This document shows positions 1 through 64,000 of a stretch of 64,000 nucleotides of DNA, one piece after another (the stretch's first letter is position 1; every line of letters begins with the position of its first letter). Made by a program: the position numbers and the translations under genes. The notes under the pieces were generated by a model. It searched no databases and was not told the DNA's origin. It worked only from the letters and a program-made list of their open reading frames with translations. The DNA comes from Sphyrna mokarran (taxonomy: Eukaryota): NCBI GenBank assembly GCA_024679065.1, contig JAGIQG010000016.1, positions 12,400,001 through 12,464,000 of the forward strand. The letters are read 5' to 3'.

Positions 1-1000
1 TTAGCTAGCTCCAGCCTGTATGCTGGACCTTTGCGGTCAATTCTCCCTCAGCTGTTGAAGATGCAACAACAGAGACAAGGAATGTAGGGGAAGCTAACAG
101 CCAAACACGGCTGACTGTGACGCTAATGGGAGCTCTGCCAAATCTTTCAGAAAAAAAAAAAACAGCAATTATCTGTCTTGCGCGGTTTCTGGGCCAGGAC
201 TACAAGGATAGCTTCTGTGGTGGAAAGGTTAGGGCAGGGAAACTCATTAAGGGTGACGAGGTACAAAAGATGCCTGATACAGCAGGCCGTATCAGAGTTC
301 AGAGGTCAGCAGCTGAATCAAAGAGGTCCACAGCTGACGGGCTGATCAGACTCACAGATATCCTGCTGTCCATGCCTCAGAGCCTCAAGTGCTTGTATGA
401 ACCCGGGGAATAGCACTGAGATTTAGCGGCATGCAACACTACCCCTTGAGAATGTGGCCTAATCACAGAGGTTCATGATTGTGGGGCAGGAGGGTGTGAC
501 CCAGTGTTAGAGGGCACTTGCAGCGGCAATTGACACGTGCCTCAGATTGAAGTTCCCACTGCAGAGTTCTCATCCAGCAGAAGTGGCACGCAAATGTTCC
601 TCCGTGATTGGCAAGGCCAGATTACATCGGAGCGTCTGGAGCTCACTGTAAAAGTACCACTGGTCCAAGGAGAGAATGGCAGATCTTCTGCACCTGCAAG
701 GGAGAAGGAAGGGCTTGAGCCCATATGGGACAGTCCCCCCACAAGATGGTGGCTATAGCTATACATTCTGACTGCTGTCTTCCTGACACCAGGCATCTCA
801 GAGACTAAGGGGTGAAAAAGAGTGACATGAAAAATAAACAGGGAGATGGAAGCCAGCCAGGGCTCCCAAGTTCCAGGGCGACATGTAGTACAGGCAACAG
901 GACGAGATAGGCAGAAAGCCGCCTCCACTTCTGATGAAAGTTGTGTGCAGGCACTGAAACGTAGTGTTAGTCCACATTAGGTAAGTCATTGTGGTTCCGC
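1..1000 (+). mobile_element. Possible degenerate PIF/Harbinger ORF2 (Myb/SANT gene) region
   Basis: GC-richer block with broken ORFs (SAAESKRSTADGLIRLTDILLSMPQSL) that converges on a minus-strand Harbinger transposase end at 1661-1850. No diagnostic motif seen. Confidence 0.3.
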
Positions 1001-1660
1001 TAAGATCTCACAGATGAAGGGCTCATTAAATTAGACAAATCTTCACATACCTTAACATTTTCAGTTCACATTTTTTAATGTTCAAACTTACATTTAAAAC
1101 ATCTTTATTGCTATTATTAAATGTGTTTTCATCACCTATCTGTAACTAATTAGTCTCATATTTGTCTTGAATAGAACTCTGTTCAATTAAATATCGCTGA
1201 AGAGATGCTTCATCTTGATGGCAGTTGACGAGCCCACTCAACTCTATGTCACTTAAAAAAAAACGAAAAGATTCGCTCCCCAGAATCCAAGGGCGTTTCC
1301 CTCGCGCTCCCGAAGCCATCCGCTCCTGAGTTGTTTATGGGTGTTTCAGGTCCCTGTCCCACTTTATAGATGTGGACCTTAGTACCAGAGTACATGCAGA
1401 GCTCTGTATTTTTTTTTGTATTGTGGAGCTCAATTGTCAACAAAGAACAAAGAGCAAAACAGCAACACTGGTAGGAGTCGGCCTACACTGAAGCGACACG
1501 TTTTCATAATTGCACTTTGAGAATCACTTTCATTTTGTTGCCTGCAAAAGGAACTCTTATCACATAGAATCCAGGCCCACAACTCTGGGGAGACGACATT
1601 GCAAGTAACAGAAGGAATTTGATGATGTTGGGGGCTTACTAAACTTATAAAAAGCAGCTC

Positions 1661-1850
1661 CTAGTGACAGAACCGCCTAATGATCATGGCCTCCCTCACA
1701 TGGCTCACTCAAGTTGCCAGATCTCAACCACCTTGGTGGATTTTCTGGGCCTTGTCCTGCCTTTCTTCCTCCTTCTCTTCCTGTTCGTCCTCCTCTAGCA
1801 ACGCCATACTGCTCGGCCTCCATGACCTCCTCCTCCTCCTCGTCCTATGA
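1661..1850 (-). mobile_element. PIF/Harbinger transposase C-terminal remnant
   Basis: Acidic run DEEEEEVMEAE followed by REAMIIRRFCH*, resembling the acidic tail and terminal R-x-x-L-I-x-x-x-F motif of HARBI1-like transposases. Confidence 0.55.
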
Positions 1851-1869
1851 TATGTCAACTGTCAACTAC

Positions 1870-2127
1870 TTCCGCGGGGCCCTCTAGTATAGCTTCTTGA
1901 TAGTGCCTGGTGTTTTGATGCCGTGTTGTGTCATTCGCAGTCTGGCACAGAAGCGAGGTGACCTTCTTGGGAAGGAGGACGACAAGGAGACGAACCAGCG
2001 AGGGAGGGGAGACGCCAAGTAGAAGTAGTATAAGGAAGAGGAAGATTAAGGAAGTGAGAAGGACGATGACGAAACAGGCATGTGTTAATGGTCAGGGAGA
2101 TTTATCATCACGAGCTTTGACCACTAG
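1870..2127 (+). mobile_element. PIF/Harbinger transposase C-terminal remnant
   Basis: Translates GAL*YSFLIVPGVLMPCCVIRSLAQKRGDLL, matching the HARBI1-type GALQYSP...ACCVLHN..RG motif. An acidic tail follows. In-frame stop present. Confidence 0.75.
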
Positions 2128-2149
2128 TGGCATGTATTGCAGACTTGTT

Positions 2150-2870
2150 TTCTAGCGAGGATGGTCGAACCATTTCCGATGACCACCTGAGTCGGGGATC
2201 AACTTCAACAGCAGCAGCAAACGTGCTCTGAAACAAGGCAACTCATGAAAATAATTTAGCATGTTCCTTTGTAACTGGGCCACATTCGCTAAGATTAAAG
2301 GAACATCATGCAACATGTTGCCAGCTGCAAGCAGGCCCCTACGATCTTGTGGCCTCGTCCACCCGATATACATTTGTACATTTGTTGTGCACACCAGCGC
2401 ATAACCCAGATCCATCATCGTAAACGTAAGCCACTAATGTAAGTATCTTTGCCATGGCGTGTTTCAAGATGAAAGCTAAGACAAAATGGTTTCAGCCTCC
2501 ACGGTCCCGTTATCCACAACCTCTGTGGAATCCAGTAATCTGTCTGGTGCACAATAGTGGGGAGCACAATGGAGTCCAACATGCCAGATGGCCTGGATCT
2601 GTTATGGTTCCTTCCTGCAACACAGGACATAAGGTTAAGTGAAAAGCATGGGGAGGAATCTGAGCTGCATGTGAATTATCAGAAGGTTGCTCCAAAAAGA
2701 GTCGGATTAATATCTGCTCAGCGCTATGTTCTACATTGAACATGGCATCACTGAAGGTCACAATGCCCTTCTATACAAAAAGATCCAGAGCCTCTTCTCA
2801 ATGGGTGTTAGAACTCGAATATCAGGCGCACCACCCTGTGTTTTTGCACTGACACCGCAATTATGTCTAT
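2150..2870 (-). mobile_element. PIF/Harbinger ORF2 (Myb/SANT-like) remnant
   Basis: KTQGGAPDIRVLTPIEKR at about 2790-2845 matches the TGGG...LTPxE motif of Harbinger Myb/SANT proteins. Convergent with the transposase remnant at 1870-2127. Confidence 0.65.
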
Positions 2871-3079
2871 ACATCAACTATGGGGACAACATGAATTATG
2901 TGAAGTTTAGTAGCATAAGACGTGAATGTTTCAGATTGTCGCCCTCAGTTGTCAACGGTTGTGGTAGTCTTGGATGGAAGAAATGAGATTTTTGGACATC
3001 AGATGTTGAAGTCATTCAAGTCCTTGGGGAGGGAGGGGTGAATCACATGTCATGTAGCGGACAGATGTGAGATGAAGGA

Positions 3080-4610
3080 AATCACGATCCCTCGCTTTCT
3101 GGATGATGTCATTCAAGTTATTGCAGTAGTGTGGGAGGTTAGGGAGGAAATTACGTGTCCCCTACAGATGTAATTGTATCATCAATAGTCACAGGTGAAG
3201 TACCTGACTCTTGGAAGGTGGCAAATGTGATGTCTTTGTTTAAGGGTTGCAAGGGAAAGTCTAGGAACTGCAGGCCAATGATCCCCACATCTTTACTGAT
3301 TAAGTTGTTGGAAAGTTTTTGAGTGATCGGATCTACAGACTCTTAGACAAGCAATGACGGATTAGGCAAAACCAACATGCCTTTGTGAGTGAAAAATCAT
3401 GAGTAGCAAATTTGATTGAGGTTTCTTCGAAGGGTTAACCAAGAAGTAAATGAGGGCAATGCAATTAATGGTGTGTTCGTGGATTTTAGCCAGACGTTTG
3501 GCAAGGGACCACATGGTAGTTTGATGCATGACATTAAATCTCACGGAATCATGGTGACGTAGCCAAATGGATACAAAATTGGCTTGGTGACAGAAGACAG
3601 AACGTGGTTATAGAGTGTTGTTTTCCAAACCGGAGGTCTGTAACCATCGGTGTGCCTCAGGAATCGGTAAGTCTCCACTTTCATTTGCCATTTATCTCAA
3701 CGAGTTGGATGACTATTTTGCAGCTATGGTTCGTAAGTTCGTAGATGACATCAAAATTCGTGGCACAGTGTAGAAAGAAGGAGGTTATCTCGGATTGCAA
3801 CGGCATTTTAACCAGTTGAGCTAGTGGCTGACGAATGGCAGATGAAGTTTCACTTAGATAAATGCGAGATGATTTGCTGGATTGAACCAGCGCAGAGTCT
3901 TCTGTGCTGATGATAGGGCATTGGTAGGACTGATAGAACTGAGATACCTAAGGCTAGAGATTCATAACTCTTTGATTTGGAGTCATAGTTGAAAAGAATG
4001 TTGAAGAAGACATTTATTGGTCAGAACATTGAATAAAGGAGATGGGGCGTTTTGTTGAAGTTGTATAAGACATTGGTGAGGCCCACAAATGGAATGGAAT
4101 GTACAGTTCTGTTCACTCTATTATAGAAGGGATATTTCAAACCAGAAAGAGCACAGAAATTATTTACTAGGATGTAAACTGGAGTTGATGGTTTTACTCA
4201 AAAGGAGAGGTTGCATGTACTGGGACATTTTCTCTGGTGCATCTGGAGATCACGGATGATCTTATTGCGAGCTATAAAATAATAACCAATTTAGATCATC
4301 TAGACGGTCAAGTTATTTTCCCAAATGTAAGGGACGCTAAAACTAGAACACATGGTTTTAAGGTGAGAGGGAAGTGAAACAAAGTGGCCCAAAAGGGCAA
4401 TTGATAATATAGAGGGAAATGTGTTTCTGGAGCAAACTTCCACAGCCAGTAGAATTTTGACTTCTAAAAAGCGTTTAGACAGTTACATGAGGAAGGTGGT
4501 TGTAGAATGATGTGCACCAAACGCAGACATGTGGGAGTGGCATATGTATTAACAAAGCCGCGGCATGTACATATTGAGCCGAAAGACCAGTTTCCAAGCC
4601 TTAAACCGCT
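3080..4610 (+). mobile_element. CR1 LINE, 5'-truncated and degenerate (RT to 3' end)
   Basis: Fragments WEVREEI, IVTGEVPDSWKVANV, GVPQESV, KFVDDIKI and YKTLVRP. Many stops and frameshifts. Confidence 0.9.
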
Positions 4611-5630
4611 GCGGATCTGTGACACTGCCTGCCGGTTATCCTGTCCAGTTCTCTGGCAGTAACTCCAAGTTGCACAGACTCCCAAGCTACTATTCCATCG
4701 CTTCATCTTGGACGGCGTCCTGCTAGGGGGAAAACTGTATCACGTTTTTAAACCCTCCAGCAAAAAGTTCAGGCCTGCATCCTAAAGTTAAGAAATTGTC
4801 TTCCTGGTGGCAATTCCTTCCTACACTGCACGCCTGCCTTATCAGAGCACATCATCTGGAAGAATTTTGATCGAGCCTAGCGTTCGTTGGAGCATTCGAG
4901 CGCATTAAATGAGTTTGATTTTTTTTGCAATAAAGGAAAAGCCAAGCAGTAATTTGCAGTTGCGGTTGTGGATTTAGTAGGGGTGGGGTGGGTAATTTTT
5001 GTCTTTGAAATTGGTGGCAGGGCAGTGAGGGGACATGTCAATAAGCCATCAGAGCCTGGGCGGTGAGGGCTGGTAGGGTAGGGAAGGGGGCTGCGAAGAT
5101 GGGGCCATCTGCCAGACGGTGTAGGGGTTGGCCACCAGGGATGGGTTGTATGGGAGATAGGTGGGGCAGAAATGTTCGGATCTCCGGTGTCTGTGAGGGA
5201 GAGCTTGGAATATTTTTGGTCCTCACCTCTTTATTTTTGCAGCTAGGCTGCATTTTTTGTGTTGTCTCTATGCATGCACTGTTCTATGCACCTCCGATAT
5301 GATCTGCACCTTCTCCAGCTCATTGGGCTATACCTCCAGTCTCCTGCCTAGGCACAGATAAGCTATTATTTTCTCAAAGTTCAGAATGTTGGACATTAGA
5401 ACTCGCCGGAGAAACTGACCAACTCTATTTTTTTTTCATGATAACTGGAGACTGAGACAAAACCTCGTAAATTTCCGCCAGATGTTTTATTTCATTTTGT
5501 GTGCATAATTGCAAGCATGAATTGTGCATAATTACAGGCATGTTATTTTTTTTTTCTGTAGCTAAACAGATTTAGACAATAAAATGTTAAGTTTGCAAAA
5601 ATGTGAATTTCAGTCACGTTCCATACTCAC

Positions 5631-5666
5631 CTAATCCTTGTAATAATCTTTTGCATGTCGATAGTT
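5631..5666 (-). CDS. Micro-exon 21 (36 nt): ELSTCKRLLQGL
   Basis: aaatctgcactgcag|AACTATCGACATGCAAAAGATTATTACAAGGATTAG|gtgagt. Confidence 0.85.
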   Translation of the reverse strand, partial: NYRHAKDYYKD

Positions 5667-5976
5667 CTGCAGTGCAGATTTATTTTTTTATTATATAATT
5701 GAACTGCCTTTGTTTCTCAAAGTCAACAATTGATTCATCCATAAATGTTGCCTAATATTTGGCCATCACAAAGTAACGTCAGAACATGCGCACTAGTTTT
5801 GCATTTGCTTTGCACATATCGACTTCTATTTATCCAAAATAGCCCAAGACAATCCAGTTGCCAAACGACCTCGTTAAGTGTCAAGCATAACCGTCCTCTC
5901 AAAGAATATCAATAGGTCATTCATAAGATTTGAACGTCGTTGCTGTCGGTAGGATTGTAGTTTATATTTAGGTTAC

Positions 5977-6003
5977 CTTTTTCTTTGTCGGCCAACTTGT
6001 CCT
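5977..6003 (-). CDS. Micro-exon 20 (27 nt): EDKLADKEK
   Basis: gttgtttgctgcctaatag|AGGACAAGTTGGCCGACAAAGAAAAAG|gtaacc. Confidence 0.85.
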
Positions 6004-6370
6004 CTATTAGGCAGCAAACAACATATAAATAATGCAATGTAAATACAAGTTCGAAAGTACAAATTTATTTAACTGTGCCCCGATCTGAATCGTCAAGAAT
6101 CTTCTCAAGTGTTCTTTTAACGAATGTGGAATAACAGGTACCCTTTAGAGGAAATTTTGCAGATTAATAGACCAACATGAATTCATATATTTACATGTTA
6201 CTAGAATGTGTAAGTTAATGACTTATTTGTTTGGTCATTAAAAATGCAACGAATCATTGGAGATGTTCGCAGTCACATCAAATGGTTTCTATTTCTAAGA
6301 TAAAATATGTCAACAGAACACGTGTCTACAATTACGAAAGTTAGAGACATTGGCATTTCAAATGACTCAC

Positions 6371-6406
6371 CAAGTTCCATCAATGATTTTTCATACTTGG
6401 CAATTT
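6371..6406 (-). CDS. Micro-exon 19 (36 nt): EIAKYEKSLMEL
   Basis: attaaatttgatccag|AAATTGCCAAGTATGAAAAATCATTGATGGAACTTG|gtgagt. Tyr replaces the usual Cys. The peptide is visible in ORF 6273..6461. Confidence 0.8.
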
Positions 6407-6607
6407 CTGGATCAAATTTAATATAACGTTTTTTTTCACGTTCAATAGATTCTATTACCAAATGCTATGAAATTTGTTCGAAAAAAATAAAAGAAACACG
6501 AAAACGGACTGCTAGCTGCCTAGAACTTGAATAAAAGAAACAATTGAACAGAACAATTAATTCACTTATCAAAGGCAAGGCTACATTTTATGATACAGTA
6601 AATAGTG

Positions 6608-6850
6608 TCACAACACCAAGTTAAAGTCCAGCAGTTTTATTTGGCAGCACGAGCATTTGGAACACATTTTTTTTTTTCATCAGATGAATGCTGGATTGTT
6701 TCAAATGCTGAAAAATAAGTGTACTCGCCTGATGAAGGAACCGTGCTCCAAAAGTTACTGCCACCAAATAAACGTGTTGGATTTTAATCTGGTGCTGTGA
6801 GATTGCTCACTGTGGCTACACCAGTCCAACGCCTGCAGCTTCATTTCCTG
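6608..6850. mobile_element. Penelope-like element terminus arranged as an inverted repeat
   Basis: Arm tcacaacaccaagttaaagtccagcagttttatttggcagc (from 6608) is the imperfect reverse complement of the arm ending ...ccaaataaacgtgttggattttaatctggtgctgtga (6800). Contains CTGATGAAGG-stem-CCAAAAG. Confidence 0.65.
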
Positions 6851-7339
6851 ACGTTTCATGTTGGCCGCACAGCTGCATATTATCTAGGGTAGCGAGCAAT
6901 GTGCAATGCAATGCGACTTAGTCACGGATACTTACGACTTAAGAACGTCAAAAATAAGTTATACAAAGCTAAAACACTGCGCTGAATGTCAAAATGGAGT
7001 GCCAATGCGGCAGCAATATTTTCAATCAACTCAATTCTAAGAATGGCGGGCGAAGGGAATTTTGTCAGTCCTTAGCAGAATCTTCCGACTGCAACAGCCA
7101 GAACAGATTCTTTTCAAATTAAGCTGATCCTGTATGCTATGTGCTATGTTTTCAGCATTCTGAGAGAATTTTGACTGTATCCTTGCAGACATCAATTCCC
7201 AGCACAACAAGGCTAATGGTAATGCAGTCCAGCACAGTCTGTTAAAGAGGGAATAATTTATGTAAACTGCAAAAGCAAATATATACATTTGCAATGTTGA
7301 ATGTCTTGAAATTTCTTTGGCAGCTGAGCGCCATCACAA

Positions 7340-8660
7340 TCCGTTCATGTATCCTAAATAGTGGGGAAGGCAGAGGACGAAATTATTGGGGCATTGAGAG
7401 AAATATTTTAATCTTTACTGGTTACAGGGGAGGTCCAAGATGACTGGAGAATAGTCAGTGTGGTTCCGTCGTTTCAACAGGATGCCAAAGATTATCCAAG
7501 TTACCCAGTGTCCAGTTAGCGCGAAAAATATAAAAAAACAACCTTTTATTTATGGGTGAGCCTTTGGTCAAGAGTAAGTATATTATTGGAGATGATTCTT
7601 TGAGATAGGTTTTAATCATACGTGGAAATAAGTTGACATGTTAGCGAGAGGCGACAGGATTTTATGAGATGATGTCTTGCCTCAATATTTTCATTTTTTT
7701 TGACGAAGTGACGAAGACACTTGATGAGGGTAAGGCAGCGGATGTTGCCTCCATGAGCTTTGCCTTTTACAAAGTTCCTCATGGCAGACTGATACAGAAC
7801 GTGAAGTCGTCGTCTTGTTACAAAAGTTGCAGCCGACACAAAAGTTGTTGGAATAGTGAATGCTAATGAGGACCGAGGATAGTTCGAGATACAAATCAGT
7901 GGAGACTGGAGCACAGCAATGGAGATGGAGTTTTATCCGGGAAAATGCAGTTAATGCATTTTCATTATCTAATAGAGATGACGAATACACAGTAAATAAC
8001 AGAACCTTGAAGAGTATTGATAGACACAGGGATCTTAGCGTGCAGGCGCACAAGTCACTGAAACTGACAATACTGCTTGGGAAGATCGTCGAGAAGGCAT
8101 CCGGCATTCAGGCCTTCATTGGCCGGGATATGGAATTCAAAAAATGGCGATTCATCTTTCAAGTTTATAGAACCGCGCACCATGGTTGGAATGCAATGTT
8201 CAATTCTCGTCGTCACGCTACCATAATAATTTGAAGAGCTTGGAAAAGAAAAAAAGAGCTTTTTTTTCGTTGAGAAGGCATTTACTATGAAAAGACAGGG
8301 TGAAATTGGGTGTTTCTTACTGGAACGATGGAAGTGGAGGGCGGCCCAAAAGAAGTCTACAAGGCCGCGAAGGACATGAACAGAGTCGATACTCAGAACT
8401 TTTCCAAGATTGGAAGAGTAATTTATGGGGGGGAAGGAGGGGGGAGGGGGGTTGTGGAGCGTGGGCACCTGTAGCTTGCAGCCGCTGGAGTTCATGGGAG
8501 CAGGTACCATAGTAACTTATGAGGGGCATCTTGAGATCTAAAAGAACAGGATAGGAGTAAAGAGATACGGTCAGGGAAGGGCAGTAATTTTAGGTCATTC
8601 GGGTAGCATGGCCGGTGCGGGCTTGGATGGCCGAAGAGCTAATTCCCGTGTATTTTTATT
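7340..8660 (+). mobile_element. CR1 LINE remnant
   Basis: TGEVQDDWRIVSVVP, FFDEVTKTLDEGKAADVASMSFAFYKVPHGRL, YTVNNRTLKSIDRHRDL. CR1-type tail ggccgaagagct near 8630. Confidence 0.9.
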
Positions 8661-8814
8661 TTATTACTTGCTCTGATACTGTGGTACGCTAGAATTCAAC
8701 GTACGATTTTCTGAGTTTTGTTTTGGAACTGTTGTTTGGCATTGGGGTGGCCAAATGGGGTTTGTCAATGTTGTGCCGTTGTAACGGTGGCACAGAAGGC
8801 CTTCTGGGATGCTT

Positions 8815-9210
8815 TTTGATTTGATTTATTATTGTCACATGCAATAGTACACCGTCACGTGTATTGTTATTTTTGCACGCTATTAAGACAAAATAGGATA
8901 ATGAAGTAAAGTGGAGAGTGTGGAATGGCTACACTCATGGCTAGGAGTGGAGAAATATCAAATTCGTCTTAGAAAAGTACAATTAAAAGTCTGATGGAAG
9001 GAGGGAAGAAACTGTCCTTGAGTCGATTGGTCCGTGACTTGAGACTATTGTATCGTTTATTTTCCCCCGAAAAAAAAAGTTGAAAAACATATATCGATGG
9101 ATTATTAATTATGCTGGCTGATTTTTCTAAACAAGTGGAATTTGTAATAGAATCAATGGGTGAGAGGTTGTTCCGCGTGATGGATTGGGTTTCATAGATT
9201 TTACACATTT
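8815..9210 (-). mobile_element. Rex1/Babar-like LINE 3' end
   Basis: ORF 8969..9208 ends RYNSLKSRTNRLKDSFFPPSIRLL. Tail aataaatcaaatcaa on the minus strand. Confidence 0.75.
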
Positions 9211-9404
9211 TCTTTAAGCATTTTGAAGTTATACGGCTATCGCACGAGCATTTATTTGTAACTTTAGTTTTCCCTGGTGCCTTACAAAATCACGGATTAT
9301 TGCATTTTTTTTCGTGAACTCAATTCATATATTTTGCAGTAACGCTGACATTGACCAGCTCAATATTTCGAAGTTCAAAATATTGAATGTTTTACTCCAT
9401 ATAC

Positions 9405-9431
9405 CTTCGTTTTTGGTTTCCAACTTTGCTT
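9405..9431 (-). CDS. Micro-exon 18 (27 nt): EAKLETKNE
   Basis: ttttgttttattttcaatcag|AAGCAAAGTTGGAAACCAAAAACGAAG|gtatat. Confidence 0.85.
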
Positions 9432-9836
9432 CTGATTGAAAATAAAACAAAAAAATCCAGACAATGTAAATTGAACGCAAATCACTGGGAAGTTGGGGGG
9501 AGAGTGTAATTCTCTCATAAATACATTAATTTACCAAAATATTGCAGGATTTTTTCAATGAAAAATACGTTTTGACAACGATACGACAACACATTGACTG
9601 TAGTACTGCAATACCGTTTTTTTTTAATACATCTTCTGAAATCCTTGTGATGGATCTCCAGATTGTCGAACACATAAGTTTGTAACGTTTCCTATGTCTA
9701 CAAAATTGCTACGATACACTTAATAAGCTTAGAGGTATGTCAAAATGTTCCCGTAGCTTCGTACAAGTAGGTGGAGCACGAGCACGTTCACCTGTGAAAG
9801 ATGATATTTTTAGTAGAAGTGTTAATTGATACTCGC

Positions 9837-9872
9837 CTAACTCGTTCAACAACTGTTTGCACTTGGCTATTT
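9837..9872 (-). CDS. Micro-exon 17 (36 nt, GC donor): EIAKCKQLLNEL
   Basis: gatttacctgtacatag|AAATAGCCAAGTGCAAACAGTTGTTGAACGAGTTAG|gcgagt. The peptide is visible in ORF 9709..9891. Confidence 0.8.
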
Positions 9873-10349
9873 CTATGTACAGGTAAATCAAAGTTATGAT
9901 TAATTTGACAAGTCATTCGTTTAATTAGTTCATTAGCAGCGTAACATTTCAATGTGCTGAATGATTTACAAAACATATAGCTGTTAAAGTGTTTCTCATG
10001 CATGTATTAAGGACTTGAATGTCACAGAACCAACATAAGAGAAACCGTCGTTCAGTTGCCCAAAAACATTTTAAAAAATGTTATAGATTTACGTTATAGC
10101 CCATATGAAATAGAAAGGGGGGATCATGAGACAGTGAAACATCGTGGAGGCAGAATCAGATAAATAAACATGTTGCACATTGGGTACAGTGTTTAGTTGG
10201 ACAACACATAAGGCCTATTTCTTGCGGGCTACGGTGAGATCAAATGCCTCGAAGCCGTGAACCATGCATTCGACAGAAGCTATGTCTATACTTTAAGACA
10301 ATCAGTAATAAACCATATTTCTGTTAAACGGTTGGAGATAATGGATAAC

Positions 10350-11610
10350 ATCAACCTATGAATGCCCATGGACTAGGTAAGGTGTTGAGGATGGCCTTCT
10401 CAAGGGCAATTAAGGATTGGTAGGAGAAACTGATCCAATAACTGATCCTCATCTGATCAGACAAATAATATGAAGTAGCAAGGCTGAAAATCAGAAGAGA
10501 TTGAGCATGTGGCATCAAAGTGTGGAAGCAAATCAAAACCAGCAATCGATGGGAAAGGGCGTTTTGTCAGCAGCCCTGTCGCAGAGTTAGAATGCCATGC
10601 GAATTAGTTATTTTTGCAACTACTCCATTGGGGAAAAAAATGTTTCTATTATGTCACGATCTTGGAGAAGTCCACTTTGTAATCATCCAAATAAATGATT
10701 ACCGTGTATTCACTGTCCATATGAGAACTGAGGCGAACTCAAATAAAAATGTTGTTGTTGTTTTCTACATGGATTTCAGTAAGGCATGTGAAGTGTGTTA
10801 GGTAATACAGCAGTATACAGGTACACTGTAAAATTGGGCAGGAAAATGTCAGATGAAATTAAATATGAAGAAATGCAAATGATACAATTCCGTAGATGCA
10901 ATTCGGGGTTGGAGCTAAAAACAAATCAGAGCAATCAGGAGCATAGACAAATAGAGGACTGGGAATACAGGTGTGCAGATCCTTAAATGTGGCAGCACAG
11001 GTGGAAACATCGTGAAGAACACATATGGCATGTTCATCTTTATCGAAGGGGCACCGAGTATAAAAGTTGGCAAATTATGTTATAGTTGTATCAAGTATTG
11101 GTTCGGCCACAATTGGAATACTGCATCCATTTCTGCATCCATGCACAAAATAACTTGGACATTTTGTAGAGAGTGCAAAAAGGTTTACCAGGTTGATGGC
11201 TGGAATGGAGGGTTCTAAGGAGAGATTGACTATACTGGGATTGGTCTCCCTGGAAAGATGAGGACTTAAACGGCAAACTGATTGAAGTTTATATAGTTAG
11301 GGTGAGGTGCTTGAAGTTTTTTTTTGTTTTTCTAGAGCTTAAATGACAAGCAGAGGGGAACGTAATTTCAAGCTAACGAGTGAATGGCTCAGTTGAGATT
11401 TGCAGGCTTTTTTCAACGCAGAGAGTGAAGGCGGCTCAGAATGCAGTGCAATGTGAAGTGATTGAGACAGTTAAGATGGTCACATTTAAGACTTACCTGA
11501 TAGGCATATTTATAAACTTGGAATAGAGGGATGTACGATGATTGTTTATATAGTTAAACGTGGTTGGCACAGCTGCTCCTATGCTGTAGTGTTTTCTGTT
11601 ATTTGTTGGT
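10350..11610 (+). mobile_element. Old CR1 LINE remnant
   Basis: VVVFYMDFSKA, NIVKNTYGMFIFI and other CR1 RT C-terminal similarity. Heavily decayed. Confidence 0.75.
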
Positions 11611-12113
11611 TATGTTGTTCTTTCCTTGAAAACGGGGTCTCTGCATAGAAGAGGTCCAATATTTCATTAGTTAATTTGATATAGTTTAATTGTTCAGTGA
11701 AAATGCTTGCCCACAGAACTTAACATTTCCAGGTAAGTAACTGCAAATCTTAAAAGTATTTCGAGGTTGATCGGTGATTGCTCAAGACTAGCTTTTTAAC
11801 GGTTGAATCCTAGTTAAATTATGATAGGCGCAAGGTGCTTACATTTGCTGACAGACATCGAAATTCCTGTTCACTTCGGGACCGCAAGTCTAGCACCCAA
11901 ATTTGCAATTAATCACTTTTAAACGTTTGAAGAGGTAACATGCAGAGATGCATCAAATACTTGCTTTAGTTATAGATAAAGGACACATTTATGCCTTTGT
12001 GCAAGAGGTGGCTGAAAGTGGTTTGCAAAATCATTGATGAAACACTTTGAATAAGAATGGGTTAGGAATTCATTCTTATCTAATTCATACCATTGCATAT
12101 TTTACTTTGTTAC

Positions 12114-12140
12114 CTTTTTCGCATTCTTCCAGTTTTTCTT
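12114..12140 (-). CDS. Micro-exon 16 (27 nt): EEKLEECEK
   Basis: gtttctttgccaacag|AAGAAAAACTGGAAGAATGCGAAAAAG|gtaaca. Confidence 0.85.
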
Positions 12141-15100
12141 CTGTTGGCAAAGAAACATTTCCAAGCAATCACCATTTTCTCTTGAATGTCAGTTTAATTT
12201 CATACTTAGAATAATAACTATTATTTTCTTACATAAAGTTAATCTCCATAATTTCAATTTGATTCGGAGACAAAGAGAAAAAAAATCGAGTTGTTCGCCT
12301 CACTAATATCTGACGTCATAAAAAATCTTAATACGAATTTAGAAATTTCGAATCACAGTTTATTCCCAGTATTCACTATTGTTTACTGCACCTTTCGTGC
12401 AATGTCTGCTCTGCTGGGACAATGTCCACAATATATATTGGCATCGCACAGCAACTTCTGAGATGTGCACGCACAATACTTGTATAATTGAACGTGGTAA
12501 AAGATGAATGAAACACTTGTGGTCCAAAAAGCCAATGGCAACTGATTCAATATACGTATTGGCACGAACGCTGGTCAGTAAAACGCAACTGCCTTACAAG
12601 GAACTTTACACTGGCCTTCTTAGCTGATAAGGATCTGGCGCTATTGTTCAGGGAAAAGTTGCGAAACCTTCACCGCATCCTAAACTCGTTCCAAAGCACA
12701 GCCAAGACCATAAGTATCTTGCTAAATGATTATAGAAGCAGGTTTTCGGATTGATTGTTCAAATTGCCGTGCTGATGGTTGCTAATGTCTCTGTGATTTT
12801 TCAGTCACATTTGAAAGCCAACATTGAATATAATTCCTGAGAGCGTAAATGTTGCTTTATTAAACTAGAGTTATATATGTTCCTTGCTACTGTGGCCGCA
12901 TAATAACGGATCTCTTGTTCGACAGCCTTCCACACATGTTTACGTTGGATCCTAAGAGTAATTGTGCACCTTTGAATACGGACCCCTCATTTTTCTGGAA
13001 GAATAATGACAGTCATTTCAGTATCCTCGTCACATTTCTGAGTATTGGTCAGTTGTAGTAGTCAGCAAATATTGATTTCCTTTCTACTCCACACGATCTT
13101 ATTTGAACAATATGGATATGAACCGACCTGACTTTTTCACGAGATTAAAAACAAACAATTCTCACCAGTGATCAAAAGTTCCCACATGGTAAACTAATTT
13201 CACAGTTCAATGAACTCCGCCAATATTGCTAATATGTATAACATGTGGGAAACTCATTGTAGCGTAACGTTTGGTGCACGTGCCGCTAGCTAGTGTTGAC
13301 GGGAAAGTATGGATTTGGTGTACTCTGCTGGGAAAAAAAAATGATGCTGAACAGAATTCTACTCCAACTGCCCGCCGTGTTTTGTGGATGTCCGGTTTTG
13401 TATTGTCTAGATTAATTGCAAATATTTCAATTTGGACACTGCGGTAAGGGGATGTGTGCAATCATGCATTACGTTTGTTTGCGCTCCTCTCTCTACCTGT
13501 CATTGGGACGAGGCAAATTAGTGTTTTTTTTTGAAGAAGCATTTGTAGAACGCATTTAGGTTTCCGTGGTCGTACATCGTTTGCTTTGGCGACTGTCTTG
13601 TTTCTTCTAGGTCAACCCAACGAAATGTCGATTCTTGATTCGAAAGTGGGGAGAACGCGAAAAAAAATGTTATTCATGCATATTTTTCCTCACTAGAAAT
13701 AATTTGCACGATAACTGAATTCAAAGACCAGGAAATGCATGGACATTCCGACTGTACGCTGCACATTCACCATCTTTCATTGTCATAACCATTTTCTGGA
13801 AACAAAACTATTCTATATATGCTGCCTTGGTGCCTGTAAAATCTATTGTACCAAATACTTCAGTGCGATTTTTTTTTTTCAGATTCAGGTTTATCCAAAG
13901 CTAGTATGTTATCTCAAACTTGGCACTTAACTCCATATATTCATGAGGTTGTCTGGGCAGTGTCGGAATGCATGTATTGCCTTTGCAAATACTGATGCGG
14001 ATTCTGCTGTCGGGTTGCCTGGTTAGTTTTAAACGTTCACATATTTTTACCGCCTGTTTCACTTTGAGTTTGATATAACTTGCCGACTTTGCAGAACAAT
14101 TCGGTCTTGGTGTTTGCCCAATGAATTGGACGTGTACCCTGACATTGTTTCCAGAAATGAATAGCATGCATTGTGCAAAACGACCTAAAAGTATTCAATA
14201 TCTACTGCATCTTGGACAATTACTCCATTAGCAGTGATGATTGTGCAATGGACACGGCTTTTAATATGAGATAATACATCATGACATAGTTCTCCGATTA
14301 ACTCTGTAGAAACTGGAGATATCTTTCTTACGCTCTTCACGATTATGCGCGAGAGGTACAATAGATTGCCATCGAAATGCAATTTATTCCGATCTCGTGT
14401 AAAAACTGACTCCCCGCCCAACAATCAAGAAGTTAATTAACCACGTCTTCTTTTCTCCCTCTGTTTCCCATTTGTTTCAAATGTGCTGCTCATGGGAGAA
14501 AGTTATTTCTTGTACAACGTATGGAAAGGAAATTAGAGCTGTACGTATCAAAAGTAGGAAACATATTGTTTGATTTTTTTGTACAAGAAAAGCTTTTCAG
14601 GCTCGATAATATTTGCATAAGTACATCATTTTATGCCACAAGTAGTGCAATTTACGTCAAGACAAAATTGGCATGGCGAAATATTATATTGATAATAGAG
14701 AATTTGTTCTAATTCACTGACGACAGGCTTATTAAAATGTCATGATTGCGATGCACTTTAAAGTTCAAGATTACGTGATGTTAGTTTATGGCTTAGGAAA
14801 TTATAATTTTATTGAATACAACACCAGAATTTGATCAATGCATTACGTCTGGATACATTAACTGTAACAAAAGGCTCAGGCAGACATAATAAAGAGCAAT
14901 GGTCTTCTTAAAAAAAAATCCAAGTGTTACCAAACCAGGACACAAGCAATTTCAGCAAGCGCTTTTTTTAAAGAAACATCATCACAATTCTGCAGTGTCA
15001 GTGATCTGGCTGAGTCCAATTCTAGGCATTGTAAAACACAGAAATTTAAGGGATAGCACGTTAATAGTAGATTGTGATAAAAAGTGTGATTAGTTGTGCA

Positions 15101-15539
15101 AACTTGCCGTAAATAAATTGTTTTGTTTTCACCCTCACTGCTTGTATTCCCTCCTTTTATGATGCATTCATACAGCAAACATATTCCCCCGTTTACTGAG
15201 GCTGGAAAACTGGGTGAATAATTTAAAATAATATGCGGTTTTAGATTATCAGCAGTTGGTATGTTTTGTTTCAATGAGAATACAATTCATGATTGATCGG
15301 AAAAACACTCGAACCTTCAGGATTTAAAAAAAAATCGTCTGAAGGACTTGTTGACTAAATTTAGGATTTTTGATATCTGAGTTGTAATCAGAATCATGTA
15401 ATTCCAATGGTTGCGGAAGTGAAACATTTGCCTCATCCAGATGGAAACAATTCTCCAATGGAATATCTGGTGTAACTCCACCCTAACACTAATCAAAAAC
15501 ATTCACATGTTTTATATAGCAATTCATTAACATGTACAT

Positions 15540-15680
15540 TTTTAATCTGTGGGAGGAAACTGCAGTACCAGAGGTAATGCAGGCAGACACGTGGAGAAAG
15601 GCGAAGCCCTATGAAGACAGGGCTGGAATAAAATATGGAACCTGAGCGCCAATAGTGCGATGCACGATGATTTTGTGACA
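15540..15680 (-). mobile_element. HE1/V-SINE-like SINE remnant
   Basis: tgtgggaggaaactgcagtaccagagg...gcagacacgtggaga resembles the reverse complement of the V-SINE core. Confidence 0.55.
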
Positions 15681-16145
15681 TCCTCATCAAGCGGCTCCCA
15701 ATCTGCCCCTTTTTCTCATCCTTTCCATTAAAAGAACAACACTGTTGTCTGAACTTAAAACTAGTAGTATTTTTTTCTCTTTTTTTAAGGATCAATTTAG
15801 CAATGTCGAATTAATGCAAGAAACCCTCATATTAATTTAGACGCATTATTATCTGCCAGCCGCTGTGCTAGCACTTTGGCCAACGCTGAATGAAACCTGT
15901 TAAGTCTGTTTGGCGCAAGTTCTATGCCTATGTTTCCTCCTTTGTACATACTTTTCCGGTTTTGTTTTCGTCATTTTTCCTCATGTGATGACCAACTACA
16001 AATCTGTAGCATTAGCTAACCCATTGACTCAAAGATCGTGGTCAAAACTGATTTAGGTAAAATTGTGCGGAAGAAACTCTGAAAAAATGATAGACATGCA
16101 ATGATTACTACCATGATTTGAACAGGTAGATATCACCATACATAC

Positions 16146-16181
16146 CGGTTTCTTTTAAAGCAGTTTTACATGTGTATAACT
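16146..16181 (-). CDS. Micro-exon 15 (36 nt): ELYTCKTALKET
   Basis: cttgtttctgtgtttgcgatctag|AGTTATACACATGTAAAACTGCTTTAAAAGAAACCG|gtatgt. Confidence 0.85.
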
Positions 16182-16499
16182 CTAGATCGCAAACACAGAA
16201 ACAAGATTCAATACTTGAGTAATTGTCTTACGACTACGCTATGTACATTAAGCCATGCATTTCCATTCTACATTTGCTTTATTGATGTTTGCGAAATCAT
16301 GACTTCTCTCAATCTCAATTGCATGCATCAGAGCACCTGCCAACCTCTTCCTCTCAAGAGTTCAGGACAATCCATGCCATGCCATGCCATTCAGCAGACA
16401 AGTTTATTATTATTATTATTATTAATATCTGCAGTTACGTCTCAGAATTTGACAATAATTTAATTTTATTTTAATTTTGCAGTCCGGGCTAAGAACGAA

Positions 16500-16812
16500 T
16501 ATCTTACATTATATCGACATCCTCAAAGATGCAGAAGCCCAGAACATCAGTGCAAAATATCAGGCTGACGTAGTCGCAGCAATCTTCAGTCAGGAGTGGC
16601 GAGTGTCTGATCCATCTCGTCCTCTTGCAGTGATCCGAAGCATCTCAGGTGTCAGTCTCCAACGAATTCAATGCACTCCACGTGATATCAAGAAACGTTT
16701 GCAGTGACTGGATACTGCAAAGCAACGGGTCCTGATAACTTTCCGGCAATATTATTGAAGGCATGTGCTGCAAGACTTGACACTCGGCTACCCAAACGTT
16801 TCCAAGACAGAG
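16500..16812 (+). mobile_element. LINE RT-region fragment (second family, CR1/L2/Jockey-like)
   Basis: ILKDAEAQNISAK...IFSQEWRV...TPRDIKKRL, followed by KATGPDNFPAILLKACA-like sequence. Confidence 0.7.
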
Positions 16813-17520
16813 TATTAAGTTAATGGAAGGACTCTTGGTAGTGTGGATGAGCAGAAATCTCGGTGTACATGTGCATAGATTCCTGAAAGCTGCATCCAGG
16901 TTGATAAGGTTGTTAAGGAGGCGTACGTTGTGTTGTTATCTTTTATTGGTAGGGGGATTGAATTTCGGAGCCTTGAGATCATGTTGCAGCTGTACAAAAC
17001 TCTGGTGAGGCGAACTTGGAGAATTGCGTACAGTTCTGGTCGCCGTTTTATCAGAAAAATGTGGAAGAGTCGGAAGGAGTGCAGAGGAAATTTACCAAGA
17101 TGTTGTCTGGTATAATGGGAAGGTCTTATGAGGAAAGACTGATGGATTTGAGGTTGTTTTCGTTAGAGAGGAAAACGTTAAGAGGTGATGTAATTGAGTC
17201 ACACAAGATGATCAGAGGATTTGATAGGGTGGACATTGAGAGCCTTTTTCCTTGGATGGTGATGGCTAAAACGAGGGGACATAGATTTAAATTGAGGGGT
17301 GATAAATATCGGACGGATGTCAGAGGTAGGTTCTTTACTCAGAGTGTTGTAAGAGTGTGAAATGCTCTGTTTGCAGCACTTGTGGACTCGCCAAATTTAA
17401 GAACAATTAAAATGGTGATTGGATAGGCATATGGACAATATTGGAATAGTTTAAGGGTCATTAAACTGGTTCCACTGTTCAACGCAGTATCGATGGCCGA
17501 AGGGCCTCTTCTGCCAAGAC
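16813..17520 (+). mobile_element. CR1 LINE 3' portion
   Basis: FIGRGIEFRSLEIMLQLYKTLVR, CVQFWSP and TRGHRFKL..RFFTQ. Tail ggccgaagggcct. Confidence 0.92.
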
Positions 17521-18959
17521 ATGAGACCATGTATTCGAGTCGTATGTGTGGGCACGGTCGCGTATGTTCGCACACATTACATTTATCATATATCATAAAT
17601 TATATTTATAATGATAGTACTATTCATTATTTATTGTATGCCGGTAAACCATTGTGAATTATACTTTATCAAGCTGAACGAAGAAAATCAAATATTTCCA
17701 ATAAAGCAGTTTTAATTTCATTGTGCTTGAGGGAATGTTTCTGCATATCATTGAACTTTTCCCACTGTCAGTCATGGGTGCTTACACAATTCTACATTTC
17801 AGCAGACGGTTTGCAAAGGGATTTGATTGTCCTCCAGTTTTGGTAATTTACACAGCCGAATTCTGTCTTTCCTTATCTGTGGCATAATCCTGCCAATTTT
17901 TGAATATGATTTTGCTCAGCTGCAATATCGGAAGGTGTTGAATATCTCTGCATGCCGTTAGTGGACTCTCCGAATGCCATTCACATAGAAAAAAAAGTGG
18001 ACTTAATAACACTTTGCAGGTATTGAGTTTGTTTATTGGACCAACGTATCTATGTTGCCACACTGAAAAGGAAATCCTTCTGAATGACGTACAGGCCTTA
18101 GCAATCCTGAGACAGGTCCGATCAATGATATGAAGCCACTATGACAGAATGCTGAATGGTTCGTTGAACTTGCCAACAGCAGTTAGGCTCAGGAATTCAG
18201 TCTCACTGTTGGCACTTGATAAATTGCCTTGATGCCTGTTGAAAAGAGTCTTATCCAACCTTCTTGCACTGAATGTGACCAAGCAGTGACAGGATGTGTA
18301 AAATAGATCCATTGTGTATTGCATGTCTGCTTAATTTCCATTAATTAATTCACTATCAAAATACATGAAAACCATGTAAATTAACAACGATGACCATTGT
18401 GTTGTTCTGGCAGCATTTAAGGTTGAAGAGCTTATCATCTATTTTGAAATTCATGTATAAAGTTACTTCCCCATCCAATAAGACATCAGGAAACACTGCT
18501 GACAATACTATGTTACAGAAAGCTGGTATCAATACTGCGGTTTTAATTCAGTTGGAGACAGCGGAGGGAAAGGAAGACCATTGTCCTCAGCACGCGGGCC
18601 TGAATGCCATTATGAAACTGCCGTAGCATCTGAATGAGATCGGCTGGACAGGGAAATGTCATCATAATCTTTCAAACCCCTTCAGTAGCACTGACAGAGT
18701 CGAGATTTTTTTATATGATCAGCAAAATGAGTACTGGGCAATGTTTTCTCTTTGGCACTGCCCTGCAACTAGCGAGCAGCTGTACCATGTCAATCGTTGC
18801 CGCATTTCTTTTTCTGAAACCATAACTGTTCTTCAGAGAAAAAAAAATCCGTGACCAACAAATATTGTCAACTGGTTTACAAGGATTCAGGCAAGCTGAA
18901 ATGCAATTTGTTGCATGGCAGTGCTGAATTCTAATTTTCCTGTCGTTTTCATCTTGAAA

Positions 18960-19075
18960 ACGATGAAGAGAAGGGAATGGTTTAGTTTGGAGGGGCATTG
19001 CTTTTTATTTTGGTCGGCACAACATCGAAGGCCGAAGGGCCTGTTCTGTGCTGTATTGTTCTATGTTCTATGTTC
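18960..19075 (+). mobile_element. CR1 3' tail fragment
   Basis: ggtcggcacaacatcgaaggccgaagggcctgttctgtgctgtattgttctatgttctatgttc. Confidence 0.8.
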
Positions 19076-20299
19076 ACTGATTTAAGGAGTGTGATTGAAG
19101 TTCATAGAAGCGGGTGGGTGTTAATCTGGAGCAGCCAATTATTTGACGTTGTAATGTTATGAGAAATTGACACCTCGTTGAAATGCGCATACAAACTGTT
19201 TTTTTGGACCTGGGATTTCACTGGTAATAACATGGTTCAAAAGTCCGTGAGTTCAGGACAGAAGTTTACTCGTTAGTGCAGGATAGAAGGCTGCTCTGAC
19301 AGATCTGTAATCGTGCTTATGGTAATGTTTGTTGCTATAAGTTAATATTTTATAAGACCTCTGACTCCAGCACTTTCCTGCACCTCGCATGGGCCCAATC
19401 AAACTGTGCTGCATTTTTAATATTGTTTTCGGTTGAGGGTATACTATTTAGATACCTTGTATGTTCCTTGCATTATTCTTTTAGAAGGCGCTCGGTCTCA
19501 GCGTCCATTTATCAAATCCTTCTGGTGCTTCCTGTAAGCTACGGCGCACGATGCACTCTGTGGTGACGTCGAGATGTCGTCGAAAGTTGCTGATTGGACA
19601 TGATCGCTACTCAGCCTGTTGGTCACATCATCAATGCGCTGTCTTAAGATATTCAAAAGAGTAAGGATTTTCTTGTCCAAGGAGGACAATCTGGCTGACT
19701 GTCACTATACATTTTAGAGACAAAAATGTTGTAAGTTCAGCAGTCAGTACATCATATGTTATTGGCTATCCACACATCCTATTTGCTGATCATCTTGACA
19801 ATAATAAAAAATGCGAAGGCAGAGAAATGTGAGGTATAGCAACATTAGTTTTCCGTATGTTCTACGCACTCTCGTCCTTCAAACCCAAGACGATTGAACA
19901 GAACGTAGAATTATCTCATTCTTGAGGCAGTTGGCTCAATACAATCTAAAAAAAAAACACCACGCTCAAAGAAGAATGCATTGCAGAGGAAAATGTGCTT
20001 CAGGAAAAAAAATGGCAGGACATAACATTCTTTTGGAATTTTCAAGCCAACGATGACGGCCACGAGTGCTGTGTGGGATTCTCTGCCTCAGATTCGCTTG
20101 CAAAACGATCTAAAAAAAAACGCTGTCCTCCTTCAATACCCAACTGCAATGCAATAAAAAAACGTTACATTGATCAGCGCATACCAATTTTGGTTTGAAG
20201 AATTGGTTGACCTTTGAAGGGGTTGCTTGGAGTCAGTGGACTGGGCAGAAATTAATTACTCTGCGACTAGCCTGAACATGTATTCAACGACAGTAACTA

Positions 20300-21950
20300 A
20301 CTGCATTAGTACACAGGAATATTAACTACTTGCTAAAGTCTAGATCAAGCCAGACCACGCTGACTGATACAAGATATTCAGTACGATCTGAGGAGATCCA
20401 TCAAAGCTACCAAAGGACAGTAACAGATACAGCTAGAGTCCCAGCCTCTCCACACCGTAACCCACTGAGTGTAGCAAGGTCTGGAAGACGTAACTGGCTC
20501 CAAGATGAAGGCATGAAAAAATCGCCATCTCCGACAAACCTCTCTCTGAAGAGTTAAATGCATTAATCTACGCCTGTTTTTAGCAAGAGCTCAGCGAGTC
20601 CATGCCCTCCATCCTGGAATCTCTTTGACACTATATCTGAGGTTACCATTGCAGATTTCAGAGCAGCTTTCTCGAAGGTGAACCCACGGAAAGTGATTAG
20701 CCTGGAAAGGGGTACCTGATCCAGAAATCAATCCCGCTTGGATCAGTTAGCGGGGGTTTTCACAGATTTCTTCCACCTTTCTTTACAACAATCTGAGATC
20801 CCTGTCTGTTTCAACATCATAATCAGGGTACCTAAAAGAAACCAATATATGTGACTTACTGACTATTGGTCCATGGCTCTTACATTCACCCTTATGAAGT
20901 TCTTCAAAACGTCAGTCATGGCATAAATCAATTCCAGTCTCCCAGGCTACCTGGATCCACTGCAGCTGTCTACTGCAGCAACAAGTCCACAGCAAAAACC
21001 ACCTCCCTGGCCATGCTCTCAAGCCTGGAACACTAGATAACACATGTATCTATGTCAGAATCCGATTTATTAACTACAGCTCAAACTCCAACACCATTAT
21101 TCTCCAAAACTCATCTCCAAACCCATGGCTTAGACATCGGCATCTCCCCCTGTGACTGGATCCTGAACTTCATAACTTACAGACTACAATCAGCAATGAT
21201 TTGGCAACAACTCCTCCTCCACAGTCATCTCTAACACGGGTCTCCGAAAAGGCTGTGTTCTCAGCTCCCTACTGTACTTTTATTCAGCCATAACTCGATA
21301 CAATTCGATTTTCAAGTCTTGTCGACAGCACCGTAATGGATCAGATCTAAAACAACGAGGATACAGAGTACAAGAATGAGGTAGATAATCTGGCGAACTG
21401 GGGCAATAATCTCTCCCTCAATAAGAGCAAGACGACAGAGACTACCATCGATTTCAGGAAGTAAAAGAAAACATGTCCCTGTCTACATCATCAAGGATTA
21501 AAAAGGAAGTGTAAAGAGATTCAAGGATTTAGTTGTCTAGATTGCCCACAATCCGTCCTGTCCTCCATGTTGATACTATAGCTAAAAAAAAAGCTCAACA
21601 GCGCCTCTACATTCCCAGAAGTCTAAGGATATTTGGCAAGTCAGCTACAACTCTCATAATTTTTACAGTGCATTTATGGAACTTTTTTTTCTCTCTGGTA
21701 ATATCACAACTTGTTATGGCCCTTGCCCTTCCCAAAGATCGCAATATACCAGCTTATTCCTTGCTGCTATCAGACTTTTTGAATGCATTTAATTGATTTT
21801 CTCCATATCCTAGCTATTAATGTACCATTACATTCTGCACTTTCTCGTTTCCTTCTCTTTGAACTTGGGCTTGTTCTGCATAGAGCACAAGAAATAATAC
21901 TTCCGACTGTGTATTAATGCTTGTAATAATACCAATACAATCAAATCACA
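20300..21950 (+). mobile_element. Rex1/Babar-like LINE remnant
   Basis: RAAFSKVNPRK, LCDWILNF-like (PCDWILNFIT), GCVLSSLLY and KKAQQRLY. Tail aataccaatacaatcaaatc. Confidence 0.85.
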
Positions 21951-23387
21951 CACAAACAATAATCCTTGTCGACAAAGGCCAATTCTATTGCAATCAATCG
22001 GAAATTATAAGACGCCCTACATTCCTGGACTATAAGATGATCAATTTCATACAAGTTATCGCATGTAATGACATTAATTTCACAGTTGTCACAGAGTGTC
22101 AGATCTAGGGATATGTTATCAGTAATAAGGCATTTTCTAAAGGGGAAAGAAATGGAATTCTGCGTATGCAGTTCAACTCTGATTATTAACATATTCTCAA
22201 GAACTTTTTTTTTTTGGCTGCCGAATATGGAGTAATTTTCTCTTCGAATATTGACGCCTCGTTGACCCATTCATTGTCTGGCAGAATACCTAACACGAAG
22301 AATAACCTAAAATCAATGAACGAAACTTGGTTTAATACAAGATACAAGTTGGCATAAAATACGTGTATTCAGATATACGTGTAAGTTATGCAACAATGAA
22401 GTAAAACGTACGAGTGTTGTACTGGCATCACTATGGAGAATAAGTGACAGAGAAATCTAAGATATCAAACAAACAACATATCACATGCAATTTCTGTATT
22501 CTACGGTATTTTGTCGTGGTGCTCAATTCAACAACTTACTGGAGGAGGAATATGCACAAGCAATTGCACGGGGCAGAGCGGGAAGGGGGTGGGTGGGTGA
22601 GTTCGGAGTGATGAGGGGTACACATCGCTGCAACACATTAGCTAAGACAATTGCTATCAAATGATGTTCTATTCCGAGCCATTCCATCTGTTGCGGCATC
22701 TCATATGTCATTCTTCAGCCAGATCAGTAAAGGAAACGTTTTAAAACTGAAGGTAAAACAAAACGAATGACAATATTGAACTGGAGTGGCATTGTATGCG
22801 GAAATGAGAGTTGAACGATCATTTCGAGTGTGAATTAAACATCTTTCTCCCTCTGAGTTAATCCATGGTTTGGAATTGCAATCCACTCTTGAGCCAATTC
22901 GAATTTCTCAAACTCAGAGCAACAAACGGTGGAACTATTTGGAAACTTAATTTAGCAGAAGTAGTTAAGCCCAGTAGAACTGGTTAAAGTTTTGTGCTGC
23001 TGAGTTTGCCGTCTTTCTCGCCAGGCATTTTTACAGTATCTAAAATACCATCCTCTTCCACGCAATTTGGTAACTTCCCAAAACATATACTGCACACAGC
23101 ATAACATAATAACGAATACTTCTACGAGCAAAATATATATAAATTCATCCCCAAATTGTGACTTCCGTAATTATTGGTACAATTTGGATAGTTTAGCAAA
23201 TGCTGTCATATGACAAGATAAAAACACTTTACGAACAATGAATCTTTTTTTTTACTCAGATTAGTCTCCAGACGTTGCCTAGACACGTAAAAATTCTCAT
23301 TCATGCCAACTCTCTAGAAATATATGAGGAAAATATCTATGCAGACAACTGGAATTTGACAACTGAAGATTTGTGAAAGGGTGTTAC

Positions 23388-23414
23388 CGTTTTCTTTGTC
23401 TTTCAGTTTTTCTT
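23388..23414 (-). CDS. Micro-exon 14 (27 nt): EEKLKDKEN
   Basis: aaatatgtcttcag|AAGAAAAACTGAAAGACAAAGAAAACG|gtaaca. Confidence 0.85.
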
Positions 23415-23786
23415 CTGAAGACATATTTGCAAACAATATCGAATGTTAGTTGTGTTTTTTTTCGGAAAACAGGTACTCGGCAGTTAGTTGCAAAAAATGA
23501 TACATGTAAAACCATGTAGCTGTGAAATTATTTATTTTCAAAAACATCACAACATTCCTTCATTATTAGATGTTGCTTACTACATAATATGACGACAGAT
23601 ACAGTATAACCGCAGAAAAGAATCTCAAACTAATGATACACCATCTGTAACAAATTTTCAATCTCGCTTTACTGAGTCTAGAATCTCTTCGTAATTTTAC
23701 AATTTCCCGTTGGCTTGCTGTTGGAATTGCGGAAACTACAGATCCATGGCTGAGAGTTTTCAAGAAGGTCATATAATTTGACTCAC

Positions 23787-23822
23787 CTAAATCGTTTGAC
23801 AAGATTCGGCACGTGGATAAAT
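23787..23822 (-). CDS. Micro-exon 13 (36 nt): DLSTCRILSNDL
   Basis: ctttccttcccccaaatgatccag|ATTTATCCACGTGCCGAATCTTGTCAAACGATTTAG|gtgagt. Confidence 0.87.
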   Translation of the reverse strand: MYPRAESCQTI

Positions 23823-24689
23823 CTGGATCATTTGGGGGAAGGAAAGAGTTTAAATTTGAACTGAATTACTTGAAGCGAAAAGGAAATGCCAACATGAACT
23901 TCGATTTTTTTTTTCCAGCTTGTTGTGGATACAAGAACACATTTCCAAACGTTCAATGAAAGTTCATGCCATTTGCGGCAAGCCCTGGATTTTTTTTTTC
24001 ATCTCTGTGCTGACAATTAACAAATCGCATTCATCCCTCACGATTCTAGTCAATGCCACTCTTCGAGCGGTTAGCATATGTCTTTCAAAATCATTTACCT
24101 CATGACATTATATTTCCATCTAGCCATTTTCATCGACTAGAAATGAAACTGGACGTGTCAAATGAATTATGTGACTACACAGCTAATTAGCACGAAAGAA
24201 TCCTTTGTAGTTAATTCACCTTCAAATTCTCAAATCTGGGTCACGTATAAAATGCACGAATCAGATGTGTGACGAAAAATAAAACGGCAATTTCTTATCA
24301 GTGTGGCTGATATATTAAGTAGGCATGATCTTCTAACGTCAATGTCACTAAATACACATTTTACTTTAGGTATGTAATCGTCACTTATAATATAATGCAA
24401 TTGACTTTACCTGGGTGACAATATCAGCAGCATAACTTAAGAAGGTACATACCATTCATGCCAAAGCATCTCGCATCATTGGAGCCAAGTCAGCAATAAT
24501 TTACTCCCTCCATAAAAAAAAACTTGCAATTACAGTTGGCTGAAAAATGTACAAGAGGTGATATAGGAACACGCCAAAGCATATCCAGTTGCATCACGCA
24601 TCTTTCCAATCACAAGCATACTGAAATATAACAGTGGTATTCAAAATGGAAAAAAAAATCCGTCCGTAATACTTACCGTCCCGAGTTAT

Positions 24690-25235
24690 TATTGTATCGT
24701 TGTTGTTTCATTATTTCAGAGGAGAAATCCTTTTTTCTTACAGTACTGTACAATTATTGGCGAGTGTTATGAAGAGATTTATCAGGATGCTCCCTGATTT
24801 AGATGGTAAGTCTTATGAGCAAAATTTTGAGGGAGCTCAGATTATTCTGTTTAGAACGCAAGACGATGAGGCGCGGCTTAACGTAGGTTTATAAGATGAT
24901 GTGGAGGATAGGTAGAGTGGACGTTCAGGGACTAGTGCCTCTGGTGGATGTAACTGTTGCTAGCGGGCATAAATAAAAGTTTCATGGTTGGAGCTATTGG
25001 AGATGTCCGATGTAGGTTATTTACTCAGAGAATATTTGGGGTGTGGGATGGACTGCCAGCTGTGATAATTGACATTTTAGGAACTTTCAAGAGATTATTC
25101 GATAGACCCAGGTAGCACACCACAATGATAGGGATTGGTCTTTGTTTCGGACAAAGCTGGGCACAACATCGAGGTCAAAAGGGCCTGTACTGTGTTGTAA
25201 TGCTCTATGTTCTATATAGACGTTCTATAATGTTC
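24690..25235 (+). mobile_element. CR1 LINE 3' remnant
   Basis: KRFIRMLPDLDGKSYEQ. Tail gggcctgtactgtgttgtaatgctctatgttcta. Confidence 0.85.
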
Positions 25236-26193
25236 TAGTCCTGGCCGCATGTGGTTCAATAAGAAACTTAACCTATCCTCTCAGGAACATTTAGGAATGA
25301 ATAATGCATCCCGACAAAGCCACCGATCCTAAAATCACAATAAAAAGAAAGAAAAGCAATATCCTATCGGTTTAGCATTGCATGTCTTCCACCTCTCAAC
25401 TCAGTATCACTGAATGCGAACTTCAGCGTATGTTTGCATTCCTCATATATAATGCAAGTGTCATTCCTAATCGCTATGGCGATATATTATCATCAGCATT
25501 GTATTTCGTTATTCTGATAATATCCATTCGATGTGTTCGGAAATGAGCAAGCTATCGTAATTATTTTTTTGTAATTATTTTTTTGGTGTTCTAATGACAT
25601 TGGATAGATGTGTTCTAACGCTTGGACATATGCAATGATCGTATCATTTCGTATTAGATAATTTCACAATTGATTCCATAACTTGGTAGACATGGTATTT
25701 GTTTACAAGAAGCTGACAATCTTATAAAATGAACGAGTATGCTGCAAAACATGTAAGAGCAGCAATGTACCCGCAACAAATGTTGAGCCTCCACGTCCTC
25801 GCCTTCCCTCACTCATCATTTATTTCCTTCACTATAAATGTACAATTCCTGCAGCGAATGTGATTCTGAATATTTAATAGGACCAGTGTGTAAAACGGCA
25901 GATCCACGTTGTCTTTAATTAGCGTGCTCCCTACAGATTTCTCAAAAAAAAGAAATCCTAAACACAAAATTATATGTTTAAACTGCCGAATAGTGTTGTG
26001 AAATGGAAAACGTAGCACCGTGTTTGATCAGTCGTCATTGTTCGCGTTTTCGCACTCTGATGTTTGCTACATCATAACACTGAACATAATTGAGTTGATC
26101 CAAAGAGAACATTACAATTATTGCCATGATTTTAGGTTACGTATAGTAAGAAGTGGACACGAGAGTCAGAAATAGATCATATAGTGAACATAC

Positions 26194-26220
26194 CTTCATT
26201 AATTTCACGCATCTCTTCCA
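26194..26220 (-). CDS. Micro-exon 12 (27 nt): VEEMREINE
   Basis: catcaaccaatttcaacag|TGGAAGAGATGCGTGAAATTAATGAAG|gtatgt. Confidence 0.83.
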
Positions 26221-40639: not shown

Positions 40640-42470
40640 TGATTGGATTTTTTAAAAATTACTTTTGAAGCATGATTGTGCTTAAGAAAAGTAGGATATA
40701 AAGACACACGAAGGAATACACGGAAAGTAGACGACGAAGTAAGCAATGGGCAAGGAGTGGTACATGTGATCACGAAAAATCATTGATTCGCAGTCTTAGG
40801 GAAAAATATAATTGGTTCTATACACACATAAAGAAGAAAGGGTAGCGAGGGAGAAGGCAGACTGACTCAAGACAGTGAAGAATATCTACGAGTGGACCCA
40901 GAAGAAATGGTCACGGAAGTAGATAAATATTTTCGTCAGAATTTACCAAAGAGATTGACTTGGTAGTTGATGAGCTGGTGAAGGGTTTTCAGATACTTTT
41001 AGTCACGTTGTGATCAAAAACAAGGAGGTATTGGGGGTCTTGAGAAACATTTAGACAAGGCACAGAGTATCATGGGGTGCAATTCAGAACACTGAGAGAA
41101 CAAGAGAGGAAATTGCTGTAGCCTTGAGGGAATCGTTGTATCCTTAATGACTACACGGGTGTTCTCTGGGAATTGCAGAATATCCAATGTTGTTACTTTG
41201 TTCCACAAGGGTGGCAAGAATAATTCCAAGTTGGCGAGCCTTACCGCAGTAGTACGGAAATTATTGGAATCTGCAGCAAGACATTTGACAATGTCCCTCA
41301 TAGCAGAATGGTGCAAAAGGTGAAATCAAACGGGTATCAGAGTTGAGCTGACAAAATAGATACAGAACTGGATCGATCGTACGAGACAGAAAATAACAAT
41401 GAGAGGTACATTTCTCAATGGAGGGCTGTGACAAGATCAGTGCTGAGAAATTTGCTGTTTGTAATAACCACAAATGATTTGTAGCAAAATGTCACAGGCT
41501 TGATTAGTAACTCTGCAGATGACACCATGTTCGGTGGATTTGCATATAATGATGAGGAGCGTCAGAAAATACAGCAGAATATAGATCATTCGGAAATATG
41601 AGCGAAGGGATGAAGGCGTCATTTAATCTGGAAAAAAATGAGGTAATTCATTTTGGAAGGTGTAATAAAATCGGAAATAAACAGTAAATGGCAGACACTT
41701 AAGATATTGATAGGCAGAGGAAAATGGGTGTACAGGCATAGAAATCATTGAAGCTGGCAACACAGTTGGAGAAGATAGTTACGATACCATTTGGCATGTC
41801 TGTCTTCATTACCCAGAGCATTGCGTTTACAAGTTTGCAATTCATGTTGCACCTTTATAGAATCTTCGTTAGGCCACACTTGGAATATAATGTACAATTC
41901 TGTTCGCCAAACTACCAGTAAAATGTGGAGGTTTTCGCGTGGGAAGAGAAGATAATTAACAAGACATTGCCTGGTATGGAGGCCATTTGCTATGAGGAGA
42001 CTTTGGAGATTTGTTTTTGTTTTTGCTATAGGAGCAACCTCATAGAAGTCTGCAAGGTGATGATGGGCATGGACAAAGTGGATAGTCAGAGCCAATTTCC
42101 CAGGGTGCAAGAATTAATTACGAGCGAGCGGGGAGAGGTTGGCGAGAGAGTGGGGGGTGGGGATCAGGGCGCTAGTGGGCGGGGCAGGAACGGAGGCAGA
42201 TTTAAGGTGCAACGGACAAGATGCAGAAGAGATGTACAAGACAAGTTCTTTTTTCAGAGTTGTTGTGGATGCCTGGAATCCGCTGTCAATGGAGTTAGTG
42301 GAAGCACATGCCATCGTGACACTGAAAGGGCGAGTAGAAAAAATATGCAAAGAATGGGAATGGGGAGATATGGTCCCCAGAGGTGTGGAGGGGTTTAATT
42401 TCATCGCGCAGCATGTTTGGTGCAGATTAGGAGGGCCGTAGGCATGTTCCCATTTTAAAATATTCTGTTT
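40640..42470 (+). mobile_element. CR1 LINE remnant
   Basis: RT fragments RISNVVTLFHKGGKNN, SNSADDT, RPHLEYNVQFCSP and SFFRVVVDAWNPL. Confidence 0.9.
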
Positions 42471-42725
42471 TTTTTTTCATCCTTTGTCATACATTTATGC
42501 GAAATTATTTGAAAACATTGTTTTTGGAAAGTAAATTGAAATTTTAAAATCAAAGTGCTTAAATTGGTATCTGAAGTAACGAATTTAGATTTTGATTTTT
42601 TTTTTGGTTCAAGTTGTAGTATACGATTTCAAGGTGGGACCGGTATCTTTATTTTGCTCTGAATAAGTCGTGGCGTTATCACACTGGAATCGGTTTTATA
42701 GCTTTTGATTTCTTAAATGGCAGAG

Positions 42726-43775
42726 GTTTCAAAGTGATCCAAAACTTAAACTTCCGCAGTTAGATTTCAAAATTTCTCACCTACAAATGTTGCAATTAAG
42801 AATCAATACGCATTGGTGATTATGATTTTTTTTTATGTTTTTCGATTTCGAGACAAAATTAATTCGTTGTGTTCGAAGCCGAATGCATTTTTTGGGTGTG
42901 AGTTGTTTTTAAGTAGGTGACTCCTGAGTAACAAGTCTAGCTGATTGATGAGTTCAAGACTTTTTTTTCCCTGAACTTAGTATTATTTGAGACCTGCAGA
43001 TTTTAACGCAGTCAGATATTCACACAGTTACCTTTGAATTAAAATGAATGATTATACTTAAGCGTTACAGTTTCTGAGATTTATTTGATTGAATATATTG
43101 AATGCATAGAATAACCGACTGATATAAATTGAAGTCACCCAAAATCTAAAAGTGTTAATATATTTAAATGTTGTTGACAAATTAAGGCTCAGAAAAAGGG
43201 AGGTGGTATAGCTTTTGCATGTCAGAGAGGAATAACTTGAAACTTATTCCTAGTTCACGATGCTGCTGTTTGAATCTAGGATAATTTTACAAAGTAATGT
43301 TTGTTTGTTGTGTGACTTCTCCATGTTGAATGAGTGTCATCTACGTCAATGCACAAGTTCACGTGCAAAGCATTTGATTCAATATAACTACATGCCAATA
43401 AGTTGGGAGCTAATTTTCTGTGAGAATATAAAGACTCTGCAGAACGCCAACGACATTACAACAGATACTGGGATTTTCCAACTATTTAATTGTGCAATTT
43501 GACATCAGTCAAAAAGCTGACAAGCGGGACAAACACACCATTGATGCAAACCACTCTATTCAGAAATACAATTCTACTGTAACAGATGAAATGATGGATT
43601 ATTTTTTTTCTCTACAATTTTCTCAACCAGTCGAGAATCATTTGAATTAGTTCTGACTTGTACTTTGGGTACATTGTGCTAATTGTATCATCAATCAACA
43701 TACCGTATGCATATTTGTAGGTGAGAAATTTTGAAATCTAACTGCGGAAGTTTAAGTTTTGGATCACTTTGAAAC
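42726..43775. repeat. Perfect 63-bp inverted repeat (42726-42788 / 43713-43775) with 924-bp spacer
   Basis: gtttcaaagtgatccaaaacttaaacttccgcagttagatttcaaaatttctcacctacaaat and its exact reverse complement. Confidence 0.92.
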
Positions 43776-45369
43776 ATCACGGACGTTGGAGTTTTAAACC
43801 TCCGGCTTCAGTACTTTTGGTTCATAACCCTCGTAAACCCAAATTTAAACTTTATTTCGTTTTCTCATCAGTACCAAGATTTATAATTATCCAGCCCATA
43901 AGACTGAACCTAATATATTGTAAACATTACTAATTTGAACAAAGTTTTAACTGGAAAAGTTTGCAGAGAATGTGAACCAGTTGTATTGGATTTCACTGAA
44001 ATACATTTACCTGAAAGGCGTCTCTCTCAGCTTCGGGAGTATTATACCTTTTTCATTTAACATAGAGGTAGTTAAATCAAGAAGTGACAAATGTGGCGCA
44101 ATAATGATTTTCTGATTTAAAGCGAACGGAGGAAGGAACAAATTAATGATTTAGCAACTGCTAGTGTAACTGTGTTCATGGATAATACTTCTGATTTGAT
44201 GAAACCGGGCACTTATACTCAAATACTACCCAGGTTTGTTAAAACAGTTCGAATTTTACAATGTTAATTAGACATCCAGATACGGACATTACAAAACTAG
44301 ATGCTGCTGCTTACTTTACAAAATGTGAAATGAAACGAGAAAACAATGCAACAATGCATTTGAAAATGCTGTTAAAACACAAAAAAATTATAATTGCAAA
44401 TACAACGTTTCCTACATGTTAATACGTTTTTTTTGACTGGGTTCTGATACAAAGTGCATGGGAAAGAGATTAGCCTTTGTCTACGATCCATTTCGCTGTA
44501 CGCTCCAGAATCAAGATGAATATCTGAGGAGAGAGAAATAATGCCTTCAATAATCATTTAACAAAAAACATGGCAATAGTTGATTTTATTTGCCTATTTT
44601 GGCTGAGTGTAAGAATGCTGGAAATTTAGGTCAAATTATGCATCGAAAACATTTGCAGGTTGTGAATAACGTCTAGTCTGGGCGCTGTGATCTGAAGCTT
44701 TCTGTCTTAGTCAGATCAGGGATATTGTTTACACTAACTCAGGCAGCGTGGTTCCGACTGTTACGGCGGCTTTGTACGGTACATAGAAAATTAACAACTC
44801 ATGATGGCATTCTTCAAAAGTATGTTTGCTGCATGTTCAAGCGATGTGATCGGTGTATGGTGAGACAGTCGACTGGATGTTAAAGAATCTTCTGAAGAGG
44901 GTGGAGAATTGCGGATCAAAAAGGGAAGTAATTATTTGTTTGGCAGCAATAGCTTTAAGAGAACAGTTATCACAACAAGAATTGTACCCTGAAGGATACT
45001 ACAGAAACGAGAAGATAAATTCTACATCGAGAATATTTCTTGGTCAAAGTGTTCCTAAAATTGGTAATGTCTATTTTTATTCAAGTTTATCGAGTTGATA
45101 TTCAGTTAAAGTTAAGTGGTAGTGTAAGAGTTAAAGATCAGTTGAGAGTTGATGTGTTTCATTTGTGCGTGCTTGCGTTTATTCTTTAACTGTTAAATGA
45201 ATAAATAATTGATTTACTGTATTTGTTTGACTCGTTAAATTGGGATGCTTGAAAACGTTTGAACTAAAGTTGTATGAGAATACCAATTCAAAACATCATT
45301 GCAGCATCTGCTCAATATTTCCAAATTCGTCATTATTTACATGCTTTCCAAAATAAAATTGGAAGTTGG

Positions 45370-46170
45370 GGTGTATGCACATGACTGAACAATTTTCTGC
45401 GCCTGTCGTAACTGTTCAGATACTGATGAAGACTGTCCAAATGCTGCAGGATCTGGACACATTTCTCGCTTTGGCTGGCAAACAGCAAGTCACATTCGCA
45501 CCAAACATGTGTCAAATTTTCAAAAATTTTAGGATCTCACCTAAACAATGACATTCACTGAATTTGCTATTGCAGATTCCCGACTTTCAAATTCCGGGTC
45601 GGTAACCACAATTCAGCAGACACAGAGCTGGATATTGCTCCTAAACATCATTGTTACAACAAAAATGTCCACAATCTGGCAGGCACATTTCAAGTGAATA
45701 ATGGATCACTCTTCATTTGCCTGGTTAAGTCAGCTCCGTGACCTCTTGGTAAGTTTGCTAAAGCAACTGAGATGATTGCCACCATACCCACGATCCACTT
45801 ACGATTTGCAATGACAGCTATTTGCAAAATGTATGAGGTCGCGTTGCAAGAAACCATGTTCACAGGGAACACATTCCAAGCCCACAATCAAGACTATATG
45901 GAAATACAAAAGAAGCTGCTGCTTAAGGAAACCAACTAAGGTAGTTTCCCCTCCAAATTATTCATCAACCTGACTGGAAATATGCCGTTTTTCATTCACT
46001 GCCTGTATGTCAAAATTCTTGATTTTCTCCGTAACATCATGGCTGGCGTACCTATACTTCGCTTTATGCACAGGTTTTCGAGTGCAATTAATCGCCATCA
46101 TCTGATGGGTAACTAGTTGTTAGCAAATTGTTTGCCCATCCAATGAAGTCCACGTCTCATTAGTAATATA
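45370..46170 (+). mobile_element. LINE 3' remnant (same family type as 16500 and 31310)
   Basis: MLQDLDTFLALAGKQQVTFAPNMCQ, similar to the W+VTFAPxKCQ motif in the LINE RT C-terminus. Confidence 0.7.
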
Positions 46171-46737
46171 TACAGTAATAAAAAATAACACACTTCATAG
46201 AATACAGTTTAAATTGCTTCTTTCTGAGGCGACGACGAATGGAGATCTTCGTGACACACAACTGCTTTCACATTGCCACGAAACGCGTGTTATATTGTTT
46301 TCATGTCTGGCTAGATGCGTGACGGCATCATTTCCGTAAACAATAAAGAGCAAAAGTAAACGTTTTAATATAGAGACACATTATGGATTTCTAACTAATT
46401 GAACGTGATGTCTTAGGGAATACTTCAAATTTAGCCATTGCATTGGTTTACAGAGGACGTTGTGGCAAGCTTTATTGCAGCATGAAAGGGCCGACTGATC
46501 GTGTTTTCTTGAGCATATCAAACGAAACTTTATTTGAAAATGTTGTTACGAAATCATGGACATTTTTGCAGAGAAATCGGACAGTAACTTGGGAAGAGCC
46601 TGATTTGCAATTGCCTTGATGTAGTGCGTCCTCTTTAGTCGAAGATCCGTCTCATAACAATCTTATGCAAGTTAAATTTGACACGCATCTCGAAGTATGC
46701 ACTTTTAAATTGAAAACGAAACATTAAATCCTCTCAC

Positions 46738-46773
46738 TTAATGTTTTGTTCGCAGCGTTGCAGTCGTCCAACT
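46738..46773 (-). CDS. Micro-exon 7 (36 nt): ELDDCNAANKTL
   Basis: gatttcttcacttgcag|AGTTGGACGACTGCAACGCTGCGAACAAAACATTAA|gtgaga. Close paralogue of exon 3. Confidence 0.85.
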   Translation of the reverse strand, partial: SWTTATLRTKH

Positions 46774-47189
46774 CTGCAAGTGAAGAAATCACACACATGT
46801 TTTATGACTACAACTTTTTATTTACTGCAGTATCTGATGTGTGCTAGTTAGAAAGTTATGTATTGTAATACTATTGTACCCAAATTACTGTTGGCAAGAA
46901 ATCATATTGATGAATCGCAGATGAAATAAAATGGGGCAATTTCCTAAACTTTGCCTGTTATTCCCAATTATTAACTGGAAGAAAAACGCTGGTGAAAATG
47001 AAGTTATTGAAACATAGCCAAATAATATGCAGTACCACTTAAAATAAAAGAGAGAAAAAATACATGTCATATATGCAGGTTGTTGACTACGGTATTTATG
47101 TTTGAGTTTGAAGAGCGGTTGATGGGTTGTGTTTTAGTCGACCAATTTGCTGAATTGATAGACCAGGAACATGAGATGTTATCATTTAC

Positions 47190-47216
47190 CCGTTTCTTTA
47201 TCTTTCAACTTCTCCG
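47190..47216 (-). CDS. Micro-exon 6 (27 nt): AEKLKDKET
   Basis: ttttttcctttcaaaag|CGGAGAAGTTGAAAGATAAAGAAACGG|gtaaat. Confidence 0.85.
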
Positions 47217-49554
47217 CTTTTGAAAGGAAAAAAAAACATTCCATTTAAAATATTCTTAAGTATGTTCAAGTATTGTCACATAGGACAATTCAAATTCATC
47301 CAATTCTCAATATTTTATTGGCAATAGATTGATGTAGAAGTCAGAAATCTAAAGCATTCTTTGCATAAAATCTGCCATTAGGACATTGCCAGAGGTTTCT
47401 TTTTAACAATACTTCGAAAATCATATAATCGATTAAATTCAGCAAAGTTTTGCAAAATTCACTTTAACTAATGGATTGTATGTATTGGGAAGAAATAAGT
47501 ACGTGGATTTAAGTTGACTAACAGGTAAACTTGGATTGATGAGACTTTTTTTTTCATATTATAGAATTGGATAAGAGGATGTTTCATGTGGAATGACATG
47601 ATATTGTGGATAAATGTTTATTTCTCCAGCAGCATGAATGAAGTCAGACAAAATTTCTCGTTCTGTTCGTTATACCAAATTTTAATGAGAATAGTGCCAC
47701 ATTGTTCTCTAATGGGGCATGAATAACGTAAATATATTTTAATGGTTTGGATGAAGATGACCAATATGTGCCAGCTACTTTCGCGGTTTGCCTGAAATCT
47801 AATTGATGAAGGGGATGGACGGATCCATAAAATAGATAACAGAAGGAAACTGAGTAAGCGAACATTCCCAAGATGAGGTGAAAGGTCAGAAAATGTGAAT
47901 ATATCAAGGTCGGCATGAAGGACAACAGAGGCATTCTCCTTTAATTAAGGGAGAACTCTGTATTGTGAAGATGTATTGGCACAGAATCACAAAACGTTGA
48001 TTTATACACATGACTACTAATTTTATTTTAAAAAATCATTCATGCAGTGTAAGACTTAATGTCCAGGCCGCCATTGATAGTCGTTGCATACTCGCTTGAA
48101 AATATGATAATGAACTCTAACTGTGATCAACGGCATGACATATGGTATAGATTATCTGAGAGGATTTGTTGCAGCGAACGTGACTTTTTTTTTTCTTTTT
48201 CAAATTCTATTGTGAATTCCTTGGAGGGAAGTCACTTTGATACTACCTTCTGCCGACTGCCCACATGACTTGAGGTGACAATATCCAGGCACTTGAAATG
48301 TGCTACGGTATGACTCCTCGTGAATTAATATAATGCAACGTGTAGGTGGTATACACTGTTGCCACCAATGGCTATTAATTGAAGGACCGGAAGTTTGCAG
48401 ACTGGTTAGAAATCAAACATGTTTGATTTTTATTTGATGTTGCTAAGCCTATTAAATGGTGTCGGTATTCTAGTCTTCCATGAAAGTGATGAGTATTACA
48501 TCACGTGGATATTTGAGACGGTGTGGTGACTTTTGAAATCACGGGATTCAGGCAATTTTACCAATTTCTCTACCCAGAGTAAATATATTGCTTGGCCAGT
48601 TTGGGTTTGTTTAATACTAATCCAATGTTATTAATACTGGGTGATTTACCTTTGGTAGCACCAGTAATTATCAAGTGTGCTGATGTTATCACTTGTTATA
48701 AAAACGCAGCGCAAACGTTAGCTGCCACGTGCAATCCAAGGTCTGTTTATTACGCATTTTTCGATGACTTGAAGTTGACCAGAGATTATATTGTGCCTTT
48801 GGACAAACATACCTCTGATGGTCAAATTTATGAAGTTTGGACCTAGATAAGATGCTGTTCTGGCTATATTATATTTTTGCATGTACTACCTATTTCACAG
48901 TTTCACCAATTCTTGCACAAACCTTCAAGTGTTTATACGAAAACTCTTCAGAATCGGTGGAACTGTGATTGCTGTTGCACATTGCTGCTGCCATGTGGTT
49001 CGGACAACTTTGCCCCACAACCAGCTTTGCTTGCAGCATTTCTTTTCTAATTGACAGGGCTTTTCAAAAGCGTTGCTTCAAATAAAGCTCATGTTTCTTC
49101 GTGTTTTGAGGCACATATAAGCCAAACCTGGCAAGGGTGACACATTTCTTTATCTAAAGTGAAAGTGTGAGCCAGAGGGATTAAATCAAGTGTTATCCTT
49201 TGATACAAATGTCATTTGGGTTCCAAATATCTTTTAAAATAACACATCCTCCATGTAATGTATCTGTGCAGGAATATCTAGCTTTTTAAACTCACTGACA
49301 ATGCATTTTTTTAAACAATGAGATAAATTCATGCTGTGGTTGCTTGCAAGCAATTTGAAATGCGAAAATCAGTGCGGTGCTTTGCAGATAGTTATTAAAT
49401 ATGAAATCAAGTTATTTTGTCTTATTAGCAAGTTTGAATGACATTGTATATATGGAATTTTTTCCAATTTCCGAATGGATAGCAGAAGGGATGTTCTATT
49501 TTGGCAGGAGTTTATATGCAAAGTTAACTGCATAAAAGACATTCTCTCTGAATG

Positions 49555-49770
49555 TCATGAAATCATAAAAACCCCACAGTGCAAAAAAGAAGACGATTCG
49601 GCTCTTTGACTCTGCACCAAACACAATTCCAGTCCCAATCCCCATTCCCCCAGATATTTATCCACTAATTTTTCTAATGTAAGCAACCCGGAACTCTAAG
49701 TGACAACCTAGTATGGCCAATTAAATAAACTCGCACATCATTGGACTATGGGTGGAACCTGGAGCACGCG
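49555..49770 (-). mobile_element. HE1-like SINE remnant
   Basis: cataaaaaccccacagtgcaaaaaagaagacgattcggc...gtatggccaat...cgcacatcattggactatgggtggaacctggagcac. Confidence 0.65.
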
Positions 49771-50109
49771 TTAATATACAATATATTCTCATTCCTCTCA
49801 GAAAGTAGTTAGTATGGGAAATTATTGGCACAAAATTCGTATCAGCCACCATCTCATTAAGGGGCAGATGACGGGTTTCTCGGAAATTAAAGCTGGAACG
49901 GATGGAAACAATGGAGTGATTTTATTACAGCAAACCACCAAATGTGCTCATAATAATACTTTGAAAATCTTTTGCGAAAATTGATTGCTGGAGATCTGGG
50001 ACGTGATAGCTTGCATTCCTAAAATCTCTACGCAAACTTCAACTTATCACGTCACCTCTATTGCATAAAAAAGATAAATTTCTTCCGAGGGAGGACATCG
50101 TTTTCTCAC

Positions 50110-50145
50110 CTAAATCATTCACCAAATTCTGGCATGCGGATAATT
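50110..50145 (-). CDS. Micro-exon 5 (36 nt): ELSACQNLVNDL
   Basis: tttatttttggttgagcag|AATTATCCGCATGCCAGAATTTGGTGAATGATTTAG|gtgaga. Confidence 0.87.
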
Positions 50146-51551
50146 CTGCTCAACCAAAAATAAAAACATCACATTTTTCGAACTTCTGTTGATATTTTGA
50201 TTCTTTTTTTAGAATTGGTCTTAAGAAGTATGTATGTACATCGTGGTATGCAGTCGTCGTTTTGCAATCGAACAATTGCTGAACATCTTTAATTGTTTTC
50301 AGCGGTTGGTGACATAGACTATTATTGATTGTTGACTGTCCACTGTTTTTATAAATAGCCACAACACACTTTTTAATGAAATTGGGACTGCAGTCATTCG
50401 ACACAGTGACAATGAACGAATGAAAATATATTTCTGTCTCAGAAGCGTGCACTAACTGATGAGATATGCCCAGTTATGGCGTGCAATTGGTATCAGTTAA
50501 ACCTGTTTTTGGAAGGACATTTAGAATGCACCACATTTTTTTCAGTAGGCATGAATTGAATTTGGATAGGTCTGATCTTCTCCTTCCCTGCAAATCGCCC
50601 ATGTCAGCAAAGAAGCATTAAACAACGTTTGCAGACTGCAAGACTTCTAACATATTAACTTATCCTTATTTTAACATTGCTGTGATCAGCAATTTCTGTT
50701 CTACCGGTCGAAGCGCTTCCGATTGTGTTTGATTAATTCAATTCTGACTAAAAAAAAATGAACATCTCATACTTACTGCATTGTGTTCAGCGAACGATCA
50801 ACCCTTCATCACATTGAAGCCGGAATTTAGTTTTAACTGTGACAAATGCATTACACGCGTGGAGAGCAAATTCATTTTATAAACTTGCTGCCAACGACTG
50901 CAGACCACGCATAGCTAAGTCAAAGTTCACTGTAATGCGAGTGTTCTGAATGGTTTGTCATTCATTAACTTATTTAGTCTCATTACGATGCATGCAGTGT
51001 TCACCAGGTGCCGAGCTGCACCATTTACGTTTTGATCAAATGAACAACATTTTCTGTAAAACGTAACCAACGATGTCAGGAGAATGACCGCCTTATGAAA
51101 CCAGTTTTCCTTTTAGAATGACAAGTTCGGTTTGAATCAAAGTAAATCAATTACCCAGGTGGCATAATTATCCTAATACGTGAAACTTTTCGAACAGTTC
51201 ATCCAGGTAATTCAAGGGCATCAGTTCGTAACAGTGCCACCTGCTGTCCAAGTGGATGATTTAGTATGATTCTTTCACCCTCCGCAATACCATCATTTGA
51301 AACGTGCAATGAAAACAAATTTCATAGATCAGTCTTCAAACTTATTCTTGATAATTAGCGTCAGGTATATTGTCAGATATTTTCCTCGGGCCAAATCATG
51401 TTATTTGAGCATTTCTGCATTGTTATCACAAACGTATTTTTACCATGGATATTACTGCTATCAGTGTTGCCGATTGCATCTACTTCGATGTTAATTCAAT
51501 TATTTTAATTTTAGCTAAATTCCTGAAATCAACAAAGAGAAAAACACATAC

Positions 51552-51578
51552 CTCGTTTTAATTCATCTAATGATTCAG
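51552..51578 (-). CDS. Micro-exon 4 (27 nt): AESLDELKR
   Basis: ctttcaattaaatccaccag|CTGAATCATTAGATGAATTAAAACGAG|gtatgt. Confidence 0.8.
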
Positions 51579-52974
51579 CTGGTGGATTTAATTGAAAGAA
51601 ACCTGAGTTTTTAACAAGAGCACAATATTTATCTGCATGATCCTAATTACTCATCTGATGAAAATGATGCACTGAGGAGGCACTATTCCATCCAGTAAGT
51701 AAGTAAAGTATGTGTGCTCTAATGTATTGTAACAGTTTGCATATTTGCGAAAATGGCAAATATATGCAACAGCGAACACTGCGAATGCATATTGTATACT
51801 ACAATAATGAATCTTAAGTTTCCAAATTTGTCTTATAAAATGAACTTTCAAAATGAAGGATGCACTTACATTATCGCATTTTGTTATTAAATATTAGATG
51901 GGGACAAGTTTGTTTTTAATTACATATTATTACAAGAAAAAAATAAATTGTGAATCAAAAATGCCGAGTACAAACACGCTGGTACATTTTATTCAGAACG
52001 TATCGCCTGAATCTACAGAGTGAATACTAATAAGAGTGCGACCAACATGATATAAAGTTCATTATCGATTAAATTATTGGGAAATTTCAATGACAAAATA
52101 CTTAACTCTGTTTCACTTTGCGACGATGGTACTTGACCAAACATTGTTTGCATTTGCGTTCAATCCCGAATATTTTCTTTGCATTTACTATTGCTTATCC
52201 TTATGGGTTATAGCATATAAAAATATCATATATGAGACAATTGTATAGAGGCACTTAATAAATAAACTTCGATGCTCCTTGAATAGTCAGCATTTGAATT
52301 CCAGGAACTAGATGCACAATCTTTACTGACGCTAATTAGCACCGGTGCATTCCAAAAAAAAAGAAACGGATTGATGGTCTGCTGTTACATAGGACAAGAC
52401 ATGGAGTATTTTCAATTGAGGATTAGAGAAAAAAAAAGCTGCTCACAGAATTTCAGGTTCGGGCACATTATATAATTTCTATTCGAATCCGTGTAAAATG
52501 TAGAATCAGGACATAAGCTCATATATCGGATGGTTCTGGGTTCGTGTGGAATGCATTGCATGCAAACTAAAATTTGCCGACCGTTCTATGGCTGCTTTAT
52601 CGGTTAGGTCAGAATTTCAAATGTGAGCCAATAAATGAAATATGCGATATAATATCACAACTTTTAACAATTTTGATTTTGTTAATACATATTACAGCAT
52701 AAATGCATTGTTAAACTTCAATTTAATCTCAAATCGGACTGCAATATTTCATTTAGGTCTTGCATGCACCGTGGATTTTCTGTGTTCAACCATTGGAAAT
52801 GTGTATTCTTCCTCGGTTTACTTTCTCTCAGAGCTTCCCATGAAGCATTTTTGCAGGCTGCCTCCGCTCTTCCCCTTTTTGGCAAATCTTGCCTCCCTTT
52901 GTCTCTCCATATCTCTATGACACGCAAAGAGTTCAGGTAAAATTCTCACGTAAGCCTTGCTCATTCCTGACACA

Positions 52975-53200
52975 AAGGAACATAGGCACAAAAACGAAAC
53001 AAAAAGGTACAGATATAAGCTATTCGGGTCCTCAAGACTGTTCTTCAATTCTACATTGCACTGGCTTATTCAAAGTCGTAACACCATACGTCCGAGATTT
53101 CTCCATGCTCCTAACATCTTTGCAGTTAAGGAATCTATCTATTTCATGTTTTAACATATTCAGGGTTGTTTCCTTCACAGCTTTCTCTGTTTTCCAACGA
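52975..53200 (-). mobile_element. CR1 3' end remnant
   Basis: KAVKETTLNMLKHEIDRFLN in ORF 53032..53238. Confidence 0.7.
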
Positions 53201-53371
53201 CTCATATCCCCCGAGTGATGAGCATCCTCATCATCCAATAATGTAATAGCCTGCCTCGCATACTAACTGTAGCCACAGGCAAATGACAGATCGTGTAAAC
53301 AAGCAATCCCAACAATGCTCTTTATGCTTGAACAATTCAAAACATGAAGGAAAAATGCATTTTCCTCTTAC

Positions 53372-53407
53372 CACATTCTTTATTCGCATAGTTGCATCTC
53401 TCCAACT
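53372..53407 (-). CDS. Micro-exon 3 (36 nt): ELERCNYANKEC
   Basis: gattcattacag|AGTTGGAGAGATGCAACTATGCGAATAAAGAATGTG|gtaaga. ELxxC motif. Confidence 0.85.
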
Positions 53408-55005
53408 CTGTAATGAATCAACGTGTGCATCAGAAGCCATCACTCGATCTATGGAATCTGTAATACGTCAACAGGTCGGTTTGTGACACACAATATTAGG
53501 TTAGTATAATAATTCTCAGATGTTTTTCGAACTTCAAAACGTATGAATATCGGGGAAACCAGCAGCCCTTCAGCTCCGGTAGTCCCGACCTCAATTCTTA
53601 GTAATAGAGTGTCAATGTCCGTGACACAGTGATACAAATATATAACACTTAATAACATCTTTGTAAAACTAAAATGAAACGTTATTTGGTCTATGTTACA
53701 ATTGTTAGAGTGGAGGCATCAAAGCCTGAATTTTAACAGATACCCGGATATTGACAGAACGTAAACAGTTCACATGATCAAGGGGGTCAAAACACTGTAA
53801 TAAAGAAAATAAAAAATGGCAACAAATACATTAGCTTAATCGATTCCACCAAGGCATGTACTGCTGTGACCAGAAGTAGGCAACATTTTTTTCTTCTTCG
53901 TCCTGGAAATAATTCGCTGCTGACTGAGACTGTTCAGTGAAATGTCATCTGTTGCTGGCAGCATAAACATTAGGAATGTGTCTGAGAGTCATCATTAAGA
54001 GTTTGAGATGAAGACGAATGTTAAGATGTATTGTTTTTATTTGAGATTGTATACTAATTTAGATCATTCATAGGACCTGCGTTTTTCTACAAAAAAAAGC
54101 AAAGCTACAGAAAAAAAAAGTGTATTTAACAGATAGAGCATAATGTTTTGAAATTCAGGAAATATAATCCGCAGCGAATAACTGTTCAAAACAGGGACGT
54201 CCAAACAATTCAGTCAGAGAAACATCTGCCGTTGTGAACATCTACCACGTGGCATAACCCTTGAGACAATTATCATGTACAAGGTTTCAATAGAAAGCCA
54301 TCATTAGTCTTGACAGTGCCTGATCGGATGGTTTCAACATTTGCATCTTCAATAAAAATTGACGATCACAAACCATCTCTCTCATGACGATGAAATCAAA
54401 GCAGCAGCAATGCCGAGCTGAAAATGTGTATATACGTACAATGAGTAATCACAATTACATTTTCAGGTGTATTCTCGCTCGATAAATGCAATGAAAGAGT
54501 TTCCAGTACTTCCTAGTATGTTTCAGATTGCAGCTTCCACAGTTAATTTATGTTATGGAACAGATGCATTCTGGCCAAGAACATTAATTTGTGTTTGTTT
54601 AGTCAATGCATTCATCTAAATCAATTACGAGCTTAGGCAAATGAAAAGTCTATTCGACTTTTGTTTTTATGTTGATGGAAAACGGAGCCCTCCAATGAAA
54701 ACTCCGCAGACTGGGAGAATAATTACAGACTCCATAGTCATCCAGTGCTGCAATGCAACATTTGTGCTTCACCTTGCCAGAGAGCAATGTGAGCCACTGT
54801 GCTACAGTGCCGCCTATTTGGACACGAAAGTAAGCTGACCATTCACAATGAATACATTATTTTAAGGCAAACATATGATTATGGATGCATGAAATGTTAC
54901 ATATTTCAAATCAACTGTAAGAATCGAAAGTAGAAAATTAATTGTCGACAGAAGTAAAAGCCTCACAACTTCAGTTCAGTGGAATTTTAGATTCAGACAA
55001 ATATT

Positions 55006-56003
55006 CCAAGGCAATAGCAAATTTCATATGTGTTTCATCCCTTTAGCGTATCGGCACATGACGTCTTCTACGGCACCTTGTAAGGAACTATATAATCGGA
55101 ATTACCTGGCATTCTAAAATCACAAAGGAAAAATTAACCTGTTAGGAGATTTTATTGTTGTTGTTATAGCAAAATATTGCTCTGTATTTAAAGTTAATCT
55201 GCCCTGGACGAAACACATTCGGAACTAAACGGCCAATATAGTCCCATTCAAAGCAAATGAGACAAGATACGTCTGGGTACAATCATCCTTTGAGTACTGT
55301 GATTTTTCTGATATGAGCAATTGGTCATGCAATTTGATAAAGACGCATCCATTCTCTTCAATCCTGCCATGTGGCTTAATTGTATCATGTCTTCAATTCC
55401 AAGAGACAACGTTGTAACATGGCAGTTTGCTATAACTTAAACTTTTTTTTTCATTATTGAGTTATCCATGACTATATACAGATAGGCATTCATATCATTA
55501 GATGTGCAGGGAATATTCAATTATGACGTCTGTCCCTTAACTGACTCAAAAAAAAAACAAAATTAGGTAACTCATTGCTAGTGTAAATATATTTTTTTTT
55601 TACATATGAAGAAGGAGAATTATTTGCAGTTGATTCAGAACGTTTAGACTGGAACCAAATATACAGCTACTATACTATTGTCCAATGCTTTCAAGTAAAT
55701 ACTGTTGGACGTAAAAGATTCGATGATTTTATCCGGACGTGTCTTGATCCCATTTGTTTTGAACGGGAATATGTTGGCCGTTGAGCTTCGAATGTGTTTC
55801 GTCCAGGGCAAATTAACTTTAAATGTAAAGCAATATTTTGCGATAACAACAACAATAAAACTCCTTAACAGTTTAATTTTCCTTTTGAGATTTTGTAATG
55901 CCAGGTAATTACGATTATATAGTTCCTTAGAAGGTGCGGTGAATACGCCTCGTGCTAGTATGCTAAACGGATTATACACATATCAAATTTACCATTGCCT
56001 TGG
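55006..56003. repeat. Diverged inverted repeat of about 282 bp (55006-55287 / 55722-56003)
   Basis: For example aaggaactatataatcggaattacctggcatt vs aatgccaggtaattacgattatatagttcctt, and tgccctggacgaaacacattcg vs cgaatgtgtttcgtccagggca. Confidence 0.9.
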
Positions 56004-56590
56004 TATTCATTCAGAATTGACTATCAAGCCGCACGGCATCTCACAAATTGTGCGCCCTTAATTTTACTCTTCAGCGGCCACTTTACATTTTCATTCGAGT
56101 GCGTTTTCATTCAGAATTCCAGCAATTGCCTTCTATTTGGGTAAAATTTATTATTTTAATATTTCCAAGTTCCTTTTTTTCAGATATGCGCATGGTCTCA
56201 TCCCTCCCGAATGATAAATATTGCTGATTAACAATTCAATAATACTTAACTTCGAATCACTCTCAATGAAATATGTCTCCCACTAAACCATTGTTTATCA
56301 TCTTTGAAATGAAAGTCAGCTCTTACTATCCATAATCTTTTCACATTTGTCTGCATTTTTCGTTCGCATAACATTCACACAACAAATCGATATTAATGGT
56401 GTCAAGGAACCTTCAAGAAACCTCAAGAACAAAACAACTTCATACAGTTTTCTAATGAAAGACTGGTGACAGATGACAGATGGACGTTGGCCTCTATGGG
56501 CGAAAAGGCAGCCACTCACTGATCACAATATCATCGCAGTGCTTTATGTCACTTCGCTCTGGAACAATTGTCTACCGGTGGCAAAGTTAC

Positions 56591-56617
56591 CTTCTACTTT
56601 TTCCTTCAATTTCGCTT
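56591..56617 (-). CDS. Micro-exon 2 (27 nt): EAKLKEKVE
   Basis: cttttctcactcacag|AAGCGAAATTGAAGGAAAAAGTAGAAG|gtaact. Homologous to the other 27-nt exons. Confidence 0.85.
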
Positions 56618-57325
56618 CTGTGAGTGAGAAAAGTTACCGTAACAGTGCAAATACAGAAGGTAAATGATTAAATTACAAATTAAAACAAAATACTCGTTAT
56701 GTTTTTTGGTATTATTTCAATGCTGAAGTTGCTTGCTTCACTTAATTGATGCTAAAGTGTGGGGGGGGGGGATGGGGGAAGCAAATTGAGTGAACCTTCA
56801 GGGAAGATATGTGGCAACGTGGGAGCCTATGGAGGCGGAAATGTTGGTCGAAGATTCAACTTAATCAGTGGGCAACCAAATTGATTAGAAGCTGAGGTGT
56901 TTACGGTACAATAAAGATTTGCAAAAGAAAAGCCTCAACACTAAGACTAAAAAAAATGCGCACAGATATGGAATGAAATGTTCTTTTTGGAAGCAGCAGA
57001 AGACCCACATTTGGAAATCTCAATTACGTTATAACATTTTGGTGACATGCAACCTGAGGCTGACTTAACAAAACAAAAAATAGGAAGAAGGAAAGTTTGA
57101 TAGCGTGCAAGCGGTAGAACAGAAGACATACACCCAATGAAAACGTTGCTGCAAGGAAAATTCAGTTTTGGGCAGAATACAAATATCTGTACAATCTGAA
57201 AGCAAATGACAGAAGAAGAATGCAGAGAAAAGTATTACGCGCTGCAAATTTGAAATACTAGTATCATTGACTTAACATGGAATAACGAACAAAATGATGA
57301 ACAAACACTTCAGTTTTTCCCTCAC

Positions 57326-57355
57326 CTAATTCTTCGGCATGTTTTCCTGCTGCGT
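57326..57355 (-). CDS. Micro-exon 1 in window (30 nt, phase 1-1) of coiled-coil micro-exon gene: xAAGKHAEEL
   Basis: ctgaattgcag|ACGCAGCAGGAAAACATGCCGAAGAATTAG|gtgagg. Ends TTAG|gtgag like several 36-nt exons and is in frame with the next exon. Non-standard length and a weak polypyrimidine tract. Confidence 0.55.
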   Translation of the reverse strand, partial: TQQENMPKN

Positions 57356-57832
57356 CTGCAATTCAGTAGTGTAGTTCTTAGCCATGGAGTTATTTGCAAG
57401 TTGGTGTGCCAGAAAATTGGTAGTTATCAAAATAGAGAAGTTATACAAAATAAATACTGCTACTCAAGTTTGCCGTGTAGAATTTCTGAATGGCGCTCTC
57501 TGTTTCATTTTTGCTTTCGCCCCATTCAATGCATCCTTAACACTCGTCTATCAAACTGTTGAGAAATGAATTAAATGATAATGGACAGATGCTACATTGG
57601 GACAATTTGCATAAAATTGAATTTGCCACAAACTTCCTCGCCACCAAAAAATCGAAAGGGCAAAGGACAAACAACAAAAATGTCTGTTGACCTCCAGTAA
57701 GAATTTACGGTTCGCTCATGCAAAGCTGTAAAATCCAGCCCCACATGTTTGTTTTAAGGGACTATTGTGGGGGCTGATACTATTACCTCTGGACTACAAA
57801 TCCAGTGTTAGCGCGAGTGGGTGAAACGGCCA

Positions 57833-58991
57833 CTACGAACTTTGAACGTAGAACATTACAGCGCAGAACAGGCCCTTCGGCCTTCGACGTTGCGCAGACC
57901 AATAAGGAAAAAGAAATGACACTCTAACCTGAACCATTCCCTTTTCATCCTGAAACTTATCTACTAACCTCTTAAACGCCACCAAACTTGGCGCATCTAC
58001 AGCTGCAGCAGGCAGGGCATTCCATACCCTTACCACCCTCTGGGTAAAGAACCTACCTCTGACATTCGTCCTATAACTACCACCCCTTAATTTAAAGCCA
58101 TGGCCCCTCGTGCTAGCTTTCTCCATCCGAGGAAAAAGGCTATCACTGTCCACCCTACCTAAACCTCTAATCATCTTATATGTTTCAATAAGGTTTCCTC
58201 TTAGCCGCCTTCTTTCTAACGAAAACAATGTCAAATCCCTCAGCCTCTCTTCATAAGACCTGCCCTCCATACTAGACAACATCCTGGTAAACCTCCTCTA
58301 TACCGTCCCCAATGCTTCCACATCTTTCTTATAATGCGGGGACCAGAACTGTACGCAATACTCCAAGTGCGGCCGCACTAGAGTTTTGTACAGTTGCAAC
58401 ATGACGTTGCGGCTCCGAAATTCAATCCCCCTACCAATAAAAGTTAAGACTCCGTATGCCTTCTTAACAACCTTATCGACTTGATTCCCAGCTTTCAGGG
58501 ATCTATGCACATATACACCAAAATCCCTCTGTTCATCAACACTATTAAGAGTTCTACCATTAGCCCTATACTCTACACATTTGTTATTCCTACCAAAGTG
58601 AATTACCTCACACTTTTCCGCGTTAAACTCCATTTGCCACCTCTCGGCCCAGCTCTGCAACTTGTCCAAGTCTTTCTGCAAACTATAACACCCCTCTTCA
58701 CTATCTACCACTCCTCTGACTTTGGTATCATCCGCAAATTTACTAATCCGTCCTTCAATACCCTCATCCAGAACATTTACAAAAATTACAAACAGCAGGG
58801 GCCCCACAACAGATTCCTGAGGTACACCAACTGTAACCGAACTCCATGATGAATAATTTCCATCAACTACCACCCTCTGTCTTCCATCAGATGGCCAATT
58901 CCTAATCCAGTTAGCTAAATCACCCTCAATCCCATACATCTGCATTTTCTGCAGAAGCCTTCCATGGGGCACCTTATCATGGGGCACCTTA
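57833..58991 (-). mobile_element. Young 5'-truncated CR1 LINE (RT C-terminal half and 3' tail)
   Basis: ORFs 58298..58987 (GVPQESVVGPLLF, KFADDTK) and 57833..58282 are in one frame, split by a single TAG. Tail ggccgaagggcctgttctgcgctgtaatgttctacgttc. Confidence 0.95.
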
Positions 58992-59122
58992 GGGTCAACT
59001 TCAACAACAGATCAGGTTTTTATTTTACTTTGTAGGAGGTGCTGTCAGGACGCACAATCGGAGTGTCCCGAAAGCACTCTAAAGACCCGCCGTAACGGGC
59101 TATAGCTATACCCGAACTTCGG

Positions 59123-60885
59123 TGTAATACGCGATTCAAATGTTAATGCTTTATTCACAATATTTGACATTAGTCATCCAGTCTCGATGTTTTCAAGTAT
59201 TGGGATGATTGTTTAAAGTGTGTGTTAATGGTTGTGTCTGATTGGTTATTGATGGTTTGGAATCTCTGGGGCTTGAACAAAAGATGTGCAGTCATTCTGA
59301 GGTACTTTGAGGGGCTAGGGATGCCTCTTTAGATATTCCAGTCTTATGGCGTCTCGGTAGGTTGTTTGACTGGTTTGACTGATTTAGTTGGGTGGGATAC
59401 GTTTTTTTTAAGTTATTTCATGGAGGTGCCATCATGACTAGCTTCCCCTGTGTGCTAGTCCTCATTTGCATTCTAAAAGCATGCTCCTACCTGCTAGCCT
59501 GCGTTTGTTTCTTTGTGAAATTTAGTGGAGAGGCACTGAGTGTGATTTTAATCTGCTTCCATATTATGTGCCCAATTTCATAAAATGTGTTGTCCGATAA
59601 CACTAGAGACTAAGTTAATGGTCCAGAAACTTGTTTTCGAATTCTTTGTTTTCTTTTCATAACATGACCACTGAGATGGGAATCTGCTGTCCCAGTTCAG
59701 TTGGTGAATGTTTACTTCAAATTGAGCACCAGTTGGACGAATACCGGAGAGAAGCATCATCACGGAATGCATTGGTTCTACCGTGTGCCATCGTCCATGT
59801 TGCTCTGTAGCATCAACAGAGTCCCAAATCGAAGACTATTCAAATACATGCAAGTAATTCAATTCACTCCAAAGCCTCCACTATACAGCAAAAAACGCTG
59901 GGTAAAGTTTAAGTGCCCTCCAAATTCCAGCTGTTACCCTAAGCGTTTACGTTCATTAAGTGACTGTATGCCAATCGAATCCGGTAAAGAACAGCAGTAC
60001 CTGTAAAAGTGAGGAAAACATACAAAACAAAACACTTTCAAGGGGAAACAACCAATTTATTGACCCTCAGATTGCATTCACCCAGAATTGTTCTGCTGAT
60101 TATAACTCCGATACTACCCGCAAACGCCAGAGGGAGAGAGTTTGTAACCAGAGTGAGTTACAGCCAGAGTGGGGATGTCGGGAATTAGGAGATTATTGGG
60201 TAACAATTGATGAATGTTTCTCTTTGTTTGGTCGTTTTAGAAGAGCTTAGTTCAAATATCAATACGTAGCTGACCCATATCATTAGGAGAAAGTTATCTT
60301 TCAATCAGTTGAAGTCTGATTTGGGCCTCAGTATGTCTGTAAATTTAGGAATTTTAGACTGGTATGTGAGTCATTCCAAGCCCATTCAGCTATACGTGAG
60401 ACAGTGTTTTTAACATGTGCACGGCCAATGAGTTTGCATAAACCAGTGGGAGAGAGATTACAGCCGGGATATGTTTCAGCCAGAGAGAAGGAATCAGGTG
60501 TTTGGAATTCAGTGGGAATTCGGTGCTGAGGAGAAAGAGGTTCTCATCTTCGGGAAAGGCAGAGCTGCGAGAGACTTGATGAGAAGTAGAAAGTGAGAGG
60601 TAGAAAGAAATCGAACCTTGTCTTCACAGCCAGCGGGAAAGTGATTTGATGGAGAATGACGAGTAGTTTTTTTTTTCTGTTTTATCTTTTTACTCTTAGC
60701 ATTGCAGTTTGTTTTTTTTTTGTACACTATAATGTTGTTTCTTTGTGAGTTACCTATTTTATAGTTTGTGGAGGTTAGATTCAGAATTAACAAGGAGCAA
60801 GAAAGATTGACCGCAGATAATTGCATGTATCCTGATTCAAAACATATTTCAATGGTTTAATTTTTTAAAAAAGTAAGTCACAACA
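59123..60885 (+). mobile_element. Possible solo LTR or LTR-like repeat
   Basis: TGT...ACA ends and an internal imperfect repeat (gtttgtaaccagagtgagttacagcc / gtttgcataaaccagtgggagagagattacagcc). No target-site duplication seen. Confidence 0.3.
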
Positions 60886-60899
60886 GGAGTGTTACGCGC

Positions 60900-63800
60900 C
60901 ATGTTTTGCTTCCCTTGTTCCGTGTGAAGAGGAAACAGCTCCTGTACCCTTTGTTAGCATGTGTAACGCACGTGCTCCCAGCTACAGCTGCAGGAAACTG
61001 ATGATTCAGCGCTGTAGTAGAGCAAAAAAAAAAGCAACGTAATGCAGGATTCTTCCGTGTCTATACCCTGGTAAAGCAAATATACCGCTTTGAATCCTGT
61101 TGAGAGGAATTGCATTGTTGGGGCAAGCAGCAGCATCCAAGCTCGGTGCACCATGGTTGGTTCTATAACGCAGGGAAGGGGCAAAATGTGTGCTCGTGCA
61201 AAAGCTATCGAGGGTTCAGTAGTAAGGGGAATAGTCAGATGTTTCTGTGGCCGCAAATGAGACTCCACAAATTACCTCCATGATGCTAGGTGCAATCATG
61301 TCTTGGAGCAGATGCAAGACATTCTGCAGTGGGAGCGTGAACAGCCAGTGGAAGCGGTATGCATCAGTAAAAAAAAACGACACAGTTAAAAAAGAAATCC
61401 TTAAAAAAAAACAGAATACAGGAAAATAGGAAGAAAGTTAAGAAAAAATAAAAAAAAATGACGATCTCAGCATAACTAGTTGTGCCAAGTGCTACTTTGA
61501 GTAAACATGACGTGATATCGGATAAAAAACTTGGCTGAAGTGATGGTGTCAGGAAGAGTGTTTCAGATGTCTGGGGCCTTGGGACCAATTCTGGCGAGGG
61601 TGACGCCTGTAAAATCTGTATGGATTACACCCGGGAAGGACTGATGCTGCCGTCCTGGGTGTGGGGAGGGTGCGGGTGAGTGTTTGCGAGAGCAGTAGAC
61701 GAGGGTTTAAACTAATATGCCGGGGGGCGGGGGGGAGGGGGAGGAACCTATGTAAGGACGCACAGAATGAAAGTTCAACAACAAAATTAAACATTAGGAA
61801 ACGGGATTTAGAAAGTCATAGGCAGAGAAGAAAATACAAAGTTCAAATAGAGCAATAGATAACGATTTGGGGAGCAAGGTAAAGTGTATGAAAAATACAA
61901 CCTGAAAGGCTCTGTGTTGTAATACGCAGAGCATTGGCAAGAATGTGAATCAACTAATCACGCAGACAGCTGTAAATGTACAATGTAATTTGGATGACGG
62001 AGGTATACTGCAGGCGGAGCAGAGATGGAAATTGAATAACCCACGGTATTGGACATTTTGGAAGGACTGGCACAAAGGATAAACTCGTGGAGTGACACTG
62101 CTAATTAACAAGGAAATTAACACAATAGTGAGAACGCTCTGACGAAGTGTGTGATATTGAGGAATATCAGTGGGGTGGGGAGGGGCAACATCAGTGGGTG
62201 TCATTTATAGAATCACAAACTGCTGTGCTCATATTGGGAATTGTAGTAACCGCAAAATTAGAGATGCATGAGACAAACAAATCTCTATGATTATGGGAAA
62301 TTTTAGTCTGCACATCGAGTGGGCAAATCAAAGTAACCACGATGCCACAGAGGAGAAATTCTTGGAATATTTACGGAATCATTTCCTTAACCGATATGTG
62401 GAGAAACCAACTTGAGAGCAGGCTAATTAAACTGGGTAATTTGTAATTGGGAGACAATCATTGTGATCTCAAACTCCTAGAATCCTTAAGGATGATATCA
62501 TGTTTTATGAAGATGGAGAGTTAAGCAGTTGATTCAAAGACTGGGGAGCCACATCTCAATAAAGGAAGCTATGAAGATATGAGGCCTTGAAAGATTCGGG
62601 TGAATGATTTGAAAGGATGACAGTGCATAGGAAAATATTCAAAGAATCTATGTGCGAACTGTAGCAAATCTTTATTTCTGAATGGCACGACGCAAAATGG
62701 GTAAGGAGGCCAATCCAAGGCTTACAGAGAAAATTGTAGACACTGTTCTATCTAAGAAAGTAATATGCAGTTTGGCCAGGAGAAATAATAGATTTGAGGA
62801 TTGGGAGCAGTTTAGAATTCAGCAAAAAAGAATAAAGAGGTCGACTAAGAATGGGAAAATATCTTCTGGAATTGAAATTCTAGGGAACATAAAGACCGAC
62901 GGAAAGAAAAAACATTCTACAGATCTGTGAAGAGAAAAAGATTTGTAAAGTTAAATGTATGTCAGCTACAAATGGAAACCGGGAATTGTGTAATAGGGGA
63001 CAAAAAAATGGCCAAACAGCTGAATGACACTTTGGTTCGCTTTTGACAAAAGAAGACACAAATCACATGCTGCAGAATGCAAGATTTAGTGACAGAGAAA
63101 GACTTGGGGATATCACTATTTCTGGAGAAATGGTGTTGGGAAAATCGGTGAATTGAAGGTGGATAATCCCTAGAGCTTGGCAGCTTACATTCCAGAGTAC
63201 TTAAGAAATTGGGGCTCGAAATAATGCATGTGTTTGTGATGTATTTCCAGGATTCTATAGACACTTGAACAGTCCATGTATATTGCAACATAGCAAATAT
63301 CACTCAATATTCAGAAAAAAAAGAGGTAGAAAGAAAACAGGGAATAATTGACCAGGAAGTTTAACACTGGTAGTGGGAAAAAAATCTAGAATCCATTATC
63401 AAGGAGTTCATAGCAAAACATGTAGAATGCAATTGTTGGATCAGACAGTCAGTGTGGATTTATAAAAGGACAAACAAAAATGCCTGAAAATTTGTTAGAA
63501 ATTTTTGTTAGATGTCACTAGTCGAGTTGACCGGTTGGGGGTGGGTGGGAGGGGCGCTGTCCAAGTACCATTTTTGAACTTCCGGAAAACAGTTGAAAAA
63601 AAAACACTAAAGAGATTATCGTGCAAGACTAAGCATAAGAGATTCGGGAACGTGTATTAAAATGGAAAGAAAACTGTTTGGCTGAGATGGAATAAAGTTT
63701 AATAATTAATATTTGCTTTTCCGATTGGCAGGGATTAACTAGTGAGGTGCCACGGAGGAACCCCGAATATTCACAGTGTTCATTAATGATTTTGATGAGG

Positions 63801-64000
63801 GAACAAAAAAAGCAACATCACAACGTCTGAAGATATTACCAAGGTGGGTGGGACTGTGAACTGTGGCAATGATAAGAGATCTATCAAAAAGATCTTTCTA
63901 AATGTGTGGGCTGATCAATGGCACTGACATAATAACTTGGAAAGATGTGATGCTTTGCACGTTGTACGCTAATGCAAAATGGCATATTATGACATAAATG
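60900..64000 (+). mobile_element. Degenerate CR1 LINE(s): ORF1 esterase remnant, then ORF2 endonuclease and RT
   Basis: AIEGSVVRGIVRCFCGRK (SGNH-esterase-like ORF1) at about 61203, LCCNTQSI and IMGNFSL (endonuclease), and HSRVLKKL, GKNLESIIK, SEVPRRN, INDFDEG (RT). Confidence 0.85.

Follow-up and report, generated by a model that had tools for sequence, protein, structure and literature searches.

A giant gene of the hammerhead Sphyrna mokarran seems to build a long heptad rod from tiny exons and to end it in a B30.2 domain. Our analysis started from a stretch of 64,000 nucleotides (the window), and the data support the view that the micro-exons found there are the middle slice of one gene whose length is ten or more times that of the window itself. 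The reading which we prefer, with a probability of about 0.6, is that the product of this single gene, a micro-exon-encoded rod capped by B30.2, is a parallel dimer acting as a cytosolic spacer or tether.

Micro-exons in the Window

An earlier note, made from the letters of the sequence alone, had listed 21 segments bounded by AG and GT or GC on the minus strand of the window. All 21 are present, in the following transcriptional order.

57326..57355, minus strand: 30-nt micro-exon, phase 1, CAG acceptor and GTGAGG donor
56591..56617, minus strand: 27-nt micro-exon, pair 1
53372..53407, minus strand: 36-nt micro-exon, pair 1
51552..51578, minus strand: 27-nt micro-exon, pair 2, divergent type
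50110..50145, minus strand: 36-nt micro-exon, pair 2
47190..47216, minus strand: 27-nt micro-exon, pair 3, AAG acceptor
46738..46773, minus strand: 36-nt micro-exon, pair 3, final base A
37582..37608, minus strand: 27-nt micro-exon, pair 4, most divergent (leave-one-out 13 bits)
33825..33860, minus strand: 36-nt micro-exon, pair 4
33219..33245, minus strand: 27-nt micro-exon, pair 5
28239..28274, minus strand: 36-nt micro-exon, pair 5, AAG acceptor
26194..26220, minus strand: 27-nt micro-exon, pair 6, divergent type
23787..23822, minus strand: 36-nt micro-exon, pair 6
23388..23414, minus strand: 27-nt micro-exon, pair 7
16146..16181, minus strand: 36-nt micro-exon, pair 7
12114..12140, minus strand: 27-nt micro-exon, pair 8
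9837..9872, minus strand: 36-nt micro-exon, pair 8, GC donor
9405..9431, minus strand: 27-nt micro-exon, pair 9
6371..6406, minus strand: 36-nt micro-exon, pair 9, Tyr replaces Cys
5977..6003, minus strand: 27-nt micro-exon, pair 10
5631..5666, minus strand: 36-nt micro-exon, pair 10

The acceptors are CAG in 16 exons, TAG in three and AAG in two, the donors are GT except for one GC (after 9872-9837), and the last exonic base is G in 20 of 21. Joining the exons by a script produces a 660-nt sequence whose three frames contain 20, 13 and 0 stops; only the phase-1 frame is open (0 stops in 219 codons), just as the note had proposed. Its claim that the exons are homologous to each other and carry class motifs also holds: the 20 paired exons obtain leave-one-out profile scores of 13-40 bits, and for no exon is its score equalled at more than two positions in 264 kb of the plus strand (none for 17 of the 20). 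The K-L motif is seen in seven of ten 27-nt exons, while the 36-nt exons have Cys in nine of ten and end with Leu in seven of ten. The probability that ten exons of each length fall into the 27/36 order by chance is 5e-6. A generic splice rule, ignorant of the window exons and compared with 100 shuffles, yields 13 segments of 27 nt and 18 of 36 nt on the minus strand (shuffle maxima, 12 and 10), but this rule alone is weak, as the plus strand yields 7 and 10 and the minus strand also yields 11 segments of 30 nt. Nothing in the 64-kb window was matched by Rfam, and a reverse-transcriptase fragment alone passes the Pfam cut-off among the 35 ORFs of 105 aa or more.

Extent of the Array and its Terminal Exon

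How far does the array continue? A scan of 349 kb of the contig (C668), for which exon lengths were not imposed and splice profiles were trained on the window exons, detected 58 micro-exons that keep the frame, every one of them on the minus strand and none on the plus strand, and 55 of the 58 are 27 or 36 nt long. The unbroken alternation described in the note is true of the window, where it belongs to a strict run of 27 exons from 56617 to -20222 (numbering continued past the window start), but beyond this run it is broken on both sides by runs of 27-nt exons and by exons of 15, 21, 24, and 30 nt. Upstream, the array extends to at least C668:12,590,790. A pattern for 5′-type 36-nt exons finds no match above 12.559 Mb; since other exon types reach 12.591 Mb, this limit is not the end of the array. 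Two profile matches among the upstream exons contain stops. Downstream, the final 27-nt micro-exon lies at C668:11,930,493, and 4.4 kb past it, on the same strand, there is a B30.2 (SPRY) exon.

C668:11,925,595-11,926,115 (L024:1095-1615), minus strand: terminal B30.2 exon, 521 nt, intact

The exon matches Pfam SPRY (E 1e-16), and its predicted model has the PRY-SPRY fold, with TM 0.73-0.81 against solved PRY-SPRY structures, the closest being the B30.2 domains of TRIM58, TRIM21, TRIM11, and TRIM7. On C668, all six B30.2 exons of the same clade end an array, each lying 3′ of matches to the array that share its strand, and the B30.2 frame is intact in seven of seven paralogues. The start of the neighbouring gene is confined to an interval of 65 kb, at 13.717-13.78 Mb. 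The note had placed the terminal domains outside the window and had named B30.2 and lectin exons among those to be sought in the flanks; the former is what was found at the C-terminal side, while a CD23-like C-type lectin head had no match on C668 (150 of 152 candidates scored; split lectin exons could escape this search). A tetherin- or PLVAP-like reading was abandoned after the B30.2 discovery.

The gene thus delimited spans at least 665 kb, counted up to the upstream-most micro-exon seen, and the rod read so far has at least 580 residues. By estimate, the whole gene may contain about 110-150 micro-exons, for a rod of about 1,100-1,500 residues or more than 150 heptads. The unread 320 kb between 11.98 and 12.30 Mb are bridged by 26 pattern matches, all on the minus strand, and the widest interval between pattern matches from the window to the B30.2 exon is 54 kb. 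Exon subtypes shift along the array, and subtypes are common to both sides of the edge of this gap.

Heptads, Duplication, and Selection

In the window, the rod has a hydrophobic period of 3.50, and one 27/36 pair indeed corresponds to 21 residues, that is, the three heptads that the note had counted. Positions a of this register are L4, L11, and residue 18, and positions d are K7, C14, and L21; Cys occupies d in nine of ten window repeats and in 23 of 24 36-nt exons. Lys at a d position is destabilising. One N-glycosylation sequon occurs in the window rod. In exons beyond the window, the period of highest power shifts to 3.52-3.54 and power at 3.5 is lower, and the periodicity of the elephant-shark rod is weak; therefore, a canonical coiled coil is not claimed over the full length.

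All the exons are of phase 1-1, so that the reading frame survives their duplication, loss, or skipping, and rod length thereby becomes tunable by evolution and by splicing. Units of 9+12 codons preserve the heptad register as well as the frame. Eight duplicated exon pairs are 92% identical in exons vs 82% in the flanking introns, with pS 0.186 and pN 0.052 (pN/pS about 0.28; Fisher p 0.007), and by this sequence comparison they are shown to be under purifying selection. Duplication of exon pairs, the mode of growth suggested in the note, is only a part of the process, as the array has grown also by multi-exon duplications of 57-63 kb. Among the duplicated exon copies, one is without an acceptor and one without a donor.

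A Family of Cartilaginous Fishes

In a tree of 110 B30.2 domains, whose architecture labels are approximate and whose butyrophilin (BTN) sampling is thin, the family forms a separate long-stem clade (14 of 14, support 1.0), apart from Ig-bearing B30.2 proteins, and neither the TRIM nor the BTN domains provide a clear sister group. This clade was found in cartilaginous fishes only, and is common to chimaeras, sharks, and rays, in support of the lineage-specific rod protein supposed in the note. Four tail exons match the catshark (Scyliorhinus) model XP_038668997.1 in order, with scores of 35-40 against a plus-strand best of 23, and its B30.2 is 71% identical to the terminal exon product; judging from these matches, XP_038668997.1 is likely the orthologue of the 3′ end of the hammerhead gene. 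Two models of the elephant shark Callorhinchus, XP_042192744.1 and XP_007898089.1, are continuous proteins of 1,697-1,722 aa in which a long rod is joined to the family B30.2. They contain 4 and 5 motifs of the 36-nt class (shuffle mean, 0.04), and the 9+12 repeat is there joined to the family B30.2, under the database names “nuclear-pore anchor-like” and “myosin-2 heavy chain-like,” respectively. Other models of the clade are XP_038672306-10 (Scyliorhinus), XP_069775384-90 (Narcine), XP_055510696/7 (Leucoraja), and XP_078422387.1 (Cetorhinus), and those exceeding the domain length have coiled-coil sequence upstream of B30.2. Among 19 pure indels between isoforms or model versions, which are partly non-independent, 12 are of 9 or 12 residues.

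Database models of the family are automatic predictions, mostly partial and short (221-460 aa), and misleading names such as “TRIM39-like” and “A33-like” derive from unrelated best matches. When the elephant-shark repeat region was compared with the protein collection, its own two models alone were recovered from 8,000 candidates scored, and a search of the atlas returned no usable match, generic coiled coils staying below 0.9. The family is undescribed in the literature surveyed, which comprised titles and abstract openings with few subscription journals, and the main text of a study of catshark tissues does not mention TRIM39, B30.2, SPRY, A33, or butyrophilin (PMC11979771). The gene glimpsed in the note belongs to a multigene family which is already represented in databases by partial models.

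What Kind of Protein?

What precedes the rod? No match to butyrophilin IgC lies upstream of the array (28 matches elsewhere; 88 of 88 candidates scored), and the V-set search was saturated, with 150 of 1261 candidates scored. No B-box match was obtained between 12.59 and 13.09 Mb of C668 in the 150 of 325 candidates scored, and no transmembrane segment among candidate exons up to 12.594 Mb. RING, B-box, and Ig are absent from all six family models scanned, most of which are partial. Two of the six, P0098 and P0193, have an N-terminal stretch of 13 hydrophobic residues, the most hydrophobic in each protein, and the other four begin otherwise. Residues 1-382 of the elephant-shark model have no significant match in the hammerhead genome.

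In the explanation that we prefer, the 9- and 12-codon exons, all in phase 1, encode a heptad rod, the array ends on the same strand at the B30.2 exon, and the product would be a dimer with its coiled-coil chains in parallel and a length of about 160-220 nm. Such a rod may be a spacer or tether which keeps the paired recognition heads distant from an N-terminal anchor, with the heads on the cytosolic side, by analogy with a butyrophilin or BG cytoplasmic tail, enormously lengthened. A rather doubtful alternative is that the same rod is secreted or extracellular, the Cys residues at every third d position forming a ladder of interchain disulfides, so that B30.2 would be carried by a stiff fibre or by a stalk like that of collectins. 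The regularity of these Cys residues agrees with it, as do phase 1 at all junctions, the hydrophobic starts of P0098 and P0193, and the paucity of Cys in the family B30.2 (mean 0.64 vs 2.96 in Ig-labelled and 2.72 in RING/B-box-labelled domains, although a single clade gives non-independent samples). However, those starts may come from translation through a pyrimidine tract: both P0193 and P0058, the latter genomic in appearance, enter the exon via Pro-x, as an acceptor ending in CCAG would probably produce, and four other family models start differently. Sequons are not enriched in the family B30.2 (0.86 per domain vs 0.74 and 1.25), and the window rod has a single one; the B30.2 of BTN is intracellular (PMC12841164), and Cys also occurs in BG cytoplasmic tails (PMC5938342). 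A bolder and tentative version would take the family as older than the split between chimaeras and sharks and devoid of Ig or RING/B-box, with a splice-tunable, Cys-laddered rod of about 200 nm projecting B30.2, possibly as an extracellular, disulfide-locked fibre or collectin-like defence molecule, and with more than 100 micro-exons as a molecular ruler, set exon by exon.

It is unlikely that the window exons constitute a separate, pure coiled-coil gene and that the 665 kb hold two or more tandem genes with B30.2 in the last alone. The 320 kb unread between the window side and the B30.2 side, the varying subtypes, and the shortness of most database models would suit such a division, but no extra SPRY match lies inside the span among the candidates scored (150 out of 228 in one search, 150 out of 191 in the other), the array matches stay on one strand, subtypes recur on either side of the gap edge, and the elephant-shark models run on without a break. 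Quite improbable is an E3 ligase of the TRIM type, whose coiled coil would have become oversized and whose exons for RING and B-box would lie at a great distance upstream: the best solved-structure matches, the 27-nt exon preceding the 521-nt last exon, and the names in databases recall TRIM, yet no B-box match came from the upstream candidates scored above, the six models scanned have neither RING nor B-box, and human TRIM coiled coils lie no more than 120 residues from B-box2, group-2 genes being 1.4-27 kb long (PMC2533329). Very improbable, finally, is a reading of the segments as motifs that resemble splice sites by chance, as the relic of a repeat, or as a gene no longer functional, to which the copies with a lost acceptor or donor and the two stop-containing matches could be ascribed; against this stand the stop-free 219 codons, the strand asymmetry of 58 to 0, the low pN/pS, the exon order kept across species, and the intact B30.2 frames of the paralogues.

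Comparison with Known Systems

The family occupies more than 2 Mb of one shark chromosome, annotated as fragments named after TRIM39, myosin, and nuclear-pore proteins. If expressed at full length, it would allow one to study how more than 100 micro-exons are spliced in order and how symmetric exons tune the length of a rod. As the family is common to chimaeras, sharks, and rays, it is also relevant to the origin of the heptad-exon tails of BG and butyrophilin. Chicken BG genes have tail exons of 21 nt (some 18 or 24), 13-36 per gene in the B12 haplotype, after IgV and a transmembrane segment, and their long tail has been contrasted with the B30.2-ended butyrophilin tail (PMC5938342, PMC4046983). 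The shark gene is like BG in its long heptad coiled coil from tiny exons with the first codon split, in its multigene cluster, in its Cys residues (tail in BG, rod in shark), and in an exon number that differs between genes. Unlike BG, its exons are of 27 and 36 nt, neither being one heptad alone (only one of 58 is 21 nt), its array has a far larger scale, more than 100 exons over at least 665 kb with a B30.2 end, and no Ig or transmembrane segment was found in the region searched (to 12.594 Mb for the latter).

Heptads followed by a terminal B30.2 are shared with BTN and BTNL (PMC12841164, PMC4046983), but BTN has few heptads together with IgV, IgC, and a transmembrane segment, against an estimated more than 150 heptads in shark, and the shark B30.2 is not grouped with those of BTN in the thinly BTN-sampled tree. 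Group-2 TRIM, the source of the database names, has likewise a coiled coil and then PRY-SPRY (PMC2533329), whereas RING and B-box were unseen in our searches and the shark rod and gene span are far longer. Schistosome MEGs consist mainly of short coding exons between long introns, undergo alternative splicing, and are secreted, and those MEG 2.1 isoforms that have been solved are disordered; the shark gene resembles them in its short exons and long introns without homology being expected, and differs in ending with a large 521-nt B30.2 exon. Enterophilins have an extended leucine zipper and a C-terminal B30.2, but they are mammalian and far shorter than the shark protein. Thus, a BG-type micro-exon rod and a butyrophilin/TRIM-type B30.2 head, known separately so far, appear to be joined here.

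Micro-exons inside the window

The earlier note had described 21 minus-strand segments bounded by AG and GT that join into one stop-free frame. All 21 indeed lie between AG and GT (one with GC) on the minus strand; when a script joins them into 660 nt, stops number 20 in one frame, 13 in another and none in the third. Profiles built out from repeat-finder seeds, which were used to locate the 27-nt and 36-nt segments, directly recovered ten of 36 nt and seven of 27 nt, with three weaker 27-nt segments ranking next, and one segment of another length was seen directly in the sequence:

57355-57326, minus strand, 30-nt segment

Leave-one-out profile scores set the window exons apart from the opposite strand, and among these exons, as joined in the script, change at the third codon position is 0.52 and 0.63 against 0.40-0.45 at the first and second. 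Under a generic splice rule the counts of 27-nt and 36-nt segments both exceed all 100 shuffles; the same rule separates these lengths poorly from other lengths and from the plus strand. By eye, the window may also hold a looser four-exon (42-residue) unit.

The window carries a retrotransposon 3′ fragment at 57833-59011 (minus strand; RVT_1 match, E 2e-16) with relatives near 16936-17398, 24771-25215 and 41842-42000, all of which we take to be LINE-type. Two 1-kb elements with long inverted repeats (55003-56006, arms of 193+66 nt at 87/77%, and 42723-43778, arms of 66 nt at 98%) are probably non-autonomous DNA transposons. Microsatellites of the GT/CA and AT types, and a 55-nt tandem duplication, lie at 32909-32956, 34955-35140 and 29070-29124. 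Positions 1-3000 are more GC-rich and include low-complexity, purine-rich sequence around 1760-1840; neither of two long ORFs scanned in this stretch matched a Pfam family. CpG observed/expected is 0.60-0.73 in the whole window and ten loci on the same contig (C668), which is high for bulk vertebrate DNA.

Extent and duplication of the array

The window covers C668:12,400,001-12,464,000, and the array carries on through 100 kb on each side of it; positions outside the window are counted from C668:12,400,000. Strict alternation of 27 and 36 nt, as proposed earlier, is kept between 56617 and -20222, a stretch of 27 exons, and gives way beyond it to 27-nt runs with some exons of 15, 21, 24 or 30 nt. 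A scan over 349 kb, admitting any in-frame exon length of 18-45 nt and using splice profiles trained on these same exons with length left free (two stop-containing profile hits, 162499 and 103259, being removed before training), gave 58 exons on the minus strand versus none on the plus strand, and 55 of the 58 are 27 or 36 nt long. All methods combined give about 79 exons by hand tally, the farthest upstream at C668:12,590,790. Three pattern searches placed 19/21, 37/67 and 36/42 of their matches at C668:8.6-13.8 Mb (controls 0, 29 and 4). The interval 11.98-12.30 Mb, known from pattern matches alone, is spanned by 26 of them, every one on the minus strand. By extrapolation, the 665 kb that the array spans at minimum would hold about 110-150 exons, or 1,100-1,500 residues. 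A coiled coil rises 0.148 nm per residue, at which the rod would be 160-220 nm long.

Downstream of the window a block of 57-63 kb is duplicated, and its introns still align at 73-81%. In eight duplicated pairs, exons are 92% identical versus 82% for their flanks, and pS, at 0.186, equals the divergence of the introns, against a pN of 0.052 (Fisher p 0.007). The second copy is without one 36+27 pair. Matches that recur at intervals of about 50-70 kb point to additional duplications of this kind further 3′. We conclude that the array gene is a real, constrained and very large micro-exon gene.

At L008:530-565 (about C668:12,330,565), the 36-nt exon of C668:12,385,764 recurs with 33/36 identical positions but has lost its acceptor AG, and the next 36+27 pair is absent from this copy. 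Both paralogous exons at C668:12,370,526 (locus L004) and 12,307,585 (L011) show a strong donor at 15 nt, and of their two donors at 27 nt one is weak and the other lost. A series of 15+27+27+36 nt makes 35 residues, or five heptads.

The terminal B30.2 exon and its family

Terminal domains had been expected beyond the window, and on the C-terminal side a SPRY search hit the array's own strand immediately beyond its 3′ end, 4.4 kb past the last micro-exon:

C668:11,926,115-11,925,595, minus strand, B30.2 exon, 521 nt, intact, phase-1 entry

The predicted fold of its product is PRY-SPRY (pLDDT 87). Among the B30.2 exons of this genome a related set of seven is conspicuous: six lie on C668, the seventh on another contig (C1548), and the frame is open in all. 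For every one of the six on C668, array matches occur 5′ of the exon and on its strand. The exon on C1548 is the exception: array matches there sit 3′ of it, so a further terminal exon is to be expected at that locus. A single clade (14/14, support 1.0, long stem; FastTree, 110 domains) unites the seven exons with seven database proteins, six of them named (from catshark, electric ray, basking shark and elephant shark) and one unnamed, which clusters with a skate protein; no sister group was singled out in this tree, in which Ig/RING labels of other domains are approximate. Across the B30.2 domain the catshark model XP_038668997.1 is 71% identical. Upstream of that domain, four peptides of the model correspond to micro-exons here with order kept; about 14 of its residues found no match here. 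Both versions of the elephant-shark model (XP_042192744.1, XP_007898089.1), like the catshark one an automatic prediction, also show the 9+12 spacing, in a long rod that leads into this B30.2. Comparison of model versions or isoforms gives 19 pure indels, not all independent, of which 12 are 9 or 12 residues long.

In the alignment of the seven exons, a clade-typical basic R-W-x-R-P-like loop is followed by W-x-x-x-x-W-N, a candidate binding surface whose W-N is common to TRIM21. Two family genes end tail-to-tail at C668:11,879,160 (+) and 11,925,604 (-), 46 kb apart; head-to-head starts of the array gene and the next (+) gene would fall within 500 kb (12.59-13.09 Mb). At the second locus, C1548:100.5-101.4 Mb, the array-like matches and the clade exon are surrounded by large clusters of TRIM/B30.2 and butyrophilin-IgC. 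Matches to V-set and to butyrophilin-type IgC occur at C668:2.2-5.3 Mb, at least 3 Mb from the nearest array.

The rod and its possible location

The joined window exons have a hydropathy period of 3.50, in line with the coiled coil proposed for them. In the 21-residue register, a falls at positions 4, 11 and 18 and d at 7, 14 and 21, with Cys at position 14 in 9/10 window repeats; the window rod is acidic (60 D/E vs 40 K/R) and free of Pro and Trp. This simple picture is weakened by the best period outside the window (3.52-3.54, on incomplete exon lists), by weak periodicity of the elephant-shark rod and by Lys at one d position.

Coding exons, the heptad pattern in the window, the B30.2 exon ending the array and family membership are supported by the data. 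A single transcript would run from the window exons to the B30.2 exon, and the rod would probably pair as a parallel dimer and act as a spacer or tether on the cytosolic side, in analogy to butyrophilins and chicken BG. Less probably, the same rod protein would be extracellular, for which Cys at d positions, Cys-poor B30.2 domains and hydrophobic N-termini of two family models speak; these N-termini may come from intron read-through, and N-glycosylation sequons are not enriched. Upstream of the array, no butyrophilin IgC match was found among 88/88 candidates, nor a B-box among the 150/325 scored.

Comparison with known systems

No description of this family was found in the literature, judged on titles and abstract openings. 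According to PMC5938342, PMC4046983 and PMC12841164, butyrophilins have few heptads and then B30.2, and chicken BG has 13-36 exons of 21 nt coding a coiled-coil tail, one BG form acting on actin-myosin. The array gene may work like an extended version of such tails, but it does not follow the 21-nt exon rule of BG, and its B30.2 does not group with BTN domains. It also departs from TRIM, whose coil is short and whose genes are compact (PMC2533329). We regard the array gene as a new form of the heptad-exon plus B30.2 design.

Follow-up and report, generated by a model that had tools for sequence, protein, structure and literature searches.

Guinea pig enterophilins combine an extended leucine zipper with a B30.2 domain in the absence of Ig or RING domains, and enterophilin is a soluble cytosolic protein of differentiated enterocytes. 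The coil of TRIM proteins is antiparallel. In butyrophilins (BTN/BTNL, ERMAP), heptad repeats are followed by a C-terminal B30.2 domain, coiled-coil dimerisation adjoins that domain, and the heptad tails, like those of BG antigens, are cytoplasmic (PMC4046983, PMC10665462). According to PMC4046983, chicken BG antigens and zipper protein encode a cytoplasmic coiled coil in many tiny exons (13-36 exons of 21 (24) nt) that vary in number and are alternatively spliced; the soluble tail regulates actin-myosin, IgV and TM regions are present, and no B30.2 domain is described there. Enterophilin-1/SNX1 is mentioned in PMC13749957. Hv1 has an interchain disulfide at Cys249 in a cytoplasmic coiled-coil dimer (PMC4969798).

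The 64-kb window, i.e. the whole stretch of Sphyrna mokarran DNA analysed here, lies in the middle of a ~800-kb minus-strand gene according to our predicted exon model. This gene shares with butyrophilins the order of heptad repeats and B30.2, but no IgV, IgC or TM exon was found in the searched region, about 230 heptads stand against a few, a Cys ladder is present and the B30.2 domain falls in a separate clade (100/100). The principle is that of BG with another unit, namely about 164 exons of 27/36 nt plus B30.2. Enterophilins are likened to it by architecture alone (extended zipper and B30.2, no Ig/RING); the shark rod is far longer, carries Cys rungs and belongs to another lineage. TRIM-B30.2 proteins (TRIM39, TRIM58, A33-like) share B30.2 homology, whereas no RING or B-box was found in the shark locus or its homologues, and the microexon-built rod is predicted to be parallel. 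Hv1 shows that a cytoplasmic coiled coil can carry a disulfide, a mechanistic analogy only, with one Cys versus about 45 rungs in an unrelated protein.

Microexons and heptad register within the window

Twenty phase-1 microexons, ten of 36 nt and ten of 27 nt in strict alternation on the minus strand, were identified in the window (Table 1) and read as 210 aa with 0 stops. Every coordinate given in the preliminary description corresponds to a minus-strand exon with AG...GT/GC bounds. Leave-one-out scores of the nine 36-nt seeds were 16.6-41.4, compared with 1.6 for the next candidate and -2.1 for the best plus-strand control, and the tenth 36-nt exon was recovered unseeded with a score of 23.5. 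For the 27-nt exons (n=10) the leave-one-out scores were 11.9-33.3, the next candidate scored -0.1 and the best plus-strand control 11.3.

Table 1. Predicted exons in the window (window positions) and the terminal exon of the gene model.
Feature	Position	Strand
Candidate 30-nt microexon, weaker score	57326..57355	-
27-nt phase-1 microexon	56591..56617	-
36-nt microexon; Cys codon 5 (d) and Cys codon 12 (d); Asn codon 9 (a)	53372..53407	-
27-nt microexon	51552..51578	-
36-nt microexon, Cys5	50110..50145	-
27-nt microexon	47190..47216	-
36-nt microexon, Cys5; N-K-T, Asn at core a position	46738..46773	-
27-nt microexon	37582..37608	-
36-nt microexon, Cys5	33825..33860	-
27-nt microexon	33219..33245	-
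36-nt microexon, Cys5; not among seeds	28239..28274	-
27-nt microexon	26194..26220	-
36-nt microexon, Cys5	23787..23822	-
27-nt microexon	23388..23414	-
36-nt microexon, Cys5	16146..16181	-
27-nt microexon; additional Cys codon 7 (d)	12114..12140	-
36-nt microexon, Cys5, GC donor	9837..9872	-
27-nt microexon	9405..9431	-
36-nt microexon, Tyr at codon 5	6371..6406	-
27-nt microexon	5977..6003	-
36-nt microexon, Cys5	5631..5666	-
Terminal B30.2/PRY-SPRY exon, 172 aa then TAG	C668:11,926,115-11,925,595 (L075:6115-5595)	-

The exon calls bear out the earlier claim that codon 5 is Cys in nine of the ten 36-nt exons and Tyr in the remaining one. Codon-5 Cys occurs in 13/205 (minus strand) and 10/217 (plus strand) of the open AG-36-GT/GC candidates, and the nominal P of 2e-11 for the enrichment overstates independence, because the ten 36-nt exons are duplicates. 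The placement of Cys at heptad d, including two extra Cys, also held: all 11 in-window Cys (residues 14, 21, 35, 56, 77, 98, 119, 140, 154, 161 and 203, multiples of 7) occupy d. Seven registers were tried, and the one with Cys at d has L/I/V/M/F at 25/30 a positions and 10/19 non-Cys d positions, and charged residues at 38/60 e/g positions; the hydrophobic period of the in-window sequence peaks at 3.50. A register with Leu at d was rejected, its a positions being hydrophobic in only 3/30. The register check proposed in the preliminary description thus puts the Cys in the core, and none of the observations it had named as contradicting its reading (Cys on the surface, Cys not conserved in orthologues, a monomeric or non-helical protein) was encountered. 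One pair of 36- and 27-nt exons equals three heptads. Outside the window the 21-residue period is interrupted by 27-27-27 runs and 15-nt exons, and 24/57 Cys spacings are exactly 21.

Extent of the predicted gene and its B30.2 relatives

The predicted gene model comprises about 164 microexons and ~1,600 aa (27 nt, n=95; 36 nt, n=55; 21 nt, n=4), about 40 exons having been added and three weak candidates removed by eye. There is no stop across the 164 exons, and all 160 listed exons have AG/GT or GC bounds. Upstream of the window, microexons continue to at least 12.65 Mb of C668, with candidates to 12.729 Mb; downstream, about 100 further microexons reach 11.930 Mb, and the terminal exon, a divergent B30.2/PRY-SPRY, lies 474 kb downstream. 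It matches PF00622 (E 1e-16), while the Pfam PRY model gave no match on this divergent exon. A PDB search with the B30.2 sequence gave TRIM58 as the best match (E 2e-22); BTN2/BTN3 and TRIM structures also matched. This is the one SPRY exon on the array strand, situated at the array end and preceded by heptad-repeat small exons as in the butyrophilin layout, and the linking stretch includes seven exons in collinear order with catshark XP_038668997. Two early ideas were dropped: a C-type lectin neck (CD23/CD209-like), given that C668 has no PF00059 match and B30.2 ends the gene, and a Tetherin/PLVAP relationship, abandoned after the discovery of the B30.2 exon.

The gene belongs to a chondrichthyan B30.2 clade with at least 7 genes in the S. 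mokarran genome. Eleven chondrichthyan/Logan rows form their own clade (100/100), apart from Callorhinchus BTN and TRIMs, in a midpoint-rooted tree with long branches whose rows were picked by a profile of the clade itself. The relatives are automatically named TRIM39-like or A33-like, and no description of the clade was found in literature search listings that cover few subscription journals. Word-index protein searches matched only a partial catshark model and two Logan fragments. Among the multi-isoform RefSeq homologues P0204-P0211, the five tested have no hydrophobic stretch at the N-terminus, whereas the models P0213 (skate) and P0121 (chimaera) start with a ~13-residue one; the P-E/A-E junctions of the latter two would fit intron read-through. 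The best match of P0213 in the skate's own genome (8.56 Mb) is a longer array whose 5' end lies beyond the 70 kb examined.

Selection on the ladder cysteine and the dimer model

Cys5 is present in 43/45 ladder 36-nt exons, the exceptions being one Ser and one Tyr. Codon positions 1 and 2 are 98% fixed and position 3 is 62% fixed (TGC 28, TGT 15); the entropy of codon 5 is 0.31 bits versus 2.22 for codon 12, the other d position, and the a-position Leu is less invariant than Cys5 (37 L, 7 I, 1 F). Tandem copies with 18% intron divergence give a dN/dS of 0.33 and retain core Cys in 25/26 cases (neutral P about 0.02, the copies not being independent), while a surface-position Cys of one 27-nt exon is kept in 4/6 copies only. 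In a paralogue, codon 5 is Leu in 7/10 hand-picked 36-nt exons, and it is mostly Leu toward both ends of the window gene. At the level of the sequence, these patterns support conservation of Cys5 by protein-level selection.

The same L-x-x-C motif is found in the chimaera homologue XP_042192744, in which 12/17 Cys have a hydrophobe at -3 (background 0.23). The dimer and trimer modelling suggested in the preliminary description was carried out as a dimer of a fragment of this homologue only, and to that extent it agrees with parallel Cys-Cys' contacts. Two copies of residues 392-500 scored 0.46 (best control 0.00, pLDDT 85) in a predicted parallel, in-register dimer, with at least 98% of contacts shared between runs. 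Residues 402, 444, 465 and 477 each contact their own counterpart on the partner chain. This mark was attained by 21/30 solved microbial homodimers and 0/23 monomers, and in eukaryotes by 17/29 homodimers (animals 7/16; 1/7 where no older relative had been solved) and 0/30 monomers; coiled coils may attain it because the predictor has memorised them.

Cellular location, alternative readings and significance

The extracellular location proposed earlier was not supported, in view of the B30.2 end, sequons at chance level and the lack of a convincing signal or TM exon. The N-K-T sequon cited in its favour does exist, but its Asn occupies core position a, and 5 sequons were counted in the entire model versus 6.1 +/- 2.3 in shuffles. 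Over as much as 464 kb upstream, the searches turned up no convincing exon for a signal peptide, a TM segment, an Ig domain or a RING. They returned only weak signal-peptide/TM candidates, e.g. at +416 kb; another weak candidate, at +328.9 kb, is a hydrophilic ATG exon. Ig domains gave no Pfam match on 100 upstream frames, and IgV/IgC profiles gave none over C668 11.92-12.864 Mb (as a positive control the IgV profile matched 27 proteins; 47 long frames at 12.804-12.864 Mb were screened by custom profiles only). The upstream searches found no RING/B-box at the locus, and five clade members are SPRY/PRY only in Pfam. By about +432 kb there is an opposite-strand neighbouring paralogue. With no first coding exon located, the topology is read by analogy: heptad microexons followed by B30.2 form the cytoplasmic layout of butyrophilin/BG, which points to a rod that is probably intracellular and cross-linkable and not an extracellular fibre.

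A secreted or luminal rod, in which a signal peptide is spliced directly to the heptad exons of a permanently disulfide-zipped stalk with B30.2 heads, is nevertheless suggested by several features. Stalk-and-head proteins of angiopoietin-like or collectin-like type are comparable, secreted B30.2 proteins exist, an oxidising compartment is the simplest setting in which to use many paired d-Cys, and the N-termini of P0213 and P0121 are hydrophobic; all exons being phase 1, a phase-1 leader exon, the phase of the BTN leader, could also join. We consider this unlikely, given that no convincing leader exon was found on the minus strand between +240 and +464 kb, and that the best-looking nearby leader, a strong-looking plus-strand candidate at +439.2 kb, was dismissed, being the polypyrimidine tract that belongs to a decayed 21-nt exon. 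Moreover, 11/93 open intron tails of the window gene are similarly hydrophobic, which would suit read-through at the P0213 and P0121 junctions, and P0121 has 2 sequons versus 9.5 expected, an expectation inflated by its Thr-rich insert. It is very improbable that the locus, instead of encoding one expressed protein, is a repeat array in decay or a set of separate genes. Public annotation is indeed limited to an incomplete catshark model whose N-terminus derives from a repeat, and no RNA record was listed for the terminal exon, which counts neither way; but the uninterrupted frame, the intact splice bounds, the dN/dS, the single SPRY exon at the array end and the annotation of the chimaera homologue as one 1,697-aa protein all argue against it.

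The Cys might instead be a small core residue for close helix packing, its thiol unused and its conservation a product of packing and of shared origin through duplication. In favour of this, Ser, Ala or Lys frequently occupy the remaining d positions, the protein probably sits in a reducing environment and every ladder exon derives from duplication; yet Ser and Ala swap freely at codon 12, also d, codon 5 is more invariant than the a-position Leu with two exceptions in 45, and the motif is common to the shark gene and the chimaera, so we hold this to be rather unlikely. A three-chain coil with Cys3 d layers that bind or sense Zn, Cu or heavy metals appears more doubtful still. By the a/e/g composition rule, Leu/Ile at a, charged e/g and an occasional Asn at a fit a dimer, which would give two thiols per layer in layers 21 residues apart, although g is hydrophobic in 4/9 in-window units. 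M(Cys)3 sites in designed trimers, reported in PMC10299331, speak for such a coil, and BTN juxtamembrane coils, modelled as dimers in PMC10665462, against it.

On balance, we lean towards a cytosol-facing, parallel two-chain coiled-coil rod, B30.2-tipped and with latent, oxidation-dependent interchain disulfide rungs. One giant gene, presumably spliced into a single mRNA, would yield a rod of about 1,600 aa, up to ~240 nm long with all exons used, either soluble or held by an N-terminal anchor. Over about 1,200 residues Cys would have replaced Leu at the first d of each unit, so that each Cys would face the equivalent Cys of the partner chain. The cytosol is reducing and rarely supports stable disulfides; there the Cys would fill the core as small side chains in a d layer that is otherwise weak (Ser/Ala/Lys), and oxidation, as in an oxidative burst or terminal differentiation, could join them across the chains, one disulfide rung after another, and so fix the dimer in its register.

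The multigene B30.2 family is common to sharks, rays, skates and a chimaera, and annotation largely misses it or misnames it as TRIM39-like; it is missed because its exons of 15-45 nt are spread over hundreds of kb. We tentatively raise the possibility of an undescribed RING-less, Ig-less rod-plus-B30.2 family in cartilaginous fishes, of which this member could be a ~240-nm splice-tunable ruler with about 45 evenly spaced, oxidation-zipped thiol pairs, keeping B30.2 sensor heads at a fixed distance or hardening to a fibre, and possibly guarding a weak core against retained urea. With about 164 exons versus 13-36 in BG, the gene is an extreme form of the heptad-microexon design of butyrophilin/BG, and it provides a natural, selected case of periodic d-position cysteines, to our knowledge so far mainly a protein-design device. 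It also bears on the shuffling of B30.2 between scaffolds of TRIM-like and BTN-like type early in jawed-vertebrate history.

Microexons, heptad register and terminal domain

In the window, which spans 12,400,001-12,464,000 of contig C668 in a 2.77-Gb genome, a generic splice-site scan was followed by position-weight models scored on a leave-one-out basis. On the minus strand these picked out exactly ten exons of 36 nt and ten of 27 nt, with background scores far off; the two sizes strictly alternate, all are of phase 1-1, and together they give 210 aa of open frame with no stop. Codon 5 is Cys in nine of the ten 36-nt exons (background candidates, 13/205 and 10/217), exactly as described in the preliminary description. 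All 11 window Cys stand at multiples of 7 and, among all seven registers tested, the proposed one with Cys at d was the best supported, with large hydrophobes at a in 25/30 and charged residues at e/g in 38/60, and a heptad period of 3.50. The Asn of the N-K-T sequon in exon 46738-46773 and that of the sister exon 53372-53407 both occupy core a, where Asn is a dimer-specifying feature.

A four-exon (42-residue) pattern, in which two 36-nt types alternate with two 27-nt types, can also be observed at window 5631-56617. Four microexons have GC-AG donors (window 9837-9872; outside it -16,090, +97,747 and +181,889, signed positions being contig position minus 12,400,000). LINE-like pieces, from the 3' end, lie in the window introns together with two inverted-repeat elements whose arms measure 193 nt and 66 nt, at 16936-17398, 57837-58447, 55070-55940 and 42723-43778.

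Upstream the array reaches at least +250 kb, with candidates as far as +328.6 kb; downstream it extends to -469.5 kb and ends in a B30.2 exon (see table) whose best solved relatives are TRIM58, TRIM21 and BTN2/3. Among database proteins the nearest is XP_038668997, a partial catshark model (71% in B30.2). The roughly 60 residues ahead of its B30.2 match the last seven microexons in order, so that array and B30.2 are linked by evidence outside our exon model. That model counts 164 microexons, of which 95 measure 27 nt, 55 measure 36 nt and 14 have other lengths; some 40 of them were entered by eye, and 3 candidates were removed in the same way. It encodes 1,623 aa without a stop, with 58 Cys, Glu at 18%, Lys at 17% and a net charge of -86, which at 1.485 A per residue would make a rod of about 241 nm; the ladder spans about 1,220 residues and 54 Cys. 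Between -475 and +5 kb a score of 15 is exceeded by 130 candidates on the minus strand and 15 on the plus strand, and a score of 22 by 79 and 0, so a few weak model exons are probably false. A mitochondrial ATP synthase subunit f fragment (PF10206, E 3e-9), probably a processed pseudogene, lies in an intron at 6721-7104 (minus) of L041, a stretch of contig C668.

Conservation of the cysteine and the B30.2 clade

From +160 to -380 kb there are 45 exons of 36 nt; 43 of them carry Cys at codon 5 (TGC 28, TGT 15), one Tyr and one Ser. The first two bases of this codon are 98% fixed, the third 62%, and its entropy of 0.31 bits compares with 0.77 at the a-position Leu/Ile and 2.0-2.8 elsewhere. Downstream of the window, at C668 12.053-12.386 Mb, a 55-75-kb block holding about 12-15 exons has undergone tandem segmental duplication five to six times, and some copies are without certain exons or have a 27-nt exon cut to 15 nt via a new donor. 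The copies give pN 0.086, pS 0.231, intron divergence 0.184 and dN/dS 0.33. The core Cys was retained in 25/26 copies (neutral P about 0.02, the copies being non-independent), whereas the b-like Cys of a duplicated 27-nt exon was retained in only 4/6. Against a universal rule, 14 of the 58 model Cys lie outside codon 5 of 36-nt exons, some of them off d, the b-like one included. At either end of the gene Leu predominates at codon 5. In the 8.56-Mb paralogue, 7 of 10 hand-picked exons have Leu there and none has Cys, which indicates that a core Leu gave way to Cys.

Searching 1.84 billion representatives with a profile built on the divergent B30.2 identified coiled-coil + SPRY proteins in which a Pfam scan found no RING, B-box or Ig. 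They group with three copies from the S. mokarran genome in a single clade (100/100; 40 rows, midpoint-rooted and so carrying no claim of ancestry), apart from BTNs and TRIMs. The genome holds at least seven clade members, six of them on C668. At C1548 91-113 Mb there is a very large conventional SPRY/B30.2 exon cluster, with most of the 150 matches listed.

Terminal exon, further clade members in the S. mokarran genome, and homologues
Feature	Location or accession	Strand	Description
Terminal exon	C668:11,926,115-11,925,595	minus	phase 1, 172-aa B30.2 domain, PF00622 E 1e-16
Clade member	C668 8.558 Mb	minus	B30.2; own 27/36-nt microexon array, no Cys ladder in 70 kb read
Clade member	C668 11.338 Mb	plus	divergent B30.2
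Clade member	C668 11.879 Mb	plus	divergent B30.2
Clade member	C668 13.716 Mb	plus	divergent B30.2
Clade member	C668 14.320 Mb	plus	divergent B30.2
Clade member	C1548 101.418 Mb	minus	divergent B30.2, inside the conventional SPRY cluster
Narcine	XP_069775385		coiled coil + SPRY; profile search
Scyliorhinus	XP_038672308		coiled coil + SPRY; profile search
Callorhinchus	XP_042191567		coiled coil + SPRY; profile search
Callorhinchus (chimaera)	XP_042192744		1,697 aa, auto-named nuclear-pore anchor-like; profile search
Cetorhinus	XP_078422387		coiled coil + SPRY; profile search
Leucoraja	XP_055510696		obtained as a cluster member; outside the Pfam scan

RefSeq isoforms of three homologues vary by 9-residue blocks, as expected for skipping of 27-nt exons. 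In chimaera XP_042192744 a hydrophobe stands at -3 for 12/17 coil Cys and at +4 for 16/17; the motif is patchy in shorter homologues (4/6, 0/3, 0/2, 2/5). The homologues point to a cartilaginous fish, most likely a shark, as the source of the DNA.

Cellular location and oligomeric state

The extracellular or surface location previously proposed was not borne out. The N-K-T sequon, taken as weakly consistent with a secreted or surface location, is present, but its Asn lies in the core and sequons of the exon model are at chance level (5 against 6.1 +/- 2.3 expected). No Ig, RING or B-box was found in C668 11.92-12.864 Mb, and the upstream search for a leader or TM exon gave no convincing candidate. 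By +432 kb the microexons of a paralogue in head-to-head orientation have begun, leaving limited room for a missed exon. These are 21-nt, one-heptad, BG-sized phase-1 microexons on the plus strand of C668 12.832-12.866 Mb (stretches L097-L101), two of them with Cys at codon 5, and 27-nt exons are also found in stretches L102 and L103; the run probably forms the 5' portion of the gene that has its end at 13.716 Mb. An apparent leader at C668:12,839,216-12,839,300 (plus; L098, +439.2 kb) proved false, being the polypyrimidine tract of a decayed 21-nt exon, a warning for automated gene models of the clade. Two homologue models begin hydrophobic, which counts against a cytosolic product. However, 11/93 open intron tails of the gene are equally hydrophobic, T-rich tails mimicking leaders, and the commonest read-through junctions, T/P/A/S-E, recur at coil entry in both models, as intron read-through would give. 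The heptad repeats ahead of B30.2 in butyrophilins (PMC4046983, PMC10665462) and the chicken BG coil, built from many small exons (PMC4046983), are cytoplasmic, and a cytosolic product is favoured.

When residues 392-500 of the chimaera protein were modelled in two copies, the prediction was a parallel dimer in register, each of the four Cys touching its twin (score 0.46 against 0.00 for the best of 3 controls, pLDDT 85, >=98% contact agreement). The score mark was reached by 21/30 microbial homodimers and 0/23 monomers and, in eukaryotes, by 17/29 homodimers (animals 7/16; 1/7 without a solved relative) and 0/30 monomers. The predicted Cys-Cys' contacts are those of a homologue fragment. The model supports dimerisation, with the dimer as the only modelled state and with a coiled coil able to pass from the predictor's memory.

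Possible function of the ladder

We lean modestly towards a parallel dimer in the cytosol. Its d-Cys pairs would form part of the core in the reduced state and, once oxidised, would lock together as a ladder of disulfides that steadies a rod with weak remaining d positions; the B30.2 heads would be the binding end. According to the Hodges laboratory, d-position disulfides reportedly suit two-stranded coils, with little strain. For a cytoplasmic coiled coil, Hv1 Cys249 offers a one-rung precedent (PMC4969798). That the ladder aids against urea is speculation.

The Cys might instead be an inert small core residue; this is rather unlikely, codon 5 being more invariant than the a-position Leu/Ile. 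A secreted disulfide-zipped stalk, for which the hydrophobic homologue starts could be cited, is unlikely beside the sequon count and the BTN/BG analogy. Cys3 metal layers in a trimer (PMC10299331) are quite improbable, the occasional core-a Asn fitting a dimer. That the array is non-expressed is hardly credible next to a dN/dS of 0.33 and the lack of stops in the model.

The preferred cytosolic dimer resembles enterophilin and the BG-tail/BTN intracellular module in its way of working; the gene differs from BTN in having no Ig, from TRIM in having no RING/B-box, and from BG in its exon unit and in having B30.2. No description of a rod + B30.2 family was found in the literature searched, subscription journals being mostly outside its coverage. 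For the B30.2 role, the BG zipper protein and the heads of TRIM and BTN proteins suggest by analogy two leads, scaffolding of the cytoskeleton and innate sensing. The Cys ladder by itself is a modest structural feature; yet it is selected, recurs in a chimaera, and is found in a giant, mostly unannotated gene family.
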